Assembly (NCBI RefSeq): GCF_030538655.1 | Contig: NZ_JAUNTO010000009.1 | Span: forward strand, 12,487-76,486 | Origin: Paracoccus sp. (in: a-proteobacteria) | GTDB lineage: Bacteria; Pseudomonadota; Alphaproteobacteria; Rhodobacterales; Rhodobacteraceae | Direction: 5' to 3' | Length of the DNA stretch: 64,000 nt | Shown: positions 1 to 64,000 of the stretch, in pieces | Numbering within the stretch: position 1 is the stretch's first letter | How the letters are laid out: every line of letters begins with the position of its first letter | Notes under the pieces: model-generated | Told to the model about the DNA's origin: nothing | What the model saw: only the letters and a program-made list of their open reading frames with translations | Databases searched by the model: none | Translations under genes and position numbers: made by a program

Positions 1-978
1 TATTCGACGTGGTTGTCGGGCTTTGCGCTGTTGGCGGTGCTGTATTGGGCGGGGGCGCATCTGTATCTGATCGACCCGGCCAAGGCTGATCTGGCCGTCT
101 GGCAGGCGATCCTGATCTCGGCCGGGTCGCTGGCGGTGGGCTGGCTGATTTATGACACGCTGTGCAAATCCCCCTTGGGCGAGCGTCCGACCGTGCTGAT
201 GTTGCTGCTGTTCGCGGCACTGGTGGTGATGGGTTGGGCTTACGATCAGGTGTTCACGGGCCGCGCCGCGCTGTTGCATCTGGGGGCGTTCACGGCGACG
301 ATCATGACCGCGAATGTGTTCCTGATTATCATGCCGAACCAGCGGATCGTCGTGGCCGACCTCAAGGCCGGGCGCACGCCTGATCCGAAATATGGCAAGA
401 TCGCCAAGCTGCGGTCCACGCATAACAACTATCTGACGTTGCCGGTCATCTTTCTGATGCTGTCGAACCATTATCCGCTTGCCTTTGCCAGTGAATACAA
501 CTGGTTGATTGCGGCGCTGGTGTTTCTGATGGGGGTGACGATCCGGCATTTTTTCAACACCATGCACGCCCGCAAGGGGCTGTTGTGGTGGACATGGGCC
601 GTTACCGCGATGCTGTTTGTGGCGATCATGGCGCTGTCATCTGCCGGGCTGCGGCAGGAAAGCTATGATGCGTCGGCGGCCCGCGCGATGACGGCGGTCG
701 AGGCGCGCTTTGCCGCGGCAGCGGGCTTTGACGATGCGGCGGCGGCGGTGATGGGACGCTGTTCGATGTGCCATGCGCGCGAAACCGGCTATCCCGGCAT
801 TCATCACGCGCCCAAGGGGGTGTTTCTGGAAACCCCCGCCGATGTCGCCCGCCATGCCCGCGCGATTTACCTGCAATCCGGCGTGACCGAGGCCATGCCC
901 CCTGCCAACCTGTCCTTTATGGAGCCGGATGAGCGGGACGCGATCATCCGCTGGTATCGTGCGGCCATGCGGGGATGA
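1..978 (+). CDS. puuD: Urate hydroxylase PuuD-like membrane cytochrome c, 5' partial (starts before the window)
   Basis: Hydrophobic N-terminal segments plus a C-terminal CSMCH (CxxCH haem c) motif. It lies next to xdhABC and guaD. The frame is open to base 1. Confidence 0.55.
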   Translation, partial: YSTWLSGFALLAVLYWAGAHLYLIDPAKADLAVWQAILISAGSLAVGWLIYDTLCKSPLGERPTVLMLLLFAALVVMGWAYDQVFTGRAALLHLGAFTATIMTANVFLIIMPNQRIVVADLKAGRTPDPKYGKIAKLRSTHNNYLTLPVIFLMLSNHYPLAFASEYNWLIAALVFLMGVTIRHFFNTMHARKGLLWWTWAVTAMLFVAIMALSSAGLRQESYDASAARAMTAVEARFAAAAGFDDAAAAVMGRCSMCHARETGYPGIHHAPKGVFLETPADVARHARAIYLQSGVTEAMPPANLSFMEPDERDAIIRWYRAAMRG

Positions 979-990
979 TCCGCCCTAAGG

Positions 991-1084
991 CCGGGGGTCA
1001 CACCCCCATTCGTCGGGGAAAAGGTCCACTGGATCTTTTCCTGACCCTCCTCATCCCGTGGGATATTTAAGGACAGAAGATGCG
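991..1084 (+). repeat. Palindromic repeat family, copy 1 (hairpin CCGGGGGTCACACCCCC, then a 45-nt insert, then tail CCCGTGGGATATTTAAGGACAGAAGATGC)
   Basis: Conserved tail shared with 7 other loci. Lies after the puuD stop and before xdhA. Confidence 0.6.
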
Positions 1085-1144
1085 GCAGGTTGTGTTCGGG
1101 GGGCGATGCGGCAAAGCTGGGCAGGTGATGGAAAGAAGCAGGTC

Positions 1145-2602
1145 ATGGGCGCGCTGAGATTTGTTCTGAATGATGATGACGTGGTGCTGGATCAGGTCGG
1201 CGCGCGCGACATGCTGCTGGATTTTTTGCGGCTGGACCGACGGCTGACCGGCACCAAAGAGGGCTGCGCCGAGGGGGACTGTGGCGCCTGCACCGTGCTG
1301 GTGGGGCGGATCACCGGCGCGGGGCTGGTTTACGAGCCGGTGAACGCCTGCATCCGGCTGCTGGCATCCTGCCATGGCTGCCATATCGTGACGGTTGAAC
1401 ATCTGCGTGGTGCGGGCGGCGGGCTGCATCCGGTGCAGCAGGCGCTGGTGGATCATCATGGCAGTCAGTGCGGGTTTTGCACGCCGGGCTTTGTCATGGC
1501 GCTGTATGCTTGGTGGCTGAGCGGCGCGGGTGGCGGTGAAACCGGGGTCGAGACCGCCTTGCAGGGCAATCTGTGCCGCTGCACCGGCTATGCGCCGATC
1601 ATCCGCGCGGCGCTGACTGTCGCGGCGGCGTGCGGGCAGGATGCGGATGCGCTGGCCAAGGGCCGCGAGTCGATGGCGGCGCGGCTGGCGGCGATCCCGC
1701 GCGGGCGGGTGGATGTGTCGCGCGGTGACGACCGGGCGATCATTCCCGCCGATACCGACGATCTGGCTGCGCTGTTGCTGGATCATCCGCAGGCGACCAT
1801 CGTTGCGGGGGCCACCGATGTCGGGCTGTGGGTGACGAAATTCCTGCGCGACATTTCCCCCGCCATTCTGATCGGCCATCTGCTGAAGGACATCGAGGTC
1901 GGTCCCGACAGTCCCGAGATCCGGCTTGGCGCGGGCGTCACCTATGCCGAGGCGCTGCCGCTGATCCTGCGCGACTTTCCCATGCTGCGGGATTACTGGC
2001 TGCGGATCGGCGGGGCGCAGGTGCGCGCCATGGGCACCATCGGTGGCAATATCGCCAATGGCTCGCCCATTGGTGACACGCCGCCGCTGCTGATGGCGCT
2101 TGGCGCGCAGATCGTGTTGCGGCGGGGTGATATGCGGCGGCGGGTGGCGGTGACGGATTTCTTTATCGACTATGGTCAGCAGGACCGTGCACCGGGCGAG
2201 TTTGTGGAACAGATCATCATCCCCCGGCCCGGCCCGGACGCGCGGCTGGCGGCCTATAAGGTCAGCAAGCGGTCGCATTCGGACATCACCTCGGTTGCGG
2301 CGGGGTTCCGGGTGGATGTGCAGGATGGTGTTGTGACCGATGCCGTGCTGGCCTTTGGCGGCATGGCGGGGGTGCCGAAACGCGCCGCGGCGGCCGAGGC
2401 GGCCCTGCGCGGCCAGCCCTTTGCCGAGGCCGCGTTTCTTGCCGCCGCCGCTGCCATCGCGGGCGATTTCACCCCGATGACCGACATGCGTGCCAGTGCC
2501 GCCTATCGCGCGCAGGTGGCGGCCAATCTGATCCGGCGGTTCTGGCTGGAGCAGTCGGGGCAAGCCATGCCGCCGGTGCGGCTGGAGGAGGTGTTGCCAT
2601 GA
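1145..2602 (+). CDS. xdhA: Xanthine dehydrogenase small subunit (2Fe-2S/FAD), XdhA
   Basis: Cys clusters CAEGDCGACTV and CGFCTPG, plus an FAD-binding region. An upstream ATG at 1082 lies inside a repeat element, so 1145 (or 1106) was preferred as the start. Confidence 0.8.
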   Translation: MGALRFVLNDDDVVLDQVGARDMLLDFLRLDRRLTGTKEGCAEGDCGACTVLVGRITGAGLVYEPVNACIRLLASCHGCHIVTVEHLRGAGGGLHPVQQALVDHHGSQCGFCTPGFVMALYAWWLSGAGGGETGVETALQGNLCRCTGYAPIIRAALTVAAACGQDADALAKGRESMAARLAAIPRGRVDVSRGDDRAIIPADTDDLAALLLDHPQATIVAGATDVGLWVTKFLRDISPAILIGHLLKDIEVGPDSPEIRLGAGVTYAEALPLILRDFPMLRDYWLRIGGAQVRAMGTIGGNIANGSPIGDTPPLLMALGAQIVLRRGDMRRRVAVTDFFIDYGQQDRAPGEFVEQIIIPRPGPDARLAAYKVSKRSHSDITSVAAGFRVDVQDGVVTDAVLAFGGMAGVPKRAAAAEAALRGQPFAEAAFLAAAAAIAGDFTPMTDMRASAAYRAQVAANLIRRFWLEQSGQAMPPVRLEEVLP

Positions 2603-4875
2603 TCGGGCGCGATCTGCCGCATGAATCCGCCGCCCTGCATGTGACGGGCCGGGCCGGATATACCGACGATCTGCCGCTGCCCGCCGATGCGCTGCACGCC
2701 TGCCTGGGGCTGTCGGATTGCGCGCATGGCCGGATCACCCGGCTTGATCTGGAGGCGGTGCGGGCTGCGCCGGGGGTGGTCGGCGTGCTGACGGCGGCGG
2801 ATGTGCCGGGTGTCAATGACGTGTCACCGGGCGGACAGGGCGACGACCCGATCTTTGCCGATGGGGTGGTGCAGTTCTGGGGGCAGCCGCTGTTTGCCGT
2901 CATCGCGCAGACCCGCGATCAGGCCCGCCGCGCGGCGCGTCTGGCGCAGGTGGATTACGACCCGCTGCCACATGTGCTGACCGCGCAAGCGGCTCGGACG
3001 GCGGATGCCGACTATGTCACCGCGCCGCTGACCCTGCGGCGCGGGAACGCCGAGACCGACATGGCCCGCGCCCCGCATCGCATATCCGGGCGCATGGAAA
3101 TCGGCGGGCAGGATCACTTTTATCTGGAAGGGCAGATCGCCCTTGCCCTGCCGGGTGAGGGGGACGAGGTATCCCTGCATGTGTCCACCCAGCACCCCAG
3201 CGAGGTGCAGCATATGGTCGCCCATGCGCTGAACGTGGCCAGCCATGCGGTAACGGTCTCGGTGCGGCGGATGGGGGGCGGCTTTGGCGGCAAGGAAACG
3301 CAGATGAACCTGTTCGCCTGCGTTGCGGCCATTGCCGCGAAGCGGTTTGGCCGGGCGGTGAAAATTCGCCCCGACCGTGACGATGACATGACCGCCACCG
3401 GCAAACGGCATGATTTCGTGGTGGATTATCAGATAGGCTTTGACGATCAGGGCCGGATTGCCGCCGTTCAGGCCGATCTGGCCGCGCGCTGTGGCTTTTC
3501 GGCGGATCTGTCGGGGCCGGTGACGGATCGGGCGCTGTTTCATGTGGATAACGCCTATTTCTATCCCTCGGTTCGGCTGTCCAGCCATCCGATGCGCACG
3601 AATACGGTCAGCAACACCGCCTTTCGCGGCTTTGGCGGCCCGCAAGGCGTGCTGACCGCCGAACGCATGATCGAGGAAATCGCCTATGCCACGGGCCGTG
3701 ACACGCTGGCGGTGCGGCGCGCCAACCTGTATCGCCCCGGCGACCTGACCCCCTATCACCAGCAGATCGAGGATGACCTGCTGCCCGGCCTGTTCGATCA
3801 GCTGGAACAGGGCTGCGATTACGCCGCCCGGCGGCAGGCGGTGCTGGACTGGAATTCACGGGGCGGAGTGATCCGGCGCGGTATCGCGCTGACTCCGGTC
3901 AAGTTCGGGATCAGCTTTACCGCGACGCATTTCAATCAGGCCGGGGCCTTGGTGCATGTCTATGCCGACGGGTCCATCGCGCTGAACCACGGTGGCACGG
4001 AAATGGGGCAGGGGCTGCACACCAAGGTGGCGCAGGTGGTGGCCGATGCGTTCCAATGCCCGCTGGACCGGGTGCGGATCACCGCCACATCCACCGGCAA
4101 GGTGCCCAATACCTCGGCCACGGCGGCGTCCAGTGGCACCGACCTGAACGGCATGGCGGCGTTGGATGCCGCTGACCAGATCAAGGCGCGGCTGGTGGCC
4201 TTTGTCGCCGAGCGCTGGCAGTGCCCGCCGGATCAGGTGCGCTTTGCGCCGGGGCAGATCATGGCGGGCGATACGGCGATTCCGTGGGAACAGGCGATCC
4301 GCGCCGCCTATATGGCGCGGGTGCATCTGTCGGCGGCGGGGTTTTACAAGACGCCAAAGATCCACTGGGACCGGGCCACGGGCAAGGGGCGTCCGTTCTA
4401 TTACTTTGCCTGCGGTGTCGCCTGTTCCGAAGTGGCGGTGGATACGCTGACCGGCGAATATCGTATCCTGCGCGCCGACATTCTGCATGATGTGGGCCGC
4501 AGCCTGAACCCGGCGCTGGACATCGGCCAGATCGAAGGGGCCTTTGTGCAGGGCGCGGGCTGGCTGACCAGCGAGGAACTGTGGTGGTCTGATGACGGAC
4601 GGCTGCGCACGCATGCGCCTTCGACCTACAAGATACCGCTGGCATCCGACCGCCCGCGCGTCTTTAACGTGATGCTGGCCGATACCGTCAATGCCGAACC
4701 GACCGTGGGCCGGTCCAAGGCGGTGGGCGAGCCGCCCTTCATGCTGGGTATTTCCGTGTTCGAGGCGATCGGCCATGCTGTGGCTTCGGTTGCGGATTAC
4801 CGCCGCGCGCCGCGTCTGGATGCGCCCGCCACGCCGGAACGGGTGCTGATGGCCATCGAACGGTTGCGCCGATGA
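2599..4875 (+). CDS. xdhB: Xanthine dehydrogenase molybdopterin-binding large subunit, XdhB
   Basis: 758 aa aldehyde-oxidase/xanthine-dehydrogenase a/b hammerhead and MoCo-binding signature. The start overlaps the xdhA stop (ATGA). Confidence 0.85.
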   Translation: MIGRDLPHESAALHVTGRAGYTDDLPLPADALHACLGLSDCAHGRITRLDLEAVRAAPGVVGVLTAADVPGVNDVSPGGQGDDPIFADGVVQFWGQPLFAVIAQTRDQARRAARLAQVDYDPLPHVLTAQAARTADADYVTAPLTLRRGNAETDMARAPHRISGRMEIGGQDHFYLEGQIALALPGEGDEVSLHVSTQHPSEVQHMVAHALNVASHAVTVSVRRMGGGFGGKETQMNLFACVAAIAAKRFGRAVKIRPDRDDDMTATGKRHDFVVDYQIGFDDQGRIAAVQADLAARCGFSADLSGPVTDRALFHVDNAYFYPSVRLSSHPMRTNTVSNTAFRGFGGPQGVLTAERMIEEIAYATGRDTLAVRRANLYRPGDLTPYHQQIEDDLLPGLFDQLEQGCDYAARRQAVLDWNSRGGVIRRGIALTPVKFGISFTATHFNQAGALVHVYADGSIALNHGGTEMGQGLHTKVAQVVADAFQCPLDRVRITATSTGKVPNTSATAASSGTDLNGMAALDAADQIKARLVAFVAERWQCPPDQVRFAPGQIMAGDTAIPWEQAIRAAYMARVHLSAAGFYKTPKIHWDRATGKGRPFYYFACGVACSEVAVDTLTGEYRILRADILHDVGRSLNPALDIGQIEGAFVQGAGWLTSEELWWSDDGRLRTHAPSTYKIPLASDRPRVFNVMLADTVNAEPTVGRSKAVGEPPFMLGISVFEAIGHAVASVADYRRAPRLDAPATPERVLMAIERLRR

Positions 4876-5612
4876 TCCGGGTGCGGATCGAGACGGCGCA
4901 GGGGTCCACCCCGCGCGAGGCGGGGGCGGTGATGATCGTCACCACCGATGCCACGCAGGGCAGCATTGGCGGTGGCGCGCTGGAATATATGGCCATCGAC
5001 CGCGCCCGGCAGATGCTGGGACAAGGCGAAACCCGCGCCCGGATGGATGTGCCGTTGGGGCCAGAGATCGGCCAGTGCTGTGGCGGCCGCCTCACCCTGT
5101 CGCTGACCGCCGTCGATGTGATGCCGCCCGAACCGCCGCGCCCCGAGGTGCTGATCTTTGGCGCCGGGCATGTGGGCCGTGCCCTGGCCCGCGCGCTGGC
5201 GCTGTTGCCGCTGGCCCCGGTGTTGATCGACAGCCGCGCCGATGAGTTGGCGCTTGCGCCCGGTCTGCCCGCGCGGCTGACCCCCTTGCCCGAGGCCGAG
5301 ATCCGCGCCGCCCGCCCCGGCAGCGCCGTGGTGATCGCCACCCACGGTCACGCGCTGGATTTTCTGCTGGCGGCCGAGGCGCTGGCCCGTGCCGACCTGC
5401 CTTATATCGGCATGATCGGCAGCGCCACGAAACGCGCCCAGTTCCACCGCTTTGCCCGCGCGCGCGGCATCGACCCGGCCCAACTGACCTGCCCCATCGG
5501 CGCGGGCGGGTCGCCTGACAAACGGCCGGCAGTCATTGCCGCGATGACCGCCGCTGAAATCATCACCACCCTGAACGCGTCTTGCCTGAAGAAATACCCA
5601 TGCGACATCTGA
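4872..5612 (+). CDS. xdhC: Xanthine dehydrogenase accessory/chaperone protein XdhC
   Basis: XdhC/CoxI family N-terminus (TPREAGAVMIV...GSIGGGALE) and a Rossmann-like C-terminus. Translationally coupled to xdhB. Confidence 0.7.
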   Translation: MIRVRIETAQGSTPREAGAVMIVTTDATQGSIGGGALEYMAIDRARQMLGQGETRARMDVPLGPEIGQCCGGRLTLSLTAVDVMPPEPPRPEVLIFGAGHVGRALARALALLPLAPVLIDSRADELALAPGLPARLTPLPEAEIRAARPGSAVVIATHGHALDFLLAAEALARADLPYIGMIGSATKRAQFHRFARARGIDPAQLTCPIGAGGSPDKRPAVIAAMTAAEIITTLNASCLKKYPCDI

Positions 5613-6877
5613 TCCGGGGCCGAGTCCTTGGCTTTCACGCCGACCCCGCCGATACGGCGGATAACCACCGTTACCACCCCGACGGGGCGGTGATCCTTGC
5701 CGATGGCCGGATCGAGGCCGTGGGTGATTACGCCGATCTGCGCGCTGACGGTCTGCCCGAAACCGATCATCGGCCGCATCTGATCCTGCCGGGCTTTATC
5801 GACCCGCATATCCATTTCCCGCAGATTCAGGTGATCGCCAGTTGGGCGCGGCAATTGCTGGACTGGCTGAACGATTACACTTTTCCGGCGGAATCGGAAT
5901 ATGCCGATCCGGTCCATGCGACGCGGATGGCGGGGCTGTTTCTGGATCAGATGATCGCCCATGGCACCACCAGCGCCGCCGCCTTTTGTTCCGTCCACAA
6001 AACCAGCGCCGAGGCGCTGTTCACCGCCGCCGAGGCGCGCAATATGGCGATGATCGCCGGTAAGGTGATGATGGACCGCAACGCCATCCCCGCCGTTCAC
6101 GACACCGCGCAAGCCAGCTATGACGACAGTGCCGCGCTGATCCGTGACTGGCACGGGCGCGGGCGGCTGCGCTATGCGATCACACCGCGCTTTGCGATCA
6201 CCTCGACCCCGGAACAGCTTGACGCGGCGGGGGCCTTGGCGCGGGAAAACCCCGCTTGCCATATCCAGACGCATCTGTCTGAAAATCACGACGAAATCGC
6301 CTATACCCTGTCGCTGTATCCGCAGGCGCGGGATTATCTGGACATCTATGACCAGTATGGCCTGCTGGGGCCGCGCAGCCTGATGGGCCATTGCCTGCAT
6401 CTGACCCCGCGTGAAATCGCCCGGATGGCTGAAACCGGCTGCCGGGCGATTTTCTGCCCGACCTCGAATCTGTTTCTGGGGTCGGGCCTGTTCGATCAGG
6501 CGGGCCTGCGTGCGGCGGGAATCACCACCGGCATTGCCAGTGATGTCGGCGGCGGCACCAGCTTTTCCATGCTGCAAACCATGGCCGAGGGTTACAAGGT
6601 GCAGCAGATGCACCGCCACCGGATGCACCCCTTTGCGACCTTCCACTGGGCCACGCGCGGCAATGCCATCGCCCTTGGGATCGAGGATCGTATCGGCACG
6701 CTGGCCCCCGGCAGCGACGCCGATCTGGTGGTGCTGAATGCCCGCGCCACCCCCGCCATGGCGCTGCGGATGGAACGGGCCGAAACGCTGGCCGAGGAAT
6801 TATTCGTTCTGCAAACCATGGGCGATGATCGTGCGGTGGCGGAAACCTATGTTGCGGGCCGGGCGATGAAGCGCTGA
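5600..6877 (+). CDS. guaD: Guanine deaminase
   Basis: PGFIDPHIHFPQ metal-binding motif of amidohydrolase-family guanine deaminases. Start chosen at MRHLIRG (5582 is an alternative). Confidence 0.75.
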   Translation: MRHLIRGRVLGFHADPADTADNHRYHPDGAVILADGRIEAVGDYADLRADGLPETDHRPHLILPGFIDPHIHFPQIQVIASWARQLLDWLNDYTFPAESEYADPVHATRMAGLFLDQMIAHGTTSAAAFCSVHKTSAEALFTAAEARNMAMIAGKVMMDRNAIPAVHDTAQASYDDSAALIRDWHGRGRLRYAITPRFAITSTPEQLDAAGALARENPACHIQTHLSENHDEIAYTLSLYPQARDYLDIYDQYGLLGPRSLMGHCLHLTPREIARMAETGCRAIFCPTSNLFLGSGLFDQAGLRAAGITTGIASDVGGGTSFSMLQTMAEGYKVQQMHRHRMHPFATFHWATRGNAIALGIEDRIGTLAPGSDADLVVLNARATPAMALRMERAETLAEELFVLQTMGDDRAVAETYVAGRAMKR

Positions 6878-7307
6878 GGGCGCGTCGGAAAGAGGCTGCT
6901 GATCGCCGGAGTGTTCGTTGTCGCTGTCGGCTGGCCTGCGCGTGGATACCGGCGACCCGATCAGCGGGATGACCGATCCCCCACCCGCGCGATTGCGACG
7001 GTCTGCCTGGCGGGGCGCGGGCCTTGCCGCAGACGGCTTGACGGATCGCCGCTGGACCCGGACGCGTCATTGCGTCTGTATCGGGCGGGGAAATACCCGC
7101 TCTATCATCCGCGGGGCGCACATGGGGATCCTGTCATCATTATGGGCCACCCGAGCGTGCCGAGGATGTGGCGCCGGTGGTCTGGCAATGTTACGACAGC
7201 ATCACCCCGGCCAGATCGCGCGTCATCTCATGCCGCCCTGATCCGCGCCCCTTGGCCTGCGCGGTGTTTTCCGTTATCGCCACCAGCGGACAATCAAAGG
7301 GCTGACC

Positions 7308-8480
7308 GTGTTCTATCCGCTGGCCACAACCACATGGGATCAGGCCGAAACCGACGCGTTGCACGACGTGATCGGCTCGGGCCGGTTCACCATGGGCGAG
7401 CGTGTCGCCGCCTTCGAGGCGGGTTTTGCCGCGCATTTCGGGGCGCGGTTCGCGGTGATGGTGTCATCCGGGTCGGCGGCCAATCTGCTGGGGCTGGCGG
7501 CGGCGTTTTATCACCCCGATCTGGGCTGGCGGACGGGGGATGAGGTGATCGTTCCGGCGGTCAGCTGGTCCACCACCTATTTCCCGGTCAGTCAGATGGG
7601 GCTGCGGCTGCGGTTTGTGGATGTGCAGCCCGATACGCTGAATATCGATGCGGATCAGGTGGCAGCGGCGATCACCCCGCGCACCCGCGCCGTGCTGGCG
7701 GTGAACCTGCTGGGCAACCCCGCCGCACTGACCCGGCTGCGCGCGATCTGCGACGATGCGGGGCTGGTGCTGATCGAGGATAATTGCGAATCCATGGGTG
7801 CGCGGCTGGACGGGCGCGCGGCGGGGACGTTCGGGCTGTTCGGCACGTTTTCGATGTTTTTCTCGCATCATATCTGCACGATGGAAGGGGGAGTTGTGCT
7901 GACCGATGACCGCCGCCTGTATGACAATATGCTGTCCCTGCGTGCCCACGGCTGGACGCGCGGCCTGCCAGCTGACACGCATCTGCCCGTTGATCCCGAC
8001 CCGTTCGCGGCGCAGTTCCGCTTTGTGCTGCCCGGCTGGAACCTGCGCCCGCTGGAAATGTCGGGCGCGGTGGGGCTGACACAACTGGCCAAGCTGGATG
8101 GCTTCGTGGCGGCGCGGCGCGCGAATGCCGCGCAGTTTCAGCGCCTGTTCGCCGGGCATCCTGATGTGGATATTCAGGTCGAAACCGGCGAATCGTCGTG
8201 GTTCGGCTTTGCCCTGTTGCTGAAGGGCGCGCTGGCCGGGCGGCGGGCGGAACTGGTTGGGGCGCTGACAGCAGCGGGCATCGAATCGCGGCCCATTGTC
8301 GCCGGAAATTTCCTGAAAAACCCGGTGATCGCGTATCTGGATCACATCGCAGCCCCTGCCCCCGTTGCCGACCGGATCGACAGCGACGGGTTGTTCACCG
8401 GCAATCACCATTACCCGATTACCGCACAGCTTGACCGGCTGGCGCAGGTGATCGACGCCGTGGCAATGGGCAGGGCATGA
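7308..8480 (+). CDS. DegT/DnrJ/EryC1 family enzyme, ColD/E1-like hexose 3-dehydratase candidate (His replaces the PLP lysine)
   Basis: Aminotransferase fold motifs [13 protein letters not shown] and [15 protein letters not shown]. The conserved Lys position is His. Followed by gmd, manC and fcl with 4-nt overlaps. Confidence 0.55.
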
Positions 8481-9550
8481 CGAAACGCGCGCTGATAACC
8501 GGCATCACCGGGCAGGACGGCAGCTATCTGGCCGAACTGCTGCTGGCCAAGGGATACGAGGTTCACGGGATCAAGCGCCGGTCCTCCAGCTTTAACACCG
8601 GGCGGATCGACCATCTGTCGATTGATCCGCATTCCGGCAGCCGCCTGCATCTGCATTACGGCGATATGGTTGACGCCACGACGCTGACCCGCATCATCGC
8701 CGACACCCGCCCGGACGAGATCTATAACCTTGCCGCGCAAAGCCATGTCCGCGTCAGCTTTGATCAGCCCGAATATACCGCCGAGGTGGATGCCATCGGC
8801 CCCCTGCGGATGCTGGAGGCGATCCGCCTGCTGGGGATGGCGGATCAGGTGCGGTTTTATCAGGCGTCCACATCCGAACTGTATGGCGGGCAACAGGGCG
8901 GCGCGCTGGACGAGGACACGCCCTTTGCCCCCCGGTCCCCTTATGCGGCGGCCAAGCTGTATGCGTTCTGGACCGTGCGGAATTACCGCGAGGGCTATGG
9001 GATGCACGCCAGTAACGGCATCCTGTTCAACCACGAAAGCCCGCGCCGCGGCGAAACCTTTGTCACCCGCAAGATCAGCCGGGCGGTGGCGGCGATTTCT
9101 CTGGGTCTGCAAGATACGCTGTATCTGGGCAATCTGGATGCGCTGCGCGACTGGGGCCATGCCCGCGATTATGCCGAAGGAATGTGGCTGATGTTGCAGC
9201 AAGATCAGCCCGGAGATTATGTTCTGGCCACCGGGGAATGTCATTCGGTGCGCGATTTCTGCCGCCTTGCTTTTGCGCAGGTGGGCATCTCGCTGGACTG
9301 GCGCGGGCAGGGCGTGGACGAGACGGGCCATGACGCCGACACCGGCGAAACCCTGATCCGCATTGATCCGGTTTACTTCCGCCCGACCGAGGTGCCACGG
9401 CTTTTAGGCAATCCGTCGCGCGCACGGGAACGTCTGGGCTGGACGCACCGCACCGATTTTGCGAATTTGGTCGCCGAAATGGTGGCCGAGGACCGGCGCC
9501 TGCTGGAATCAGAGCGGCTGGCACGCCGCACATTCGGAGTTCTGGAATGA
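8477..9550 (+). CDS. gmd: GDP-mannose 4,6-dehydratase
   Basis: [18 protein letters not shown]-terminus and the canonical Gmd short-chain dehydrogenase fold. Confidence 0.85.
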
Positions 9551-10974
9551 GTAACGATATTATCCCCGTGTTGTTGGCGGGCGGGTCTGGCACCCGTCTT
9601 TGGCCGGTGTCGCGCAAAAGTTTCCCCAAACAATTCGCCCATCTGACCGGCGATTTTTCGCTGTTTCAGGATTCGGCGCGGCGGTTGTCGGGCGTGGGCT
9701 ATGCCGCGCCGGTGGTGATGACCGGGGCTGATTTCCGCTTTATCGTGGCGGAACAGCTGGATCAGATCGGCATGACGCCCGACGCCATCGTGATCGAACC
9801 CTCGCCCCGCAACACCGCCCCGGCGGTTCTGGCGGCGGCGCTGATGGCGGCGCGGCGTGACCCCAAGGCGCTGTTGCTGGTCGCGCCAAGCGATCACGTG
9901 ATCCCTGATGCGGCGGCCTTTCGCGCGGCGGTGGAAACCGGCGCGGTGGCGGCGCGGGATGGCAAGATCGTCACCTTTGGCATCACCCCGACCCGGCCCG
10001 AGACGGGTTACGGTTATCTTGAGGTTGCAGGTTCTGGCGATGGCGCGCTGCCGCTGCGGCGGTTCGTGGAAAAGCCCGATGCGGCGCGCGCGGCGGAAAT
10101 GCTGGCCGAGGGCAATTACCTGTGGAACGCGGGGATTTTCCTGTTTGCGGCCGATACGATGATTCAGGCCTTCCGCGACCATGCGCCTGCCTATCTGGAA
10201 CCCGTGCAGGCAGCCGTGGATCAGGCGCAGACGGACTTGGGCTTTTTGCGGCTGGCGGCGGACCCGTGGAACGGGCTGGGCGATGAATCCATCGACTATG
10301 CGGTGATGGAAAAGGCCGGGAATCTGGCCGTGGTCGCCTATTCCGCGCATTGGTCGGACTTGGGCGGCTGGGATGCCGTCTGGCGCGAGGAGCAGGGCGA
10401 TACCCCCGCCGAACGCGGTGTGGTGACGGATGACCAATCGACCGCGATTGACTGTGACAATGTGCTGCTGCGCTGTGAGCATGACGATTTTCAGGTCGTC
10501 GGCATCGGTCTGCGCGATGTGATGGTCGTCGCCACCAATGACGCCGTTCTGGTCGCCGACATGAACCGCGCGCAGGATGTGCGGCAGGCGGTATCGGCAC
10601 TCAAGGCCAAGGGCGCTAAACAGGCTGAATCATTCCGCCGTGATCATCGCCCCTGGGGCTGGTTCGAAACGCTGGCGCTGGACGACCGTTTTCAGGTCAA
10701 GCGCATCGTGGTCAAACCCGGCGCGGCGCTGTCGCTGCAAAGCCATGTTCACCGCGCCGAACATTGGGTCGTCGTCAGCGGCACCGCGCGGGTGACGGTC
10801 GATGACAAGGTGACGCTGGTGACGGAAAACCAGTCGATTTATGTGCCGCTTGGCTCGGTCCACCGGATGGAAAACCCCGGCAAGGTGCCGATGGTGCTGA
10901 TCGAGGTGCAGACCGGCGCCTATCTGGGCGAGGATGACATCATTCGCTACGAAGACGTTTACGCGCGCAGCTGA
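9547..10974 (+). CDS. manC: Mannose-1-phosphate guanylyltransferase / mannose-6-phosphate isomerase
   Basis: Nucleotidyltransferase N-terminal domain with [11 protein letters not shown], plus a C-terminal cupin. Confidence 0.8.
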
Positions 10975-11888
10975 TGCGGGTCTGGCTGACCGGCGGGAAC
11001 GGGCTTTTGGGCCGCGCGATCCGGCGGCAGGCGGGCGGCGTGACCTTGCTGGCCCCAAGCCGGGCGGAGCTGGACCTGACCGACCGCGCGGCGGTGGCGG
11101 CGTGGCTGGCGGCGAACCCGGTCGATGCGGTGATCCACGCCGCCGCGCGCGTGGGCGGGATCGCAGCCAATATCGCTGATCCGGCGGGGTTTCTGACCGA
11201 TAACCTGCGCATGAACGATGCCGTCATCACCGGCGCCGATGCTGCGGGGGTGGGGCGGCTGCTGTTCATCGGGTCAAGCTGCGTCTATCCACGCGATTAC
11301 CGGCAGCCGCTGGGTGAAACCGACCTGATGGCCGCCCCGCTGGAACCCACGAACGAGGGTTACGCGCTGGCCAAGCTGGCCGGGATGCGGCTGTGCGATT
11401 ACATCTCGGGGTCGGGGTCGGGGCGGGCCTATCGCAGCCTGATCCCCTGCAACCTGTTTGGCGTGGACGATCACTTTGGCACGGCAGGCGCGCATCTGCT
11501 GGCGGCGGCGATCCATAAGATCGTCGCGGCGCAGACCGCCGGGGCCGATACGGTCGAGATCTGGGGCAGCGGCACGGCCCGGCGCGAGTTTCTGGAGGCC
11601 GACCATCTGGCCCGCTTTGTGCTGGACGCCTTGCCCCGGCTGGCCGATCTGCCGTCGGTGCTGAACATCGGCGCGGGCGTGGATCGCAGCGTGGCCGAAT
11701 GGTATGGGCTGATCGCGGAACTGGCGGGTTGGCATGGGCGCTTTACCTTTGATCTGACCCGGCCCGAGGGGATGCGGGCCAAGCTGCTGTCCAGCGCGCG
11801 GGCCGCGCAGCACGGTTACGCCCCGCCCGCCGACATCCGCCCGGCGCTGTCGCGCGCCATTGCCGCCTGCCGTGAAAAGATGACATGA
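10974..11888 (+). CDS. fcl: GDP-L-fucose synthase family 3,5-epimerase/4-reductase (Fcl, or ColC if the pathway makes colitose)
   Basis: Fcl-like motifs LLFIGSSCVYP and EPTNEGYALAK. TGATG overlap with manC. Confidence 0.7.
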   Translation: MRVWLTGGNGLLGRAIRRQAGGVTLLAPSRAELDLTDRAAVAAWLAANPVDAVIHAAARVGGIAANIADPAGFLTDNLRMNDAVITGADAAGVGRLLFIGSSCVYPRDYRQPLGETDLMAAPLEPTNEGYALAKLAGMRLCDYISGSGSGRAYRSLIPCNLFGVDDHFGTAGAHLLAAAIHKIVAAQTAGADTVEIWGSGTARREFLEADHLARFVLDALPRLADLPSVLNIGAGVDRSVAEWYGLIAELAGWHGRFTFDLTRPEGMRAKLLSSARAAQHGYAPPADIRPALSRAIAACREKMT

Positions 11889-13090
11889 GCACGGTTCTGA
11901 TTCTTGGGGCCGGCATGGTCGGCGTGTCCAGCGCGCTGGCCTTGCAGGAATGCGGGCATGAGGTCACGCTGATCGACCGGCGCGGGCCGGGGCAGGAAAC
12001 CAGCTTTGGCAATGCCGGGTTCATTCAGACCGAGGCGGTGGAGCCCTACGCCATGCCGCTGGCCCTGCGCGATCTGGCGCGCATCGGCTTGGGGCGCAGC
12101 GGCGATGTGCGCTGGACGCCTGGCGGTGTGCTGGCGCAGGCGCGTGCGTTGTTGGCCTATGCCGGGCATTCGCGATCTGCGCAATTCGCCCGCGCCGTGG
12201 CGACCTATCGCCGCCTGATCCCCGCATCCGCCACGGCCCATGCCCCATGGATTGCGGCGGCGGGGGCCGATAATCTGATCCGGCGTGACGGTTATCTGGA
12301 AATCCACCGCACCCCGGCCGGAATGGCGCGGGCGGCGGTGATGGCGGATCGGTTCTCCCGCGATTACGACGTTCCCGCCGAGGTGATGGACGCCGATGCG
12401 CTGGCTGCGGCCGAGCCGGACTTGCGCCAGCGGCTGGCCGGGGCGGTGCTGTGGGGCGGCACATGGACCTGTGCCGATCCGGGCGGGCTGGTGGCGGCCT
12501 ATGCGGCGCTGTTCGTGGCGCGCGGCGGGCAGATCGTGCAGGGCGATGCCGGTGATCTGGCGCGCGACGGTGCGGGGTGGCGCGCGGCGGGTGTTTCGGC
12601 GCAGCACGCGGTGATCGCGCTTGGCCCATGGTCGCCCGGCCTTTGCGCCCGGTTCGGGCTGCGGGTGCCGATGATCCTGAAACGCGGCTATCACCAGCAT
12701 TTTCAGGGCGCTGCACCGTTGAACCGTCCGCTGGTGGATGCCGATCATGGTGTGGTGCTGACGCCGATGCGGGCGGGGCTGCGCATCTGCACCGCCGCCG
12801 ATCTGCGCCGCACGCCGCACCCCGCGCCGCCGCAACTGGCGCGCGGGCTGTCGGCGGCGCGGGGGCTGTTGGGGGTGGGTGATCCGGCTGGCCCGGTCTG
12901 GTCGGGACAGCGCCCTTGTATGCCCGACATGCTGCCGGTTGTGGGCGCGGTGCCCGGCCAGCCGGGCCTTTGGGCGCATTTCGGGCACGGGCATCAGGGC
13001 TTTACCCTTGGTCCGGTCACAGCGGCGATTCTGGCCGAGGCGATGGACGGTGGCGGCTGGCCCGAACTTGCGCCCGCGCGGCTGGGCTGA
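11885..13090 (+). CDS. FAD-dependent oxidoreductase, DadA/DAO family
   Basis: GAGMVGVSSAL dinucleotide-binding motif, NAGFI, and a DadA-like C-terminus. The start overlaps the fcl stop. Confidence 0.6.
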   Translation: MSTVLILGAGMVGVSSALALQECGHEVTLIDRRGPGQETSFGNAGFIQTEAVEPYAMPLALRDLARIGLGRSGDVRWTPGGVLAQARALLAYAGHSRSAQFARAVATYRRLIPASATAHAPWIAAAGADNLIRRDGYLEIHRTPAGMARAAVMADRFSRDYDVPAEVMDADALAAAEPDLRQRLAGAVLWGGTWTCADPGGLVAAYAALFVARGGQIVQGDAGDLARDGAGWRAAGVSAQHAVIALGPWSPGLCARFGLRVPMILKRGYHQHFQGAAPLNRPLVDADHGVVLTPMRAGLRICTAADLRRTPHPAPPQLARGLSAARGLLGVGDPAGPVWSGQRPCMPDMLPVVGAVPGQPGLWAHFGHGHQGFTLGPVTAAILAEAMDGGGWPELAPARLG

Positions 13091-13147
13091 TAACCGGCGC
13101 GCATCTTGTGACGCGGGCGTATCCCGCGACAGCCAACCGAGGACATC

Positions 13148-13570
13148 ATGGCCACCGAACGCACCCTTTCCATCATCAAACCCGACGCCACCAAGCGCAA
13201 CCTGACCGGCAAGATCGTTGCCAAATTCGAGGACGCCGGCCTGCGCGTCGTCGCGTCCAAGCGCATCCACCTGTCGCCCGCTCAGGCTGGTGCGTTCTAT
13301 GCCGAACACAAAGAGCGCCCCTTCTACGGCGAACTGGTTGATTTCATGGCCTCGGAACCCGTCGTCGTGCAGGTTCTGGAAGGCGAAGGCGCCATTGCCA
13401 AGAACCGCGAAGTGATGGGCGCGACCGATCCGGCGCAGGCCGATGCGGGCACCATCCGCAAGGATTTCGCGCTGTCCAAGGGCGAAAACTCGGTCCACGG
13501 GTCGGACAGCCCGGAATCGGCAGCGCGCGAGATCGCGTTCTTTTTCTCGGGTCTGGAACTGGTCGGCTAA
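13148..13570 (+). CDS. ndk: Nucleoside diphosphate kinase
   Basis: Full-length Ndk signature (SIIKPDA...NSVHGSDS). Confidence 0.9.
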
Positions 13571-13597
13571 GCCCGCCTAACCCCTGAAATCTTCTGG

Positions 13598-13622
13598 AAA
13601 GGGGCCATTTGGGCCCCTTTTT
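13598..13622. terminator. Bidirectional intrinsic terminator hairpin between ndk and the merR-family gene
   Basis: AAAGGGGCC-ATTT-GGGCCCCTTTT: a GC stem flanked by an A-tract and a T-tract. It overlaps the stop codon of the MerR-family gene (13621..13977, minus strand). Confidence 0.5.
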
Positions 13623-13977
13623 ACATGCCCGACCGGACATCCTGAAGATACTGGCCGATCATATCACGGCTTTGCTGTAATTCGGCCATGCGGTCATCCA
13701 GCCGCGCGGCCTCTTGTGTCAGGGCGGCCAACAGGTCGGGGCAGGGATCGAAATCCGGTTTGCTGGTTTTGACGCAGGGCAGAAAGCGGCGGATCAGCTC
13801 AAGCCTTAACCCTGCTTCGTTAAGGGTGCGGATGCGGCGCACGGTGTCTTCGTCTTCTGGCCCGTAATCACGATAGCCCGAGGCGCGGCGGGATGGGCAA
13901 AGCAACCCTTCAGCCTCGTAATAACGCAGCATCCTGACACTGATGCCGGTGCGTTTGGATAATGTGCCGATCTGCAT
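13621..13977 (-). CDS. MerR family transcriptional regulator
   Basis: N-terminal HTH MQIGTLSKRTGISVRMLRYYEAEGLL. Confidence 0.7.
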   Translation of the reverse strand: MQIGTLSKRTGISVRMLRYYEAEGLLCPSRRASGYRDYGPEDEDTVRRIRTLNEAGLRLELIRRFLPCVKTSKPDFDPCPDLLAALTQEAARLDDRMAELQQSRDMIGQYLQDVRSGM

Positions 13978-14051
13978 GTTCAGCCCTTGACCCTGACAGC
14001 GGTGTCAGACCTTAGCTTGCCAGGCGAATCGTGCAAGCAGAAGGATAGGAC

Positions 14052-14846
14052 ATGCCGTTCGCAAGTTTCAAAAATGCTGAAATATCATGGAAAATTGATG
14101 GCAGCGGCCCGCCTTTGGTATTGGTTCACGGCACCGGCGGCGATGCAGACAGCAATTGGGGCGCAATCGTTGGCCAATTGTCCCGACACTGGACGGTGAT
14201 CCGGCCGGAATATTCCGGCTCGGGCGCGACGAAGGACGGGGGCGGGGTTCTGAGGGCAGATGATCTGGCCGGGCAGATTCTTGCGGTTGCGGATGCCGCA
14301 GGGGCGCAGAGCTTTCATCTGATGGGGTTTTCTCTGGGTGCGGCACTTGCGGCCAAGCTTGCGGGCGATGCGCCAGACCGTGTGCTGTCGCTGATCTTGC
14401 TGGCGGGGTTTCAGAATACGAAAGACCCGCGCATGCAATTGCAATTCCGCCTTTGGGCCGATCTTGCTGCGCGGGATCGGGTGACGCTGGCCCGGTTGAT
14501 CCTGCTGACAGGGTTCAGCCCGGATGCGCTGGCGGCATGGACAGCACCGATGGTCGATGAGGCTGTGGCCGGGATTGTGGCGAATACGGATTGGCGGGGG
14601 CTGGCACGGCAGGTGGCGCTGGACCTGGATATCGACGTGTCGGCCAGCATTCCGGGGATCACCGCCCCCGCATTGGTGATCGGCTGTCAATATGACCACA
14701 TGGTGCCGGTTTCGCAGTCGCGTTCCCTGGCCGCGCGGATTGCCGGGGCGGACTATCAGGAACTGCCGACGGGTCATCTGGCACCGGCAGAGCGGCCCGA
14801 CGATCTGGCTGCCTTAATCAAAGCGTTTTTGAAACGGCAACCATAA
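14052..14846 (+). CDS. Alpha/beta hydrolase
   Basis: HGTGGD oxyanion region and a GFSLG nucleophile elbow. Divergent from the MerR-family gene. Confidence 0.65.
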   Translation: MPFASFKNAEISWKIDGSGPPLVLVHGTGGDADSNWGAIVGQLSRHWTVIRPEYSGSGATKDGGGVLRADDLAGQILAVADAAGAQSFHLMGFSLGAALAAKLAGDAPDRVLSLILLAGFQNTKDPRMQLQFRLWADLAARDRVTLARLILLTGFSPDALAAWTAPMVDEAVAGIVANTDWRGLARQVALDLDIDVSASIPGITAPALVIGCQYDHMVPVSQSRSLAARIAGADYQELPTGHLAPAERPDDLAALIKAFLKRQP

Positions 14847-14969
14847 CGGTTGGTTACAGAGATCCGGGCTGTCCTGTCGGGGCAGTCTTTTCATTTGCTT
14901 GTCCTACAGGTTGCGGCGGGCCTGTGCGATGCGCTAATGCTGTGTCAAACAAGTGAAAAGGACAAGGCG

Positions 14970-15896
14970 ATGCGGGCATTCGTTTTTCCGGGCCAAGGCG
15001 CACAGACCATCGGCATGGGGCGCGATCTGGCCACCGCCTATCCGGCGGCAAAGGCAGTGTTTGACGAGGTGGACGAGGCTTTGGGGGAAAGCCTGTCGGC
15101 GATAATCTGGGACGGCGATGCCGAAACGCTGACGCTGACCCGTAATGCCCAGCCCGCGCTGATGGCCACATCCATCGCCGCGATGCGCGCGCTGGAAGCC
15201 GAAGGCTTTGCCGTGACCGATGCCGCCTTTGTGGCCGGGCATTCGCTGGGGGAATATTCTGCGCTGTGCGCAGCTGGCGCGCTGACGCTGGCCGATACGG
15301 CGCGGCTGCTGCGCCTGCGCGGTCAGGCCATGCAAGAGGCGGTGCCGGTGGGGCAGGGCGCGATGGCGGCCATTTTGGGGCTGGATTTCGATGCCGTCGA
15401 TCAACTGGCCCGCGATGCGGCGGGGGACGAGGTGTGTCAGGCCGCCAATGACAATGACCCGGCGCAGGTGGTGATTTCGGGCCACAAGGATGCGGTGGAA
15501 CGCGCCGCCGCGCTGGCCAGGGAACGCGGGGCCAAGCGGGCGCTGATGCTGCCGGTGTCGGCACCGTTCCATTGCGCGCTGATGCAGCCGGCGGCGGCGG
15601 TGATGGCCGAGGCACTGTCGGCGGTCGAGATTGCGGCGCCCGCGGTGCCTTTGGTCGCCAATGTGCGGGCGGAAGGTGTGGTGGAACCCGGCGCGATCCG
15701 CCGCCTGTTGGTCGAGCAGGTGACGGGCGTGGTCCGCTGGCGCGAGTCGGTGGCGAATATGGCCAACGGCGGCGTGACCGAGTTCTGGGAAATCGGGGCG
15801 GGCAAGGCCCTGTCGGGGATGATCCGGCGGATCGCCCCGAATGTCGCGGTTCGCAACTTTGGTGTGTCGGGCGATCTGACGGCGCTGAAGGCGTAA
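14970..15896 (+). CDS. fabD: Malonyl-CoA:ACP transacylase
   Basis: FPGQGAQ and GHSLGE motifs. RBS AAAAGGACAAGG upstream of the ATG at 14970. Confidence 0.85.
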   Translation: MRAFVFPGQGAQTIGMGRDLATAYPAAKAVFDEVDEALGESLSAIIWDGDAETLTLTRNAQPALMATSIAAMRALEAEGFAVTDAAFVAGHSLGEYSALCAAGALTLADTARLLRLRGQAMQEAVPVGQGAMAAILGLDFDAVDQLARDAAGDEVCQAANDNDPAQVVISGHKDAVERAAALARERGAKRALMLPVSAPFHCALMQPAAAVMAEALSAVEIAAPAVPLVANVRAEGVVEPGAIRRLLVEQVTGVVRWRESVANMANGGVTEFWEIGAGKALSGMIRRIAPNVAVRNFGVSGDLTALKA

Positions 15897-15958
15897 GGCC
15901 GGACCGGGGGTTTCACACCCCCGGACCCCCGTGGGATATTTGGAAACGAAAGACGAGG
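15897..15958 (+). repeat. Palindromic repeat family, copy 2
   Basis: CCGGGGGTTTCACACCCCCGG hairpin, then ACCCCCGTGGGATATTTGGAAACGAAAGACGAGG. Starts 1 nt after the fabD stop and ends 6 nt before the fabG ATG. Confidence 0.7.
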
Positions 15959-15963
15959 CAGGG

Positions 15964-16701
15964 ATGTTCGATCTGACAGGTAAGGCGGCGCTGGTAACGG
16001 GCGCTTCGGGTGGGATCGGTGGCGCGATTGCCGAGGCGCTGCATGGGGCCGGAGCGAGCGTGGGCCTGTCGGGCACGCGCGAGGCATCGCTGCGGGAACT
16101 GGCGGATCGGCTGGGCGAGCGGGCCTTTGTGCTGCCCTGCGATCTGTCCGATGCGGCGGCGGTGGATGCGCTGCCCAAGGCGGCGGCCGAGGCCATGGGC
16201 TCGGTCGATATTCTGGTGAACAACGCCGGGATCACCCGCGACAACCTGTTCATGCGCATGTCCGACGAGGAATGGCAGCAGGTTCTGGATATGAACCTGA
16301 CCAGTTCTTTCCGGCTGTGCCGCGCCGTTCTGAAGGGGATGATGCGTGCCCGCTGGGGGCGGATCGTCAATATCACCTCGATCGTGGGGGCGCGCGGCAA
16401 TCCGGGGCAGGCGAACTATGCGGCGGCCAAGGCGGCGTTGCTGGGCATGTCGAAATCACTGGCGGGTGAGGTGGCCAGCCGCAATATCACCGTGAACTGC
16501 GTGGCCCCCGGTTTTATCGGCACCGCCATGACCGACAAGCTGACCGACGATCAGAAGAACAAGATTCTGGTGCAGATCCCTTCGGGCCGGATGGGGACGC
16601 CCGCGGAAATCGCCGCCGCCGTTCTGTTCCTGTCCAGCCCCGAGGCGGGGTATGTTACCGGCACCACGCTGCATGTGAATGGCGGCATGGCGATGATCTG
16701 A
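15964..16701 (+). CDS. fabG: 3-oxoacyl-ACP reductase
   Basis: TGASGGIGGAIA and the catalytic YAAAKAA motif of FabG. Confidence 0.85.
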   Translation: MFDLTGKAALVTGASGGIGGAIAEALHGAGASVGLSGTREASLRELADRLGERAFVLPCDLSDAAAVDALPKAAAEAMGSVDILVNNAGITRDNLFMRMSDEEWQQVLDMNLTSSFRLCRAVLKGMMRARWGRIVNITSIVGARGNPGQANYAAAKAALLGMSKSLAGEVASRNITVNCVAPGFIGTAMTDKLTDDQKNKILVQIPSGRMGTPAEIAAAVLFLSSPEAGYVTGTTLHVNGGMAMI

Positions 16702-16902
16702 GCAAAGACCGGCATTCCGCCTAAAGGGTGAACTGCTTGTCTGAATTGCTTTGTTTAAGGTTGCATGGGGGGCTTGGCTTGCTATATCCCCCGCGTAAGG
16801 CCGAAGGGAAACCGCCCTCGGCTGTCGTTGCTCCGCCGGAGTCCCATGATGGGCAAAGGGGCGGCGCTGTTGGGCGGATGCCCGCGAACATGAGGAAGTG
16901 AC

Positions 16903-17136
16903 ATGAGCGATATCGCTGATCGCGTGAAGAAGATCGTGGTGGAACACCTGGGCGTTGACGAAGACAAGGTGGTTGAAACCGCCTCGTTCATCGATGATCT
17001 GGGTGCGGACAGCCTCGACACGGTTGAGCTGGTCATGGCTTTTGAAGAAGAATTCGGCATCGAGATCCCGGACGATGCAGCCGAGACCATCCAGACCTTT
17101 GGTGATGCGGTGAACTTTATCAAAGGCGCGGTCTGA
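16903..17136 (+). CDS. acpP: Acyl carrier protein
   Basis: 77 aa with the DLGADSLD phosphopantetheine site. Confidence 0.9.
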
Positions 17137-17193
17137 TTTCAGACCCGGCCTTTGGGCAAGATCGCGGCGCTTCCGGTAACGGGGGCGCCGTTT

Positions 17194-17622
17194 TCATTTG
17201 GCGCGGCGGTTTGCGGCCAGCTGCCAGATCAGCCGCAGGGCAAGCGGTGACAGCGCGGCACTGGCGGCAGCTGGCCAAACTGGCCAGTCCAGCGCGGCGA
17301 ACAGCCAGATCGCTGCGGGCAGCATCAGTATCAGCCCCGGCGTGGTTCCCGGCAGGCGATGACCTGCCCGGATCAAGGCGGAGACCTGTGCCAGCGCCCC
17401 GGCAATAGCTGCCGTGGCGATAGGGGCGACTGACAAGGGAAAGAGCATTGCCGCCAGAATCAGTAACGCAGGCAGCAAACGCGACACGGACAGCACGGCG
17501 CGCAGCCTTGTGCGACGATCCGGCGACGGAACCACGACGCCAGAGACTGCGGCCCGCCACCACGCCATTCTGCGGTGTTCTGGATCAAGAGGGCCGCGAT
17601 CAATGTGATGAGCGGCAGCCAC
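17194..17622 (-). CDS. Hypothetical membrane protein
   Basis: Hydrophobic ORF with no recognisable motif. Start uncertain. Confidence 0.3.
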   Translation of the reverse strand: MAAAHHIDRGPLDPEHRRMAWWRAAVSGVVVPSPDRRTRLRAVLSVSRLLPALLILAAMLFPLSVAPIATAAIAGALAQVSALIRAGHRLPGTTPGLILMLPAAIWLFAALDWPVWPAAASAALSPLALRLIWQLAANRRAK

Positions 17623-17628
17623 ATCGCC

Positions 17629-18447
17629 TTATCGGCCCAGTTTTGCGTGAACCTCGTCCAGATCAACCTCGTCCTTGGGCATCTTGTTGTCGGGGTTGTC
17701 GAAATCATAGCGGAACAGCTGGAAATCCTTTTTGTAGATTTCCCAGACAAGATGCTGTGACAGGTCGTCGAAATATTCGCTGACCTTATATGCCCGCTTT
17801 GGCCCGTGCCCTTCAGATTCGTTGAACTTGGGCACTTGTTCCACGTCCATGGTTACGGGGGTATCGGCGGCATCCAGAACGCGCTGCATCCCTTCGTTGA
17901 ACTTTTCGGTGAAGAAAATCTGATCGTAGCGACCGCCATTCACAATGAACGTGGCGATATGGCCCGACATGGCCGACCAGTGGATGTCGGGTTCCATCGG
18001 GCGGCGCCAGCGGATGGTGTCGCGCGCGAACAGCAGAAAGCGGCGGAAGGATTTGATCTGATCAAAGTCAAAGCCGTCATCCGGGCTGCCCACCTCGACC
18101 CCGTAGCGCTGGATCAGTTGCGGCACCAGATTGCCGCGATAGCGGCGGCCGTTGCGCTGAATCCCGGCGATCTTGTCGAAGAACGATGACAGGATGCGGC
18201 TGTAGGGGTTGCGCACGCAGGTGAACACCACGGCGTCATGTGCGCGCACGGCGCGTTCGATCGGCGCTTCGCTTTCGCGGCGTGCCCATTTGTGCAGCCC
18301 CTCCCTGGCATCGTGAATGTCGCCATCAAAATAGCTGCCATGATCGGAGTGGAACATGATTTGACCGATGGACGAACAGGCACATTTCGGGACCACGCGA
18401 TAGATCAGGCTTTCGCTTTCGGTCATCCAGACGCCGGGAAATCCCAT
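17629..18447 (-). CDS. Carbohydrate sulfotransferase (Sulfotransfer_2-like)
   Basis: 5'-PSB-like YRVVPKCACSSI and 3'-PB-like RNPYSRILSSF motifs. Low-GC codon usage. Start chosen at 18447 for its AAAAGG RBS. Confidence 0.6.
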   Translation of the reverse strand: MGFPGVWMTESESLIYRVVPKCACSSIGQIMFHSDHGSYFDGDIHDAREGLHKWARRESEAPIERAVRAHDAVVFTCVRNPYSRILSSFFDKIAGIQRNGRRYRGNLVPQLIQRYGVEVGSPDDGFDFDQIKSFRRFLLFARDTIRWRRPMEPDIHWSAMSGHIATFIVNGGRYDQIFFTEKFNEGMQRVLDAADTPVTMDVEQVPKFNESEGHGPKRAYKVSEYFDDLSQHLVWEIYKKDFQLFRYDFDNPDNKMPKDEVDLDEVHAKLGR

Positions 18448-18587
18448 GTTATTCTGCCTTTTCTGGCTGTTATGCCTGCCGGTGCTTGCCGAGACGGCCA
18501 AAATCATTCACAGACACAAAGCAAATCGGACCGGAATTTTCAACGGGTTCGGTCAAAAGCGGCTCATATTCTTGCGGATGGACCCCT

Positions 18588-20165
18588 ATGGCGCGGATTG
18601 CCTTTATCCTGCTGTGTCACAAGGACCCCGAAGGTATCGTGGCGCAGGCTCGCCGACTGACCGAGACGGGTGATTTTGTTGCGATCCATTTCGACGCTCA
18701 TGCAAAACCGGCGGATTACGCCCATATCCGCGCTGAACTGGCCGATAACCCGCGTGTGACATTCGCGCGCAAGCGGGTGCGCTGTGGCTGGGGCGAATGG
18801 TCGCTGGTTGCCGCCACGATCGAGGCGGTGCGCGTGGCGGCGGCTCATTTTCCGCAGGCCACGCATTTTTATATGCTGTCGGGCGATTGCATGCCGGTGA
18901 AATCAGCCGGGTTCGCCCGCGATCTGCTGGATCGGGATGATTGCGATTATATTGAATCTTTTGACTTTTTCGAAAGCGACTGGATCAAGACCGGGATCAA
19001 GGAAGAACGGTTGATCTATCGCCACTGGTTCAACGAGCGTCGCCAGAAAACCTGGTTCTATCGCAGCATGGAATGGCAGCAGCGCATGGGCTGGTCGCGG
19101 CCCATCCCCGAGGGTTTGCGGATGATGATCGGCAGCCAATGGTGGTGCCTGCGCCGCGAAACGATCGAGAAAATCCTGACCTTCTGCGACAGCCGCCGCG
19201 ACATCCTGCGGTTTTTCGCGACCACATGGATTCCGGACGAGACGTTCTTTCAGACGCTGGTGCCGCATCTGGTGCCGCGCGATCAGATCCGCACCCGGAC
19301 GCTGACCTTTCTGATGTTTACCGATTACGGAATGCCGGTGACGTTTTATAACGATCACTATGACCTGCTGCTGGGGCAGGATTATCTGTTCGCGCGCAAG
19401 ATCAGCCCCGAGGCGCTGGACCTGAAGGAACGGTTGGGCCAGTTATGGCAATCGGGGCGGCGCGACTTTGCCATCTCGGGCGAGGGGCGGGAATTGCACG
19501 GCTTTCTGACCCGGCAGGGGCGGATCGGTCTGCGCTTTGGTCGCCGCGCGTGGGAGGCGTCGGCGCAGGTGGGCAGCGGTAACGTGCTGCATGTCATCCT
19601 GTGCAAAAAATGGCATTTCGCTAAACGGCTGACGCAGGCAATCCGCGACCGGACCGGGATTCCGGCGGTGGATTATCTGTTCAACGAATCCGAGGCGCAT
19701 CTGCCTGATCTGGGCGGGCTGGAACAGGGCTGGGACAAGCGCAACCACCATCGCCGCGCCATGATCGCGATGCTGATGCAGCATTTTGGTGCCGGGCGGC
19801 TGGTGATGTGTCTGGACCCGGCGAATGCGGGGCTTCTGGCCGATCTGGCGGCCGACCGCGCCGATCTGCGGGTGCTGCATATCGACTGTGATTTCAGCGA
19901 CGATTACCTGCGCGGCCATGTGGCCCGCATTGGTCTGGTCGGCCCCGACACCTCGACCGAGCGGATTGATTCGCTGATCCCGGTCATGCGCCGCGATCTG
20001 GCGCATGAGGTCGAAACCCTGCGCGACATGACCTTGCCCCGGTTCGGGATGATTCGCGTAGATGCCGACAGTCAGGCCAATGCCGCCGCACTGGCGCGGT
20101 TTCTGGATGTTTCCGACGAACTGGCGCATGATCTGGCCGAAACGCCGCATCTGTTTGCCGATTGA
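18588..20165 (+). CDS. GT14 (core-2/I-branching)-like glycosyltransferase with an unknown ~290 aa C-terminal domain
   Basis: Branch-family-like N-terminus (LLCHKD...HFD...YMLSGDCMP...WWCL). The C-terminal half has no recognisable motif. Confidence 0.5.
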   Translation: MARIAFILLCHKDPEGIVAQARRLTETGDFVAIHFDAHAKPADYAHIRAELADNPRVTFARKRVRCGWGEWSLVAATIEAVRVAAAHFPQATHFYMLSGDCMPVKSAGFARDLLDRDDCDYIESFDFFESDWIKTGIKEERLIYRHWFNERRQKTWFYRSMEWQQRMGWSRPIPEGLRMMIGSQWWCLRRETIEKILTFCDSRRDILRFFATTWIPDETFFQTLVPHLVPRDQIRTRTLTFLMFTDYGMPVTFYNDHYDLLLGQDYLFARKISPEALDLKERLGQLWQSGRRDFAISGEGRELHGFLTRQGRIGLRFGRRAWEASAQVGSGNVLHVILCKKWHFAKRLTQAIRDRTGIPAVDYLFNESEAHLPDLGGLEQGWDKRNHHRRAMIAMLMQHFGAGRLVMCLDPANAGLLADLAADRADLRVLHIDCDFSDDYLRGHVARIGLVGPDTSTERIDSLIPVMRRDLAHEVETLRDMTLPRFGMIRVDADSQANAAALARFLDVSDELAHDLAETPHLFAD

Positions 20166-20176
20166 AAGGACAGCCT

Positions 20177-20557
20177 ATGACCCCGGCTTATGACGATCAG
20201 AACATCTTTGCCCGTATCCTGCGTGGCGAGATTCCCTGCGACAAGGTGGCTGAAAATGACCACGCACTGGCGTTTCGCGACATCAACCCCGCTGCGCCGG
20301 TGCATGTTCTGGTAATCCCCAAGGGGGCTTATGTCAGCTTTGACGATTTCTGCGCCCGCGCCAGCGAGGCGGAACTGGCCGGTTTTCTGCGCCTCAGCGG
20401 TCAGGTTGCCGAGGCCGAGGGCGTCGCGCTGAAACGCGGCGCGGGTTTTCGCGCGATCACCAACGCCGGGGAACACGGTGTTCAGGAAGTGCCGCATTTC
20501 CATCTGCATATTCTGGGCGGGCGCGGCATGGGGCCGATGTTGACGCGCCGCGACTGA
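20177..20557 (+). CDS. HIT (histidine triad) family nucleotide hydrolase/transferase
   Basis: C-terminal HFHLHILGG histidine triad. The RBS AAAGGA overlaps the upstream stop. Confidence 0.75.
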   Translation: MTPAYDDQNIFARILRGEIPCDKVAENDHALAFRDINPAAPVHVLVIPKGAYVSFDDFCARASEAELAGFLRLSGQVAEAEGVALKRGAGFRAITNAGEHGVQEVPHFHLHILGGRGMGPMLTRRD

Positions 20558-20734
20558 TTGCGTCCCGCGATGCCGGGGGGGCATTCTGCCCCCCCGGCCC
20601 CTGAGGGCGGTTCAGGTCGCAGCAGTGATCCACCATGGATTGCGCTTGCACTCCAATTTGGTTGCAAACGCGCGGTTTTGGTCCGGCATACTGGCCCCCG
20701 GTTGCCCATGCGTCCGGGGGCGGTCCTGTGCAGA

Positions 20735-21973
20735 TCAGCGCCGTTTCAGCATTCTGCCCAACGCCCGCACCGGCGCGGTCAGACGCCACGAGGTGCTGGC
20801 CTGCACTTCTGTCTTATAGGCGGTCAGAGCGCGTTCCTGATCGGCCAGCCGCTTGGTCAGGGTGGCGATGGTCGCGCTGCTGGTTGCACTGTCGCGCTGA
20901 TGTGCGCTTTCCGCCTCGGTCATTTGTTTGCGGATCTGCGCCAGAGTATCGGCTGACTGGCCCTCGATCTGCGCCCTTACCCGCTCCAGCTCTGCTGTCA
21001 GCGCGGCGGTTTCGAAAAAGCGGCTCTGCCGTTCCTGCGCCGCCTGTGCTTTGGCCAGATCTTGATCGGCGCGCGCCTCGTCCAGCGCGGCGGCCAGTTC
21101 GGCCAGCCGTGGATGCGGGTTTCCGGCGGCATAAAGCGCCGCCTGCGCGCGCGCCAGTTCCAGCCCGCGCGCATCCCATGACTGGCGCAGTTGGGTCAGC
21201 TCCTTGCCCATGGCCCGCGCCTTGTCGGCCTGTGTGGTTGCCCGTCGTTCGGCAATTGCGACACGGCGCGCGGTTTCCGTGGCGCTGCCCAGTTGCTGAA
21301 ACATCCAGCAGATCGCCCCGGCGGCCTGACCGTCCTGCGCATTCGCCGCCAGATCGGCCACCGCCGCAGGCAGATCGTCGCCTGCCCCCAACAGCGTCAG
21401 CCCCGCGCCGACATCCAGCCACAGCCCGGCACCCATCTGCGCCGTCAGCCCGCGCGGTGCGCCGACCAGCACCAGCAGCCCGCCGCCGACCAATCCCGCG
21501 CGCCAGTCGCGGATCCGCGCCGCAAGCGCGTCGTTGCTGGCATCGGCATCCAGCGTCACCAGCATCAGATCGGGGCGATCCGGCGCGGGGGCGGGGGCAT
21601 CGCCAACCTGAAGCCGCAGCATCGCGGGATACATCTGTTCGGCGTGGCGCAGCAGCCGGTCGGGCGCGGCGGTCAGCGCGCGGCCCGTGGCCGGGTCGGT
21701 CCAGTGGCCACAGCCGATCACCTGCGCGCCCGCTTCGGCACCCGACGCCTTGTCCATCGCTTGACAGACCGCAAACAGCGCCGCCCCATCGCCGACGTTC
21801 AGCGCCAGCACCCGCCGGGGCCGCAGCCGGTCGGCCAGCCAGAACAGTGTCGGGATCAGCGGCGTGGTTGTGCTGTCGCCCACAAGGCGGGGCTGCCACA
21901 GCAGGGCCGGGGTCCACAGGGCGGCAAGGCCATTCGAGGCGTCGTGATGGTCGGGTTCAAATATGGTCGTCAT
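20735..21973 (-). CDS. Hypothetical protein: methyltransferase-like N-terminal domain plus a long Ala/Gln-rich coiled coil
   Basis: VLALNVGDGAALF resembles a SAM-binding motif I. The C-terminus is heptad-rich and ends TSWRLTAPVRALGR. Confidence 0.4.
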   Translation of the reverse strand: MTTIFEPDHHDASNGLAALWTPALLWQPRLVGDSTTTPLIPTLFWLADRLRPRRVLALNVGDGAALFAVCQAMDKASGAEAGAQVIGCGHWTDPATGRALTAAPDRLLRHAEQMYPAMLRLQVGDAPAPAPDRPDLMLVTLDADASNDALAARIRDWRAGLVGGGLLVLVGAPRGLTAQMGAGLWLDVGAGLTLLGAGDDLPAAVADLAANAQDGQAAGAICWMFQQLGSATETARRVAIAERRATTQADKARAMGKELTQLRQSWDARGLELARAQAALYAAGNPHPRLAELAAALDEARADQDLAKAQAAQERQSRFFETAALTAELERVRAQIEGQSADTLAQIRKQMTEAESAHQRDSATSSATIATLTKRLADQERALTAYKTEVQASTSWRLTAPVRALGRMLKRR

Positions 21974-23469
21974 GAGGCGCGGGCCTTTTGCGGGTCAGAA
22001 GGGGCGGGCAGGGATATGGCAGCAGCGCCGTGACGTTCCAGCAGGATCAGCCGCCCGGTCATGCGCGGGTGATAGCCGGGGGGCAGCGCCCCGGCCGGCT
22101 GGGTCGGTGTGGCGCGGGTCAGCAGGATACGGTGGGGCGACAGGGCGGTGACAAGCGCCGCGAAGGCCGCCTCATCAGACGCCTGCGCGGGCGCGGTCAG
22201 CAGCAGCGGGCCAAGCCTGTTCATCTGGTCCCACAGGGATGCATCGGGCTGATCCTGCGCCAGAACCGTGATGGGCGATGCACTGGCCAGATCGTCATAA
22301 GACAGCGCCTGTTCGATCAGCGTCGCATCGTCAGGCAGCAGCAACAGCGACCAGCGCCCTGCCGCACAGGCAAACAGCCGCGCCAGCCCCGGATCGCGCA
22401 GATGCACCGACACGCCGCTGTCCGACCACCAGGGCATCAGCGCCTCTAGCTCGGCCTCGGTCAGCGACAGCGCGGTATCGGCGAAACGCGCCGGTTCCCC
22501 GGTGCGGGCGGCGACGCCAGCGGCCTGCCGCAGCGCGGTGGCGAACAGCGCCTGCACCGCCGGTTCGATCTGATCCGCCAGATCAGCCGCCGGTTCCGTC
22601 CCGGCATCGCCCAGGGGCAGGGGCGCATCCAGAATGCCCGCTTGCATCAGCGCCGCATTGCCCTGCGCCATCGCCTGCATCTGCCATTGCGGCATCAAAA
22701 CCGGCGGCAGGGCGGTGGCCAGCATATCGGCGGGCAGGGCCTTGGCGGTCTGGCGCAGGTGGTGTTCGACCTCCAGCCGCTCGGGCGGGGTCATGTCGCG
22801 CATCAGCGCGTTCAGGCGGCGCTTGGTCTCGATCAGGACCAGCGATTTTTCGCGTTGGTTGGCGTGGATCGCATCGGCCAGTTGCGGGTCGGTGACAGGT
22901 GTCCCGATCTCATCCAGAAAGCGGCGGACCAGCGGCGCGGCGGGATCGTGAAACGGAAGCGCCCGGACCGAGCGCGCCTCCATGATCCGCGCCAGATGCG
23001 CCAGCCGCGCATCATAGCAAACGGCACCGCGTGTGAACTCGGTATTCAGGAAGTCGTGGAAGGGCTGAACACTGGCGCGATAGCCGCCAAGCACTTCCTC
23101 GATATAGCGCGATTTCAGCCAGTCGAACTGCGGGCGCAGCACCGCGACAATCTCTACCTGCCACCCGGCAAAATGATCGCGCAGCCATTGCAGCCGGGTG
23201 TCGGACACATCGGCAATCAGGTTTTCCGCGCTGAGGATCACCGCCGTATCCGGGTGCGCGGCCAGTTCGGCGTCGAAATCCGCCGTCGCTCCGTCCTCTC
23301 GCAGACTGAGCAGCGACAGATGCCCCGGTGTCCGTTCCTGATCCCAGCGGTTCTGCCGCGACAGCACCGAGCGCGGAAACAGGAAACCATGGTCAATCAG
23401 CACATCGGCCTGCGCCTCCAGATAGTTCTGGATCGAGGTGCTGCCAGCCTTGGTCTGGCCCACATGCAA
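21970..23469 (-). CDS. Sulfotransferase-like protein with a ~250 aa C-terminal extension
   Basis: The N-terminal HVGQTKAGSTSIQ resembles a sulfotransferase PAPS P-loop, and LRPQFDWLKSRY resembles a 3'-PB motif. 4-nt overlap with the downstream gene. Confidence 0.45.
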   Translation of the reverse strand: MHVGQTKAGSTSIQNYLEAQADVLIDHGFLFPRSVLSRQNRWDQERTPGHLSLLSLREDGATADFDAELAAHPDTAVILSAENLIADVSDTRLQWLRDHFAGWQVEIVAVLRPQFDWLKSRYIEEVLGGYRASVQPFHDFLNTEFTRGAVCYDARLAHLARIMEARSVRALPFHDPAAPLVRRFLDEIGTPVTDPQLADAIHANQREKSLVLIETKRRLNALMRDMTPPERLEVEHHLRQTAKALPADMLATALPPVLMPQWQMQAMAQGNAALMQAGILDAPLPLGDAGTEPAADLADQIEPAVQALFATALRQAAGVAARTGEPARFADTALSLTEAELEALMPWWSDSGVSVHLRDPGLARLFACAAGRWSLLLLPDDATLIEQALSYDDLASASPITVLAQDQPDASLWDQMNRLGPLLLTAPAQASDEAAFAALVTALSPHRILLTRATPTQPAGALPPGYHPRMTGRLILLERHGAAAISLPAPSDPQKARAS

Positions 23470-23491
23470 AATCAGCCGGCGCGGGGCGGGA

Positions 23492-24535
23492 TTATCGGTT
23501 ATTGTCGCTGTCCAAGCGGGATTCGTCGCAGATCAGGTCGGGTTCGGCCTCGTCCGCGGTATGTGCAGGATCGCCGAATTCCGTCGCCAGATCGCCCGAA
23601 AAGAAATGCGACATCACCAAAGATACGCCGAACGGGTTCACATTGCGCAGGTCCGGTTCATAAAACATCGCCCGCGACGGATGGGCCGAGATGATCTCGT
23701 ATGAGGGGAAATAGGCCACATCATCCAGCGTCGAGGCCAGATCGCCCGCCACCGCCCGCAGCACCGATTTGGAATAGCTGGTCGCCACCATGACATGATC
23801 GCGCGAAGCCGTCGCCGCCAGTGGAACCGGCGAGACGGTCAGCAGCATCCGCGCCGACGGATTGACCGACCGCAGCCGGTCCCAGAACCCGCGCATATCG
23901 CGATCCACCCCGCCATAACGCAGATTGCGGAACCGATAGCGCGCCTTGTCATATGTGCCTGCCACGGTGCCGGGGGCCATCGGGAACATGGTGCCGTCCT
24001 CGATCAGTTCCCAGCCTTCGGTCAGGCCCATGGTGAACACGAACACGTCCAGTTCCGCGAACATCCGCCGCACCGCCGCCAGATGGGCTGCGCGCAATGC
24101 GATCACGTCTTCGGACGTGGCCTGCCCTACCGGGTCGATCCCCGGCCGCAGCGCATCGAAAAACCGCCCGTCGCGTTCCCACACCGTTTCGGCGGGGCTG
24201 CGGTTGCCATGCGCTTCGTCAAACAGCTGGATCAACTGGCGCGAGGTATAGATGTTGCCATAGCGACAGGAAAACACGCCATAGCCCCAGCGGCGAGCCT
24301 CGTTTTCCGATGCAAACACAGGCGGGGCGGGTTCCATATCCATGAATGCCGCGCCGCGGCGGGCCAGATTGTTGCCGATATGCTGGGCAAAGCAACTGCC
24401 CGCCGTCGCCACCCGGTCGGTGCGGCGCAGGGGCATCGGCTGCCACAAATCCGTCAGATCGGCGTAATGGCGGCTGCCGACGGCGGCTTTCCAGAAGGCC
24501 TTTTCCGGCTTGTTCTGATAGGGGTGACGGGTCAT
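23492..24535 (-). CDS. GSCFA family protein
   Basis: Eponymous ATAGSCFAQHI motif. Confidence 0.6.
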   Translation of the reverse strand: MTRHPYQNKPEKAFWKAAVGSRHYADLTDLWQPMPLRRTDRVATAGSCFAQHIGNNLARRGAAFMDMEPAPPVFASENEARRWGYGVFSCRYGNIYTSRQLIQLFDEAHGNRSPAETVWERDGRFFDALRPGIDPVGQATSEDVIALRAAHLAAVRRMFAELDVFVFTMGLTEGWELIEDGTMFPMAPGTVAGTYDKARYRFRNLRYGGVDRDMRGFWDRLRSVNPSARMLLTVSPVPLAATASRDHVMVATSYSKSVLRAVAGDLASTLDDVAYFPSYEIISAHPSRAMFYEPDLRNVNPFGVSLVMSHFFSGDLATEFGDPAHTADEAEPDLICDESRLDSDNNR

Positions 24536-25488
24536 TGCGCACCTTTGGGCAGAGGGGGCAGTTGCGCGTTGCGCAGCAGTGCAGCCAGTTCCAGATCAGC
24601 CGGGGCAAAGCCCGCAGCCATGTGCTGTTTCGGTGCGGCGGTGGCCGGGGCGGGGCTGGCCTTTTGCGAAAGACGGTGGCGGGTTTCGATCAGGTCGATG
24701 GCCGACCAGGATGGCGCCGTCAATGCCGCCATCAGCCATGGCGCGATGGCGGACCAAACCGGCCCATGCCCCGTTTTGCCGGGATAGACCATCTCGGTTG
24801 TGATTTTCGCCCGGTCATCATGGTTGGTGATTGCGCCCAGAAACGGGATCGCATGGTTGAACAGGTGGAACGTGTCGGTGTTGTTTTGAATAAAGACGAC
24901 GTTGTTTGGCACCTGCTTGCCATAAAGCGTCCGCAGATCGGTAACCGTGCCGGGCAGGTCGCGCACGTCATCATGCCCCGGCCAGCAGAGTGCAACATAA
25001 TCTGAAACGTGACCAGAATAATAGTTTGCAATATTGGTATGCGCGTTTGAAACGAGTGCAAGGCTTCCCGCGTGATGCCAAGAATAAAGCAGCGCCGGAA
25101 AGCCACCCGCGCTGCTGCCGAAATAGATTGCGCGATCGACTTTCAAAACTTGAGTAGCTTGCTGGCAAAATACGGAGATCAACCGTTGAGCTGCGAAATT
25201 ACTATTGCCTGCATACCATCCTATGCGCAGTTTGTCGTGCTGATTCAGGCTTGGGTCGGCCAGCATCAGGCTATGCAGGTTTTGAGTGCTGCTGGACGGC
25301 AATCCAGCAAAAGACGGCACAGTCCGCTTTTCGCGGTCAATGGCCCCGTGAAAGCCAAAGATGATCCGGCGCGCCCCCGGCGCGGGGCGCCAGTCAAGGT
25401 GAATATCGGTGCCGTCCAGATTCAGCACCAGCCGCCCTTGTGTCTGCGCCAGATCCTCGGGCGATGAAATGCGGGTGAAATCGGTCAT
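24532..25488 (-). CDS. Hypothetical protein with a GxSxG (FGSSAGG) motif, possible hydrolase/esterase
   Basis: No family recognised. It has the lowest GC in the window (visually ~50%). Confidence 0.4.
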   Translation of the reverse strand: MTDFTRISSPEDLAQTQGRLVLNLDGTDIHLDWRPAPGARRIIFGFHGAIDREKRTVPSFAGLPSSSTQNLHSLMLADPSLNQHDKLRIGWYAGNSNFAAQRLISVFCQQATQVLKVDRAIYFGSSAGGFPALLYSWHHAGSLALVSNAHTNIANYYSGHVSDYVALCWPGHDDVRDLPGTVTDLRTLYGKQVPNNVVFIQNNTDTFHLFNHAIPFLGAITNHDDRAKITTEMVYPGKTGHGPVWSAIAPWLMAALTAPSWSAIDLIETRHRLSQKASPAPATAAPKQHMAAGFAPADLELAALLRNAQLPPLPKGAQ

Positions 25489-27611
25489 GGGGCCTCGGTC
25501 GCGGTTGGGGCAGGGGATGCCTGCACTGGCAGCGCCGCCACCTTTGGCGCGGTCTGGGTGCTGTAGGCTAGATCAAGCCTCAGGCCATCGGCGACATGGG
25601 TTGTCGGACGCAGGAATTCCTCGGTCGATACTTGCCAGCTGTGCTGGGCAATTTGGCTGTAACGAACGGCGATATGATCATAGGGATCGGCAGAAAAGGT
25701 AAGACCGCCTCGCTCTCTCGCGTCGTTATAGAACGCGATATCTACAGCCTTGGGCAAATCCTGAAAGCGTAAGTCATCGAGTTTGCTGCGTGACCAGAAA
25801 ATCGTGCTGCCGAAGACACGCTCCACAATCTGGTTCGCTTTCCTTTCAGAAAAACGCAGCACCAGCGCATCCGTATCCTGCGCATAGCAATAGGCCCGTG
25901 CCCGTCCGGTTATGGCGATGTTGTCATGCCCCGACCAGGTCAAGGCCGCGATGCTGCTGCGGATATAGTCGGGACCATAAAAATCGTCGTCGTCGATCTT
26001 GGTCACAAGATCGGTATGACAGGCATCCAGCCCAAGGTTCAGCGCCCGGCCCAGTGAAACCGCCGGGTCAGGCAGATCAATCACGGTCAGTGAGGTCACA
26101 CCGTCAAATGCCGCCTCGATCCTGGCGCGATCATGGCCCGCCCCCTGCGCGACATAGACGACATGCAGGGGCCGGTGGCTTTGTGCCACCAGTTGCGCGG
26201 CGATGCGATCCAGACGGTCAGGGCGTTTTGAACAGACAATCGCTGTGACCGGCTGCTGGCAGGCGGGATCAAGCCCGGTCATGGCGGCAAAATTGCGCCG
26301 CACGACGTGATCGGGCACCACGCCGCCTTGCGGGGCGGCGAACGGGCGGGGCGCGCCGGGTTGTGGCGGGAAATGCAGCCGGGCTGCATCGGGTTGACCG
26401 GGGGACAGGGTTGCGTGCCACTGCCGCCAACCGGCTGCGTAATCTTTGCGTGTCTGGGAAAGGCCGGTTTCTGCGTTGATGCCCGATTCGGGGTGGTTGG
26501 TCAGGCTGCCCTCCATCTCGATGGCAAACATCGCCATCAGAGGAAGGCGGGTGAATTCATCGCTGATCAGGGTTTCGGTCCGGGCGATCAACTCGCTGTC
26601 GGCACCAAAGCGGGCGCAATCCCATCCGCCCAAGGTGTCGCGCAGGAAATCGGCGCGAAAAGTCGTTGCGATGGGGCAAAGCCGGGTCACGCCATCGGTG
26701 CTGTAGCTGGATTCGACCGCAAACCGCACCACCGCGCCATCCGGGTTCATCCGTGCCATCTGCGGCACACTGGCGCGCGGCGGGGTTGGTGCGGACAGGA
26801 TCGCGCCGATATGCTGTTCGATCCGCTGCGGATGCGCCCAGTCGTCGGCATCATGGCCGGTGATCCAGTCACCCCGCGCCATGGTCAGCGCGATGTTCTT
26901 GGCCACATACGGCCCCGCATTCACCCGCCCGCGCAAAATGCGCACGCGGCTGTCGCTGGCCGCGATCTGCTGCATCTCGCCCCAGGTGCCGTCGGTGCTG
27001 GCATCATCGACGATCAGCAGTTCCAGATTGCGCCATGTCTGGTTCAGGATCGAGCGCGCTGAGGCGGTGATGGTGCCTTGGGCATTCCACGCAGGCATGA
27101 TGACCGACACCAGCGGCCCGCCTGTTACCGGCGTCAGCCCTTGCGCGCCAAAACGGTCGATCAGATGCGTGCCCGCGTCCTTGGCCCATGTCACCGGGGC
27201 CGCGCCGAAATGGCCGATATAGCGGTTCAGATGCGCCAGCCAGCCCACCCGGTCGCCCGCCGCCAGCGCCCGGTTGGCGCGCAGGGTTTCAATCGTATAG
27301 GCCGTTTCCACCGGCACATGCGCCGCAGCATAGCGCACCGCCACGTCATAGCCATAGTCCTCGGCGATCCGTGCCGCCATGCGCAGCGATTGCCGCGTGC
27401 GCGGCGGCGGCAGATAGTCGGCCAGCCGGGCGGGGTTTTCGGCCAGCCCCGGCCCCGCCGCCCGCCGCATCAGCACGCCATAGCGGCGATAATGCAGCGC
27501 CGGGTCCAGCCCCGACATATCCACATCGGGATAGCGGCGGCGATAAAACTCGGCGTCGAAGGCCTGGCCTTTCAGAATGGCGTCCGCCAGCTTGGCACGG
27601 GTTTCAGGCAT
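25485..27611 (-). CDS. Multidomain glycosyltransferase: N-terminal ~45 aa conserved module, central GT2 domain and a second C-terminal GT2-like domain
   Basis: LVSVIMPAWNA...LLIVDDASTDGT...GHDADDW, then VTAIVCSKRP...KIDDDDF. Confidence 0.65.
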   Translation of the reverse strand: MPETRAKLADAILKGQAFDAEFYRRRYPDVDMSGLDPALHYRRYGVLMRRAAGPGLAENPARLADYLPPPRTRQSLRMAARIAEDYGYDVAVRYAAAHVPVETAYTIETLRANRALAAGDRVGWLAHLNRYIGHFGAAPVTWAKDAGTHLIDRFGAQGLTPVTGGPLVSVIMPAWNAQGTITASARSILNQTWRNLELLIVDDASTDGTWGEMQQIAASDSRVRILRGRVNAGPYVAKNIALTMARGDWITGHDADDWAHPQRIEQHIGAILSAPTPPRASVPQMARMNPDGAVVRFAVESSYSTDGVTRLCPIATTFRADFLRDTLGGWDCARFGADSELIARTETLISDEFTRLPLMAMFAIEMEGSLTNHPESGINAETGLSQTRKDYAAGWRQWHATLSPGQPDAARLHFPPQPGAPRPFAAPQGGVVPDHVVRRNFAAMTGLDPACQQPVTAIVCSKRPDRLDRIAAQLVAQSHRPLHVVYVAQGAGHDRARIEAAFDGVTSLTVIDLPDPAVSLGRALNLGLDACHTDLVTKIDDDDFYGPDYIRSSIAALTWSGHDNIAITGRARAYCYAQDTDALVLRFSERKANQIVERVFGSTIFWSRSKLDDLRFQDLPKAVDIAFYNDARERGGLTFSADPYDHIAVRYSQIAQHSWQVSTEEFLRPTTHVADGLRLDLAYSTQTAPKVAALPVQASPAPTATEAP

Positions 27612-28983
27612 CGAACGGCTCCTGTCGGTCAGGGCAAGTGGCGGGGATCAGCGAAGCGGGCACGATCATCGCATCCGGCGCGGGAAAGCGGCGTATCCGT
27701 TGGGGAAACCCAAGCCGTTTGTCATCGGCCCCGGCGCGGCTGTGCCAGTCGCGCCAGCTTTCGTTATAGGCTTGGCGCGGCCCCTTGGCCCCGCCCGTCT
27801 GGCGCAAGGCGCTGGCCGGGGCGTTGGTCAGGTTATCGGCCCCATCAAGGCACAGCATGGCAAAAACATCCAGATTGCGCCATGCCGGGCCAAGCAGGCT
27901 TTGGGCGCGGGCCACCATCTCGCCATCGGCACCAAAGCGCACACAGTCGAAATAGCCCAGCCGGTCGCGCAGCGTATCGGCATGAAACAGCGTCGAAACA
28001 AAGGCCCGCCGCCGGAAACCGTCGGGCGCATGGTGCAGGCTGGCCGGGATCACATTGCCGAAATGCCCCGCCGCCCCCATACGCAGCATCATCGCCGTGC
28101 TGGCCAGAATCGCGCCCTCGCTGCGTAGAACGTCGGACATGTGCCGCTCGATCCACTGTGGATGCGCCCAGTCGTCGGCGTCGTGTCCGGTGATCCATGC
28201 GCCGCGGGCCATCTGGCTGATGGCGATATTCTTGGACACGAACGGGCCAAGGTTGCGGCTGTTGCGGATCACCCGCACGCGGTCATCGGATGCCGCGATC
28301 TGCCGCAACGCGGCGGTGGTGCCATCGGTGCTGGCATCATCGACGATCAGCAGTTCCAGATTGCGCCACGTCTGGTTCAGGATCGAGCGCGCGGCGGCGG
28401 TGATCGTATCGGCGGCGTTAAAGGCTGCCATGATGACGCTGACCAAAGGCCCGCCGGTGCAGGGCGGCAGCGTTTCGGTTGTCAGCCGGTCCAACAACCG
28501 CGCGGGCTGCGGGGCAAGCCGCAGCGGTGCGATGCCCCAGGGTGACAGGTAGGCGTTCAGATGATCCAGCCACGCCAGCCGCCCGTTAACCTTGTCCCGC
28601 AAGGCCAGATCGGCGGCGATCAGATGCAGCGGGCGCAGCGCCTTGTGGCCCAGATGCGCGCGCGCCATCTGTGCGGCCTGATCCAGCCCTTCGGTCGCGG
28701 CAATCTTGCGCGCGGCGATCATCACCCGCCGCCACAGATCATCGGGCGGGCCATCCCGCAGCCAGCGGTCCAGCGTGCCCTGCGCATCATCCGTGCCATC
28801 GGCCAACAAATCCGCGCGCAGCCCCGGCCCCGGATCGCGCCCCATCAGGTGGCCCACGCGTTTGTAATGCTCCAGCGGCGACAGGCCCGAGCGCGCAACA
28901 TCGGGATAGCGTGCGGCATACCAGCCCGCATCGAACAGAGCCAGCCCGTCCAGATCCCGCCCAAGCTGATCGCTGTTCGCCAT
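27604..28983 (-). CDS. GT2 glycosyltransferase, paralogue of the GT2 domain of 25485..27611
   Basis: Same N-terminal module (RYPDV..SGL.P..HY...G.....GPG) and GT2 core. It shares a ~90-nt near-identical DNA stretch with the neighbouring gene. Confidence 0.7.
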   Translation of the reverse strand: MANSDQLGRDLDGLALFDAGWYAARYPDVARSGLSPLEHYKRVGHLMGRDPGPGLRADLLADGTDDAQGTLDRWLRDGPPDDLWRRVMIAARKIAATEGLDQAAQMARAHLGHKALRPLHLIAADLALRDKVNGRLAWLDHLNAYLSPWGIAPLRLAPQPARLLDRLTTETLPPCTGGPLVSVIMAAFNAADTITAAARSILNQTWRNLELLIVDDASTDGTTAALRQIAASDDRVRVIRNSRNLGPFVSKNIAISQMARGAWITGHDADDWAHPQWIERHMSDVLRSEGAILASTAMMLRMGAAGHFGNVIPASLHHAPDGFRRRAFVSTLFHADTLRDRLGYFDCVRFGADGEMVARAQSLLGPAWRNLDVFAMLCLDGADNLTNAPASALRQTGGAKGPRQAYNESWRDWHSRAGADDKRLGFPQRIRRFPAPDAMIVPASLIPATCPDRQEPFDA

Positions 28984-28992
28984 AACCCGGCC

Positions 28993-30255
28993 TTACAGGC
29001 GCAGATCGGATTGATCGGTCGGAAAGGCGGCCTTCATGTCAAAGAAAACCCCGCCGGGACGCAGGTAATCGCGCAGGGGTTGCGGCCCGTCAGAGACAAA
29101 GTGATTGTGTGCAACCGCCAGAATGATTGCATCATAAACGCCCCGCTGCGGATCAGTCAGCGTGACGCCATATTCATGCGCCAATTCGCTGGGGTCTGCC
29201 TCGGGGTCGGTCAGATCGACCTCCAGCCCCCAGTCACGCAGCGTGGCGATCAGATCGACAACCTTGGTGTTGCGAATGTCGGGGCAGTTTTCCTTGAAGG
29301 TCGCCCCCAGCACCAGCACATGCGCGCCACGGATCTGCATATCGCGCGCAATCATCGCCTGCACCAGCCGCCGCGCCACCTCGCGCGGCATCCCGTTGTT
29401 GATCTCGCGCGCGATGCGGATGATGTCGGGGATATGGCCTGCCTTTTCGGCACGGTGCAGCAGATAATACGGGTCAACCCCGATACAATGCCCGCCGACC
29501 AGACCGGGCTTGAGCCGCATGAAGTTCCACTTGGTCGCGGCTGCGTCGATCACCTCGGATGTGTCGATGCCAAGGCGGGCAAAGACCATCGCCAGTTTGT
29601 TAATCAGGGCGATGTTCACATCACGCTGGGTGTTTTCAATCACCTTCGCCGCCTCGGCCACGCGGATCGAACTGGCCTTAAAGGTGCCCGCCGTGATGAT
29701 CGTGCGATACAGCCCATCGACAAAATCGGCCACGGCCGGGGTGGACCCGGACGTTACCTTGACGATCATCGGCAAAGGCCGCGCCTTGTCGCCGGGGTTG
29801 ATCCGTTCGGGACTGTAACCGACATGGAAATCCTCGTTGAACCGCAGGCCGGACACCCGTTCCAGAACCGGAACGCAATCTTCCTCGGTCGCACCGGGAT
29901 AGACGGTGGATTCAAAGATCACCACATCGCCTTTGCCCAAAACCTGCCCCACCGTTTCCGATGCGCGGATCAGCGGCGTCAGATCGGGACGATGATTGCC
30001 GTCAATCGGGGTCGGCACGGCGATGATATAAACCGAACGGTCGCGAATTTCATCAACTGCACTGGCGAAACGCAGATGTGGCGACTGGCTCAGATCATCC
30101 ACCTCGCCAGTGCGGTCGGTGCCGGCGCGCAACTCGGCCACACGGAGTTCCGATATGTCAAAGCCGATGGTGTCGAAATGTTTCCCGAATTCGACAGCCA
30201 GCGGCAAGCCCACATAGCCCAATCCGATAATGGCGATGCGCGGCGCCTCATTCAT
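28993..30255 (-). CDS. Nucleotide-sugar 6-dehydrogenase (UDP-GlcNAc/GalNAc or UDP-glucose dehydrogenase family, TviB/WbpO-like)
   Basis: IAIIGLGYVGLPLA N-terminus and the UDPG/MGDP dehydrogenase three-domain layout. Confidence 0.75.
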   Translation of the reverse strand: MNEAPRIAIIGLGYVGLPLAVEFGKHFDTIGFDISELRVAELRAGTDRTGEVDDLSQSPHLRFASAVDEIRDRSVYIIAVPTPIDGNHRPDLTPLIRASETVGQVLGKGDVVIFESTVYPGATEEDCVPVLERVSGLRFNEDFHVGYSPERINPGDKARPLPMIVKVTSGSTPAVADFVDGLYRTIITAGTFKASSIRVAEAAKVIENTQRDVNIALINKLAMVFARLGIDTSEVIDAAATKWNFMRLKPGLVGGHCIGVDPYYLLHRAEKAGHIPDIIRIAREINNGMPREVARRLVQAMIARDMQIRGAHVLVLGATFKENCPDIRNTKVVDLIATLRDWGLEVDLTDPEADPSELAHEYGVTLTDPQRGVYDAIILAVAHNHFVSDGPQPLRDYLRPGGVFFDMKAAFPTDQSDLRL

Positions 30256-30441
30256 CTTGATTACCCTCGGCCTGATGGCGATCCGATACAGTTAAACCAC
30301 TGGTGGTGCAAGGCACGGGCGCATAAGGCACCCGCTGAAACCCGCCCCCGCCCCCGCCTCTGCGTGATGCGCAAAAGCCAACGTCGGTTCACCCCCATAT
30401 GCATCAGATACCGCGACATGCGACCACCCTCAGGCCGCAGC

Positions 30442-30492
30442 GCCCTGTCTTTCGTTTATAAATATCCCGGGGGTGCGGGGGCTGGCCCCCGC
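30442..30492 (-). repeat. Palindromic repeat family, copy 3
   Basis: On the minus strand: GCGGGGGCCAGCCCCCGC hairpin, then ACCCCCGGGATATTTATAAACGAAAGACAGGGC. About 95% identical to copy 6. Lies between the dinB stop and the glycan-operon start. Confidence 0.7.
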
Positions 30493-30509
30493 TTTTCAGG
30501 CGTGGCATG

Positions 30510-31619
30510 TCAGTCGAACAGGTCCAGTTGGTCATCTGGTTCCGGCACCCGAAGATGCTCAAACCCCGATAATGTAACGCCCAGCAGGCGCACCCCCTGC
30601 GGCCCCGGCAGGGCGGCGTGGATCAGCTCGCTGGTGATGTGCTGCATCTCGCCTGCGCTGACAAGGGGGCGGGGCAGGCTGCGGGCGCGGGTGATCTGGT
30701 GGAAATCCGCAAACCTGATCTTGACCGTCACGGTGCGGGCGTGCAGCCCGGCGTGGGCGGCCTGATCCCAGACCTTTCGCACCAAAGGCATCAGCGCGGC
30801 CAGGGCCGCCTCGCTGCCGTGAATATCTTCGGCAAAGGTGGTCTCGGAACCCAGCGATTTGCGGATGCGGTCGGGGCGCACCTGCCGGTGATCCACCCCG
30901 CGTGCGATGTCATAGTAATATCGCCCCGCCTTGCCGAAATGTATGGTCAGAAAGGCGGCACCCTGCGCGCGCAGATCGGCGCCGGTGCGAATCCCCAGTC
31001 GCTCCATTTTGGCCGCCGTCGCGGGGCCGATGCCGTGGAACCGGCCCACCGGCAGGCCCAGAACGAATTCTGGCCCCTCGGAGGGGGTGATGACGCACAA
31101 CCCGTCGGGCTTGTTGCGATCCGAGGCCAGCTTGGCCAGAAACTTGTTATAGCTGACCCCGGCACTGGCGGTCAGGCTGGTTTCCGCACGGATCAGGGCG
31201 CGGATATCGCGCGCAATCGCGGTGGCGCTGCTGCCGGGGGGCAGGTGATCGGTGACGTCCAGATAGGCCTCGTCCAGCGACAGCGGCTCGATCAGCGGGG
31301 TAAAGCGCGCGAAAATCGCCCGGATTTGCTGGCTGATGGCGCGGTAAACCTCGAATCGGGGGCGCACAAAGATCAGGTCCGGGCAGCGCCGCAGCGCCGT
31401 GACCGAGGGCATGGCCGAACGCACCCCAAAGGTCCGCGCCTCATAGCTGGCGGCGGCGACCACGCCGCGGCGGCTGGCCCCGCCCACGGCGACCGGACGA
31501 CCGCGCAGATCAGGGTTATCGCGCTGTTCAACCGAGGCATAAAACGCATCCATGTCGATATGGATGATCTTGCGGATGCGCTCCGCCGGGCTGGCCGGAT
31601 TGTCCGGCCCCGCCGTCAT
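30510..31619 (-). CDS. dinB: DNA polymerase IV
   Basis: KIIHIDMDAFYASVEQRDNP. The track ORF extends further upstream, but that extension overlaps ygfZ. The start at 31619 overlaps the ygfZ stop (ATGA). Confidence 0.8.
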   Translation of the reverse strand: MTAGPDNPASPAERIRKIIHIDMDAFYASVEQRDNPDLRGRPVAVGGASRRGVVAAASYEARTFGVRSAMPSVTALRRCPDLIFVRPRFEVYRAISQQIRAIFARFTPLIEPLSLDEAYLDVTDHLPPGSSATAIARDIRALIRAETSLTASAGVSYNKFLAKLASDRNKPDGLCVITPSEGPEFVLGLPVGRFHGIGPATAAKMERLGIRTGADLRAQGAAFLTIHFGKAGRYYYDIARGVDHRQVRPDRIRKSLGSETTFAEDIHGSEAALAALMPLVRKVWDQAAHAGLHARTVTVKIRFADFHQITRARSLPRPLVSAGEMQHITSELIHAALPGPQGVRLLGVTLSGFEHLRVPEPDDQLDLFD

Positions 31620-32338
31620 GCCGCGGCATAGATGCGCGCGTTGCCCGCTGACATGCCTGTGCCCATCTTGTCCAGCCGCATCAGAGCGATGGCGCGGGTG
31701 CCGCTTTGGGTGAACAGGGTGCCGATCTCGCGCCCGTCGCGCATCACCGGGGTGCCGACCGGGGCCGCGCCGTCGATGCGCACCGGCACCAGACCCCGGC
31801 GCAGTTCGGTCTTGTGCTTCATCCGGGCCGTGACCTCTTGCCCGACGTAACAGCCCTTGCGGAAATCGACGCCGTGCAGCCGCTCGAACCCGACTTCCAG
31901 GATATAGGTTTCGTTCGGGATCAGTTCGACCAGCGTTTCGGGGATGCAATGCGCCACGCGCAGCGCGTCCCAATTGGTGCCGTCGCTGCCGCTGCTGCCA
32001 TATTTCCGCCAGCCCAGACCGTAATGGCGCGGGTCCGGGATGGCACCTTCGGGAATATGGCCGCTGCCGATACCGACGGTCAGGTCGGTCATGGTGATCT
32101 CGGCATTGCTGCGCAGCCGATACATGGTCAGCCGCCGCAGCAGATCACCGGCCAGCCGCGCATCGACGTCGATCAGCAGGTTGTCGTCATCGGGGATAAT
32201 CAGGAAATCGGCCAGATACTTGCCCTGCGGTGACAGCAAGGCGGCCCAGCAGGGCGCATGGCGCACGTCATTCGTGACCAGACCTTGCAGGAACGTTTCC
32301 CGATCAGGGCCTGAGACACGGATAATCTTGCGCGACAT
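31616..32338 (-). CDS. ygfZ: Folate-binding Fe-S cluster repair protein YgfZ
   Basis: KGCYVGQE signature motif. Confidence 0.7.
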   Translation of the reverse strand: MSRKIIRVSGPDRETFLQGLVTNDVRHAPCWAALLSPQGKYLADFLIIPDDDNLLIDVDARLAGDLLRRLTMYRLRSNAEITMTDLTVGIGSGHIPEGAIPDPRHYGLGWRKYGSSGSDGTNWDALRVAHCIPETLVELIPNETYILEVGFERLHGVDFRKGCYVGQEVTARMKHKTELRRGLVPVRIDGAAPVGTPVMRDGREIGTLFTQSGTRAIALMRLDKMGTGMSAGNARIYAAA

Positions 32339-32344
32339 GTTGTC

Positions 32345-34087
32345 TTATTCCTCTCCAAACTGAAGGGCGACCAAACGGGCATAGGCCCCGCCCTGTGCCA
32401 TCAGGTCGTCATGGCTGCCCTGTTCGACAACCTGACCATTGGCAATAACGATGATTTTGTCGGCTTTTCGGATCGTGGACAAGCGGTGTGCGATCACCAG
32501 AGTGGTGCGACCTTGCGCCAATTCGTCCAGCGCCTGCTGCACCAACCGCTCGCTGGCGGTGTCCAGCGCGCTGGTCGCCTCGTCCAGCAGCAAAATGGGG
32601 GCGTTGCGCAGCACGGCGCGGGCGATGGCGATGCGCTGACGCTGCCCCCCCGACAGGTTCGAGCCGCGCGGCCCCGCCGGGCTGTCCAGCCCCTGCGGCA
32701 AAAGATCGGTGAATTCTGCCACATGCGCCGCCTGCACCGCCCGATCCAGTTCCGCCGCATCGGCGCCGGGGCGGCCCATCAGGATATTTTCGCGCAATGA
32801 ATCATCAAACAGCGCCGGTTCCTGCGCCACGGTGGAAAACTGATCGCGCAGGGTGCCCAGATCGAAATCGCGCACCGGCACATCCCCCAGCGTGACCTGC
32901 CCCCGTTCGGGGTCGATCATCCGCGTGACCAGATTGAACACGGTTGATTTACCCGCGCCGGACGGCCCGACCAGGGCAGTGGTCTGCCCGGCCTCGGCGG
33001 TGAATGTCAGCCCGCGCAGCACCGGGGTGCCGTCATAGGACAGCCACACGTCATCCAGCCGCAGCGTGGTATCGGCGGGGGCGTCGTGGCGCGGGCCGGA
33101 ATGCACGGTCGGGCGGGTGTCGAACACCTGATAGATCCGTTCCAGCGAGGCGGCGGCGATCTGCCAGCTGCCCGCCAGCATCCCCAGCCGCCGCAGCGGC
33201 TGAAAGGCCAGCGACAGGGCGGTGAAAAAGGCCATGAACTCGCCCACGGTGCGTTCGCCGCGCGTCACCTCGGCCCCGCCAAGCGCCAGCACGCCGACAA
33301 AGCCAAGCCCGGTCACGATGTCGATCATCGCCGGGATGGTGGCGCCGGTGGCGGACATCTTGATTTCATAGCGGCGGATACGATTGACGATGGCGGCATA
33401 GCGGCTGGTCTGTTCGGCCTCCATCCGGTTCAGGCGGATGGTGCGGATGCCGTGCATCACCTCGTCCAGACGGGTGGCGCGGGCGCTGGCCTGCGCGCGG
33501 CTGTCGCGCATCTTGCGGCGGATATAACGCTGCACCAGAACGGTGGGCAGGATCAGCAGCGGTGCGCCCACCAGCGCCGCCAGCGTCCACCACGGGTCAA
33601 TGGCGATGGCCACCCCGAACAGCGACAGCAGCGCCACCACATCGCGCCCGGCCCCGGTTATCAGCGTGGACCAGATGCCCTGCACCGCGATGGTGTCGCC
33701 CTGCACCCGCTCGATTACCGCGCCGGGCGGGTTTTCCTGGAAGAAGCGTTGGTCCAGCGTCAGGATGTGGCGCAGAAGGTCGGTCTGCATCCGCGTGGAC
33801 ACCGCCATCGACACGCGCGTTATCAGCGATTTGTTGATGACCAGCGTTATGGCGCGGATCACGAACAGGCTGAAGATGATGCCGCCGACCCACCAGATCG
33901 CCCCGGTGTCACCGCCGACGAACACCCGGTCGAACAGCGGTTGCAGCATCCATGACAGGACCGCCAGCGTCGATCCTTCGATGGTCATAAAGAGGAAGGC
34001 CACGGCCATGGTGGGCCAGTGGCCGCGCAGGTAATCGCGCCACATGCGTCTGAACAGGTTCTGGCGCGGGATCTGGTTCTGGCTCAT
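32345..34087 (-). CDS. ABC transporter, fused permease/ATPase (MsbA-like exporter)
   Basis: Six-TM domain followed by Walker A GPSGAGKST, the LSGGQRQR signature and Walker B LLLDEATS. Confidence 0.75.
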   Translation of the reverse strand: MSQNQIPRQNLFRRMWRDYLRGHWPTMAVAFLFMTIEGSTLAVLSWMLQPLFDRVFVGGDTGAIWWVGGIIFSLFVIRAITLVINKSLITRVSMAVSTRMQTDLLRHILTLDQRFFQENPPGAVIERVQGDTIAVQGIWSTLITGAGRDVVALLSLFGVAIAIDPWWTLAALVGAPLLILPTVLVQRYIRRKMRDSRAQASARATRLDEVMHGIRTIRLNRMEAEQTSRYAAIVNRIRRYEIKMSATGATIPAMIDIVTGLGFVGVLALGGAEVTRGERTVGEFMAFFTALSLAFQPLRRLGMLAGSWQIAAASLERIYQVFDTRPTVHSGPRHDAPADTTLRLDDVWLSYDGTPVLRGLTFTAEAGQTTALVGPSGAGKSTVFNLVTRMIDPERGQVTLGDVPVRDFDLGTLRDQFSTVAQEPALFDDSLRENILMGRPGADAAELDRAVQAAHVAEFTDLLPQGLDSPAGPRGSNLSGGQRQRIAIARAVLRNAPILLLDEATSALDTASERLVQQALDELAQGRTTLVIAHRLSTIRKADKIIVIANGQVVEQGSHDDLMAQGGAYARLVALQFGEE

Positions 34088-34133
34088 GCTACTGTCCTTG
34101 CCCGAAAAATTGCCAGCCTTGCAAGGGGTGGCG

Positions 34134-34177
34134 AGGGAGTCAGCCTCCGGCGGGGATATTTATCGGACAGAAGATGC
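34134..34177 (+). repeat. Palindromic repeat family, copy 4 (short hairpin GGAGTCAGCCTCC, then CGGGGATATTTATCGGACAGAAGATGC)
   Basis: Lies between the divergent starts of the ABC exporter and the aminotransferase. Confidence 0.55.
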
Positions 34178-34237
34178 GGGCGTCTTGACCTTGGATTGCG
34201 GTGGCGGGATGACGGAGCGTGTTATCAGGAGACCGCC

Positions 34238-35404
34238 ATGAGCCTTGCCGGAAGCCGCCCGATTGTTGCCATCCCCGGACCCTCGCCCGTGCCCGACCGG
34301 GTGCTGCGCGCGATGCACCGGGTTTCGCCCGACATCTATGGCGAGGATCTGGCGTCGGCGAATGCGGCATTGATGGACGGGCTGCGCTGGCTGGCAGGAA
34401 CCCGCGGCAAGGTGGCGGCCTTTATCGGCAATGGTCATGCCGCGTGGGAGGCGGCCTCGGCCAATCTGTTGTCGCCTGGCGATGCGGTTCTGGTGCTGGT
34501 GTCGGGCCGTTTTGGCGAGGGCTGGGCCGAATTGCTGCGGGCGCAGGGGATCGCGGTCGAGGTGATGGATTGCGAAGCCGATGCGCCCGATCCGTCGCGG
34601 CTGGCGGCACGGCTGGCAGAGGACCGCGCGCGGGCGATCCGTGCGGTGTGCGTCTGTCAGATCGACACGGCCAGTTCGGTGCAGGCCGATATTGCCGCGC
34701 TGCGACAGGCGATGGGCGATCATCCGGCGCTGTTGATGGTGGATGCTATTGCATCCTTGGGCTGTGCGCCGATGCGGATGGATGACTGGGGTGTGGATGT
34801 CTTGCTGGCCGCCAGCCAAAAGGGGCTGATGTGCCCGCCCGGCTGTTGTTTTCTGTGGCTGTCGGATCGTGCGGCGGCGATGCCCGCGACGCCGCTGACC
34901 TCGCCCTGGTGGGATATGCGGCCGCGTCTGAGGGCCGATCAGCTGTGGCAGTTCTGGGGTGGCACCCCGCCGGTGCAGCATATCTTTGGCCTGACCGAAG
35001 CCCTTGCGATCATGCGCGAGGAGGGGTTGGAGCAGGTCTGGGCGCGGCACCGGGCGCTGGCCGATTGTGTGGCGGCGGCCTTTGAATGCTGGGCGGCGGG
35101 CGGCGACATTGCGCTGAGCGTGGTGCGACCGCAGGCGCGGGCAGCCTCGGTGACGGCGGTGCGGCTGGCGGGGGCGGATGCGCTGCGCGGCTGGCTGGAG
35201 CTGCGGGCCGGGTTGACGCTGGGCATCGGTCTGGGCGCGGCAGACCCGGCCAATGCGCTGCGCGTGGCGCATATGGGCGATGCCGGGGCGGTGCAGGTGC
35301 TGGGTGTGCTGGCGGCGATGCAGGCCGGGATGGCGGCTTTGGGCATCGCGCATGGGCCGGGGGCGCTGGATGCGGCAGCGGCGGTGGTGGCGGTGCGGGC
35401 CTGA
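34238..35404 (+). CDS. Class V aminotransferase (serine/alanine-glyoxylate aminotransferase family)
   Basis: AGT-like fold (PGPSPVPDRVL...SQKGLMCPPG). RBS CAGGAGACC before the ATG at 34238. Confidence 0.7.
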   Translation: MSLAGSRPIVAIPGPSPVPDRVLRAMHRVSPDIYGEDLASANAALMDGLRWLAGTRGKVAAFIGNGHAAWEAASANLLSPGDAVLVLVSGRFGEGWAELLRAQGIAVEVMDCEADAPDPSRLAARLAEDRARAIRAVCVCQIDTASSVQADIAALRQAMGDHPALLMVDAIASLGCAPMRMDDWGVDVLLAASQKGLMCPPGCCFLWLSDRAAAMPATPLTSPWWDMRPRLRADQLWQFWGGTPPVQHIFGLTEALAIMREEGLEQVWARHRALADCVAAAFECWAAGGDIALSVVRPQARAASVTAVRLAGADALRGWLELRAGLTLGIGLGAADPANALRVAHMGDAGAVQVLGVLAAMQAGMAALGIAHGPGALDAAAAVVAVRA

Positions 35405-35423
35405 TCGGCCCGCCGCCGCCGGT

Positions 35424-35786
35424 TTAATGCGCGGCGTGACCGTGATCGGCCAGCCATTGCTGCATCCGGGCGATTTCCTGGGTTTGCGCCGTGATGACGT
35501 TTTCCGCCAGCGCCCGGATTTCCGGGTTCTGGCCATATTCCTGCACGACGCGCGCCATGTCGATGGCGCCCTGATGATGCGGGATCATGCCGCGCAGGAA
35601 ATCGGCGTCGGCATCGCCGGTATAGTCGATCATCATATCCTGATGCATCGTCTCGTTTGCGGCCATATAGGCGGCGGTCGAGGGCGCGGCATCGGCGGGG
35701 CCGGGCCGATGGGCAGAATGGTTGGTTTGCGCAAAGGCCGGCAGGGCCAGCATTATCGCAACAGCGGCAAGCAGGGGGCGGGTCAT
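35424..35786 (-). CDS. DUF305 family periplasmic protein
   Basis: Signal peptide and the [16 protein letters not shown] motif. Confidence 0.55.
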
Positions 35787-35839
35787 CGGCGGCTCTTTTG
35801 GGTTTGCTCAGTGTGCGGCTGTGTGGGGCCGGGGGCAAA

Positions 35840-36406
35840 TCACGCTGTTGGCATCACCAGCAGCGTGACCAGCGTGTCGCCATAGCGGCGCTGGTCGATC
35901 CGGGTCAGCGGTGCGGGCGGGGCAGGGGGACGGCTTTCTTCCCAGACGATGGTTGCGCCGGGGGCGATCCAGCCACCATCCAGCGCCGATTGCAGCGCGG
36001 CTTCGCCCAAGGTTCTGCCATAGGGCGGGTCGAGGAAGATCAGATCGTAAGGCGCGCCCCGGTTCGGGCCAAGCCGGGTGGCGTCGCGCCGCCACAGGTC
36101 AGTGGTGCCCATGGCGCGGGCGCGTTCGATATTGGCGCGGATCAGGGCGCGGCCTGCGGCCCCGTCCTCGACAAAGGCTGCGCGGATAGCGCCTCGGGAC
36201 AGGGCCTCTAACCCCAAGGCACCGGTGCCTGCGAACAGATCCAGCACCCGCGCGCCCGGCACCGGGTCGGGGCGTGGGCTGTTGGTCAGCAGGTTGAAGA
36301 TCGACTCGCGCACGCGGTCGGTGGTGGGGCGCAGATGCCCCGCCGCATCGCCCGCGCCGACCTCGGCCAGTTTCAGGCCGCGCAGATTGCCGCCGACGAT
36401 CCTCAT
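35840..36406 (-). CDS. rsmD: 16S rRNA (guanine966-N2)-methyltransferase
   Basis: RsmD family (RPTTDRVRESIFNLL...DPPY). Confidence 0.7.
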   Translation of the reverse strand: MRIVGGNLRGLKLAEVGAGDAAGHLRPTTDRVRESIFNLLTNSPRPDPVPGARVLDLFAGTGALGLEALSRGAIRAAFVEDGAAGRALIRANIERARAMGTTDLWRRDATRLGPNRGAPYDLIFLDPPYGRTLGEAALQSALDGGWIAPGATIVWEESRPPAPPAPLTRIDQRRYGDTLVTLLVMPTA

Positions 36407-36421
36407 GGCCGTGCCAAAAGA

Positions 36422-36472
36422 GCGGGGGCCAGCCCCCGCACCCCCGGGATATTTGGAAACGAAAGACAGAGC
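36422..36472 (+). repeat. Palindromic repeat family, copy 6
   Basis: GCGGGGGCCAGCCCCCGC hairpin, then ACCCCCGGGATATTTGGAAACGAAAGACAGAG. Overlaps the stop codon of the minus-strand reductase gene, upstream of rsmD. Confidence 0.7.
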
Positions 36473-36473
36473 A

Positions 36474-37673
36474 TCACATCAGCGCCTTGAGATCGGGGGT
36501 TGTCGGGATCAGGTCGGGGTCGGCGGTGCGCCCTGCCTCGATCAGCCGTTTGCCGATCATATAGGCGCGGGGTTCATTCAGGGCATCGACGGCGATCAAT
36601 TGCGGGCCGCGGAAATACCAGACCGAGCCGTGCCCCGGCTGATCGCCCGCGCGGGTCACGATACGGTCGGCCCCGGTGCCCAGCCCGGCGATTTGCAGTT
36701 TGGCGTCGTATTGATCGGACCAGAACCACGGTTTCGGGGTATAGGGCGTGTCAGCGCCCATGATGTTCGCCGCCACCGCCTCGGCCATGTCGATGGCGTT
36801 GCCGACGCTTTCCAGCCGCATCCAGCCGGTGTCGGTCAGCATGCTGGCGCAATCGCCCGCCGCCCAGATGGCCGGGTCGCTGCTGCGGCCATAGCTGTCG
36901 GTGGCGATGCCGTTGTCCGTGGCCAGACCGGCGGTTTCGGCAAGGTCGGTGACGGGCGTGACGCCGATCCCGGTGACGATCACATCGGCGGGGATCATAT
37001 CGCCGCTGGTCAGCTCCACGCCGGTGGCGCGGTCGGTGCCGGTGATGCGGGTGATCGCCTCGCCCTCGCGGATGGTGGTGCCGTGGCGGCGGTGCAGGTC
37101 GCGGATCAGATCGGCGGTTTCGCTTGCTGCGACGCGGCCAAGGATGCGCGGGGCGGATTCGATCAGCGTGACCGCAAGCCCCAGTTTGCGGGCAACCGCC
37201 GCCGCCTCAAGCCCGATATAGCCGCCGCCGATCACCACCAGCCGCGCGCCGGGCCTTAGCTCGGGGCGCAGCCGGTCCACATCGGACAGATCGCGGATGG
37301 TGTGGACGCCGGGCAGGTGGCCACCGATCCTGGCAGGCAGGCGGCGAGGTCGTGCGCCAAGGCACAGCGCCAGTGCGTCATAAGCGACCGGCCCGGCATC
37401 GGTTGCCACCATGCGGGCGGCGGTGTCGATGGCGGTGGCGCGGGTGCCGGTGCGCAGGTCGATGCCGTTTTCCGCCCACCATTCGGGCGCCCGCAGGGTC
37501 AGCCGGTCCAGCCCCATGTCGCCCAGCAGATAGGCCTTGGACAGCGGCGGGCGCTGATAGGGGGGCGCGGCTTCATCGCCGATCACGGTCAGTGGCCCGT
37601 CGTGCCCCAGCCCCCGCAGCTTTGCCGCCATCGAGGCCGCCGCCTGTCCTGCCCCCGCAATCACGATACGCAT
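36474..37673 (-). CDS. FAD-dependent pyridine nucleotide-disulfide oxidoreductase (ferredoxin/rubredoxin reductase type)
   Basis: IVIAGAGQAA and a second Rossmann motif, VVIGGGYIGLEAA. Confidence 0.65.
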   Translation of the reverse strand: MRIVIAGAGQAAASMAAKLRGLGHDGPLTVIGDEAAPPYQRPPLSKAYLLGDMGLDRLTLRAPEWWAENGIDLRTGTRATAIDTAARMVATDAGPVAYDALALCLGARPRRLPARIGGHLPGVHTIRDLSDVDRLRPELRPGARLVVIGGGYIGLEAAAVARKLGLAVTLIESAPRILGRVAASETADLIRDLHRRHGTTIREGEAITRITGTDRATGVELTSGDMIPADVIVTGIGVTPVTDLAETAGLATDNGIATDSYGRSSDPAIWAAGDCASMLTDTGWMRLESVGNAIDMAEAVAANIMGADTPYTPKPWFWSDQYDAKLQIAGLGTGADRIVTRAGDQPGHGSVWYFRGPQLIAVDALNEPRAYMIGKRLIEAGRTADPDLIPTTPDLKALM

Positions 37674-37749
37674 CTGTGCCCCACTGGTCTGGTCCTGCCC
37701 GGCAGCCTATATTCGCCGCCAAGCCGTTTCAATCGCAGGAGGATGCGCA

Positions 37750-38235
37750 ATGACGATCAAGGCGAATGACAAGCTGCCGCAGGGCAAGGTTCTGGTTCTT
37801 GGCGAGGATGGCCCGAAAGAGGTCGCGCTGGCTGATCTGACCAAGGGCCGCGTGGCGATCTTTGGCCTGCCGGGCGCGTTTACCGGCACCTGCACCAACG
37901 CGCATATGCCCAGCTTTATCCGCACTGCCGATGCGTTCCGCGCCAAGGGCATCGACGCGATCCTGTGCCTGACGGTGAACGACCCCTTCGTGGCCGGCGC
38001 ATGGGCCAGGGAAACCGGCGCGGATGCAGCCGGTATTCAGGTGCTGGCCGATGCCGACGGCAGCGTAACCAAGGCGATGGGTCTGAATTTCGACGCCCCG
38101 CCTGCCGGTCTGTATGGCCGCTGCAAACGCTTTGCCGCACTGGCCCGCGACGGCGTGTTCGAGGTGGTGCAGATCGAAGACAGCCCCGGCACCTGTTCCG
38201 TCTCGGCGGGCGAGGCGTTGCTGGAAAATGCCTAA
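37750..38235 (+). CDS. Peroxiredoxin (Prx5-like)
   Basis: GLPGAFTGTCT peroxidatic Cys motif. Confidence 0.75.
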   Translation: MTIKANDKLPQGKVLVLGEDGPKEVALADLTKGRVAIFGLPGAFTGTCTNAHMPSFIRTADAFRAKGIDAILCLTVNDPFVAGAWARETGADAAGIQVLADADGSVTKAMGLNFDAPPAGLYGRCKRFAALARDGVFEVVQIEDSPGTCSVSAGEALLENA

Positions 38236-40688
38236 TGTCCCCGTGGCTTGGCCCGCATCGTCGGGTCGGCCACGGTCGGGTCTTCGGGCCAGGGGTGGCG
38301 CGGGTAACGCCCGCGCATATCCTTGCGCACATCGGCATAGGATGTGGCCCAAAAGCCCGGCAGATCCATTGTGACCTGCACTGGACGTCCCGCCGGGGAC
38401 AGCAGGCTGATCCGCAGGGGGCGCCCACCCACCACCGGATGCCGGGTGACGCCGAACAGTTCCTGCAAACGCACCTCGATCGAGGGATCGGCGTGATCGT
38501 AATCAATCGGCACCTGCCGCCCCAGAGGCGTGGTAAAGGTTGCCGGAACCTCTGATTTCAGCCGCTGTTGCCCGTCCCAGCCGATGCGCGCCAGCAGTGG
38601 CTCGGTCAGGTCCAGCGCGCGCAGATCGGCCCGCGTCCGCGCCTTGCCCAGCCATGGCAGCAGCCAGTCCGCATCAGCCAGCAGACTGTCATCGTCGCAG
38701 GGCGGCAGCCCGTCCGCCAAACCAATCCGTGCCCGCAAACGCGCAGCGCGCGGAATCCAGGGCAGCCCCTCGGCCCGCAAGCCCTCAAACGCCGCCAAAG
38801 CCACCACATCTTCGGGCGCATCCCAGATGCGATCCGACAAGACCAGCGCCCCCAGCCGTTCCCGCACACGGGCCAGAACGCGCCCCTCGCGCCGGGACCA
38901 TTCGCAGACCTCGACCATTTCGATCTGATCTGCAAACAAGGCCCGCAGATCCGCTTCGGCCACAGGCGTCGCCATCCTGACCCGCGCCTCGCGCGCATCG
39001 CCGTCCAGATCAACCGCCACGATAAACCGCTGCCCGGCCAGCGGATCGGCAGCATCCAGAACCGCCCCCTTGCCCCCCGACAGCACAAAGCGGGGATCGT
39101 CCCCCTTGCGCCGCATCCCGATCCGATCCGGATAAGCAAGCGCTGCCATCGTGCCTGCATCTTTTGTCCCTAAATATCCCGCGACAGCCGGGGGGCTGGC
39201 CCCCCGGCTGTCGCGGGACGCAATCAATCGCCGCAGCCGCCGCGCTTCGTCCCGCGCCTGTGCCAATGCGCCATGATCGACGGTCCAGGGATGACGATCC
39301 GCAAAAGCGCGCGCATCGCGCAGCGCCATCAACCGCAAGCCCAGATCGGCGGGCGTGCCGCGCAAAGGGTCGCGCCCCGCCAGCAATGCCGCCAGATCAG
39401 CCGCCCCGGCACCCGCCAGCATCAGCATATGCGCCAGACGCGGATGCAGCGGCAGCCGCGCCATCGCCCGCCCGTGTTCGGTTATCCGCCCGCCCTCGCC
39501 CAAGGCCCCCAGCCCGGCCAGCAACGCGCGCGCCTCGGCCAAAGCTCCTTCGGGCGGTGGGGTCAACAGCGCCAGATCGCCCGGCTCGGCCCCCCACAGC
39601 GCCAGTTCCAGCGCCAGCCCGGCCAGATCGGCCACAGCGATTTCGGGCGGGGCAAAGGCGGGCAGGGCACCTTCCTCGGCCCGTGCCCACATCCGATAGC
39701 ACACCCCTTCGGCCACACGCCCGGCCCGGCCGCGCCGCTGATCCGCCTCGGCCCGGCTGACCCGCTCGGTTACCAACCGCGACATGCCCGAACCGGGGTC
39801 GAACCGCGCCCGCCGCGCGCGGCCTGCGTCCACCACCACCCGCACGCCCGGAATGGTCAGCGAGGTTTCCGCAATCGCCGTCGCCAGCACGATCCGTCGC
39901 CGCGAACCCGGCGGTGCAAGCGCCGCCCGCTGCGCCCGACCGTCCAGCGCGCCATACAGCGGCAGCACCTCGCAGCCCGTGCCGCCCAGCATCCCGGCCA
40001 CACGGCGGATTTCGCCTTCGCCCGGCAGAAACACCAGCACGGTTCCGCCCATATCGGCTGTTTCGGCCACGGCACGGATCACCAGCCGCGCCGCCTCGTC
40101 CGGCAGCCGCGCCCCGGCGTGCAAGGGGCGGTCCAGCCAGCGCGTCTCCACCGGAAAAGCCCGCCCCTGAGACCGCACCACCGGCGCATCATCCAGCAGC
40201 GCGGCGACGGGTTCGGCATCCAGCGTGGCCGACATCACCAGCACCGCCAGATCGGGCCGCAACAAAGCCCGCGCCTGCCAGACCAGCGCCAGCCCCAGAT
40301 CGGCATTCAGGCTGCGTTCGTGAAACTCGTCGAAAATGACGCAGCCCACCCCTTCCAGCGCCGGGTCAGACTGGATCATCCGCGTCAGGATGCCTTCGGT
40401 GACCACCTCGATCCGTGACCCCGCCACCGTCTCGCCGCGCATCCGATAGCCGACACGACCGCCCACCGCTTCGCCCAGACTCTCGGCCAGACGCTCGGCT
40501 GCGGCCCGCGCGGCCAGACGGCGCGGCTCTAGCATGATGATCCGCCCCGGCACCTGATCCAGCAAGGCCAGAGGCACCCGCGTCGTTTTCCCCGCGCCCG
40601 GCGGGGCCACCAGCACGGCACGCCCTGCCGCCGCCACGGCATTGCGCAGCGCGGGCAGAATGTCGTCGATGGGCAGGCGATCCGTCAT
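38232..40688 (-). CDS. hrpB: ATP-dependent RNA helicase HrpB, carrying an in-frame repeat-element insertion
   Basis: DEAH-box helicase motifs (GAGKTT, DEFHER) and an HrpB C-terminal region. Residues ~490-510 are encoded by a copy of the window's palindromic repeat. Confidence 0.8.
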   Translation of the reverse strand: MTDRLPIDDILPALRNAVAAAGRAVLVAPPGAGKTTRVPLALLDQVPGRIIMLEPRRLAARAAAERLAESLGEAVGGRVGYRMRGETVAGSRIEVVTEGILTRMIQSDPALEGVGCVIFDEFHERSLNADLGLALVWQARALLRPDLAVLVMSATLDAEPVAALLDDAPVVRSQGRAFPVETRWLDRPLHAGARLPDEAARLVIRAVAETADMGGTVLVFLPGEGEIRRVAGMLGGTGCEVLPLYGALDGRAQRAALAPPGSRRRIVLATAIAETSLTIPGVRVVVDAGRARRARFDPGSGMSRLVTERVSRAEADQRRGRAGRVAEGVCYRMWARAEEGALPAFAPPEIAVADLAGLALELALWGAEPGDLALLTPPPEGALAEARALLAGLGALGEGGRITEHGRAMARLPLHPRLAHMLMLAGAGAADLAALLAGRDPLRGTPADLGLRLMALRDARAFADRHPWTVDHGALAQARDEARRLRRLIASRDSRGASPPAVAGYLGTKDAGTMAALAYPDRIGMRRKGDDPRFVLSGGKGAVLDAADPLAGQRFIVAVDLDGDAREARVRMATPVAEADLRALFADQIEMVEVCEWSRREGRVLARVRERLGALVLSDRIWDAPEDVVALAAFEGLRAEGLPWIPRAARLRARIGLADGLPPCDDDSLLADADWLLPWLGKARTRADLRALDLTEPLLARIGWDGQQRLKSEVPATFTTPLGRQVPIDYDHADPSIEVRLQELFGVTRHPVVGGRPLRISLLSPAGRPVQVTMDLPGFWATSYADVRKDMRGRYPRHPWPEDPTVADPTMRAKPRGH
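39158..39217 (-). repeat. Palindromic repeat family, copy 5, located inside the hrpB coding sequence in-frame
   Basis: On the minus strand: CGCGACAGCCGGGGGGCCAGCCCCCCGGCTGTCGCG perfect 16-bp stem, then GGATATTTAGGGACAAAAGATGC. Translated as SRDSRGASPPAVAGYLGTKDAG. Confidence 0.65.
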
Positions 40689-40831
40689 CGCCCGCTTATC
40701 CCCGATCCGCGCGGTCGCGAAAAGCCCCGGCCCGCCGCTTGCTGCTTGTCCAAATACGCTGCTTGGGGCGGCCCCCTACACATCGGGGCCGCGCCTGCCT
40801 ATCTTGCCCTTGCCGTAATGAAGGAAAAAAG

Positions 40832-42202
40832 ATGAGCATTGGCAGCGATCTGATGCAGGGGCTTGGCCTTGCCGATCCGGTGATCCGTCTGGGTGTCACC
40901 GGCCTGTCCCGCGCGGGCAAGACGGTGTTCATTACCTCGCTGGTCGCCAACCTTCTGGACCGGGGGCGGATGCATGCGCTGCGCGCTGCGGCAGATGGCT
41001 CGATCAAGGCGGCGTGGCTGCAACCGCAGCCTGACGACACCGTGCCGCGTTTCGATTACGAACGCCATCTGGCCGCGATGACCGGCCCCGACCCGCACTG
41101 GCCCGAGGGCACGCGCCACGTCAGCCAGCTGCGCCTGTCGCTGCGGGTGCAGTCGCGCGGGCTGTTGTCGGGGCTGCGCGGGATGCAGACGGTGCATCTG
41201 GATATTGTCGATTACCCCGGCGAATGGCTGCTGGACCTGCGGCTGATGGACCGCGATTTTGCCGCCTGGTCGGCGGAAACGCTGGCGCGGATGCAGGGCC
41301 GCCCCGGTGCCGATGTGTTTCTGGCGGCGGTGGATGCGCTGTCGGGCAGCGCGCCGTTTGACGAAACCTCGGCGCAGGCACTGGCCGCCACCTATACGGA
41401 TCATCTGCGCGCGGCGCGTAATGCGGGTTGGTCGGATTGCACGCCGGGGCGGTTCCTGCTGCCCGGCGAGATGGCCGGATCGCCCGCGCTGACCTTTGCG
41501 CCGCTGCCCGACGGCCTGTCCGCCGCGCCGCTCTATCGTGAATTCCGGCGCCGTTTTGATGCCTATAAATCCCGTGTCGTGCGCCCGTTCTTTCGCGACC
41601 ATTTCGCCCGGATCGACCGGCAAGTGGTGCTGGCCGATGTGTTGGGTGCGATCCATTCCGGCCCGCAGGCGGTCGAGGATATGCGCCGCGCCATGGCCGA
41701 TATTCTGACCGCCTTTCGCCCCGGTCGCGCCGGTTGGCTGGCGCAATTGCTGGGCACGCGACGGGTGGATCGCATCCTGTTCGCCGCGACCAAGGCCGAT
41801 CACCTGAACCACGTTCAGCACCCCCGTCTGGCCGCGATCCTGTCGGCCATGCTGCGCGAGGCGCGCGACCGTGCCGATTTTTCCGGTGCCCGGACCGAGG
41901 CGATGGCGATTGCCGCCCTGCGCACCACGACCGAGGATGTGATCCATCAGGATGGTGTCGATCTGCCCGCCGTGCGCGGCACCTTGATGGACGGGCGGCA
42001 GGCGGCGTTTTATCCGGGCGATCTGCCCGCCGATCCCTCGGTTCTGCTGTCGCCCGCGCGGCAGGGGGCGGAACGCTGGCTGGATGGCGATTACGGGGTG
42101 ATGAACTTTGCCCCGGCAGCGGGGACTTTGCGCCCCGGCGATGGCCCGCCACATATCCGGCTGGACCGGGCGGCGGAGTTTCTGATCGGGGATCGGTTGT
42201 GA
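40832..42202 (+). CDS. ycjX: YcjX family P-loop ATPase
   Basis: GVTGLSRAGKTVFITSL Walker A and the YcjX family layout. RBS AAGGAAAAAA. Confidence 0.7.
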   Translation: MSIGSDLMQGLGLADPVIRLGVTGLSRAGKTVFITSLVANLLDRGRMHALRAAADGSIKAAWLQPQPDDTVPRFDYERHLAAMTGPDPHWPEGTRHVSQLRLSLRVQSRGLLSGLRGMQTVHLDIVDYPGEWLLDLRLMDRDFAAWSAETLARMQGRPGADVFLAAVDALSGSAPFDETSAQALAATYTDHLRAARNAGWSDCTPGRFLLPGEMAGSPALTFAPLPDGLSAAPLYREFRRRFDAYKSRVVRPFFRDHFARIDRQVVLADVLGAIHSGPQAVEDMRRAMADILTAFRPGRAGWLAQLLGTRRVDRILFAATKADHLNHVQHPRLAAILSAMLREARDRADFSGARTEAMAIAALRTTTEDVIHQDGVDLPAVRGTLMDGRQAAFYPGDLPADPSVLLSPARQGAERWLDGDYGVMNFAPAAGTLRPGDGPPHIRLDRAAEFLIGDRL

Positions 42203-42263
42203 GCGGCGGTGTCGCGCCCAAAGCCGCGTATTCGGGCAAACAGCAAGCAGGGAAGGCGTTTCA

Positions 42264-43403
42264 ATGACCGATGACAAGCGGCGCGGGCCGGTGTTGCTTG
42301 ACCTTGGCCCGGCTGAACGCGCGCCACGCCCCGACCCCCGCCCCTTTGCCGGCGAGGAGGCGGACGAACCGCCCCGCCCGCAGCCCGGCCCAGCAGTGCA
42401 GGCCGGGGCGCAGCAGGACCGTGCCGGTCCTGCCCCCAACCCCGCCGATGCGCCGCCCGTTGGCGATGCGCCCGGTCCCTTGCCGCAGCCGCGCACGATG
42501 GAGATGGTGATGCGGTTGACCTCGGGCGGGCCGTCGCGGCTGACGCGGTTCTTTTTGCAGGCCGGGGGCGCGCTGCTGACCTTTCTGCTGTCGGTGGCGG
42601 CGCTGCAATATATCAGCAATCTGCTGACCCGTTATCCTTTGCTGGGCTGGATCGGGGTGGTGCTGTTTGCGGCATTCACGCTGGCGGCCTTGGGGATGGC
42701 GTTGCGGGAATGGCTGGCCTGGCGGCGCTTTGCCCGTATCGACGGCATTCAGCGCGAGGCAGGCGCAGCCTTGGCGGCGGCTGATCTGGGCGCCGCGCGC
42801 AAGGTTGCCGACCGGCTGCAATCGCTGTTTGCCGGGCGCGACGGGATGGATTGGGGCCGCACCCGCCTGCGCGAACGGCAGGATGAGGCGCTGGATGCCG
42901 AAACCCTGCTGGCGCTGGCCGAAGCCGAGTTGCTGGCGCCGCTGGATCAGGCCGCCCGGCGCGAGATCGAGGCGGCGGCCCGCACCGTGGCCGCCACCAC
43001 CGCGCTGGTGCCGCTGGCCTTTGCCGATGTGGCGGCGGCCTTGGCGGCCAATCTGCGGATGATCCGGCGCATTGCCGAAATCTATGGTGGCCGGGCGGGC
43101 ACCGTGGGCGGCTGGCGGCTGGCGCGCATGGTGATGACGCATCTGGTTGCCACCGGCGCGGTGGCGGCGGGCGACGATCTGATCCACACCGTCGCCGGGG
43201 GCGGCATTCTGGCGCGACTGTCGAAACGCTTTGGCGAAGGCGTGGTGAACGGCGCGCTGACCGCGCGTGTCGGCATTGCCGCGATGGAGGTCTGCCGCCC
43301 GCTGCCCTTCATGCACCAGCCCCGGCCCAAGGTCGGCAATCTGCTGACGCGCGGCCTGAAGGGCCTGTTCGGAGAGGATGATTCGCCGCGTCAGGGGGCG
43401 TGA
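42264..43403 (+). CDS. ycjF: YcjF family membrane protein (DUF697)
   Basis: Pro/Ala-rich N-terminus, two TM segments and the DUF697 region. Paired with ycjX. Confidence 0.65.
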   Translation: MTDDKRRGPVLLDLGPAERAPRPDPRPFAGEEADEPPRPQPGPAVQAGAQQDRAGPAPNPADAPPVGDAPGPLPQPRTMEMVMRLTSGGPSRLTRFFLQAGGALLTFLLSVAALQYISNLLTRYPLLGWIGVVLFAAFTLAALGMALREWLAWRRFARIDGIQREAGAALAAADLGAARKVADRLQSLFAGRDGMDWGRTRLRERQDEALDAETLLALAEAELLAPLDQAARREIEAAARTVAATTALVPLAFADVAAALAANLRMIRRIAEIYGGRAGTVGGWRLARMVMTHLVATGAVAAGDDLIHTVAGGGILARLSKRFGEGVVNGALTARVGIAAMEVCRPLPFMHQPRPKVGNLLTRGLKGLFGEDDSPRQGA

Positions 43404-43509
43404 TTCGCGGCAGTCCGCCCGCAAGAGGGGTGATGATGTTCTGATCCTGTGCAGGCAGGGCGGAAGAATTTCCCCGCATTCCCGCGTTTCGCAAAACCCC
43501 ATTGGCATA

Positions 43510-43527
43510 GTCGAGATTTTTCTCGAC
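43510..43527. promoter_or_regulatory. Inverted repeat GTCGAG-ATTTTT-CTCGAC in the AT-rich leader 60 nt upstream of sbp; candidate operator
   Basis: Perfect 6-bp inverted repeat in a locally AT-rich segment. Confidence 0.25.
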
Positions 43528-43587
43528 AAACACGATTTTATCTGTCGTCATTATAACGAACGTGTCGCCTGAGGGAGAACGACGAAG

Positions 43588-44616
43588 ATGACGATCAAGA
43601 CTTTTGCCGCCGTGCTGACGCGCCGGATTTCGGTGCAGACTGGGGCGGCTGCCCTTGGGTTTGTGGTGGCCATGGGTGGCGTGCTGCCTGCCTCCGCGCA
43701 AGAGCTGTTGAACGTCAGCTATGATCCGACGCGCGAATTTTATCGTGATTACAACGCATTGTTTTCCCAGCACTGGCAGGAGCTGGGCCATGCCGCGCCC
43801 ACCATCGACACCTCGCACGGTGGGTCGGGCGCGCAGGCGCGGTCGGTGATCGACGGGTTGAACGCGCAGGTTGTCACGCTGGCACTGGCATCCGACATCG
43901 ACCAGATCGCCGCCGTGGGCAAGCTGCCCGAGGATTGGCAGACGCGGCTGCCGCATAACAGTTCACCCTATACCTCGACCATCGTGTTTCTGGTGCGTGA
44001 GGGGAACCCCAAGGGTATCGAGGACTGGGGCGATCTGACGCATGAGAACGTGCAGGTCATCACGCCGAACCCCAAAACCTCGGGCGGGGCGCGCTGGAAT
44101 TATCTGGCGGCCTGGGCCTGGGCGGAAAAGAACGGCCATGACCCGCGCGAATTTGTCGGCGCGCTGTATCGTAACGTGCCGGTTCTGGATACCGGCGCGC
44201 GCGGATCGACCACTACCTTTACCCAGCGGGGCATCGGTGACGTGCTGCTGGCCTGGGAAAACGAAGCGCATCTGGCGCTGAAGGAACTGGGTGAAGGCAC
44301 GTTCGACATCGTGGTGCCTTCGGTATCCATTCTGGCCGAACCGCCGGTTGCGCTGGTCGATTCTGGCCAGTCGGGCGACGATCAAAAGGCGCTGTCGGAT
44401 GAATACCTGAACTTTTTGTATTCGCCGCAGGCGCAGGCGCTGGCTTACAAGCACTTTTACCGGGCATGGGATGCTTCGGCGGCCGATCCGGCCGATGTGG
44501 CCCGCTTCCCCGAGGTGGATCTGGTGACGATCGCCGATTTCGGCGGCTGGCCCAAAGTGCAGCCCGAACATTTCGGCGACGGCGGCGTCTTTGACCAGAT
44601 TTATTCGCGGCGCTGA
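43588..44616 (+). CDS. sbp: Sulfate/thiosulfate ABC transporter substrate-binding protein
   Basis: Signal peptide and a Sbp/CysP family fold. Confidence 0.8.
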   Translation: MTIKTFAAVLTRRISVQTGAAALGFVVAMGGVLPASAQELLNVSYDPTREFYRDYNALFSQHWQELGHAAPTIDTSHGGSGAQARSVIDGLNAQVVTLALASDIDQIAAVGKLPEDWQTRLPHNSSPYTSTIVFLVREGNPKGIEDWGDLTHENVQVITPNPKTSGGARWNYLAAWAWAEKNGHDPREFVGALYRNVPVLDTGARGSTTTFTQRGIGDVLLAWENEAHLALKELGEGTFDIVVPSVSILAEPPVALVDSGQSGDDQKALSDEYLNFLYSPQAQALAYKHFYRAWDASAADPADVARFPEVDLVTIADFGGWPKVQPEHFGDGGVFDQIYSRR

Positions 44617-44618
44617 CG

Positions 44619-45458
44619 ATGGCAGGCGCGGCAATCTTTCAGCCCTCGCCCATGCCGGGCCGGGGCCTTTCCATGGGGATCACGCTGACCATGCTGTCGC
44701 TGATCGTGCTGCTGCCGATCTTTGCGCTGCTGGCGCATGGGGCGGCGGCGGGACCGGCGGCGGTGTGGGATGCGATCAACCGTGAACGGGTCTGGGCGGC
44801 GCTGTTCTTGTCGTTCCGGTTGTCGGCGCTGGCGGCGCTGGTCAATCTGGTGATCGGGCTGTTGCTGGCCTGGGTGCTGGTGCGCTATCGCTTTCCGGGG
44901 CGGCGGCTGCTGGATGCCGCCGTTGACCTGCCCTTTGCGCTGCCGACCGCCGTGGCGGGGATCGCGCTGACCGCGCTTTATGCGCCGAACGGGTTTTTCG
45001 GCCAGATCGCCGCCGATTTCGGGGTGCGTATCGCCTATACGCAATGGGGCATTCTGATCGCGCTGATCTTTGTCGGCCTGCCCTTTGTCACCCGCACCGT
45101 GCAGCCCGTGGTCGAGGAAATCGACCGCGAGGTCGAAGAGGCATCGGCCACGCTGGGCGCCTCGCGTTTGCGGACGGTCACGCATGTGATCCTGCCGATG
45201 CTGATGCCCGCTGCGCTGACCGGCTTTGCGCTGTCGCTGGCGCGGGCGGTGGGGGAATACGGTTCGGTCATCTTCATCGCCGGGAACATCCCGATGCAGA
45301 CGGAAATCGCGCCCTTGCTGATCGTGATCCGGCTGGAGGAATACGATTACGACGGCGCGGCAGCCATCGGCATCGCCATGCTGACCATTTCGTTCATCAT
45401 GCTGCTGGTCATCAACCTGATCCAGGTCTGGAGCCGGAGGAGGATCGGCCTTGTCTGA
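44619..45458 (+). CDS. cysT: Sulfate ABC transporter permease CysT
   Basis: CysT/CysU-type permease. Confidence 0.8.
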   Translation: MAGAAIFQPSPMPGRGLSMGITLTMLSLIVLLPIFALLAHGAAAGPAAVWDAINRERVWAALFLSFRLSALAALVNLVIGLLLAWVLVRYRFPGRRLLDAAVDLPFALPTAVAGIALTALYAPNGFFGQIAADFGVRIAYTQWGILIALIFVGLPFVTRTVQPVVEEIDREVEEASATLGASRLRTVTHVILPMLMPAALTGFALSLARAVGEYGSVIFIAGNIPMQTEIAPLLIVIRLEEYDYDGAAAIGIAMLTISFIMLLVINLIQVWSRRRIGLV

Positions 45459-46326
45459 CACAACCCTGCACACATCCGCCCGCGACTGGCGCGCCCCCAC
45501 CACCGAAGCGGGCTGGCTGCGCTGGACCCTGATCGGGCTGGCCTTTGCGGCCATGACGCTGCTGGTGTTCGCGCCGCTGGCGGTCATCTTTGCCGAGGCC
45601 CTGGCGCGCGGTTTTGCCGCCGCCGTGGCCAGCCTTGGCAACCGCGATGCGCAACAGGCGATCCGGCTGACGCTGCTGGTCGCGGCCATATCGGTGCCGC
45701 TGAATATCGTGTTCGGTCTGGCGGCGGCGTGGTTCATCACCAAGTTCGATTTCCGTGGCAAGGCCGTTCTGATAACCCTGATCGACCTGCCGTTTTCGGT
45801 GTCGCCCGTGGTGGCGGGCCTGTGCCTTGTGCTGCTGTTCGGGGCGAATACGACGCTGGGTGCGTGGCTGGTGGCTTCGGGCTATCCCATCGTCTTTGCC
45901 CTGCCGGGGATCGTGCTGGCGACGATGTTCGTCACCTTCCCCTTTGTCGCGCGCGAACTGATCCCGGTGATGATCGAACAGGGCCGGGCCGAGGAAGAAG
46001 CGGCGCTGACCCTGGGTGCATCGGGCTGGCGCACCTTCATGACCGTGACCCTGCCGAATATCCGCTGGGCGCTGCTTTACGGTGTGCTGCTGGCCAATGC
46101 CCGCGCGATGGGGGAATTCGGCGCGGTGGCGGTGGTGTCGGGCAAGATCCGGGGCAAGACCGCGACCATGCCGATCACCATCGAGATGCTGTATAACGAA
46201 TATCTGTCGGTCGCGGCCTTTTCGATGGCCGCCGTCCTTGCCGGGCTGGCGCTGCTGACGCTTGCCCTGAAAACCGCGCTGGAAATCCGCCATGCGGATC
46301 AGCTTGCCGCAACCCGCCGTCACTAA
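45451..46326 (+). CDS. cysW: Sulfate ABC transporter permease CysW
   Basis: CysW-type permease. Overlaps cysT. Confidence 0.8.
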
Positions 46327-46336
46327 GGGGAAACCG

Positions 46337-47056
46337 ATGCAGATCGAGATCGACGAAATCGCCAAGGAATTCGGGTCCACCACCGCGCTGCACCCGGTGT
46401 CGCTGTCCATCCCCTCGGGGGCGCTGGTGGCGCTGCTGGGGCCGTCGGGTTCGGGCAAAACCACGCTGCTGCGGATCTTGGGCGGGCTTGAATACCCGAC
46501 CTCGGGCCGGGTGCTGTTCAACGGCACCGACGCCACCGGCCTCAGCGTGCAGGACCGGCGTGCCGGGTTCGTGTTTCAGTCCTATGCGCTGTTTCGGCAC
46601 ATGACCGTGTTCGACAACATCGCCTACGGCCTGCGCGCCCGCCCGCGCAAATCCCGCCCGCCCGAGGCCGAGATCGCGCGCCGGGTGTCGCGCCTGCTGG
46701 CGCTGATCCAGCTGCCCGACATCGGTGGGCGCTATCCCAGCCAGCTGTCCGGCGGTCAGCGGCAGCGGGTTGCCCTCGCCCGTGCTCTGGCGATCGAGCC
46801 GCAGATGCTGCTTTTGGACGAGCCCTTCGGCGCGCTGGATGCCCGCGTGCGCAAGGAACTGCGGCAGGGCCTGCGCGACATCCACGATCAGACCGGGCTG
46901 TCCACCGTTTTCGTGACCCACGATCAGGACGAAGCGATGGAACTGGCCGATCTGGTGGTGGTCATGTCGATGGGCCGCATCGAACAGATCGGCCAGCCGC
47001 ACGAGATCAGATCGCGCCCCGCCACCGCTTTCGTGCGCGAATTCGTCAGCGGTTAG
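46337..47056 (+). CDS. cysA: Sulfate ABC transporter ATPase CysA (short form, no C-terminal TOBE domain)
   Basis: Walker [18 protein letters not shown] and Walker B. Only 239 aa. Confidence 0.75.
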
Positions 47057-47210
47057 GCCGTCGGGGCGGGGTTGAACGGCTGCGTTACCACCCTATATGC
47101 AACAGGGGCCATGTCGGCGACGGCATGGCCTGCGTGTGTTGTCAAGGCGACGAATCAGCCAAGGGGCCAGTATTCCCCCCTTTGATAACCGTGCGAAACC
47201 CGGCTGTGAT

Positions 47211-47322
47211 TGCCATGCGTTTTTTGCATGGCAGGCTTGCATTCGGGCACATACCGAATCACGACATGCGGCGGTATCCCGTCTGCACTGTCGAACAGAC
47301 AAAAAATACCTGATCCGGGATC
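47211..47322. promoter_or_regulatory. Cluster of inverted repeats in an ORF-free, lower-GC 330-bp region upstream of a small ORF
   Basis: TGCCATGC-N7-GCATGGCA, ATTCGG-N7-CCGAAT, GTCTG-N10-CAGAC and the palindrome GATCCGGGATC. Confidence 0.25.
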
Positions 47323-47385
47323 GGCATTTCGCATTCCCGGCCCGCCCCCGACTCACCGGGCAAAGACAAGAACAGGACATGACAG

Positions 47386-47706
47386 ATGCGCGATTTCGTT
47401 GATGGTTCCGCATTCAACTTTGAACAGGGGCAGCGCGCCCGTAAGCTGTTTGCAGCCGTGGTTCTGGCTGCGCTGGATGATGCCATCGCTGATGACAAGA
47501 AATACGGCAACGGCCCCGAACAGATCGCCCGCTGGGCGCGGTCACGCGACGGGCGCGAGGTGTTGTCCTGCGCCGGGATCGACCCGAATGAACGGGTGGT
47601 CAAAGGGCTGATGGAATTCGTTTCCAAGGGCGTGCGCACCTCGGTCGCGCTGTCGCGCGAAGAAAGCGAACGCCGCATGGCCGCCGAAGAGGCCGAGGCA
47701 GCCTGA
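47386..47706 (+). CDS. Hypothetical small protein (106 aa)
   Basis: ORF with an acidic, Ala/Glu-rich C-terminus. No recognised family. Confidence 0.35.
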   Translation: MRDFVDGSAFNFEQGQRARKLFAAVVLAALDDAIADDKKYGNGPEQIARWARSRDGREVLSCAGIDPNERVVKGLMEFVSKGVRTSVALSREESERRMAAEEAEAA

Positions 47707-47783
47707 TCCGCCCTCGCCCCAACGAATGCATGGCCGTCCTTGGGGGCGGCCATTTTCATTGCCGCAACCCGGCCTCATCTTTG

Positions 47784-47826
47784 GTCTGGAAATATCCTCA
47801 GGGGGTCCGGGGGCAGAATGCCCCGG
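47784..47826 (-). repeat. Palindromic repeat family, copy 8 (degenerate, truncated tail)
   Basis: RC reads CCGGGGCATTCTGCCCCCGG hairpin, then ACCCCCTGAGGATATTTCCAGAC. Lies between convergent gene ends. Confidence 0.4.
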
Positions 47827-47926
47827 TGTCGCGGGATGCAACCCATCATGGCGGGCTGGCATCGGTCCGTCACCGCCCCCCTCATGCCGCGATGCCGCAC
47901 ATTGGCTGCGGTCTCGGCAGTCGCCC

Positions 47927-48880
47927 TTACAGCCGCATCACCACCCGTTCCTCATACAGCCGCTGCACGTCGGCGGCGCGGCACAGTTCGGTCGCCGGCG
48001 TCATCACCGCGGCCGAGGCTGCCGCCGCGCCCAGGGCCAGTGCCTCGGGCACGGCCCATCCGCGCGCGGTGGCCAGCGTGAAACCGGCCACAAAGCTGTC
48101 GCCCGCGCCGACCTTGCTGCGCACCGGAACCAGCGCCGCTTCGGCGTGCCAGGCACCGTCGGGCCCCGCAATGACCGAGCCATCCTTGCCGCGCGCCACG
48201 ATCACCGATCTTGCCGCGCCGTCGCGAACCAGACCGGCGGCGAATGCGGCGCTGTCGCTGCGCAGGGGCAAGGTGTGCCCGGCCAGTGTCTCGGCCTCGA
48301 AACTGTCCATGCGCAGAACGTCAACCGGGGTTGACGATCCTGCAACGGTGCGCAGGGCCTCGCCCGAGGTATCGACGACCAGCCGGGCGGAACTGTCTTT
48401 CAGCCGCACCGCCAGCATCTGTGCGAAACCGGCCGGAACGCCGGGCGGGTTCGACCCCGACAGCACCACCCAGCCACCCGCCCGCGCGGCCTCGGCGATG
48501 GCGGACATGGCGTCGGCCACCTGCGTCTTGTGCCATTCCGGCCCCGGCATCACGAAACGGTATTGCGCGCCGCTGCTGCGGTCGGTGACGGCCAGCGATT
48601 GCCGGGTTTCGCCCGGCGCTGTCAGCCGCAGCACGTTCAGCCCGCCCGCGCGCAGCAGATCGGCGATACGCGTGCCCGTGGCCCCGCCCAAGGCGACCAG
48701 AGCGGTGGATTTGCCGTCCATCACCTTGATCGCGCGGCTGACATTGATGCCGCCGCCGCCGGGATCGACCACCGGCTTGTCGCAGCGCAGCTTGAGTTCG
48801 GGTTCCACCGTATCGGCGGCGCTGGACAGATCCAGTGCGGGATTCAGGGTAATCGTCAGGATCGGCGCCTGTTGGGTCAT
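47927..48880 (-). CDS. PfkB family sugar kinase (1-phosphofructokinase / tagatose-6-phosphate kinase-like)
   Basis: GGGGINVSR and GAGDSF motifs. Confidence 0.7.
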   Translation of the reverse strand: MTQQAPILTITLNPALDLSSAADTVEPELKLRCDKPVVDPGGGGINVSRAIKVMDGKSTALVALGGATGTRIADLLRAGGLNVLRLTAPGETRQSLAVTDRSSGAQYRFVMPGPEWHKTQVADAMSAIAEAARAGGWVVLSGSNPPGVPAGFAQMLAVRLKDSSARLVVDTSGEALRTVAGSSTPVDVLRMDSFEAETLAGHTLPLRSDSAAFAAGLVRDGAARSVIVARGKDGSVIAGPDGAWHAEAALVPVRSKVGAGDSFVAGFTLATARGWAVPEALALGAAAASAAVMTPATELCRAADVQRLYEERVVMRL

Positions 48881-48892
48881 GTCTCGATCCTC

Positions 48893-49300
48893 TTATTCCC
48901 ACCACTTGTCGATGCGGGCGATGTCATCGTCGGACCAGCCGAAATGATGCGCCAGTTCATGCGTGACGACATGGCCGACCAGATCGCCAAGGCTGACATC
49001 GCTGCGGCTGGCCCATTCATCCAGAATCGGGCGGCGGAACAGCCAGATCGTATCCGGCCCGCCCGGCTGATCGCTGACCGATTTTTCCGTCAGCGGGATG
49101 CCGTCATACAGTCCGGTCAGTTCGAACGCATCGTCGATTTCCAACTCGTCCAGCATGTCTTCGGATGCGAATTCATCGACGCGCAACGCCACATCGGCCG
49201 CGCCCGGCAGGAATTGTGGCGGCAAAGCGGCCAGCGCCTTGCGGGCCATCTCTTCGATCTCGGCGGCAGAGGGGGCGCGGGTCTCGGTCCAGTCGCTCAT
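48893..49300 (-). CDS. Zn-dependent metallopeptidase family protein (HExxH)
   Basis: THELAHHFG motif. Start moved to MSDWTE, which has an AAAGGGA RBS. Confidence 0.5.
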   Translation of the reverse strand: MSDWTETRAPSAAEIEEMARKALAALPPQFLPGAADVALRVDEFASEDMLDELEIDDAFELTGLYDGIPLTEKSVSDQPGGPDTIWLFRRPILDEWASRSDVSLGDLVGHVVTHELAHHFGWSDDDIARIDKWWE

Positions 49301-49379
49301 CTCGGTCCCTTTCGGTTTCGGCACCTCATATGGACAAAATCCGCAGCGTATGAAAGAGCGAAGCGGACAGGAGACGCCC

Positions 49380-50705
49380 ATGACCACCACTCGTTTCGCC
49401 CCTTCGCCCACCGGATACCTGCATATCGGCAACCTCCGGGCGGCGATGTTCAACTATCTGATCGCCCGCAAGGCTGGCGGCACCTTCATCCTGCGGCTGG
49501 ACGATACCGACCGCGAAAGGTCCAAACAGGAATATTCCGACGGAATCATGCGCGATCTGGAATGGCTGGGCCTGACCTGGGACCGGGTTGAGCGGCAATC
49601 CGACCGGCTGGATCGTTATGCCGCCGTGGCCGACGACCTGCGTGTCTCGGGCCGGCTGTATGAGGTGTTCGAGACCCCGACCGAACTGGACCTGAAACGG
49701 AAAAAGCTGCTGAATATGGGCCGCCCGCCGGTTTACGACCGTGCCGGGTTGGGCCTGCCCGATGAGGAAAAGGCCCGGCTGCGCGCCGAGGGGCGCGAAG
49801 GATACTGGCGCTTTCTGCTGGATCAGCAGCGGATCGAATGGGCCGATGGCATCCTGGGCGATATTTCGATTGATGCGGCCTCGGTCAGCGACCCGGTGCT
49901 GATCCGCGCCGACGGGCAGGTGCTGTATACCTTTGCCAGTTCGGTCGATGATGTGGATATGGGGGTGACCGACATCGTGCGCGGTGCCGACCATGTGACC
50001 AACACCGCCACGCAGATTCAGATCATTCAGGCCATCGGCGGCGGCTTGCCGAATTTCGCCCACCATTCATTGCTGACCGGCGCGCAGGGCGAAGAACTGT
50101 CGAAACGTCTTGGCACCCTGTCCTTGCGCGATCTGCGCGCCAATGGCGTCGCACCCGAGGCGCTGTTGTCGCTGATGGCGCGGCTTGGGTCCAGCCAGCC
50201 GGTGGAGTTGCGGATGTCTCTGGAAGAGATCGCCGAAGGCTTTGATCTGTCGCAATTCGGTGCCTCGCCGACGAAATTCGACGCCGAAGACCTGTGGCCG
50301 CTGACCCGCGAACGCAATCAGCGCCTGCCGTTCGAGGCTGTGCGTGATCGCGTGGCCGAACTGGGCGTGCCGGCTGATCTGGCCGAACGGTTCTGGCGCG
50401 TGGCCAGCCACAACATCACCAGGCTGGACGATCTGGCGGGCTGGTGGGAAATCTTCAGCAAGGGCGCCGATCCGGTGATCGACCCCGAAGATGCTGATTT
50501 CGTGGCGCAGGCAATGGCGCTGTTGCCCCAAGGGCCGTTCACCGATGCGACCTGGGGCGAATGGACCGCTGCCGTCAAAGAGGCGACGGGCCGCAAGGGC
50601 AAGGGCCTGTTCATGCCGCTGCGCAAGGCGCTGACGGGGCAGGCACATGGGCCGGAAATGGCCGATGTCATGCCACTGTTGCAGGTGGTGCGGGCGCGCG
50701 GCTGA
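49380..50705 (+). CDS. gltX: Glutamyl-tRNA synthetase
   Basis: FAPSPTGYLHIGNLR (HIGH motif) and KLSKR (KMSKS motif). RBS CAGGAGACG. Confidence 0.85.
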   Translation: MTTTRFAPSPTGYLHIGNLRAAMFNYLIARKAGGTFILRLDDTDRERSKQEYSDGIMRDLEWLGLTWDRVERQSDRLDRYAAVADDLRVSGRLYEVFETPTELDLKRKKLLNMGRPPVYDRAGLGLPDEEKARLRAEGREGYWRFLLDQQRIEWADGILGDISIDAASVSDPVLIRADGQVLYTFASSVDDVDMGVTDIVRGADHVTNTATQIQIIQAIGGGLPNFAHHSLLTGAQGEELSKRLGTLSLRDLRANGVAPEALLSLMARLGSSQPVELRMSLEEIAEGFDLSQFGASPTKFDAEDLWPLTRERNQRLPFEAVRDRVAELGVPADLAERFWRVASHNITRLDDLAGWWEIFSKGADPVIDPEDADFVAQAMALLPQGPFTDATWGEWTAAVKEATGRKGKGLFMPLRKALTGQAHGPEMADVMPLLQVVRARG

Positions 50706-50732
50706 CCGCACCCGCTGCGCCGGATTGCCCTG

Positions 50733-50770
50733 CCGGAGCCTCCGGCGGGGATATTTTACGACAGAAGATG
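50733..50770 (+). repeat. Palindromic repeat family, copy 7
   Basis: CCGGAGCCTCCGG hairpin, then CGGGGATATTTTACGACAGAAGATGC. Lies between the convergent gltX and phosphatase gene ends. Confidence 0.55.
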
Positions 50771-50774
50771 CCTG

Positions 50775-51341
50775 CTAGCTGCCGGTGATGCCGAGGGCGG
50801 GCTCCATCGCCTCCCACGTCATATCCATGGGCCAGGCGTGGCTGAGCCATGGGATGCCGACATGGCCATAGCGCGGCGACAGTTGCCATTCAGCGGCAAA
50901 TTCGCTGTGTTTTGCGATGCCCGCGACATAGAGGGCGGCGGCCAGCCCGGTGCGGTCGGCGCCGCTTTTGCAGTGGATCAGCAGCGGTTTGGGGGCGTCG
51001 CGCATCAGGGCGAGCAGGCGGTGTGCCTCGTCCGCGGTCAGTTCGCTGGCGGCTGACATGCGGAAATCGTAATGCGTGATGCTCAGGTCGGCACTGGCGC
51101 GGATTTCATCCTGATACCACGCCGTATCGGGGTTTGCGCCGCGCAGGTTGATGATGCTGGCGATACCGTGATCGCGCTGCATCTGCGCCAGATCGGCGGT
51201 GTCGGGCTGGGCCGAGCGATACAGTTCGCCCAGGATAACCGGGTGGGTATTGCCGCTGGCCAGCAGAAAGCCGAGCCAGCCGATTGCCACGGTCAATAAT
51301 GCGAGCGCCACCAAGCCCGCCCGCCGTGCCATCCGTTTCAT
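50775..51341 (-). CDS. Protein tyrosine/dual-specificity phosphatase family protein
   Basis: HCKSGADRTG CX5R catalytic loop. N-terminal TM/signal segment. Confidence 0.65.
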   Translation of the reverse strand: MKRMARRAGLVALALLTVAIGWLGFLLASGNTHPVILGELYRSAQPDTADLAQMQRDHGIASIINLRGANPDTAWYQDEIRASADLSITHYDFRMSAASELTADEAHRLLALMRDAPKPLLIHCKSGADRTGLAAALYVAGIAKHSEFAAEWQLSPRYGHVGIPWLSHAWPMDMTWEAMEPALGITGS

Positions 51342-51477
51342 CCTGATTTGCCTTTCGCTGCCGTGGCCGGTTTATCGCGCCGTGTGGCTGTGGCGCAAAG
51401 TCACGATTGCGTCGCCAGAATGGTCAGAAATGCCCTTGACGCCCCCCGCCGCTCGCCTTACATCCGCCGTCACCCGT

Positions 51478-51554
51478 GGCGGAGTAGCTCAGTTGGTTAG
51501 AGCAGAGGAATCATAATCCTTGTGTCGGGGGTTCAAATCCCTCCTCCGCTACCA
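51478..51554 (+). tRNA. tRNA with CAT anticodon (elongator tRNA-Met, or tRNA-Ile2 if lysidinylated)
   Basis: 77 nt cloverleaf GGCGGAG...CTCCGCT-A-CCA. Anticodon loop CATAAT with CAT. T-loop GGTTCAAATCC. CCA is encoded. Confidence 0.8.
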
Positions 51555-51661
51555 TTTTCCTCAATATACGATGATGTGTTCTGGCCGGGACTGTGTGACG
51601 CAGGGGCCGGGGTTTTCAGGCGGTGTGGCTGTGCCTATCTTTTCCTGAAAAGGAGACGCCC

Positions 51662-52120
51662 ATGCTGACACGTCGTAACCTGATGATGGCCGGTGCCGTG
51701 GCGGTGCTGATTCCTGCCGCGGCCCGTGCGCAAGTGCCTGCCGTTCATGTGCTGAAGGATCGCAATTGTGGCTGTTGCGGCGACTGGATCGCGGTGCTGC
51801 GACGCGATGGGTTCCACGTCACGGCCGAGGATGTCGCCCCCGAGGAGCTGGCGCGGTTCAAGGTTGCGGGCGGGATTCCGGCGCAGCTGACCTCGTGTCA
51901 CACCGCGCGGGTGGGCGGTTATCTGATCGAGGGCCATGTGCCACCCGCCGATATTCGCCGCCTGCTGGATCAGCGCCCCGATGCCGTCGGGCTGGCGGTG
52001 CCGGGGATGCCCTATGGTTCGCCGGGTATGGGGCCGGAAAACCAGCGCGAGGCGTATGACGTCTTGCTGGTCCGCCGCGATGGTCAGGCTGAGGTATTCA
52101 ACAGCTATCCCGCCGCGTAA
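51662..52120 (+). CDS. DUF411 family periplasmic metal-binding protein
   Basis: Signal peptide and a DUF411 Cys/His pattern (CGCCGDW...SCH). RBS AAAAGGAGACG. Confidence 0.55.
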   Translation: MLTRRNLMMAGAVAVLIPAAARAQVPAVHVLKDRNCGCCGDWIAVLRRDGFHVTAEDVAPEELARFKVAGGIPAQLTSCHTARVGGYLIEGHVPPADIRRLLDQRPDAVGLAVPGMPYGSPGMGPENQREAYDVLLVRRDGQAEVFNSYPAA

Positions 52121-52205
52121 TCCGTGGCGCGTGACATATCGTGTTTACGGGAATGTCACGAAATTTTTCTATGGAATCAGAGCAGTTCATCGTCGAAGGC
52201 CAGTC

Positions 52206-53996
52206 ATGACCCCACAGGACAGTCCGCAAACCCCGGCCCCGCAAGAGGTGTTCGACGATCTGGACCGGCTGGCCATGGCGGCGCTGGGGCGGTTGTCGGG
52301 CGGGCTGTCGGCTCCGGCGTTTCAGGCGGCGCTGGCCGACTGGATCACCCATCTGGCGATGTCGCCGGGCAAGCAGATGTCGCTTCAGTGGAAGGCGATG
52401 CGCAAGGCGCGGCGGCTGCTGGCGGGGCTGAACGACCCCATGGGCACCGAAGGCCAGCGGATCGAACCGTTGCCGCAGGACCACCGCTTTACCGCGCCGG
52501 AATGGCAAGAAATGCCGTTCAACGCCATCTGGCAATCGTTTCTGCTGACTCAGCAATGGTGGCACAACGCGACGACCGGGGTCAAAGGCGTGTCGCGCGA
52601 ACATGAACGCATCGTGGAATTTGCCAGCCGACAGTGGCTGGATATGCTGTCGCCGTCGAATTTCCCCTGGCTGAACCCGGTGGTGCTGAAACGTGCCCGC
52701 GAAACGCGGGGGCAAAGCCTGATGGACGGCTATGGCTTTTGGCTGCGCGATCTGGTCGGGCTGCTGACACCGCAGCGCGGCGGCCCCTTGCCGGGGTTCG
52801 AGCCGGGCAAACGGGTGGCGCTGACCCCCGGTCGCGTGGTGCTGCGCACCCGCATGATGGAGCTGATCCAATACGCGCCGACGACCGGGCAGGTGCACGC
52901 CACGCCGATCCTGCTGGTTCCGGCATGGATCATGAAATATTATATCCTTGATCTGTCACCTGAAAATTCGCTGATCCGTTGGCTGGTGGGGCAGGGGTTC
53001 ACGGTGTTCTGCATCTCATGGCGCAACCCGACCGAAAAGGATCGCGACACCGGGTTCGACGATTATCGTCAGGATGTGATGGCGGCGCTGGATGCCGTTC
53101 TGGCCACCACCGGCGCGGCCAAGGCGCATGGGCTGGGCTATTGCCTTGGCGGCACCTTGCTGACCGTGGCGGCGGCGGCGATGGCGCGTGATGGCGACGA
53201 CCGACTGGCCTCGATGACGATTCTGGCCGGGCAGGCCGATTTTTCCGAAGCGGGTGAACTGACGCTGCTGACAACCGAAGCGCAGGTCGCGCTGCTTGAG
53301 GCGATGATGTTCGAACGCGGCTATCTGGATCAGCGCGCCATGGCCGGGACGTTTTCCATGCTGCGGTCGCAGGATCTGATCTGGTCGCGTATCACCCGCG
53401 AATATCTGCTGGGCGAACGCGAAGACCCGTCCGACATCGCGGCGTGGAGCAAGGACACCACCCGGATGCCCTACCGGATGCATTCGGAATACCTGCGCCG
53501 CCTGTTCATCGGCAACGATCTGTCCGAGGGGCGGTTTGACGCGGGCGGCAAGCCGGTATTCCCCAATGACATCCGCATCCCCGCCTTTCTGGTTGGCACC
53601 GAACATGACCATATCGCGCCGTGGCGCTCGGTCTGGAAGCTGATGTATCTGCTGTCGGGGGATGTGCAGTTCGCGCTGGCCTCGGGCGGGCATAACACCG
53701 GGATCGTGGCCGCGCCGACGAATCCGCGCGCCAAATACCGGCTGGTCGGGCGCAAGGCTGGCGATCTGCAACCCGACCCGGATCAGTTTATCGCCAACAT
53801 GCCCAAGCAGCCCGGATCATGGTGGCAGGCATGGGCCGACTGGTTGTCTGCGCTGGACCCGGCGATGGGGGCGCCCCCGCCGATGGGGGGTGGAAAACTG
53901 CGCATGATGCAGCGCCGGGCCGTTATGTGCATGAATAAGTTGCGCTTTTGTCACGGCTTATGTGAAACTGTATCCGGCATGCGTTCTGTCGGGTGA
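52206..53996 (+). CDS. phaC: Class I poly(3-hydroxyalkanoate) polymerase
   Basis: PhaC N-domain and a GYCLGG lipase-box variant. The track ORF's N-terminal extension was rejected. Confidence 0.8.
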   Translation: MTPQDSPQTPAPQEVFDDLDRLAMAALGRLSGGLSAPAFQAALADWITHLAMSPGKQMSLQWKAMRKARRLLAGLNDPMGTEGQRIEPLPQDHRFTAPEWQEMPFNAIWQSFLLTQQWWHNATTGVKGVSREHERIVEFASRQWLDMLSPSNFPWLNPVVLKRARETRGQSLMDGYGFWLRDLVGLLTPQRGGPLPGFEPGKRVALTPGRVVLRTRMMELIQYAPTTGQVHATPILLVPAWIMKYYILDLSPENSLIRWLVGQGFTVFCISWRNPTEKDRDTGFDDYRQDVMAALDAVLATTGAAKAHGLGYCLGGTLLTVAAAAMARDGDDRLASMTILAGQADFSEAGELTLLTTEAQVALLEAMMFERGYLDQRAMAGTFSMLRSQDLIWSRITREYLLGEREDPSDIAAWSKDTTRMPYRMHSEYLRRLFIGNDLSEGRFDAGGKPVFPNDIRIPAFLVGTEHDHIAPWRSVWKLMYLLSGDVQFALASGGHNTGIVAAPTNPRAKYRLVGRKAGDLQPDPDQFIANMPKQPGSWWQAWADWLSALDPAMGAPPPMGGGKLRMMQRRAVMCMNKLRFCHGLCETVSGMRSVG

Positions 53997-54054
53997 TAGA
54001 CCGAAAGGTCTGGTTTACTGATTGGCGAGGCAATCTGTGCGAGGGACGAAAAAG

Positions 54055-54873
54055 ATGGATGACGGCGGCTTTGACAGACCGGCAACACCAGCCCGGTCCG
54101 CCGCGCATTTTCGCACGCTGTTTTTGTCCGACCTGCATCTGGGCGCGCTGGGCTGCAAGGCCGGGGGGCTGCTGGATTTCCTGAATGCCCACGACGCCGA
54201 GACGATCTATCTGGTTGGTGACATCATCGACACATGGCGCCCGCTGGGGGCCAACTGGCCCGAGGCGCATCATCAGGTGCTGCGCCTGCTGACGCGCCGT
54301 GCGCAGGCGGGGCGGCGGGTGGTGTATATTCCCGGCAACCACGACGCTTTTTTCCGGCATCATACCGGCACCACGATGCTTGGCTTTGACATCCTGCCGC
54401 ATGACACGCACCGCACCGCCGATGGTGTGCGCCTGCTGGTGACGCATGGCGATTGCTGCGACATCTTTTCTGATCGGCTCAGCATGTTGTCCAAGGCCGG
54501 CAGTTGGCTCGAGGCCGGTATCCGCCGCCTTGGTCATGGCATCAACGTCGTGCGTGAACGTCTGGGCCGCGATGGCTGGGACGGGCTGGAATCGGCGCTG
54601 GCGCGGTTTAACCGGCTGATCCGGTCGGGCGACAGGTTTCAGGACCGGCTGACCGACATGGCCCGTGCGCGTGGCTTTGACGGCATCGTCTGCGGCCATT
54701 TCCATAAACCGGCGCTGCACCGCAATCACGACATGCTGTATGTGAACTGCGGCGATTGGATCGAACATTGTTCCGCTGTCACCGAAAGCTTTGATGGCAC
54801 CTTGCGCCTGATCCGTTGGACTCCGCGACCCCGCCCCGAAAGCCAGACTGCGCAGGCAGAGGCCGTGGCATGA
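54055..54873 (+). CDS. Calcineurin-like metallophosphoesterase, PlcP-like phospholipase C candidate
   Basis: Motifs LSDLHLG, VGDIIDTW, IPGNHD and VTHGD. Translationally coupled to a GT21 gene. Confidence 0.55.
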   Translation: MDDGGFDRPATPARSAAHFRTLFLSDLHLGALGCKAGGLLDFLNAHDAETIYLVGDIIDTWRPLGANWPEAHHQVLRLLTRRAQAGRRVVYIPGNHDAFFRHHTGTTMLGFDILPHDTHRTADGVRLLVTHGDCCDIFSDRLSMLSKAGSWLEAGIRRLGHGINVVRERLGRDGWDGLESALARFNRLIRSGDRFQDRLTDMARARGFDGIVCGHFHKPALHRNHDMLYVNCGDWIEHCSAVTESFDGTLRLIRWTPRPRPESQTAQAEAVA

Positions 54874-56000
54874 CCATTCTGACAATCGTTCTGCTGCTGG
54901 TGGTTCTGGGCGCGCTGGGGCTGCATCTTTACAATGTTTATATGGTCGCGGACCGCCTGTCTTATCCGCCGGAAACGGTTGCGCCACAGGATATGCCGCC
55001 GGTGACGCTGCTGCGCCCGGTCTGCGGGCTGGAATATGCGCTGGAACGCAATCTGGAATCGGCCTTTCAACAGGATACGCCGGGATATGAGCTGATCCAC
55101 TGCGTCGATGATCCCGACGACGCTGCCATTCCGGTGCTGCGCCACCTGATGGAGACGTATCCGCACGTCAATGCCCGGCTGCTGATCGGGCGCAATCCGG
55201 TCTGCGGTAATCCCAAGCTGAACAATCTGGTCAAGGGCTGGGCGGAATGCACCGGCGACTGGGTGGTGATCGCGGACAGCAACCTGTTGCTGCCGCCCGA
55301 TTATTTGCGGCAGGTGCTGGCCTGCCGGGGGCCGGGGGTGGGCATGGTGTCCTCGCCCGGTGTCGGGATGGACGCGCATAACTTTTGGGCGCGGGTCGAG
55401 GCGGCCTTTCTGAACAGTTTTCAGGCCCGCTGGCTGCTAGGTGCCGACAGCATCGGCATCGGCTTTGCGCAGGGCAAGACGCTGGCCTATCCGCGCGCAT
55501 GGCTGAGCGACCGGGGCGGCATGATGGCGCTGGCTGGCAAAAAGGCCGAGGACATCGCCTCGACCCACCTGGTCCGGGGCGAAGGCTTGCGCGTGCGCAC
55601 CGTGCGCCGTCCCTTTGCGCAACTGCTGGGGCCGCGCACGGCGGGCGAGGTGTGGAACCGTCAGGCCCGTTGGGCGCAATTGCGGCGCGAGGGGTTTCCG
55701 GCGATCTACCCCTTGGAACCGCTTGGCGGGCCGGTGGCCAATGTGCTGATCCTGGCCTTTGCCTGGCCCGCCGCGATCCTGCCGTTTCTGCTGTTGTGGT
55801 ATGGCGGCGAATGGTATCTGGCCCGGCGCGCGGGCTGGGGGCACGGCGCGGCTGATCTGCTGGCGTGGATCATGCGCGATCTGTGGCAAGTGCCGATGTG
55901 GGCCATGGGCTGGCGGGATGCCCCCATCGTCTGGCGCGGCAATGCCGTGACCGAAACGCCCGGCGGCGGCGGCGCGCAAGGGGGCAAGGGGCAGGACTGA
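54870..56000 (+). CDS. GT21-like (ceramide glucosyltransferase / processive glycolipid glycosyltransferase family) membrane glycosyltransferase
   Basis: N-terminal TM segment, a D..D motif region, and RQARW (QxxRW) near the C-terminus. Confidence 0.6.
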   Translation: MTILTIVLLLVVLGALGLHLYNVYMVADRLSYPPETVAPQDMPPVTLLRPVCGLEYALERNLESAFQQDTPGYELIHCVDDPDDAAIPVLRHLMETYPHVNARLLIGRNPVCGNPKLNNLVKGWAECTGDWVVIADSNLLLPPDYLRQVLACRGPGVGMVSSPGVGMDAHNFWARVEAAFLNSFQARWLLGADSIGIGFAQGKTLAYPRAWLSDRGGMMALAGKKAEDIASTHLVRGEGLRVRTVRRPFAQLLGPRTAGEVWNRQARWAQLRREGFPAIYPLEPLGGPVANVLILAFAWPAAILPFLLLWYGGEWYLARRAGWGHGAADLLAWIMRDLWQVPMWAMGWRDAPIVWRGNAVTETPGGGGAQGGKGQD

Positions 56001-56572
56001 TGGATCTGGAAACGATCCGCGCCGTCATCCAAAGCTATGGCTTGGCGGTGCTGTTTCCCGTCGCCATTCTGGAAGGCCCGATCGTCACCGTCATTGCCGC
56101 ATGGTTCGCCCGGCAGGGCCTGATGAACATCGTCGGCGTCTATATCGTCTGCGTGGTGGCCGATGTGGTGGGCGATGCCGGGTTCTATTGGCTGGGCCGC
56201 CACGGGCTGCCGCCGCGCTGGCAGCGGCGGCTTGGCCTGACGCCGGAACGCCGCCGAGTGCTGAAACAGGTCTTTCGCGATCACGGTGCCCGCGCGCTGG
56301 TCATCGGCAAGCTGACTCACTCGGCCGGGGCGGCGGTGCTGCTGGCGGCGGGGGCCTCGCGCATGGGGTTCTGGCGCTTTGTGTGGTGGAACACGGTGGC
56401 GACCATCCCCAAGACGCTGCTGTTCACGGTGATCGGCTGGTCCTTTGGCTGGGCTGCCGAACAGGTGAACGGCTGGATCGCGGGCATATCGCTGGCCATG
56501 CTGGTGGTGATACTGCTGGCGGGCGGCTGGTGGCTGGCGCGGCGCTATGGCTCGGGCAGCGGGCTGGCGTGA
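56000..56572 (+). CDS. DedA/SNARE-associated family membrane protein
   Basis: DedA family pattern (LFPVAILEGPIVTVIAAW...). TGATG overlap with the GT21 gene. Confidence 0.65.
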   Translation: MDLETIRAVIQSYGLAVLFPVAILEGPIVTVIAAWFARQGLMNIVGVYIVCVVADVVGDAGFYWLGRHGLPPRWQRRLGLTPERRRVLKQVFRDHGARALVIGKLTHSAGAAVLLAAGASRMGFWRFVWWNTVATIPKTLLFTVIGWSFGWAAEQVNGWIAGISLAMLVVILLAGGWWLARRYGSGSGLA

Positions 56573-57246
56573 TGCGGCTGACCTGCATCATCCCCGCCTA
56601 TAACGAAGGCCCCCGCATCGCCTGTGTGGCCCATGTCGCCGCCACCCATCCCGGCATCGCGGAAACGCTGATCGTCGATGACGGTTCAACCGACGACACA
56701 GCGGCGCAGGCGGCAACCGTTCCCGGCGCACGCCTGATCCGCCGGCCGCGCAACGGCGGGAAAACCGCCGCGCTGGCCGCCGGTCTGGCACAGGCGCAGG
56801 GCAGCCATATCCTGCTGCTGGATGCCGACCTGACCGGCCTGACCCATAATCACCTGACCGCGCTGATGACCCCGGTCCTACAGGGCAGGGCGCAGGTCGC
56901 CATCAGCCTGCGCGGCAATGCCCCGGCGCTGTGGCGGCTGATCGGGCTGGATTATATCTCGGGCGAACGGGTGCTGCCGCGCGGCCTGATCGCCCCCCAC
57001 ATCCCGCATCTGAGCAGCCTGCCGCCCTTTGGGTTCGAGGTGTTCCTGAACAGCCTCATCCTCTGCGAAAGCCTGCCGCTGACGGTTATCCGCTGGCCCG
57101 ATGTCACCAGCCCGCTGAAGCATCGCAAATACGGGCTGTGGCGCGGCCTGCGCGGCGATGCCGGGATGATCGCCGACATGTTGCGCACCCACGGTCCCGC
57201 CACATTGCTGAACCAGATCAGGCAGATGCGCCGCCTGCGCCGTTGA
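56572..57246 (+). CDS. GT2 glycosyltransferase (Dpm1/GtrB-like)
   Basis: CIIPAYNE...LIVDDGSTDDT...LLLDADL motifs. Confidence 0.65.
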   Translation: MRLTCIIPAYNEGPRIACVAHVAATHPGIAETLIVDDGSTDDTAAQAATVPGARLIRRPRNGGKTAALAAGLAQAQGSHILLLDADLTGLTHNHLTALMTPVLQGRAQVAISLRGNAPALWRLIGLDYISGERVLPRGLIAPHIPHLSSLPPFGFEVFLNSLILCESLPLTVIRWPDVTSPLKHRKYGLWRGLRGDAGMIADMLRTHGPATLLNQIRQMRRLRR

Positions 57247-57301
57247 TCCCCCGCGTCCTGTTTGCCCGACTGCGCGACTTGCGGCGCGACCGCGCGACCG
57301 C

Positions 57302-57706
57302 CTATCCCAGCCGCAGCAGATAGGCCAACAGATCGGCGCGCAGCAAAAGCCCGGCCAACTGCCCGTCGCGCATCACCGGAAAGCTGCGGTGCGGGTGGTC
57401 CAGAAACGCCTCGGCGGCGGTGACGGGATCGGTGGCGGCGTCCAGCGTGACGGGATTGCGGCTCATCTGATCGGCGACGGTGCCGGACCATTGCCGGTAA
57501 TAGCTGGCGTTCAGCGCCGGGCGGAAACAATCCTTCTGCGTCAGCACGCCCACCAAGGCACCTGCGTCATCCACCACCGGCGCTGCGGCATAACCCTGAT
57601 CCAGCAGGGTCGCGGCGGCATCGCGGATCGGCATGTTGGCGGTCAGGCGCGGGAAATCGCGGCGCATGATGGTGCCGATGCTCTCGCTGCCGGTCGTCGT
57701 GGTCAT
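57302..57706 (-). CDS. CBS domain pair protein
   Basis: Two CBS repeats. Confidence 0.6.
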   Translation of the reverse strand: MTTTTGSESIGTIMRRDFPRLTANMPIRDAAATLLDQGYAAAPVVDDAGALVGVLTQKDCFRPALNASYYRQWSGTVADQMSRNPVTLDAATDPVTAAEAFLDHPHRSFPVMRDGQLAGLLLRADLLAYLLRLG

Positions 57707-57867
57707 GGGCTGTCCTTTGCGCGGTTGGGGCAGTCGGTGCAGCGCACTCCGGGCACGCAGTCCATGCTGCCGCAGGATGTGCTGACCGGGCGGCGGCCAA
57801 AGATCAGCCCAAGCGCCAGCCCGCCAGCGGCAAGACAGATGACAAGAATGGCGAACAGAAACTCCAT
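57703..57867 (-). CDS. nqrM: NqrM-like (Na+)-NQR maturation protein
   Basis: 54 aa: one TM helix, then SCGSMDCVPGVRCTDCP Cys motif. Sits immediately downstream of apbE, 4 nt after its stop. Confidence 0.5.
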   Translation of the reverse strand: MEFLFAILVICLAAGGLALGLIFGRRPVSTSCGSMDCVPGVRCTDCPNRAKDSP

Positions 57868-57871
57868 CCCG

Positions 57872-58834
57872 TCAGGCCCGGTGCGCGGCCAGATCGCCGG
57901 TTTCAAGGCGGCGGCCATCAGAGGTCAGCATCAGCGACGTCAGCCCATGCTGCCGGGCCAGTGCCATCGCCCGTGCCTCACCCGCCGCGAACAGGGCGGT
58001 GGCCCAGCCATCGGCGCTGCGGCCCGATGGCGCGATGACGCTGACCTGCGCCAGCCCGCCCTGCGCGGGCGCGCCACGGGCCGGGTCGATGATATGGCCC
58101 ACGCGCTGCCCACCCAGATCATAGCCGTTCACGCCGCTGCCGGATGTGGCCACGCTCAGCCCGCCGCGCAGCGCCAGAACCTCGGTCGCGCCGGTGGGGC
58201 CTTCAACCGCGACCTGCCATGCCCGGCCCGAGGGGTGATGCCCGCCTGCCGCCAGCTCTCCGCCAAGGTCGATCAGCCAATGCGCGCCGCGCCCGGCCAG
58301 CAGCGCGGCCAGACGATCCAGCGCGTGCCCCTTGGCGATGCCGCACAGATCGGCGGTGGCGCCGGGGGTGGCCTTGGTCACGGTCCGGCCCGCCACCGTC
58401 AGGTGCCGCCAGTCGGGGCGGTCGTCGCCCTGCCGGATCGGGCCAAAGCCCCACCGCGCGACCAAAGGCCCGACCGTCGGATCAAAGGCCCCGCCGCTGT
58501 CGCGCGCCAGCCGCAGCGCGGCGGCCAGCACCTGCGCCGCTTCATCGGGCAGATCGCGCGGGCCAGCCCCGGCCCTGTTCAGCGCGGTGATGTCGCTGTC
58601 GGCGCGCCAGGGCGACATCTGCCGGTCGATCCCGGCCAGCAGATCATCCACCGCCGCGCGCAGCCCGGCCACGGGGGCGGCATCGGGCAGGGTGATCGCC
58701 CAGCCGGTGCCAAAGGCCCACCCGGTCAGCCGCTGCGTCGCGGGGGCACCGGCCAGCACCGCAGGCGCGGCCAGCATGACGCCCGCACCAGCGATCAGCG
58801 CGCGGCGGCTTAGCAGGGATGCGGTCTGTGTCAT
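57872..58834 (-). CDS. apbE: FAD:protein FMN transferase
   Basis: ApbE family lipoprotein/Tat-type signal and conserved ApbE core. Confidence 0.75.
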   Translation of the reverse strand: MTQTASLLSRRALIAGAGVMLAAPAVLAGAPATQRLTGWAFGTGWAITLPDAAPVAGLRAAVDDLLAGIDRQMSPWRADSDITALNRAGAGPRDLPDEAAQVLAAALRLARDSGGAFDPTVGPLVARWGFGPIRQGDDRPDWRHLTVAGRTVTKATPGATADLCGIAKGHALDRLAALLAGRGAHWLIDLGGELAAGGHHPSGRAWQVAVEGPTGATEVLALRGGLSVATSGSGVNGYDLGGQRVGHIIDPARGAPAQGGLAQVSVIAPSGRSADGWATALFAAGEARAMALARQHGLTSLMLTSDGRRLETGDLAAHRA

Positions 58835-58838
58835 GGTC

Positions 58839-60059
58839 TCACGCTCCGAAATCGTCGTTAAAGATCGAGTGCGGCTCGACCCCCAGCCGGGTGAGGGTCG
58901 CGAGCACGGCGGAAATCATCACCGGCGGCCCGCAGAGGTAGTATTCGCAATCCTCGGGTGCCGGATGGCTGGCCAGCGCGCGGCGCACGGTTTCGTGGAT
59001 AAAGCCGGTCGGCCCGTCCCATTTGTCGCCCGGTGCCGGTTCGGTCAGCGCCGCCACCCAGCCAAAGTTCGGATGCGCGGCGGCCAGTGCCTGAAACTCG
59101 TCCACATAGAACAGATCGGCGGCGGTGCGCGCGCCATAGAAATAGCGGATCTTGCGCGTCGTGCCCTGCCCAAGCTGTTCGTGGATCATCGCCCGCAAGG
59201 GGGCCATGCCCACGCCGCCGCCGATAAAGATCATCTCGCGGTCGGTCGGCTGAACGTGGAATTCGCCGAACGGGCCAGATACGCCCGCCTTGTCGCCGGG
59301 TTTCAGCGCGAACAGCCAGGACGAGACGATGCCGGGCGGGATCACGCGCTCTTGCCCGGCGGGGGGCACGGCCAGACGGATGTTGAACACGGCGCGGCCT
59401 TGATCGGCGGGGCGGTTGGCGATGGAATAGGCACGCGTCACCGGGGCGGCGGACTGGCCGCGCAGCCGGTCCCACCCGGCGGCGGCCCATGCGTCGCGGT
59501 GTTCGGGGGCAACCTCGATGGTGGTGAAATCCAGATCATAGGGCGGCGCGGTCAGTTGCATAAAGCCGCCGGCACGGAAATCGAACGGATAGCCGGGCGG
59601 CAGTTCCAGCACCAGTTCACGGATCAGCGGGGCCAGCATCCGGTTCGACAGCACCCGGCATTCGGCGCTGCCTGCCGACAACACGTCGCCGCTGACCTGC
59701 ACATCCACCGGCCCGCGCAGGCTCAACTGGCAGGCCAGCCGCACATGATCGCGCCGTTCCGCCCCCGACAGAATGCCGCGTTCCGTGGCCAGAGGTTCGC
59801 CCGCGCCCTCGCCTGTGGCGGTGACGCGGCACAGCCCGCAGGTGCCCGCGCCGCCGCAGCCCGCCGGAATGGCGATCCCGGCATCATGCAGCACCGCCAA
59901 CAGCTTGTCGCCGCGCGCGGCGGTCAGGTGGTGGCTGTCGTTGACGGTGACGGTCACGGCCCCTTGCGGCACCAGCCGCCTGCGCGCCGCCAGCAGACCC
60001 AGCGTCAGCGCCAGCAGCAGCGCGATGACGATCAGCGTGCCAAGGACGATCTCGGTCAT
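58839..60059 (-). CDS. nqrF: Na+-translocating NADH:quinone oxidoreductase subunit F
   Basis: N-terminal TM segment, 2Fe-2S ferredoxin (CGGAGTCGLC) and FAD/NAD-binding domains. Confidence 0.85.
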   Translation of the reverse strand: MTEIVLGTLIVIALLLALTLGLLAARRRLVPQGAVTVTVNDSHHLTAARGDKLLAVLHDAGIAIPAGCGGAGTCGLCRVTATGEGAGEPLATERGILSGAERRDHVRLACQLSLRGPVDVQVSGDVLSAGSAECRVLSNRMLAPLIRELVLELPPGYPFDFRAGGFMQLTAPPYDLDFTTIEVAPEHRDAWAAAGWDRLRGQSAAPVTRAYSIANRPADQGRAVFNIRLAVPPAGQERVIPPGIVSSWLFALKPGDKAGVSGPFGEFHVQPTDREMIFIGGGVGMAPLRAMIHEQLGQGTTRKIRYFYGARTAADLFYVDEFQALAAAHPNFGWVAALTEPAPGDKWDGPTGFIHETVRRALASHPAPEDCEYYLCGPPVMISAVLATLTRLGVEPHSIFNDDFGA

Positions 60060-60667
60060 GGCATCACCACCTGCGCAAAGGAAGAAAAGCCCAGTGACAT
60101 CAGCCCGGTGATGAAAAAGGCGATGCCCAGCCCGCGCAGCCCGCCGGGCAGGTCGGCATAGGCCAGCCGCGACCGGATCGCCGCCAGCATGATAACCGCC
60201 AGCGCAAAACCCGCGCCGCTGCCCAGCCCGAACACCGCGCTTTCGGCCAGGCTATAGCGGCGTTCGACCATGAACAGGCTGCCCGCCAGAATCGCGCATT
60301 GCACCGCCAGCAGCGGCAGGAACACCCCGAACGAGGCATGGATGGCGGGAAACCAGCGGTCCAGCACCATTTCCAGCAATTGCACGCAGGCTGCGACCGT
60401 GCCGATAAAGGCGATCAGCGCCAGATAGGACAGGTCCAGATCGGGCATCCCGGCCCATCCCCATGCACCCGGCGCCAGCACGGCGGTATAGATCAGGTGG
60501 TTCAGCGGCACCGTGACGGCCAGCACGAACATCACCGCCAACCCCAGCCCGACCGCCGATTCCGGCCGCCGCGACAGGGCGATAAAGGTGCACAGCCCCA
60601 GAAACAGCGTCAGCGGCATATTATCGACCAGTGCCGCGCGCAGGAACAGGGCGAACAGATCGCTCAT
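60056..60667 (-). CDS. nqrE: NQR subunit E
   Basis: NqrE/RnfA family (LGLCTF...). Confidence 0.8.
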   Translation of the reverse strand: MSDLFALFLRAALVDNMPLTLFLGLCTFIALSRRPESAVGLGLAVMFVLAVTVPLNHLIYTAVLAPGAWGWAGMPDLDLSYLALIAFIGTVAACVQLLEMVLDRWFPAIHASFGVFLPLLAVQCAILAGSLFMVERRYSLAESAVFGLGSGAGFALAVIMLAAIRSRLAYADLPGGLRGLGIAFFITGLMSLGFSSFAQVVMP

Positions 60668-61323
60668 CTGCGGACCTCGCCGGGTTGCGGGGCGATGGCC
60701 TCGGGCGGTTCGATCTGTTCGGGGCGCAGGCTGCGGATGGCCCAGACCAGCCCGCCCAGCAGGAAAAAGCCGCTGGGGGCCAGCAGCATCAGGTTCAGCG
60801 GCGTGAACCAGCCACCGGCTTCGGTCGTGACCAGCACCTGCCAGCCCAGCAGATGCCCGGTGCCGAACAGTTCGCGCAACGCGCCGATGGTTATCAGCAC
60901 CAGCGAATAGCCCAACCCGCTGCCAAGCGCATCGACGGCGGAGGGCAGGGGCGGGTTGTGCAGCGCGAAGCCCTCGGTCCGGCCAAGAACAAGGCAGTTG
61001 GTGGCGATCAGGCTGACAAAGACCGACAGTTGCTGGCTGACATCATACAGCCATGCCTGCAACATCTGGTCGATCACGATCACCAGTGATGCAACGATGA
61101 CGATCTGCACAATCAGCCGGATCGAGCCGGGCACATGCCGCCGGATCGTGCTGATGATGACCGCCGCCAGCACCAGCACCACCGTCAGCGAGGCCGACAT
61201 GGTTAACGCGGTCGCGACCGAGGTTGTGACCGCCAGTGCCGAACAAATACCCAGAATTTGCAGGGTGATCGGATTTCGGGCGATCAGCGGCTCGGTCAGG
61301 ATATGCAGCAGGGGGCGGGACAT
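60664..61323 (-). CDS. nqrD: NQR subunit D
   Basis: NqrD/RnfE family. Confidence 0.8.
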   Translation of the reverse strand: MSRPLLHILTEPLIARNPITLQILGICSALAVTTSVATALTMSASLTVVLVLAAVIISTIRRHVPGSIRLIVQIVIVASLVIVIDQMLQAWLYDVSQQLSVFVSLIATNCLVLGRTEGFALHNPPLPSAVDALGSGLGYSLVLITIGALRELFGTGHLLGWQVLVTTEAGGWFTPLNLMLLAPSGFFLLGGLVWAIRSLRPEQIEPPEAIAPQPGEVRR

Positions 61324-61326
61324 GGA

Positions 61327-62097
61327 TCAGAACTCTCCCCGCCGGATGGCGTCCAGCAGCGGGCCATAGCCATCGGGACCAAGCCAGAAGCGCATCATAT
61401 TGGTGATCGCGTTCGAGGTGCGGGTGGCGCCGGTAATGCCGTCCACCTCGTATTCGGTGGCGGCGCGGCCGCGTGCCACGGCAAAGCGCACCGTGCCCCG
61501 GTCGTCCAGTGCGGGCAGGCCCGCGAATTGCGCCTGCCATGCCGGTTCGGTGATCCGCGCGCCAAGGCCGGGGGTTTCCGACTGGCTGGTGACGGTCATG
61601 CCCGCGATGCTGCGCGTGTCGCCGCGCAGGGCGACCATAGCCTGAATCACGCCGTCATAGCCCGCGCCCGCGACCGGCAGGATCACCAGATCAACCGGCC
61701 CGCTGTCGCCCCGACGGAGAATGAAGATCTGCGCGTAATCCGGGCGGCTGCCCAGATCGGCCAGATCCTGCGCCGGGGTCAGCGCGCTGTGACTGGCAGG
61801 GTTGGCCAGCGTCTCGGGCAGGGTTTCGGGGGTGATGTCGGCGGCGGCGCGGCCGGTGGTCAGATCAACGACGACGGTGGACAGCGCCGCATCGCCCGAT
61901 TGCGCCAGCAGGTCGGACATGCCGGGGATGGCGGCGATCAGCGATTCCAGCCGCGCCTGTTGTTCGGCGGCGCGGTTGGCCGTCTGAATAGGGCGCAGCG
62001 TGACGGTGGCCGCCGTCACCAGCAGCGCGCAGACAGCGGCGGTGACAAAGGCCACGGCGATGGTTTTGCCCCGGCTGTCATTGGGCTGCGCCAGCAT
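61327..62097 (-). CDS. nqrC: NQR subunit C (FMN-binding)
   Basis: DGITGAT flavinylation motif. Start trimmed to MLAQPND so it does not overlap nqrB. Confidence 0.7.
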   Translation of the reverse strand: MLAQPNDSRGKTIAVAFVTAAVCALLVTAATVTLRPIQTANRAAEQQARLESLIAAIPGMSDLLAQSGDAALSTVVVDLTTGRAAADITPETLPETLANPASHSALTPAQDLADLGSRPDYAQIFILRRGDSGPVDLVILPVAGAGYDGVIQAMVALRGDTRSIAGMTVTSQSETPGLGARITEPAWQAQFAGLPALDDRGTVRFAVARGRAATEYEVDGITGATRTSNAITNMMRFWLGPDGYGPLLDAIRRGEF

Positions 62098-62125
62098 TCG
62101 CCGCCACGCGCTGATCGGGTTGAGA

Positions 62126-62914
62126 TCAAAGGCCAAGGCGTTTCCTCCGGGCGATGCGCCAGAACAGCAGCGCGGTTTCATCCAGCAGCGGCGCGGCCAG
62201 CGACGTCAGCAGCGCCGCCGACACCGCCACCTGCACCGGGTTGCCCCCCATCCAATGCGCGGCAAAGCCCGCCATCAGCAGCGCGAACAGCCCGCCGGTC
62301 AGCCAGCGGCCCAGCCGGGTGGCGGCGCTGGCCACCGGATCGGCGACCAGCATCACCAGCACCACCAGCGCCGCGGTGGCAAAGCCGCCTGTCAGCGGCC
62401 AGCCCGCCAGCGCGGCCAGCCCCGCCCCGATCAGCGCGCCGCCGATCAGCCGGGCGCTGATGACGCCAAAGCCCATGCCGATCAGCGCCGCCGGGATCGC
62501 GGCCCAGCCGATCTGCGGGTCGGGCGTGGCCCAAGGCTCGGCCGGAAAGCCAAAGCTGACAAAGGCCAGCGTCACCGTGGCCGGGTTCAGGATGTTGCGG
62601 CCCCAGCCGCCAAAGATCAGCTCCGCCACCACCACGCCAAAGCTAACCGACAGCAGCAGCGCGACCGGCCCGATCTGCGGCGGTGCCAGCAGCGCGATGG
62701 CAATGGCCGACAGTGCCCCAGCGAACGAAGGCGGCTGCGCCCGCGCCAGCATGAAGGCCAGATGCCACAGCCCCGCCAGCACCAGCACAAAGACCAGACG
62801 CGACAGCACCGCAGGCCCCGCGGCCAGCAGCCATGTGATGACGATGGGCAGCATCGCCGCGATCAGGATCAGCGCCACGGTTTCGCGCGACCAGATGCCC
62901 TTGGTTGCGGTCAT
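62126..62914 (-). CDS. nqrB: NqrB/RnfD family subunit, unusually short (262 aa), with no canonical SGAT flavinylation motif evident
   Basis: GGWGRNILNPA signature. Shorter than the ~415 aa typical of NqrB; no SGAT-type motif was found by eye. Confidence 0.55.
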   Translation of the reverse strand: MTATKGIWSRETVALILIAAMLPIVITWLLAAGPAVLSRLVFVLVLAGLWHLAFMLARAQPPSFAGALSAIAIALLAPPQIGPVALLLSVSFGVVVAELIFGGWGRNILNPATVTLAFVSFGFPAEPWATPDPQIGWAAIPAALIGMGFGVISARLIGGALIGAGLAALAGWPLTGGFATAALVVLVMLVADPVASAATRLGRWLTGGLFALLMAGFAAHWMGGNPVQVAVSAALLTSLAAPLLDETALLFWRIARRKRLGL

Positions 62915-64000
62915 GGCGTGCCCCCCTCGGTTGCGATGCGGTCCAGCATTCCGCGCAGCATGGCGGCCAGCGGCGGGTCGGCCTGCGTGACGTAATCGGC
63001 CAGTGCAAGGTCTGCTTCCAGCAGCGACAGCACGCCAAAGCGTTGCGCGGCATCGTCATCGCCGGCCGACAGGGCGCGCAGAAACGGGATGGCGGGCAGG
63101 CTGGGGGCCAGCGCCTGTTCCAGCGCGGCGGTCGGGATCAGCGGCGCGGGGCGCGACATGCGGGCCAGCGCGGCGCGGAACCAGTGCGGCTGCGTTGCCG
63201 GGGCAGGGCGGGGCATCACCGTCACCTGACGGTCGCGCAGAAACAGAAACCGCCCCTCGGCCCCGTCCAGCGCCGAACCGGACAGGATCATCGCCGGGCC
63301 GGGCTGCATCACCGGCTGCGCCAGGCCGTGCAGATCGGCCCCCGGCTGACAGCGCAGCGCCCGCTGCGCTGACGCCGCAGGTCCGCCCACCGCCACCATG
63401 CGCGTTTCGGGCAGATAGCCGCTGGCCAGCAGGGTGCCGATGGCCGCGACCTCTTGCGCGTCGATTTCCCACAGCGGGGCGTCGAGGCGGGCGGGGAACA
63501 GGGCGTGGATATGCGTTCCGGCCAGCCCCTGCGGATGCAGCGTCCCGGCGGGCACCACGCGCAGGCGCGGCGCATCGGCCAGCGGCGGGCCGGGCGGCTG
63601 CACCAGCAACAGCGGGCCATCGGTCAGCGAGGCGAGGGCGTGCAGGCCACGGGCAAAGTCATCCTCGGCCCCGCGCAGTGCCATGGCCGGGGGCAGCGCG
63701 CCGGGGCGGGTGTCATGCGCCATCACGCAGATCGCGGCGGGGCGGGTGCCGGGCGCGGGAAAGCCGCCAAAGGGCCGCTGCCGCAGCCCCGTCCACAGCC
63801 CCGAGGCCAGCATCAGCGCCGCAACATCGCCGGTGGTGTCAAAGCGGTGCCGGTCGGCACCCTGATCGCGAAAGAACAGCACATAGCGCAGCACCCGCCC
63901 CGGCCCGGTGTCGATCCGCGCCACGCGCCCGCCCATCGGCGCGGTCACACACAGATCGGGGTGGCGGCGGTCGCGCAGAACCGGCTGCCCCTGCGCCACC
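62911..64000 (-). CDS. nqrA: NQR subunit A, partial (runs past the window end)
   Basis: Matches NqrA motifs (SGLWTGLRQRPF; HIHALFP; SAGDDDAAQRFGVLSLLEADLAL). Confidence 0.55.
   Translation of the reverse strand, partial: VAQGQPVLRDRRHPDLCVTAPMGGRVARIDTGPGRVLRYVLFFRDQGADRHRFDTTGDVAALMLASGLWTGLRQRPFGGFPAPGTRPAAICVMAHDTRPGALPPAMALRGAEDDFARGLHALASLTDGPLLLVQPPGPPLADAPRLRVVPAGTLHPQGLAGTHIHALFPARLDAPLWEIDAQEVAAIGTLLASGYLPETRMVAVGGPAASAQRALRCQPGADLHGLAQPVMQPGPAMILSGSALDGAEGRFLFLRDRQVTVMPRPAPATQPHWFRAALARMSRPAPLIPTAALEQALAPSLPAIPFLRALSAGDDDAAQRFGVLSLLEADLALADYVTQADPPLAAMLRGMLDRIATEGGTP

Follow-up and report, generated by a model that had tools for sequence, protein, structure and literature searches.

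What is the small element that recurs along this part of a Paracoccus MAG, and is it a copied repeat, a terminator or the remnant of a transposon? The repeat unit is a GC-rich hairpin followed by a fixed GGATATTT-N3-GACAGAAGATG. A preliminary description had listed eight copies in the 64,000-nucleotide stretch analysed here (the window). All eight were found again at the same coordinates and strands, by re-reading and by a position matrix trained solely on 96 copies from other genomes. The matrix recovered exactly these eight, seven of them at 33-42 bits; shuffles reached at most 1.8 bits. Copy 4 scored 7.4 bits because its spacer is 4 nt, not 3. GGATATTT was seen 9 times in the window against 0.63 expected, and none of 100 shuffles reached 9. 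The ninth match (32782) lies inside a CDS without a tail and was dismissed as chance. A degenerate pattern of the 20-nt tail gave 9 matches against 1.2 expected, the eight copies and one other; the latter, at 5580, is again a chance match with no copy there. A ninth, tail-less copy was added (Table 1). With nine copies the density in this Paracoccus genome is about one per 7 kb. All copies in the window except one are intergenic (8/9).

The unit is modular, non-coding, dispersed and about 35-95 nt long. An optional left arm GATTGCGTCCCGCGA is followed by a G-run/C-run hairpin, an optional and locus-specific second hairpin, a distal head and the tail. The left arm is conserved as (GA)TTGCRTCCCGCGA in copies 6, 7 and 9. 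The hairpin consists of a run of 4-6 G, a loop and a run of 4-6 C; stems measured 5-11 bp in 115 of 138 copies. The loops are pyrimidine-rich and belong to a small set (CCAG, CGCTG, CTCTG, TTTCACA, TTTTCCA, CTGTCTG, CATTCT and others). The hairpin feet are CC/GG, GC/GC, GT/AC, CT/AG and so on, with GGCCGGA and ACCCCCG as flanks. The distal head is either a C-run (ACCCCCG) or GCCTCCGGCGG; among 112 distinct copies read in context, 38 had head type A and 74 type B. The 22-nt tail, GGATATTT-N3-RACRRAAGAYG, is conserved in two blocks, with 3 free positions between them. Its 3' edge is sharp: the information content drops from 1-2.6 bits to below 0.1 bit two bases past AAGA. The two separate tail subtypes described initially proved to be the ends of a single consensus, GGATATTT-N3(4)-RAC[AGC]RAAGAYG. 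Tail variants such as GGGTATTT, GAAGAAGAAA and CCGCCCGAAG are tolerated, and two-hairpin forms as well as several tail types occur among copies from other genomes.

Table 1. Copies of the repeat in the window and their parts.
Feature	Position	Strand	Details
Copy 1 (composite)	990..1083	+	matrix 39.0 bits
Copy 1 hairpin G5-TCACA-C5	993-1007	+	about 50 nt upstream of tail
Copy 1 nested unrelated hairpin repeat CGTC-GGGGAAAAGGTCCACTGGATCTTTTCC	1011-1041	+	C-rich spacer after
Copy 1 GGGATATTT	1060-1068	+	
Copy 1 tail AAGGACAGAAGATG	1069-1082	+	
Copy 2, type B	15897..15955	+	matrix 38.0 bits
Copy 2 hairpin CCGGGGG-TTTCACA-CCCCCGG	15904-15924	+	after GGCCGGA; followed by ACCCCCGTG
Copy 2 GGATATTT	15934-15941	+	followed by GGAAACGAAAGACG
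Copy 3, type B	30445..30492	-	matrix 36.3 bits
Copy 3 hairpin GCGGGGG-CCAG-CCCCCGC	30492-30475	-	followed by ACCCCCG
Copy 3 GGATATTT	30467-30460	-	followed by ATAAACGAAAGACAG
Copy 4, type A	34134..34176	+	weak stem; matrix 7.4 bits
Copy 4 GCCTCCGGCGG	34143-34153	+	
Copy 4 GGATATTT	34154-34161	+	4-nt spacer, then GGACAGAAGATG
Copy 5, type B	36422..36469	+	matrix 36.6 bits; near-identical to copy 3
Copy 6	39158..39223	-	inside hrpB ORF 38232-40688 (minus), in frame
Copy 6 left arm TTGCGTCCCGCGA	39223-39211	-	
Copy 6 perfect 19-bp palindrome	39218-39177	-	fold z = -7.7
Copy 6 GGATATTT	39179-39172	-	tail AGGGACAAAAGATG
Copy 7	47776..47841	-	matrix 34.9 bits
Copy 7 left arm TTGCATCCCGCGACA		-	then bulged hairpin CCGGGG-CATTCT-GCCCCCGG
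Copy 7 GGATATTT	47797-47790	-	between ACCCCCTGA and CCAGACCAAAGATG
Copy 8, type A	50728..50770	+	matrix 42.2 bits; fold z = -4.1
Copy 9, tail-less	20557..20607	+	fold z = -3.5; without ATATTT tail
Copy 9 left arm ATTGCGTCCCGCGAT	20557-20571	+	overlaps TGA stop
Copy 9 hairpin GCCGGGGGGG-CATTCT-GCCCCCCCGGC	20572-20598	+	followed by CCCTGAGG

Some initial details needed correction. It is copies 3 and 5 that are nearly identical (2 core differences), not copies 3 and 6. A perfect stem directly beside the tail was claimed for every copy; this failed for copy 4 (weak stem), copy 7 (bulge) and copy 1 (hairpin too far upstream). Copy 7 had been placed upstream of a gene and actually lies between the convergent DUF6280 and pfkB genes. 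Copy 9 has the same loop and spacer as copy 7.

The predominance of gene 3' ends and convergent spacers was borne out by the placement counts, for which gene contexts beyond the window were called by a crude GC3-based gene caller: 35 copies were convergent, 41 co-directional (28 sense, 13 antisense) and 6 divergent. A stop codon usually lies 21-83 nt upstream of GGATATTT. In the window, copy 8 begins 23 nt past the gltX stop, and its tail TACGACAGAAGATG stops 4 nt short of the stop codon of a convergent phosphatase gene; its 10-bp stem CCCTGCCGGAG-C-CTCCGGCGGGG ends directly at ATATTTT. Copy 3 lies in sense between the minus-strand dinB and a UDP-glucose dehydrogenase gene. Copy 5 is flanked by a ferredoxin-reductase-like gene and an RsmD-like methyltransferase gene; since both are on the minus strand, it is antisense to its neighbours, and TCTTTT follows its hairpin on the minus strand. 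Copy 2 fills the fabD-fabG spacer, and the GAGG directly after it is the ribosome-binding site of fabG (ATG at 15965). As initially reported, one copy is located between divergent starts (copy 4, ABC exporter gene and class-V aminotransferase gene) and one within a CDS (copy 6, in frame in hrpB, where it encodes the peptide ASRDSRGASPPAVAGYLGTKD). Copy 1 separates a urate-oxidase-N-domain gene (stop 976-978) from xdhA. The ATG at 1080-1082 in its tail had been suspected to be a spurious xdhA start, and indeed the ortholog at locus L080 aligns from an ATG at about 1146 instead.

The motif is not limited to these loci; the family is dispersed across the order. A pattern scan matched more than 110 stretches, and about 66 of 80 titles among the matches listed were Paracoccus, Paracoccaceae, Rhodobacterales or unclassified alphaproteobacterial MAGs. 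The presence in related genomes was confirmed for Paracoccus and further Rhodobacterales genera: Paracoccus, Gemmobacter, Frigidibacter, Rubellimicrobium, Phaeobacter, Ruegeria, Tritonibacter, Leisingera and Cereibacter all carry the family, and finished genomes and plasmids from at least nine further genera contain it. In Rfam only a tRNA reached threshold in the window, and at E <= 5 no meaningful overlap with the copies was found; a mir-3017 match on the copy-6 palindrome (E = 4.4) is due to chance. No published description of this repeat family was found in the literature. By comparison with Rfam and the literature the family appears to be new and distinct from known ones.

Is the hairpin maintained although its sequence varies? 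In single-hairpin type-B copies the foot pairs were complementary in 56/56 and 55/56 cases, realized by 6 dinucleotide combinations; in shuffles the outer foot pair was complementary in 31 of 56 on average and in 40 at most. The G-run and C-run were of equal length (r = 0.91, 56 type-B copies), and in 48 of the 56 the G, C1 and C2 runs were all equal. Compensatory change keeps the stem. The folding energy of most copies was no better than that of shuffles of the same composition, with z between 0 and -1.5 for six of nine copies and between -3.5 and -7.7 for copies 6, 8 and 9. Folding energy alone is unexceptional for most copies, and the evidence for the hairpin comes from covariation and recurrence instead. 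The tail was predicted to be unpaired in most of the nine folds.

The window was compared with a genome about 90% identical. All seven shared sites were kept, and gain or loss of a copy was not seen between these genomes; hence there is no sign of current mobility. The modules at these sites had changed: the hairpin at copies 2 and 5, the tail at copies 2 and 3, and the left arm at copy 7, whose ortholog at L115 has none. At copy 6 it is the right arm that differs, conversion having made it exactly complementary to the left arm. Element identities were 79, 51 and 82% versus 87-95% in the flanks. In L115 the copy-3 ortholog has the same hairpin with the tail GGGGACCAAAGATGAG, the copy-4 site retains the element at 89% identity, and the copy-5 site (the one with 51%) carries a different small hairpin plus TATTTGGGCAAACAGGAAG. 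The copy-9 ortholog in L120 is likewise tail-less. Further, the fabD-fabG spacer is occupied in seven Paracoccus species by six hairpin/loop forms; in all seven it consists of the element plus the fabG ribosome-binding site. Copies 3 and 5 of the window share one hairpin and one tail type. At the copy-3 site the relative has this hairpin but a different tail; at the copy-5 site it has another hairpin and a tail that is similar yet degenerate. This pattern indicates exchange between inverted copies 6 kb apart. More generally, that sites are kept while modules are swapped at about 90% identity points to copying between copies. On these comparisons the sites persist over genus-scale times, and within a site modules are replaced by others of one shared repertoire at a rate exceeding the divergence of the flanks. 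The long positional conservation may equally mean function without mobility.

The copy in hrpB is absent from P. pantotrophus and P. saliphilus HrpB, and HrpB orthologs of 802-810 aa lack the approximately 14-21 residues which the element encodes in most Paracoccus. Judged from these orthologs, it is an old in-frame insertion. Between filled and empty hrpB sites no direct repeat was found, a comparison weakened by an allele divergence of about 20-25%. Target-site duplications, a check proposed in the preliminary description, were not found there nor as direct repeats at the borders of the window copies. In P. liaowanqingii putA an antisense copy lies within the annotated CDS, and the annotation runs straight through. 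In-frame insertion has probably occurred in putA and in a moeB/thiF-like gene, too.

We favour, with a probability of about 0.6, that the family is a REP/BIME/RPE-like mosaic repeat which is modular, located at gene ends, exchanges modules and has a predicted role at mRNA 3' ends. On this explanation the Rhodobacterales would be the family's original home, and its numbers would have risen in some Paracoccus lineages to about one copy per 6-7 kb. Copies would formerly have spread by a mechanism which leaves no target duplications; at present gene conversion between copies, together with palindrome-templated repair, would chiefly keep them alike. The repeat probably acts as an mRNA 3'-end module. 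A hairpin transcribed in sense would give the upstream gene a protected or partly terminating 3' end, and the AU-rich, purine-rich, unpaired tail could be an entry or processing site, with GGAUAUUU as the candidate tail processing region. In front of a downstream gene the tail would be an unstructured leader abutting the ribosome-binding site. The overall action might resemble that of REP/BIME elements or the puf intercistronic hairpin.

Might the copies simply be clade-specific intrinsic terminators or attenuators, with a consensus in which the stem ends in GGG before AUAUUU, evolved or kept in place and not copied? The strong bias for gene 3' ends and convergent spacers and the conservation of sites across the genus would fit. 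With a 5' partner the stem ends at ATATTT, and in the fold of copy 6 it ends at GGGA followed by UAUUU. In a simple terminator scan, which asked for a T-rich run 0-2 nt behind a GC-rich stem on the transcribed strand, copy 8 passed in sense and copy 5 in antisense; yet copies 1-7 failed in sense, in total 8 of 9, the U-tract being short and interrupted. Moreover, a terminator does not need the 14 nt past ATATTT, which are conserved up to a sharp edge. Copies in frame (hrpB) and antisense (putA, and 13 of the 41 co-directional ones) argue against it, as does the position right before the fabG ribosome-binding site in the essential fabD-fabG-acpP cluster. Finally, the same hairpin and tail subtypes recur across genera and swap at orthologous sites. 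We therefore regard plain terminators as unlikely. It is also improbable, in our estimate, that the element is a hairpin-associated cis signal with its own copying machinery. In that reading an enzyme able to recognise the three strands G-run, C-run and C-run, as alternative pairing or a fold-back triplex, would write or renew a head-plus-tail of 29-33 nt at the 3' foot of hairpins already present, many of which would be terminators specific to their locus. Such an installing enzyme would account for the equal G, C1 and C2 runs, the unique hairpins between two C-runs and the subtype swapping.

The label MITE/REP-like, given at the outset, holds for the dispersed family; the hallmarks of either class (TIR, TSD, IS, tag, RAYT) were looked for and none was found. 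A REP/REPIN family would be mobilised by a RAYT, a Y1 HUH enzyme reading hairpin and flank in single-stranded DNA. The conserved tag beside a GC palindrome, REP-like on the opposite strand, the agreement with the imperfect GC-rich palindromes of 20-40 nt that REPs form, the high copy number, the extragenic bias, tandem hairpins (L033, L096) and tail-to-tail inverted pairs at about 10 loci are in line with this. However, a GTAG or CGTC tag is absent from the palindrome foot (criteria per PMC3733652), and the pairs do not form a fixed unit, their members being anywhere from 1 to about 150 nt apart. With E. coli RayT as the only query, tblastn gave no match in about 1 Mb of element-centred loci (best E = 1.5) or in the Rhodobacterales replicons of PLSDB, which included Paracoccus/roseobacter chromids of 1.2-2.2 Mb that carry the element. 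We consider RAYT mobilisation unlikely. A MITE, i.e. a deletion derivative of an insertion sequence that ends with the tail, is very unlikely. The outer edge is sharp, and at L038 a head-to-head pair resembles 35-bp inverted repeats around a 16-nt centre. This is the only such pair; solo half-units without an inverted partner for the tail are the rule, and at no boundary, hrpB included, is a target-site duplication visible. Where inverted pairs lie 0.7-0.8 kb apart, the genes between them are thiE and trmB and not transposases; the PLSDB matches all fall in intergenic DNA without annotation, and none has a transposase as its neighbour. The only MITE reported in a comparative-genomics paper on P. 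yeei, MITEPye1 (159 bp, IS1182-like ends, 4-bp duplications; PMC11578231), is unrelated. The tail might finally be a DNA-level recognition site for a nucleoid, partition, uptake or GTA-related protein with incidental hairpins, as in DUS/USS. Two blocks around 3 free positions look like a two-half-site target, both orientations occur and conservation extends across the order. Yet the tail almost never occurs without a C-run or GCCTCCGGCGG head (128 of 138 GGATATTT occurrences were within element context, in loci picked for the motif), tail-less copies persist, tail variants are tolerated and co-directional spacers show a sense bias. We consider this highly improbable.

Rhodobacterales comprise major marine heterotrophs, the roseobacter group, and the models Paracoccus denitrificans and Cereibacter sphaeroides. 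A genome may hold hundreds of copies of the mosaic repeat, at gene ends, in operons (fabD-fabG-acpP) and even inside proteins. Gene-start annotation is affected because the tail contains an ATG that can be mistaken for a start codon, as at xdhA; the discovery of sRNAs and 3'-UTRs, operon models and MAG assembly may be affected as well. If the repeat shapes transcript ends or translation, it would constitute an overlooked, clade-wide layer of expression. If instead it were a self-copying cis signal, Rhodobacterales would possess a domesticated, order-wide system which writes 3'-end or intercistronic signals. Since modules are swapped while the sites stay fixed, the family lends itself as a clean natural system for studying gene conversion and palindrome-templated mutation. 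As known partners were looked for and none was found, a new mobilising enzyme is a possible lead.

How does the family relate to known systems? With REP/BIME/REPIN elements it shares short GC palindromes with a conserved flank, hundreds of copies, location at gene 3' ends and in convergent spacers, a mosaic build with other motifs, discrete subtypes (like Y/Z1/Z2), inverted pairs and a supposed mRNA 3'-end protection with partial termination. It differs, besides lacking the GTAG/CGTC tag and a detectable RAYT, in a far longer non-palindromic flank (22-33 nt), in the hairpin sequence as the variable part, in the coupled lengths of G-run, C-run and second C-run and in its order-wide distribution in Rhodobacterales. 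Like RPEs, which are alphaproteobacterial palindromes, it is tolerated in frame within conserved protein genes and then inherited (here hrpB in most Paracoccus); yet it differs greatly from them in length and composition and is probably unrelated in sequence, is far shorter than their approximately 100-150 bp, and is mostly intergenic, whereas RPEs lie mostly in genes. The GTAG/CGTC palindromes (Di Nocera et al. 2013) also are small tagged palindromes, with CGTC families common in alphaproteobacteria and frequent dimers. CGTC repeats have stems of 8-9 bp with A/T at the first two positions, loops of 4-5 nt and a CCA tail (PMC3733652), whereas stems here are made up entirely of G and C runs and are followed by a 22-nt tail. 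The main text of PMC3733652 makes no mention of Rhodobacter, Roseobacter, Ruegeria or Dinoroseobacter, and its full text records no Paracoccus occurrence. MITEs (Correia/NEMIS; MITEPye1) are similarly small, non-coding, intergenic and foldable, some subfamilies with promoter-like hexamers, but neither terminal inverted repeats nor target duplications nor a related IS were found here. The stabilising intercistronic hairpins in Rhodobacter operons such as puf, and intrinsic terminators, likewise have a GC hairpin after a cistron, then a stretch rich in A and U. At 65% genomic GC, a 3'-exonuclease block with an RNase E entry site would be expected to look like this. Those structures are single-locus, whereas here we deal with a copied family with a fixed tail and subfamilies.

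Eight intervals of the window have a common layout: a GC-rich inverted repeat followed by a C-rich spacer, GGGATATTT, 3-4 free bases and RAC-R/C-R-AAGA-Y-G. Copy 7 carries AGGATATTT in place of GGGATATTT. The core GGATATTT occurred nine times where 0.63 occurrences are expected at the 65% GC of the window; none of 100 shuffles reached nine. A position matrix trained on 96 copies, all from other genomes, was then run on the window. Seven window copies scored 33-42 bits and, owing to a 4-nt spacer, copy 4 scored 7.4 bits; the rest of the window did not exceed 6 bits and shuffles did not exceed 1.8 bits. Reading of the intervals, enrichment of the core and the foreign-trained matrix thus confirmed the eight copies of the preliminary description. 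A ninth, tail-less copy has left arm, loop and spacer as in copy 7. Some details were corrected. Copy 5, not copy 6, is the near-identical partner of copy 3, and a perfect stem directly beside the tail is not universal, as some stems are imperfect or not adjacent. No Rfam family matched the repeat at gathering or permissive thresholds.

Copies of the repeat and other features of the window, with differences from the syntenic relative S5R_Sa_12
Feature	Position	Strand	Setting	Observation
Copy 1	990-1083	+	between co-directional genes, sense	holds a nested hairpin unrelated to the main family
Copy 2	15897-15955	+	between co-directional genes, sense	loop and tail differ from relative
Copy 3	30445-30492	-	between co-directional genes, sense	tail alone differs from relative
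Copy 4	34134-34176	+	between divergent starts	
Copy 5	36422-36469	+	between co-directional genes, antisense	another small hairpin and a degenerate tail in relative
Copy 6	39158-39223	-	within hrpB	right arm rewritten in window to exact left-arm complement, hrpB frame intact
Copy 7	47776-47841	-	between convergent genes	left arm in window, not in relative
Copy 8	50728-50770	+	between convergent genes	
Copy 9	20557-20607	+	between convergent genes	tail-less
Second hairpin repeat	1011-1041			
Hexamer-containing segment	15912-15940	+		
Additional GGATATTT match	32782		within CDS	without head, without tail
Perfect palindrome	39177-39218		in hrpB frame	19-bp stem; an ordinary imperfect element in closest relative
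Bidirectional terminator	13598-13620		3' of ndk	classical, AAAGGGGCC-ATTTG-GGCCCCTTT
Two blocks, ~100 nt	30312-30447		beside copy 3 tail	absent from syntenic locus L115
COG2908 RNA motif	27787-27817	+		sub-threshold Rfam match, 25.5 bits (gathering 58.7), E = 0.016
tRNA gene	51478-51551	+	~700 nt downstream of copy 8	Rfam, 66.9 bits
Lower-GC region (0.61-0.63)	16000-28000		sulfotransferase and glycosyltransferase genes	probably a variable polysaccharide locus
Non-aligning segment	~23.5-26.3 kb			no alignment to closest relative (L120)

In the 112 distinct copies on which the anatomy is based, the tail is preceded by one of two heads. Type A (38 copies) is GCCTCCGGCGG, often preceded by GCCGGAG or by a locus-specific hairpin; type B (74 copies) reads CCGGGG(G)-loop-CCCC(C)GG-ACCCC(C)G. 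The loops are strand-specific, rich in pyrimidines and few in kind (CCAG, CGCTG, TTTCACA, CTCTG, TTTTCCA, CTGTCTG, CTTCGCG, CATTCT). In many copies a second perfect hairpin, again locus-specific, sits exactly between the first and the distal C-runs. Some copies start 5' with GATTGCGTCCCGCGA, the TCCCG of which is able to pair with CGGGA of GGGATATTT. Beside the main tail the rarer forms ...CCGCCCGAAG and ...GAAGAAGAAA were found, and some species use GGGTATTT. The 3' edge is abrupt, with information content at background two bases past AAGA; the 5' edge is variable. Another hairpin repeat, comprising CGTC-GGGGAAAAGGTCCACTGGATCTTTTCC and its relatives and unrelated to the main family, was seen inside copy 1 and at two loci from other genomes, L025 (~5235-5262) and L107 (reverse strand, near 4200). 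It is nested in main-family elements between first hairpin and distal C-run and may be a CGTC-tagged REP.

Stem pairing was examined by a pair count that a regex anchored on the G-run and the C-run and in which pairing was not assumed. One foot pair was complementary in 56/56 copies and the other in 55/56 (shuffles: mean 31, maximum 40), and six different dinucleotide combinations were seen. The stem is maintained. In 48 of the 56 copies G-run, C-run and distal C-run are equally long; duplication with slippage may account for this, or else alternative pairing or a triplex. As shuffled G/C runs also fold well, folding energy alone does not set six of the nine window copies apart (z = 0 to -1.5); copies 6, 8 and 9 stood out (z = -7.7, -4.1 and -3.5). 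Most of the nine predicted folds leave the tail unpaired.

Related genomes do carry the family, as a genome scan and PLSDB demonstrated for Paracoccus, other Paracoccaceae and further genera of Rhodobacterales. The HrpB and FabD proteins encoded in the window match those of a Paracoccus sp. MAG (contig of 124,943 bp) with 100% identity. With GGGATATTT-N3-4-RACRRAAGAYG at least 110 stretches matched in 185,579 species genomes. Counted by title, about 66 of the 80 listed were Paracoccus, other Paracoccaceae, Rhodobacterales MAGs or unclassified alphaproteobacterial MAGs; other Paracoccaceae among the matches listed were Gemmobacter, Frigidibacter, Albidovulum, Brevirhabdus and Rubellimicrobium. 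The remaining listed matches came from AT-rich organisms, lacked hairpin and C-run context and were discarded as chance matches. An exception is L013, a GC-rich contig binned as Limisphaerales (Verrucomicrobiota), with two typical copies at 5059 and ~5240. This is probably a binning error, possibly horizontal transfer. PLSDB blastn with a 40-nt type-A unit added Phaeobacter, Tritonibacter, Ruegeria, Leisingera, Pontibrevibacter, Tateyamaria, Parasedimentitalea and Cereibacter sphaeroides. All PLSDB matches were located in unannotated DNA or annotation-free records, save one weak Sphingomonas match outside the order. A phage association was rejected: IMG/VR yielded one true copy, and five other hits were chance matches in AT-rich contigs. 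Copy density is 9 per 64 kb in the window and 7 per 42 kb in the closest relative. The 22 kb around hrpB contain two copies each in P. benzoatiresistens and P. marcusii (hrpB copy included), and replicons of P. versutus and P. ferrooxidans have 5-6 places per 1.5-2.2 Mb by blastn, a less sensitive method.

Placement over all loci was determined with a crude GC3-based gene caller, which assigned 35 copies to convergent, 41 to co-directional (28 sense, 13 antisense) and 6 to divergent spacers. By the same calls the upstream stop codon is mostly 21-83 nt 5' of GGATATTT; between convergent genes, the end of the tail is often 1-8 nt short of the opposing stop. Some ten loci have tail-to-tail pairs, each member sense to its own gene; head-to-head pairs are rare. 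Window and all-loci counts agree with the placement originally described, i.e. mostly gene 3' ends and convergent spacers, with one copy between divergent starts and one in a coding sequence. The tail had also been said to create a spurious xdhA start. The longest xdhA ORF begins with GTG at 1058 and has an ATG at 1080, both inside copy 1, and ortholog alignment indeed placed the true start near 1146. In six loci the tail ATG is the longest-ORF start by crude gene calls. At the copy 1 site synteny is broken in the orthologous loci L080 and L086.

In the hexamer-containing segment of copy 2 and wherever else the loop is TTTCACA or TTTTCCA, the loop provides TTCACA or TTTCCA exactly 17 nt 5' of GATATT, a sigma-70-like promoter match. 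The longer spacer of the TTTCACA subfamily adds TG (extended -10). As a general function a sigma-70 promoter was rejected because placement does not favour gene starts and the -35-like hexamer is limited to these two loop subfamilies (10/113 copies).

Copies are also located within reading frames, and hrpB gives evidence of insertion. The sequence RRL..A/P-xx-LSPGAMAALAYPDR is found in HrpB orthologs of 802-810 amino acids, such as those of P. pantotrophus, P. saliphilus and P. alkanivorans. HrpB of most other Paracoccus contains the extra residues ASRD-G(G/R)G(A/P)S(A/P)P..P(P/R)-GYL-G(E/T)(E/K)(E/D). The corresponding DNA spells left arm (GCG TCC CGC GAC), hairpin (GGC CGG GGG GCC AGC CCC CCG) and tail start (GGA TAT TT.); therefore, the extra residues are the translated element. 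The hrpB copy of P. marcusii has kept arm, hairpin and C-run without a tail, and that of P. benzoatiresistens has the tail GAAGAAGAA. In putA on a P. liaowanqingii plasmid the annotation runs straight across an antisense copy. A moeB/thiF-like ORF of P. solventivorans seems to start upstream of its copy.

At fixed sites the element persists and its sequence turns over. In each of seven Paracoccus species, P. pantotrophus among them, an element and the fabG ribosome-binding site fill the 62-70 nt between fabD and fabG, and the tail of the element continues into that site. Six hairpin/loop forms were present there (TTTCACA, CCAG, CTCT twice, TTTTCCA, CGCTG and a two-hairpin form), and the tails differ. 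The ndk-fabD spacer differs between species: P. sanguinis and P. contaminans have an antisense copy there, the window a plain terminator. The window was compared with the S5R_Sa_12 MAG, with which it shares ~90% identity and synteny across 42 kb. Elements occupied 7 of 7 shared sites in both. Element identity was 79%, 51% and 82% versus 87-95% in the flanks by a flank-anchored measure, which gives no value for copies 3, 7 and 9 with their indels in the flanks. The palindrome of copy 6 seems to have arisen recently by a palindrome-templated conversion of several bases that preserved the frame. Copies 3 and 5 of the window have one hairpin and one tail type in common. The relative combines that hairpin with a different tail at the copy-3 site, and at the copy-5 site it has another hairpin with a similar but degenerate tail. 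Therefore, two inverted copies 6 kb apart exchanged sequence. P. solventivorans and P. alkenifer (91% identical) gave the same picture, plus a nested insertion of a second hairpin repeat. The same subtypes were found again in other genera. As the subtype at a site is unstable and the subtypes themselves are stable, copying between copies is required.

A REP mobilised by a RAYT is an unlikely explanation. The placement is known for REPs. With E. coli RayT as the single query, a REP-associated tyrosine transposase, the presence of which the preliminary description proposed to check, had no relative in ~1 Mb of element-centred DNA or in the Rhodobacterales replicons of PLSDB. An IS-derived MITE is distinctly improbable. 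Target duplications, a point raised in the preliminary description, were not visible, and between inverted copies the housekeeping genes thiE and trmB are enclosed, with no IS or autonomous element. A pure terminator is unlikely, if the least so of these alternatives; intrinsic terminators share the placement at gene ends, and in a simple terminator scan copy 8 alone was terminator-like in sense and copy 5 in antisense only. A mere DNA-binding site has the smallest chance of all.

We favour a REP/BIME/RPE-like mosaic repeat family. Presumably it spread in the past; gene conversion and hairpin-templated repair would now maintain uniformity among its copies. The location at transcript 3' ends may be kept by selection or insertion preference. 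In sense orientation the hairpin would most likely block 3' exonucleases or give leaky termination, and the tail, unpaired and rich in AU and purines, would be a likely entry site for RNase E or Hfq. Before a gene, the tail may provide an unstructured leader adjoining the ribosome-binding site. The data establish the existence, anatomy, location, insertion and turnover of the repeat; its copying mechanism and all effects at the RNA level are inferred.

Neither the sequence nor such a repeat in Paracoccus or roseobacters was found in the full texts of 8 million papers or in those read, namely Di Nocera 2013, one on P. yeei genomics, Weinberg 2010 and one on P. denitrificans sRNAs. The elements of the CGTC/GTAG survey of Di Nocera 2013 (PMC3733652) differ from the present repeat, and the sole MITE reported in the P. 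yeei comparative genomics paper (PMC11578231) is 159 bp long and unrelated. Of the proposed 'MITE/REP-like family' the dispersed family and the REP-like placement stand. The tag which defines REPs is absent, and the RAYT of REPs, in the loci and replicons searched, as well as the inverted repeats and duplications which define MITEs were not found; in its behavior the repeat resembles both REPs and RPEs.

Follow-up and report, generated by a model that had tools for sequence, protein, structure and literature searches.

Does a Paracoccus operon that lies among purine-catabolism and housekeeping genes encode a complete route to colitose, a rare immunogenic dideoxy sugar? The question is raised by a 64,000-nt stretch of DNA from Paracoccus sp. 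(assembly GCF_030538655.1, contig NZ_JAUNTO010000009.1, positions 12,487 to 76,486 of the forward strand), which is referred to here as the window. The original prediction was that a DegT-family gene in this stretch, together with its neighbours, makes GDP-colitose or a related GDP-3,6-dideoxyhexose. We found that the genes colD, gmd, manC, and colC (Table 1) most likely constitute a self-contained and translationally coupled cassette for GDP-L-colitose (GDP-3,6-dideoxy-L-xylo-hexose). This reading is based on homology, catalytic residues, clade membership, and gene linkage, from which we infer both the enzyme activities and the C4/C5 stereochemistry of the product.

Table 1. Features of the candidate colitose cassette and its immediate surroundings, in positions of the window.
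Feature	Position	Strand	Description
Intergenic region 5' of colD	6878..7307	+	430 bp; presumed promoter region
colD	7308..8480	+	GTG start, 390 aa; GDP-4-keto-6-deoxy-D-mannose 3-dehydratase, PMP/PLP-dependent (predicted)
gmd	8477..9550	+	357 aa; GDP-mannose 4,6-dehydratase (predicted); TIGR01472
manC	9547..10974	+	475 aa; bifunctional mannose-6-phosphate isomerase / mannose-1-phosphate guanylyltransferase (predicted); TIGR01479
colC	10974..11888	+	304 aa; GDP-4-keto-3,6-dideoxy-D-mannose C5-epimerase/C4-reductase = GDP-L-colitose synthase (predicted)
DAO-family FAD oxidoreductase gene	11885..13090	+	401 aa; Pfam DAO

Coordinates and model scores placed gmd, manC, and an Fcl-like gene beside the DegT gene, as had been foreseen, and the short overlaps of 1–4 nt said to link the four genes were borne out. 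The colD/gmd and gmd/manC junctions are both ATGA (4-nt overlaps), and manC and colC share 1 nt at TGATG. A Shine-Dalgarno-like motif, AAGGG, is located 8 nt 5' of the GTG start of colD. The promoter scan revealed no sigma-70-like site in the 430-bp region 5' of colD, and no credible promoter or terminator bounding the operon was found by promoter and terminator scanning. The length of this spacer is not conserved (117 bp in P. tegillarcae vs 430 bp here), and an Rfam scan of the whole window returned one tRNA only, with no family 5' of colD. The cassette is flanked by the purine-catabolism and housekeeping genes mentioned above, and no O-antigen cluster encloses it.

The colD product matches the Pfam family DegT_DnrJ_EryC1 (PF01041, 266 bits) and is named “DegT/DnrJ/EryC1/StrS family aminotransferase” in the public record. 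It is 51% identical to E. coli O55 ColD over the full length (BLASTP), and HMMER aligned its residues 3–382 with residues 6–389 of the E. coli O55 ColD structure, PDB 2gms, at 425 bits (E = 2e-126). The E. coli O55:H7 enzyme (WbdK; PDB 2gms, 2gmu, 2r0t, 3b8x, and 3gr9) shares the fold and is of nearly the same size (388 aa, as compared to 390 aa in the window), and the window protein retains both its catalytic Ser-His dyad and the residues that line up with the active site of ColD. The 15-residue stretch described in the original prediction, in which His replaces the Schiff-base Lys of aminotransferases, is present exactly as claimed. By HMMER alignment, the first His of the SHH motif is His187 in the window protein, and it aligns with the catalytic His188 of ColD, which is the Lys position of aminotransferases. 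This position was checked via the E. coli ColD point mutants 3b8x (H188N), 2r0t (H188K), and 3gr9 (S187N/H188K), and the window protein has no Lys there.

Ser186 and His187 align with ColD Ser187 and His188, and both are invariant in an alignment of 11 ColD homologues (A1). All 80 related loci show the signature SHHIxTMEGG, and A1 has no variation at the SHH residues; the His substitution is thus no chance feature. Six further residues, Asp158, Glu161, Ser182, Arg218, Asn245, and Arg328, align with ColD Asp159, Glu162, Ser183, Arg219, Asn248, and Arg331, which we take to be cofactor- and GDP-binding residues; these six positions are invariant across the 11 homologues as well.

The DegT fold, the PMP dependence, and the replacement of Lys by His are likewise features of E1 (AscC/DdhC/RfbH; PDB 3bb8 and 3bcx), the Yersinia CDP-6-deoxy-L-threo-D-glycero-4-hexulose 3-dehydrase, and the protein had been called “ColD/E1-like”. 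The [2Fe-2S] cluster of E1 is bound by four Cys, and the enzyme requires the reductase E3 and acts on a CDP-sugar (PMC8987622). The top NCBIfam match of the window protein by name is in fact RfbH/E1 (NF011936, 236 bits), no ColD-specific model being returned, as would be expected if colD encoded such an Fe-S- and E3-requiring CDP-sugar 3-dehydrase. However, this score is below the 423-bit cut-off of the model, and the true ColD proteins of E. coli and Yersinia likewise score 263 and 264 bits. The PDB entries of E1 gave 158–162 bits, as compared to 425 bits for ColD, and the cysteine-rich stretch of E1, whose absence was to be checked, is indeed missing: the window protein has 3 Cys in total, at positions 148, 160, and 190, none of which is opposite that stretch in the alignment. 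No E3-like gene adjoins the cassette, and the neighbouring genes lead to GDP-mannose derivatives rather than to CDP-glucose derivatives. A 4-aminotransferase, e.g., a perosamine synthase, is disfavoured by His187 at the Lys position and by a score of 124.6 bits against perosamine synthase (PDB 3bn1). The alignments effectively refute an E1-type or aminotransferase identity, to which we assign a negligible likelihood, and the comparisons show that the colD product is of the ColD type, not of the E1 type. The ColD-type part of the earlier label stands, while the generic E1 part does not.

The substrate of a ColD-type enzyme is a separate matter. ColD-type enzymes of Campylobacter jejuni, which share 62–67% identity with ColD from E. 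coli and Yersinia, use GDP-heptose (PMC10440746), so the identity of the substrate here is read from the gene context and not from the ColD sequence. In the C. jejuni HS:5/HS:11 pathway, a ColD-type PLP/PMP enzyme likewise eliminates the 3-OH group of a GDP-4-keto-6-deoxy sugar, but the pathway starts from GDP-D-glycero-D-manno-heptose and has a separate epimerase and C4-reductase (PMC10440746), whereas the window encodes ManC, Gmd, and one bifunctional Fcl-type enzyme. The gmd product passed the equivalog cut-off of TIGR01472 (553.6 bits, cut-off 415), and its best PDB matches, at 493 and 478 bits, are all GDP-mannose 4,6-dehydratases. The manC product passed that of TIGR01479, the mannose-1-phosphate guanylyltransferase/PMI model (580 bits, cut-off 373), and contains the Pfam domains NTP_transferase, ManC beta-helix, and MannoseP_isomer. 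In addition, Pfam scans of most predicted genes at 1–44.6 kb detected no family of the heptose pathway, e.g., GmhA, HddA, or HddC. These features of the window argue against GDP-heptose as the substrate, as in C. jejuni HS:5, and GDP-3,6-dideoxyheptose as the product, which we regard as very improbable.

The fourth gene had been described as “Fcl/ColC-type”. Its product has the same extended SDR fold as Fcl (WcaG/GMER; PDB 1bsv), and it retains both the Ser/Tyr/Lys triad of SDR enzymes and the Cys/His pair used in epimerisation, with Ser101, Cys103, Tyr130, Lys134, and His174 corresponding to Ser107, Cys109, Tyr136, Lys140, and His179 of E. coli Fcl in the alignment. Sequence identity of the protein is 38–39% with ColC of E. 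coli and Yersinia and 40% with E. coli Fcl. Because pairwise identity cannot separate ColC from Fcl, we built a tree labelled by gene context and calibrated the Fcl model. The Fcl equivalog NF047922 has a cut-off of 500 bits; a fragment of E. coli Fcl reached 522.8 bits, whereas the window protein failed with 268.1 bits and true ColC proteins scored 304 and 315 bits. In a neighbour-joining tree of 18 sequences labelled by colD linkage, including six gmd-only Fcl genes, the colD-linked and gmd-only Fcl-like genes were split in 500/500 bootstraps, and the window protein was placed in the colD-linked clade together with ColC from E. coli O55 (WbdJ) and from the Yersinia pseudotuberculosis group. 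The N-terminal motifs differ as well, being LTGGxGxxG in ColC and AGH(R/K)GMVG in Fcl, and linkage to colD is a constant feature of the ColC gene. These results assign the fourth gene as a ColC-type gene, not Fcl, so that one half of the earlier description is retained and the other is dropped. In related genomes, ColC-type genes carry the PGAP label “GDP-L-fucose synthase”.

The configuration of the product depends on this last enzyme. A ColC-like enzyme that reduces the other C4 face, or that skips C5 epimerisation, would give another GDP-3,6-dideoxyhexose instead of GDP-L-colitose, with the chemistry unchanged as far as GDP-4-keto-3,6-dideoxy-D-mannose. The low identity of the window enzyme to characterised-type ColC is consistent with such an outcome, and we know of no ColC structure or specificity signature. 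For example, C. jejuni C4-reductases that are 41–44% identical to each other have opposite C4 stereochemistry (PMC10440746); given this divergence and the 38–39% identity of the window ColC, the L-xylo configuration is one that we infer. On the other side, the window protein lies inside the monophyletic clade with E. coli O55 and Yersinia ColC, and the epimerase acid/base pair, Cys103 and His174, is retained. We therefore consider a different isomer unlikely, and GDP-L-colitose remains the preferred product.

ColD homology, the ColC clade, and linkage to gmd and manC all support the predicted GDP-colitose pathway. In this pathway, ManC would convert fructose-6-phosphate to mannose-6-phosphate and would then form GDP-mannose after the action of a phosphomannomutase encoded elsewhere; no manB is present in the window. 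Gmd would yield GDP-4-keto-6-deoxy-D-mannose. According to the mechanism reviewed for ColD (PMC8987622), the PMP cofactor would form a Schiff base with the C4 keto group of this sugar, His187 would take the C4' proton, and the 3-OH would leave. Hydrolysis of the enamine would release GDP-4-keto-3,6-dideoxy-D-mannose and ammonia, and PMP would be restored from L-glutamate, so that ColD would need neither an Fe-S cluster nor an E3 reductase. ColC would finally combine C5 epimerisation with reduction of C4 by NAD(P)H to give GDP-L-colitose.

The four enzyme activities are also encoded in E. coli O55 and the Yersinia pseudotuberculosis group. The gene order is different, being colD-gmd-manC-colC in the window, gmd-colC-colD(-manC) in Yersinia, and colC-colD in E. 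coli O55. Unlike in these systems, the window cassette is outside an O-antigen cluster, has no GT11 WbgN-type colitosyltransferase nearby, and has a GC content of ~65%.

The ColD signature was found in at least 593 species-representative genomes from many phyla. Among the 80 best genome loci with ColD in these representatives, a ColC-like gene is present on the same strand as ColD in 78, and gmd is linked to ColD in 72. Of the 80 scanned loci, 8 have the order colD-gmd-manC-colC, all of them from Paracoccus and close relatives, as do two additional loci, L001 and L002; this gene order is the only feature that is specific to Paracoccus and its close relatives. Cultured carriers of the cassette include P. 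tegillarcae, P. endophyticus, and P. siganidrum. ColD-ColC pairs were seen in Rhodobacterales, Microbacteriaceae, Bdellovibrionota, and marine group II archaea. The statement that colitose is mainly known from enteric and Vibrio O-antigens is valid for chemically analysed glycans only and does not extend to the gene pairs, which are widespread across phyla. Aeromonas trota and Colwellia are further reported sources of colitose (PMC3210612, PMC8914368), and no paper linking the sugar to the genus Paracoccus was found in the literature. The pathway is already known and is not rare, and the Paracoccus cassette is a further case of it. As the NCBIfam scans that we ran returned no dedicated model for either ColD or ColC, ColD-ColC pairs appear to be systematically under-annotated.

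A DAO-family gene, absent from the original prediction, shares 4 nt with colC, and the two genes are probably transcribed together. Its product scored 177 bits with Pfam DAO and 128.8 bits with an NCBIfam D-amino-acid dehydrogenase subfamily model, which is below the cut-off of 383. The overlap with colC is kept only in L001, a close relative; in P. tegillarcae, colC is not followed by this gene, and none of the other Paracoccus loci examined contained it. Since it follows colC in L001 only, the DAO-family gene does not belong to the conserved cassette, and we rejected it as a fifth member of the pathway.

Further downstream, at 17.6–34 kb, a polysaccharide locus encodes sulfotransferase-like proteins, a Branch/DUF5928 protein, and GT2 enzymes, and its product is apparently sulfated and ABC-exported. 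No Pfam family was assigned to the unknown ORFs of this locus at E values up to 10. In other Paracoccus, the cassette is not accompanied by this locus, except for its first two genes in L001, where the fetched locus ends after these two genes; it is thus not assignable as the acceptor pathway. When WbgN and three other GT11 proteins were used as tblastn queries, no GT11-type colitosyltransferase was detected in the window. Because none is located beside the cassette, an undescribed type of transferase may add the sugar. It is a speculative and rather unlikely scenario that such a transferase adds colitose, perhaps to the polysaccharide encoded 6–22 kb downstream, or that a divergent ColC makes another 3,6-dideoxyhexose isomer.

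With this analysis, four genes are given specific names, colD, gmd, manC, and colC. The under-annotation of ColD-ColC pairs is a useful point for curation, and it raises no new biological question. For the organism, the cassette leads to the prediction that some Paracoccus strains may display colitose on a surface glycan.

We found that the enzyme encoded by the first gene of the cassette is ColD-type. It belongs to the DegT family (PF01041, 266 bits) and carries the His-for-Lys motif just as the original prediction described it. The top matches in a search of the whole PDB were four entries for E. coli O55 ColD (2gms, 3b8x, 2r0t, and 3gr9; 420–425 bits, residues 3–382), with lower scores for Yersinia E1 (3bb8 and 3bcx, 158–162 bits), ArnB (126 bits), and perosamine synthase (124 bits). 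The anticipated match to E. coli O55 ColD was a full one, at 51% identity (197/384 residues, BLASTP) and with His187 on His188. Since the ColD mutant entries in the PDB differ from wild type at Ser187 and His188 only, the alignments place Ser186-His187 of the window protein there directly. In an alignment of 11 ColD homologues (mean column identity 68%), the invariant columns include D158, E161, S182, S186, H187, R218, N245, and R328, equivalent in order to D159, E162, S183, S187, H188, R219, N248, and R331 of E. coli ColD; all but S187 and H188, six positions, are presumably cofactor- and GDP-contact residues of ColD.

E1 and SpnQ have a four-cysteine [2Fe-2S] motif, while ColD is without it; in ColD, the enamine intermediate is hydrolysed and PMP is regenerated from glutamate (PMC8987622). 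The Fe-S cysteines of E1 proved absent, as had been expected: the E1 cysteine-rich stretch (RDCYCAPGCDNTCKK) aligns opposite a shorter, Cys-free stretch of the window protein, whose only three cysteines are at positions 148, 160, and 190. A ColD-specific model was not among the NCBIfam matches; the best match, RfbH, scored 236 bits, below its 423-bit cut-off, as likewise did genuine E. coli and Yersinia ColD (263 and 264 bits).

The fourth gene had been described as Fcl/ColC-type; the ColC part stood and the Fcl part did not, and judged by its sequence the gene is ColC-type. Its product can be aligned to E. coli Fcl, with the catalytic residues Ser101, Tyr130, Lys134, Cys103, and His174 kept. 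Pairwise identity was of no use as a separator (39% to E. coli O55 ColC and 38% to Yersinia similis ColC, both taken from the loci around ColD, versus 40% to E. coli Fcl). Scores from the Fcl equivalog model NF047922 (cut-off 500) did separate the two: 268 bits for the window protein, true ColC 304 and 315, four other colD-linked homologues 276–307, and an E. coli Fcl fragment 523. For a tree, alphaproteobacterial “GDP-L-fucose synthase” genes were taken from plasmids and chromids and their context was read: four (P. ferrooxidans, Sulfitobacter, P. seriniphilus, and Chelatococcus) lie in gmd-X-DegT triplets, and five (Cereibacter, Rhizobium, P. aestuarii, Azospirillum, and Bradyrhizobium) are without colD. 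The neighbour-joining tree (18 sequences) separated colD-linked from unlinked genes in 500/500 bootstraps, with the window protein inside the colD-linked clade together with E. coli and Yersinia ColC. Most of this clade, the window protein included, has the N-terminal nucleotide-binding motif LTGGxGxxG, whereas Fcl has AGH(R/K)GMVG or a close variant.

Gmd (553.6 bits, cut-off 415) and ManC (580 bits, cut-off 373) pass their equivalog models, and the closest solved structures to Gmd are all GDP-mannose 4,6-dehydratases (493 and 478 bits). With a ColD-type enzyme and a predicted ColC-type fourth gene, the GDP-colitose reading was right, and the product is probably GDP-L-colitose. In C. jejuni, ColD-type enzymes 62–67% identical to ColD use GDP-heptose, and reductases about 41–44% identical to one another differ in C4 stereochemistry (PMC10440746). 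The substrate assignment therefore relies on ManC and Gmd being present, and the L-xylo configuration is predicted from clade membership only. We found no paper in the literature connecting colitose with Paracoccus.

The four genes overlap by 4, 4, and 1 nt (ATGA, ATGA, and TGATG), as originally described. The operon has the same GC content as its flanks (65.2%; window about 65%), and scans for Rfam elements, promoters, and terminators gave neither an Rfam element nor a clear promoter or terminator at its boundaries. Downstream lie the DAO-family gene, ndk, a hydrolase gene, fabD, fabG, and an acyl carrier protein gene. The DAO-family gene is probably co-transcribed with colC, because its start and the colC stop codon overlap by 4 nt, identically in the close relative L001; in P. 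tegillarcae it does not follow colC, and none of the other Paracoccus loci examined yielded it. Its product is D-amino-acid-dehydrogenase-like, at a score below the NCBIfam cut-off.

Features of the window and of compared loci (L handles, own coordinates)
Feature	Position	Strand	Remark
Purine-catabolism cluster	13-6877	+	urate oxidase N-terminal domain protein, xdhA, xdhB, xdhC, guanine-deaminase-like amidohydrolase; directly upstream of cassette
ORF 1, colD	7308-8480	+	390 aa, DegT family
ORF 2, gmd	8477-9550	+	
ORF 3, manC	9547-10974	+	
ORF 4, ColC-type (by sequence)	10974-11888	+	
ORF 5	11885-13090	+	DAO-family FAD oxidoreductase
Polysaccharide locus	17629-34087		comprises the next nine features
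Sulfotransfer_2	17629-18507	-	sulfotransferase
Branch+DUF5928	18486-20165	+	
HIT gene			
499-aa ORF	21970-23469	-	no family match; N-terminal GQTKAGSTS resembles PAPS-binding loop
GSCFA gene			
Double-GT2 protein	25485-27611	-	
GT2	27604-28983	-	
TviB-like UDP-GlcNAc 6-dehydrogenase	28993-30255	-	
ABC exporter	32345-34087	-	
337-aa ORF	30618-31631	+	probably spurious
TPR-repeat protein, L003	13696-15864	-	
TPR-repeat protein, L023	5633-7846	+	
TPR-repeat protein, L024	12826-14808	-	
TPR-repeat protein, L027			
TPR-repeat protein, L028	6580-8814	+	
TPR-repeat protein, L014	5951-8158	+	

A GT11 homologue of WbgN, the E. coli O55 alpha-1,2-colitosyltransferase (PMC11987014), was not found within the 64-kb window. 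The polysaccharide locus at 17.6–34 kb could produce a sulfated capsule or EPS. It has no established link to the cassette and, L001 excepted, does not accompany it in other Paracoccus. The 337-aa ORF (Gly/Arg/Ala/Gln-rich, low GC3 of 0.67, no family match) is probably not a gene but a reading frame arising spuriously in GC-rich DNA, which leaves about 1.3 kb between the TviB-like and CAF17-like genes without explanation. A protein family of 660–745 aa, with about 500 N-terminal residues lacking a Pfam match and C-terminal TPR repeats, is absent from the window; it adjoins the colitose cassette in five Rhodobacterales and also a plain gmd-fcl pair on a P. aestuarii plasmid, which makes it a candidate transferase using GDP-L-fucose or GDP-L-colitose.

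Public annotation of a Paracoccus sp. MAG protein 100% identical to the window ColD calls it only “DegT/DnrJ/EryC1/StrS family aminotransferase”. The same label is given to the ColD-type genes of four plasmid or chromid records (L008, L011, L012, and L013), where ColC-type genes are labelled “GDP-L-fucose synthase”; in three of these, RefSeq records, the labels are PGAP annotation. No ColD or ColC equivalog model was among the matches in NCBIfam scans, so colitose cassettes are systematically under-annotated.

The ColD signature peptides SHHI[SCA]TME and EDNCESMG were looked for in one genome of each species, which gave at least 599 matches, at least 593 of them confirmed. The best 80 of these at least 593 loci span Rhodobacterales, Hyphomicrobiales, Microbacteriaceae and other Actinomycetota, Bdellovibrionota, Acidobacteriota, Armatimonadetes, Bacteroidota, Gamma- and Betaproteobacteria, and Poseidoniales archaea. 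Among these 80, all keep SHHIxTMEGG, 78 have a same-strand ColC-like gene (directly adjacent in 68), 72 have gmd, 28 manC, and 7 a GT11 gene. Their usual order is gmd-colC-colD; colD-gmd-manC-colC occurs in 8/80 (Paracoccus and close relatives), plus the window, L001, and L002. The cassette lies 3' of xdhABC and guanine deaminase in five Paracoccus genomes (the window, L001, L002, L025, and L026), and in the remaining genomes with the colD-gmd-manC-colC order it is located elsewhere. The ColD homologues of marine group II archaea (Candidatus Poseidoniales; L078, L079, L085, and L090, from MAGs and single-cell assemblies) are 54–56% identical to the window ColD, each adjoined by a ColC-like gene.

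A genome-wide pathway survey names L-colitose only as missing from TACK archaea (PMC7725333), which implies wide prediction elsewhere. The original prediction held colitose to be mainly enteric and Vibrio; chemically, it is also found in Aeromonas trota and Colwellia (PMC3210612, PMC8914368), and its genes are widespread. The window cassette is a routine orthologue of this well-understood pathway.

Follow-up and report, generated by a model that had tools for sequence, protein, structure and literature searches.

The 12.6-kb block downstream of acpP in this Paracoccus genome very probably represents two independent units that are chance neighbors in this Paracoccus lineage. Unit A (17629-20557) belongs to the Rhodobacterales core genome, is vertically inherited and is not an island. 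Unit B (20735-30255, here designated cassette B) is probably a rare, mobile seven-gene operon without an exporter of its own. A core unit A next to a mobile acidic-glycan cassette B is the best overall explanation, and one that we regard as likely. The initial annotation of the 64-kb window (i.e., the whole stretch of DNA analyzed here, to which all coordinates refer) had described one sulfated-glycan island; its gene content was borne out, while its reading as a single island was not, as the block is composite. All of the ORFs that it listed are present, and profile searches upheld the Sulfotransfer_2, GT14-like, HIT and GSCFA proteins, the two GT2 paralogues and the UDP-sugar 6-dehydrogenase. 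No transmembrane segments were found in any protein of the block (17629-30255).

A core trio of genes downstream of acpP

The left boundary of the block and the features of unit A are as follows.

17164..17191, plus strand: intrinsic terminator of the fabD-fabG-acpP transcript (12-bp stem with 9 G-C pairs, then a T-run); left boundary of the block
17629..18447, minus strand: g1, Sulfotransfer_2-family sulfotransferase, 272 aa from Met21 (Pfam PF03567, E 4e-33); trio member 1
18448..18587, no strand: divergent g1/g2 intergenic region with a conserved ~30-nt element at about 18510-18545 (ACAAAGCAAATCGGACCGGAATTTTCAACGG)
18588..20165, plus strand: g2, 525 aa, with a GT14 (Branch) glycosyltransferase domain joined to DUF5928; trio member 2
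20177..20557, plus strand: g3, HinT-like HIT protein, 126 aa (Pfam HIT, 4e-22); trio member 3

The block had been thought to lie where fabF would be expected. However, acpP has its own strong terminator, and fabF was not found after acpP in any of ten distinct genomic contexts with an identical AcpP or in nine further Paracoccus species; the expectation is wrong for this lineage.

The g1 ORF had been given as 17629-18507, and its start was reset here to Met21; g1 orthologues are 265-272 aa long. Conservation among 39 orthologues is at least 95% for both the 'VPKCACS' motif with the PSB-loop Lys and the 'VRNPYxRiLSS' motif with the PB Arg...Ser. The intergenic element was found in 67 of 81 loci across genera, 45-67 nt 5' of the g2 ATG; read on the g1 strand, it has the promoter-like form TTGAAA-N16-CTTTGT. 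Profile searches with the g2 ORF (18486-20165) matched Branch/GT14 (E 3e-17) and DUF5928 (E 3e-101). The g2 and g3 genes form a two-gene operon; g3 starts 11 nt past the end of g2, within an ORF spanning 20162-20557, and its HxHxHxx motif is present in 78 of 79 loci. The DUF5928 domain has a P-loop-kinase/sulfotransferase-like fold according to second-tier structural matches of a model with a mean pLDDT of 69; profile-profile comparison of the domain gave no match, a Walker A motif is absent from it and no characterized member of the family was found.

Further analysis showed that the trio extends to nearly all Rhodobacterales: g2 is encoded by 589 or more species genomes of this order, with a divergent g1 beside it (75 of 76 loci), a co-directional HIT gene less than 400 bp away (78 of 79) and polA downstream (43 of 58). 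The trio stands alone in 78 of the 80 loci surveyed; in P. versutus, R. capsulatus and Donghicola, for example, it is found amid housekeeping genes without other glycan genes nearby. It directly follows acpP in 10 Paracoccus species, 9 of which carry an ABC ATPase after the HIT gene in place of cassette B; of the 10, only the sister genome carries the cassette as well. Among these species, g1 shows 81% identity compared to 80-81% for FabD and FabG, and conservation of the trio is therefore on par with that of FabD and FabG.

Raw GC content falls to 0.58 at 18-19 kb and to 0.56 at 25-26 kb, compared to a window mean of 0.66. The dip at 17.6-19.5 kb lies in codon positions 1 and 2 (GC3 z -1.0 and -0.9), and g1 and g2 both show native synonymous codon use (z +0.2 and +0.7); the AT shift of unit A therefore reflects amino-acid composition and not codon use. 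The only atypical stretch is 24532-26270, comprising g7, the gene that stands out compositionally in the block (GC3 0.643, z -2.7), and the C-terminal part of g8 with its second GT2 module (25485-26270; GC3 0.645, z -2.7). Of the two AT-shifted stretches proposed initially, only this one is also atypical in GC3.

Cassette B: genes and distribution

Cassette B is a translationally coupled operon of seven minus-strand genes, in which four of the six junctions overlap by 4-8 nt. Its genes, in order of transcription, and a segment that differs in the sister genome are as follows.

28993..30255, minus strand: g10, TviB/WbpO-type UDP-N-acetylhexosamine 6-dehydrogenase with three UDPG_MGDP_dh domains; first cassette gene
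27604..28983, minus strand: g9, 459-aa GT2 (Pfam GT2, 1e-28); paralogous to g8 over the N-terminal two-thirds of the latter
25485..27611, minus strand: g8, 708 aa, with two GT2 modules behind an N-domain of ~165 aa (two separate Pfam GT2 matches; DxD at residues 254 and 540)
24532..25488, minus strand: g7, orphan protein, α/β-hydrolase-like, in which the pattern HG...G-x-S-x-G-G...D...H is invariant
23492..24535, minus strand: g6, GSCFA-family protein of the SGNH hydrolase superfamily (Pfam PF08885, E 2e-50)
21970..23469, minus strand, frame open to 23503: g5, sulfotransferase-fold N-domain (~1-300) and class-I-methyltransferase-like C-domain (~350-480)
20735..21973, minus strand: g4, ~170-aa N-domain, long coiled coil and 'STSWRxTAPxR' tail; last cassette gene
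23503..26269, no strand: segment kept here, with 21 bp in its place in the sister genome (L008/L018; blastn breakpoints and junction sequences)

The g10 protein scored 360 bits against TIGR03026 (cut-off 190) and 513 bits against the NCBIfam TviB model, which is below the cut-off of 592. The g9 and g8 proteins share 45% identity over 437 aa. In PDB, the first GT2 module of g8 best matched the heparosan synthase PmHS2 (E 8e-21, 235 residues) and also matched the GlcA-transferase module of the chondroitin polymerase K4CP (E 1e-13). Among 5.8e9 proteins, the g7 family forms just 12 clusters, and it has no Pfam match. The best matches of its profile in PDB (E 0.006) and Pfam (E 0.002) were all α/β-hydrolases, aligned at the nucleophile elbow, and these weak matches, together with the invariant pattern, agree with its earlier description as a GxSxG protein. 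The g6 protein is 72-75% identical to the cassette copies in three other genomes and belongs to a family without a characterized member (PMC9487903).

Although g5 has no Pfam match, it carries invariant motifs of the PAPS-binding type (motif definitions for g1 and g5 are from PMC11625862) and its relatives score as Sulfotransfer_1, which upholds its initial designation as a second sulfotransferase-like protein. A conserved SAM-binding motif was not found in its C-domain. For g4, described initially as a methyltransferase-like coiled-coil protein, the coiled coil was supported by PDB matches, which were to coiled-coil proteins only. The methyltransferase assignment was not, as g4 has no Pfam match and searches with its N-domain gave no significant match. 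This N-domain, which contains 'RPRxVLxxxVGDGAAxFAxCQAxDK', and the C-terminal tail are conserved at loci L008, L016 and L017.

The g5 family is rare: a word-indexed search found 24 clusters, and an exhaustive search found a few dozen full-length clusters at 50% identity. The same seven-gene order was found at a different site in P. sediminicola, rearranged versions were found in Thioclava and Tropicimonas, and a mosaic copy with a truncated dehydrogenase gene is located on a 306-kb plasmid of P. alcaliphilus; none of these copies has the trio nearby. Cassette GC3 is lower than that of the flanks at three other loci (L016, L017 and L098). The patchy distribution, varied sites, plasmid copy and AT shift in other hosts fit a mobile cassette, so that the proposed horizontal acquisition holds for cassette B but not for the order-wide, vertically inherited trio. 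The trio and cassette B are side by side in two genomes, that of the window and that of the sister. Compared to the sister genome, identity is 93-96% for the trio and only 71-84% for g4 and g5, and the segment at 23503..26269 (g6, g7 and the part of g8 with the second GT2 module) corresponds to a 2.77-kb deletion in the sister; the full gene order is found in P. sediminicola and Thioclava.

Alternative explanations

It is very improbable that the entire 12.6 kb is one acquired island that replaced fabF and in which both sulfotransferases act on one sulfated surface polysaccharide. The contiguity of the genes, the glycan-related domains throughout the block, the two raw GC dips and the same adjacency in the sister genome would fit such an island, but the trio is order-wide, usually stands alone, uses native codons and matches the fatty-acid synthesis genes in conservation, the cassette occurs elsewhere without it, and none of the relatives examined has fabF behind acpP. 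The synteny survey largely refutes this explanation. Since g1 and g5 are in different units, action of both on one product cannot be assumed, and a functional link between the trio and cassette B in this lineage is unsupported.

Two further alternatives concern cassette B itself. Instead of making a free polymer, it could decorate or extend a lipid-linked glycan (O-antigen or capsule) of an ABC-transporter-dependent pathway encoded elsewhere, with g4 as a WbdD-like ruler or terminator and g5 adding a terminal sulfate or other end-group. This is rather unlikely, even though all the proteins are soluble, the cassette lacks Wzx, Wzy and an initiating enzyme, and g4 combines a conserved tail with a long coiled coil that may resemble the WbdD chain-length ruler/terminator. 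The fusion of a sulfotransferase fold to a methyltransferase-like domain in g5, a distant g5-domain relative fused to a KpsC/S-type Capsule_synth domain and a GT2, and GDP-sugar genes (gmd, manC, an Fcl-like gene and an aminotransferase gene) located 5-10 kb upstream in this genome and the sister only also point in this direction. On the other hand, no Wzm/Wzt or Kps transporter is present in the window or beside cassette B in other genomes, the g4 N-domain gave no significant match, and the g5 C-domain shows no conserved SAM-binding motif. Alternatively, the cassette could be decaying in this lineage and yield no sulfated product, with g5 poorly translated and the sister already lacking g6, g7 and half of g8. 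The ancestral ATG of g5 at 23503 is now ATA, which abolishes the canonical initiation site, and the first canonical start drops the β1 strand that precedes the PAPS loop; sulfation may therefore be weak or lost here. The sister deletion, the low g4 and g5 identity and the truncated plasmid dehydrogenase are also in line with decay. By comparison, all seven ORFs are intact, the overlapping stop/start junctions and all g5 catalytic-motif residues have been kept, ATA, ATT and CTG are permitted rare initiators, and the g6 stop lies 22 nt 5' of a g5 TTG, which would permit re-initiation. We consider decay unlikely.

Related systems and proposed products

Like the bifunctional glycosaminoglycan polymerases PmHS2 and K4CP/KfoC, g8 carries two glycosyltransferase modules on one soluble polypeptide; its first module matches the PmHS2 GT2 and K4CP glucuronyl-transferase modules, and its operon also encodes a UDP-sugar 6-dehydrogenase (g10). 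In contrast to these systems, identity is low, scores are far below the NCBIfam equivalog cut-offs, g8 has the extra N-domain and a separate paralogue (g9), g10 is of the N-acetylhexosamine (TviB) type and not Ugd/KfiD, and there are no adjoining kps export genes. Bacterial glycosaminoglycan capsules are not known to be sulfated by the producer. The alignment of g10 with the TviB equivalog model of the Vi-antigen/WbpO pathways is end to end, but cassette B lacks the TviC epimerase, the TviE GT4 polymerase and the Vex exporter, and its polymerases are GT2. With PAPS-dependent carbohydrate sulfotransferases (NDST, 3-OST, NodH and Mesorhizobium loti KpsS), g1 shares the PSB-loop Lys and PB Arg...Ser; it sits, however, in a trio with GT14-DUF5928 and not in a polysaccharide locus, and g5 differs from all of these enzymes in being outside the Pfam sulfotransferase models and fused to a methyltransferase-like domain. 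Compared to eukaryotic GT14 enzymes (core-2 β1,6-GlcNAc-transferase and xylosyltransferase 1), g2 is bacterial and predicted to be cytoplasmic, only 15-20% identical, fused to DUF5928 and nearly always accompanied by sulfotransferase and HIT partners.

The sulfated capsule locus of Vibrio sp. KMM 8419, for which composition also suggested horizontal transfer, shares with the block sugar-nucleotide genes, GT2, an α/β-hydrolase gene (the lowest-GC gene there) and sulfotransferase genes (PMC11641403). Its kpsDMET/S, wecA and second cysNDC set for PAPS, considered the hallmark by its authors (PMC11641403), are all absent from the 64-kb window. While the predicted uronic/amino-sugar glycan pathway with a sulfotransferase is present in the gene content, no genes for an exporter, an initiating transferase or PAPS synthesis are found in the window, and a surface polymer is therefore an assumption; the ATA codon of g5 also counts against a sulfated one. 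The absence of an exporter within the block had been recognized, and the MsbA-like ABC exporter (32345..34087) suggested in its place is unlinked to cassette B in every other genome examined. Initiation, export and PAPS supply would have to come from unlinked genes.

The three unit A proteins are soluble and would work in the cytoplasm on a conserved acceptor, onto which the GT14 domain of g2 would transfer a sugar from a UDP-sugar; DUF5928 may, judging from its modeled fold, bind a nucleotide, and g1 would sulfate a product in this unit. In cassette B, g10 would oxidize UDP-GlcNAc or UDP-GalNAc to the uronic acid, and the three GT2 active sites of g9 and g8, the first g8 module resembling uronosyl-transferase modules of glycosaminoglycan synthases, would build, at the cytoplasmic face, an acidic chain that contains HexNAcA. 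This chain would be sulfated by g5 from PAPS, while g6 and g7 would add or remove O-acyl groups and g4 would scaffold the complex or limit chain length, roles suggested for these three proteins by weak or fold-class matches. We tentatively propose that the product of cassette B could be an acidic, possibly sulfated, HexNAcA-containing sugar polymer.

Surroundings and base composition of the block

GC3-guided ORF calling produced a clean gene map of the window (GC approximately 66%), in which the following features surround and make up the flagged block (17629-30255).

13148-13570, ndk
13621-14846, a MerR regulator and an α/β-hydrolase
ending at 17136, fabD, fabG and acpP, followed by the block
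17629-20557, unit A, the trio: g1 (Sulfotransfer_2), divergent from g2 (GT14 (Branch)-DUF5928) and g3 (HIT)
20735-30255, minus strand, unit B, cassette B, in transcription order: g10 (dehydrogenase), g9 and g8 (GT2), g7 (orphan α/β-hydrolase-like), g6 (GSCFA), g5 (sulfotransferase-fold fusion) and g4 (coiled coil)
right of the block, dinB, a YgfZ/CAF17-like gene, an MsbA-like ABC exporter and more housekeeping genes

One protein of the block has a 100% identical counterpart in a Paracoccus MAG. A sister genome, the Paracoccus MAG L008, shares 83-93% DNA identity with the window across 6150-30262. A strong intrinsic terminator at 17164-17191 closes acpP. The initial annotation had placed the block where fabF would be expected; an identical AcpP was found in at least 10 distinct genomic contexts in which the genes after acpP vary, and a ketoacyl-synthase gene was found within 10 kb downstream of acpP in none of 10 such contexts. 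In nine further Paracoccus species it is the trio, and not fabF, that follows acpP. Displacement of fabF is thus ruled out by the surroundings of acpP in relatives.

The MerR-family regulator and the PcaD-like α/β-hydrolase encoded between ndk and fabD (13578-14970) are both missing from the sister genome and their codon use stands clearly apart (GC3 z -2.0 and -2.2, codon-use z -2.4 and -2.5); this small insertion seems younger than any part of the block. Also missing from the sister genome is a 142-aa ORF between acpP and g1 (17194-17622, minus strand; codon-use z -4.3), which has two hydrophobic segments and short stretches resembling small unannotated ORFs beside an Acetyltransf_5 gene in other Paracoccus genomes. 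Farther to the right, an 818-aa ORF (38232-40688, minus strand), lying in a region whose GC skew is strongly negative, failed the GC3 filter.

Codon-use and GC3 z scores, calculated for each gene against 54 window genes, bore out only part of the AT shift first ascribed to the block. The low total GC of g1 and g2 stems from codon positions 1 and 2; their GC3 falls short by only approximately 1 sd, and their choice among synonymous codons is ordinary (z +0.2 and +0.7). The stretch at 17.6-19.5 kb has native codon use, which rules out its horizontal transfer; low GC in a core gene, as a lesson for annotation, can reflect amino-acid composition. By comparison, the stretch at 24532-26270 is truly atypical: g7 is the only atypical whole gene in the block (GC3 0.643, z -2.7; codon-use z -2.3) and the last 262 codons of g8 are also odd (GC3 0.645), which together define this interval as the only part of cassette B that is atypical (z -2.7) in this genome.

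The sulfotransferase-GT14-HIT trio

Homologues of g2 number more than 4,294, nearly all of 524-525 aa, with 58-66% identity across Paracoccus, Rhodobacter, Gemmobacter, Thioclava, Roseovarius, Sulfitobacter, Yoonia and others. Among 80 species-representative loci surveyed, out of at least 589 encoding g2, the divergent sulfotransferase gene was found within 600 bp of g2 in 75 of 76 loci and the co-directional HIT gene within 400 bp in 78 of 79. Where full flanks were available, the trio is followed by zf-CHCC (41/58) and polA (43/58), a synteny that is broken in the window where cassette B sits. In P. versutus, R. capsulatus and Donghicola, the trio lies amid housekeeping genes with no other glycan genes near. 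As in the window, ndk-fabD-fabG-acpP is found directly upstream of the trio in 10 Paracoccus species, 9 of which carry an ABC ATPase gene after the HIT gene and no cassette B; g1 identity across the species sharing this arrangement is 81%, the same as for FabD and FabG. The order-wide spread, the isolated loci and this level of conservation show that the trio is a vertically inherited core module rather than island cargo.

PAPS-dependent sulfotransferases are marked by a Lys in the PSB loop and by an Arg and a Ser on the PB strand-turn-helix (PMC11625862). The g1 protein scored 116 bits against Pfam Sulfotransfer_2 (cut-off 22), covering 250 of 252 profile positions, and its 'VPKCACS' and 'VRNPYxRiLSS' motifs, which hold the PSB-loop Lys and the PB Arg and Ser, are at least 95% conserved among 39 orthologues; by both profile and motifs, g1 is a Sulfotransfer_2 member and a predicted PAPS-dependent sulfotransferase. 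The N-terminal domain of g2 belongs with GT14: it matches Pfam Branch and has the GT-A fold of that family. For the DUF5928 half of g2 (pLDDT 80-95), second-tier fold matches include a sulfotransferase domain as well as P-loop kinases, APS kinase among them, and no Walker A motif was found in it. When DUF5928 was compared, profile against profile, with the sulfotransferase families of g1 and g5, no signal emerged, a result that is uninformative because the control pair, g1 against the g5 N-domain, gave none either. The g3 protein scored 79 bits against Pfam HIT (cut-off 21.5) and carries HxHxHxx in 78 of 79 orthologues, placing it in the Hint branch of the HIT superfamily; its score against the E. 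coli HinT equivalog (94 bits) is under the cut-off of 206. No transmembrane segments were found in g1, g2 or g3.

The trio may represent an order-wide cytoplasmic glycosylation-sulfation pathway of Rhodobacterales, which would make a conserved sulfated glycoconjugate. Under this reading, DUF5928 would be a nucleotide-binding domain of a new type, with sulfotransferases or kinases as its relatives. A literature search found no paper mentioning DUF5928 and none on Rhodobacterales sulfotransferases.

The g1/g2 intergenic region contains an element of approximately 30 nt (AAAGCAAA...TTTTCAAYG; 18510-18545) that is conserved across genera (67 of 81 loci), with little variation in its spacing to the g2 ATG, and that is promoter-like on the g1 strand (TTGAAA-N16-CTTTGT). 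In genera other than Paracoccus, two TGTC half-sites, 11 bp apart, are found in the middle of this element, and the pair may be akin to a Pho box. An Rfam scan of the block did not find an RNA element.

Gene content and distribution of cassette B

The seven genes of cassette B are all encoded on the minus strand, with four of the six gene junctions overlapping by 4-8 nt. The gene-level observations of the initial annotation were good, and profile searches upheld its Sulfotransfer_2, Branch/GT14, HIT, GSCFA, GT2 paralogue and UDP-sugar 6-dehydrogenase assignments. The first gene product, g10, a putative UDP-N-acetylhexosamine 6-dehydrogenase of TviB-like type, aligns end to end with the TviB equivalog, scoring 513 bits against a cut-off of 592, and exceeds the cut-off of the subfamily model TIGR03026 (360 bits vs 190). 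The paralogues g8 and g9 share an N-terminal domain of approximately 165 aa (27117-27611 and 28489-28983, respectively) with the conserved pattern 'F/WYxxRYPDV...GLxPxxHYxRxG', to which no Pfam family was matched. Two GT2 stretches are present in g8, with DAD at residue 254 and DDD at residue 540. The first of these modules is closest to the GT2 module of the heparosan synthase PmHS2 (E 8e-21) and also matches the glucuronyl-transferase module of the chondroitin polymerase K4CP (residues 374-474, E 1e-13). With two DxD-bearing GT modules in one polypeptide, one of them uronosyl-transferase-like, g8 resembles the bifunctional GAG polymerases K4CP and PmHS; it differs from known GAG synthases in orthology, its best NCBIfam equivalog scores being 50-86 bits against cut-offs of 250-500.

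For g4, g5 and g7, no Pfam or NCBIfam match was found (for g5 at E ≤0.01), and sequence searches of these three proteins and of g1 against solved structures gave nothing significant. The predicted model of g5 (pLDDT 87) has an N-domain with the sulfotransferase fold, comprising a central β-sheet, PSB and PB elements and likeness to solved sulfotransferases, followed by residues 350-480, which superpose on class-I methyltransferase-like folds. Invariant in the g5 family are K-A-G-S-T, LRPQxDWLxSRY and one Glu. The tie of g5 to Pfam sulfotransferases is only transitive, through two distant relatives (P0206 and P0235) whose homologous region scores as Sulfotransfer_1. The g6 protein belongs to GSCFA, an SGNH family without a characterised member, for which a literature search did not find a function. 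The orphan g7 family (12 clusters) has an α/β-hydrolase-type HG...GxSxG...D...H pattern, with H47-G48, G124-x-S126-x-G128, D205 and H208/H241 invariant; its hydrolase matches are weak (best PDB E 0.006; best Pfam, Abhydrolase_1, E 0.002 in 4 of 12 members). The g4 protein, for which the searches matched no fold, joins a conserved N-domain to a coiled coil and ends in a tail that is also conserved.

Cassette B is rare. In a word-indexed search of 5.8 billion proteins, the g5 family formed 24 clusters, and a few dozen full-length relatives with both domains came out of an exhaustive profile search; in that same search, the g5 N-domain alone belonged to a far larger superfamily (11,823 representatives), in which fusion to GT2 modules is frequent. 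The cassette is absent from the 9 Paracoccus species sharing acpP-trio synteny, and elsewhere it is found at other sites or on a plasmid. The arrangements in the two other Paracoccus species are as follows.

Gene order of cassette B in two other Paracoccus species
P. sediminicola, order identical to that in the window, flanked by MipA and an acyltransferase gene: dehydrogenase, GT2, double GT2, g7-like, GSCFA, g5-like, g4-like fragments
P. alcaliphilus, 306-kb plasmid NZ_CP067127.1, locus 8239-13446, a mosaic: truncated unannotated dehydrogenase fragment, unrelated GT (45% GC, GC3 0.47), g7-like, GSCFA, g5-like

Rearranged versions were found in Thioclava indica and Tropicimonas. In three other hosts the whole cassette is AT-shifted, with GC3 under that of the flanks, and the GT/g7 part is always lowest. 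No integrase, transposase or other mobility genes and no flanking repeats were found at the cassette ends, and the only tRNA of the window is at 51.5 kb. Judged from gene order and presence, the patchy distribution points to horizontal acquisition of cassette B only, and not of the trio.

The sister genome carries a shorter form of the cassette. It has a precise 2.77-kb gap (L008 16202-16223) opposite 23503-26269, the interval of g6, g7 and the second GT2 module of g8; its double GT2 is truncated after the first module and the new stop overlaps the g5 ATG. At the same position in this genome (23460-23503, minus strand), where the g6 stop codon overlaps the start stretch of g5, ATA is found in place of that ATG and the frame stays open; the first canonical start, TTG at 23469 (GTG at 23463 in the NCBI annotation), lies beyond 'RRLIL', the conserved β1 strand ahead of the PAPS loop. 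The g5 copy of P. sediminicola, by comparison, has its ATG intact. Since other genomes normally have all seven genes in this order, a deletion in the sister genome would be the simpler reading of the 2.77-kb difference. Recombinational replacement on the side of this genome is also compatible with the difference, as the gap breakpoint at 26269 coincides exactly with the composition break in the window.

The synteny survey thus rules out the single AT-shifted island of the initial annotation, as it splits the block into a trio that is order-wide and a cassette that occurs elsewhere without it; glycan genes lying side by side do not make one island. The framing of two sulfotransferases acting on one surface polysaccharide fails as well. 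The composite architecture, a core trio with an adjoining rare mobile cassette, is well supported.

Partner functions and candidate products

The sulfated-capsule locus of Vibrio sp. KMM 8419 contains an exporter, an initiating phosphoglycosyl transferase and PAPS-synthesis genes (PMC11641403). The window differs in all three respects. As initially reported, the block contains no exporter; in addition, no polysaccharide exporter (Kps, Wzm/Wzt or Wzx/Wzy) was found in the 64-kb window or beside the cassette in four other genomes, and neither an initiating phosphoglycosyl transferase nor cysC, cysN and cysD (APS kinase, ATP sulfurylase) was found in the 64-kb window. The MsbA-like exporter was rejected as a cassette partner, being unlinked to the cassette in other genomes and scoring as MsbA-like. 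The only sulfur-related function near the block is a complete sulfate/thiosulfate-type ABC importer at 43588-47056, with a sulfate-binding protein above its curated cut-off, two permeases and an ATPase, which probably serves housekeeping sulfur assimilation. The importer and the MsbA-like exporter do not fill the export and PAPS gap.

Two other gene sets in the window concern sugars or lipids. An accessory sugar-nucleotide set at 7308-13090, beyond ndk-fab-acpP from the block, encodes an RfbH/DegT-like aminotransferase, Gmd, ManC, an Fcl-like reductase/epimerase and an FAD oxidoreductase; its codon use is native, and it is shared with the sister genome alone; in nine other Paracoccus species it was not found on the upstream side of ndk. 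At 54022-56000, the genes of a metallophosphoesterase and a GT21-type glycosyltransferase overlap, and we take the two to resemble PlcP/Agt, the pair with which marine bacteria remodel their lipids under phosphate starvation.

The chemistry of the cassette product is what we infer from its enzymes: cassette B plausibly makes a HexNAc-uronic-acid polymer with sulfate and O-acyl decorations, with export and PAPS encoded elsewhere. It may be a compact operon that both assembles and sulfates a GAG-like polymer of this kind in a bacterium. This last reading and the glycosylation-sulfation pathway proposed for the trio are put forward tentatively and are, in our estimate, rather unlikely.

Rhodobacterales, the order of the roseobacters and Paracoccus, rank with the most thoroughly studied bacteria of sea and soil. 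The trio, present in hundreds of their species and conserved like fatty-acid synthesis genes, is nonetheless without literature or assigned function. In model strains such as R. capsulatus and P. versutus, it offers a well-defined target for knockout. Characterised sulfotransferases of bacterial polysaccharides are very few, and compact cassette B brings GAG-synthase-like GT2 modules together with a sulfotransferase fusion and two uncharacterised enzyme families. If the reading of the cassette is true, it would provide the first functions for GSCFA and the orphan α/β-hydrolase family, as glycan O-acyl-modifying enzymes. Cassette B is in any case a tractable system in which to find the roles of these families, and possibly one for making sulfated acidic glycans.
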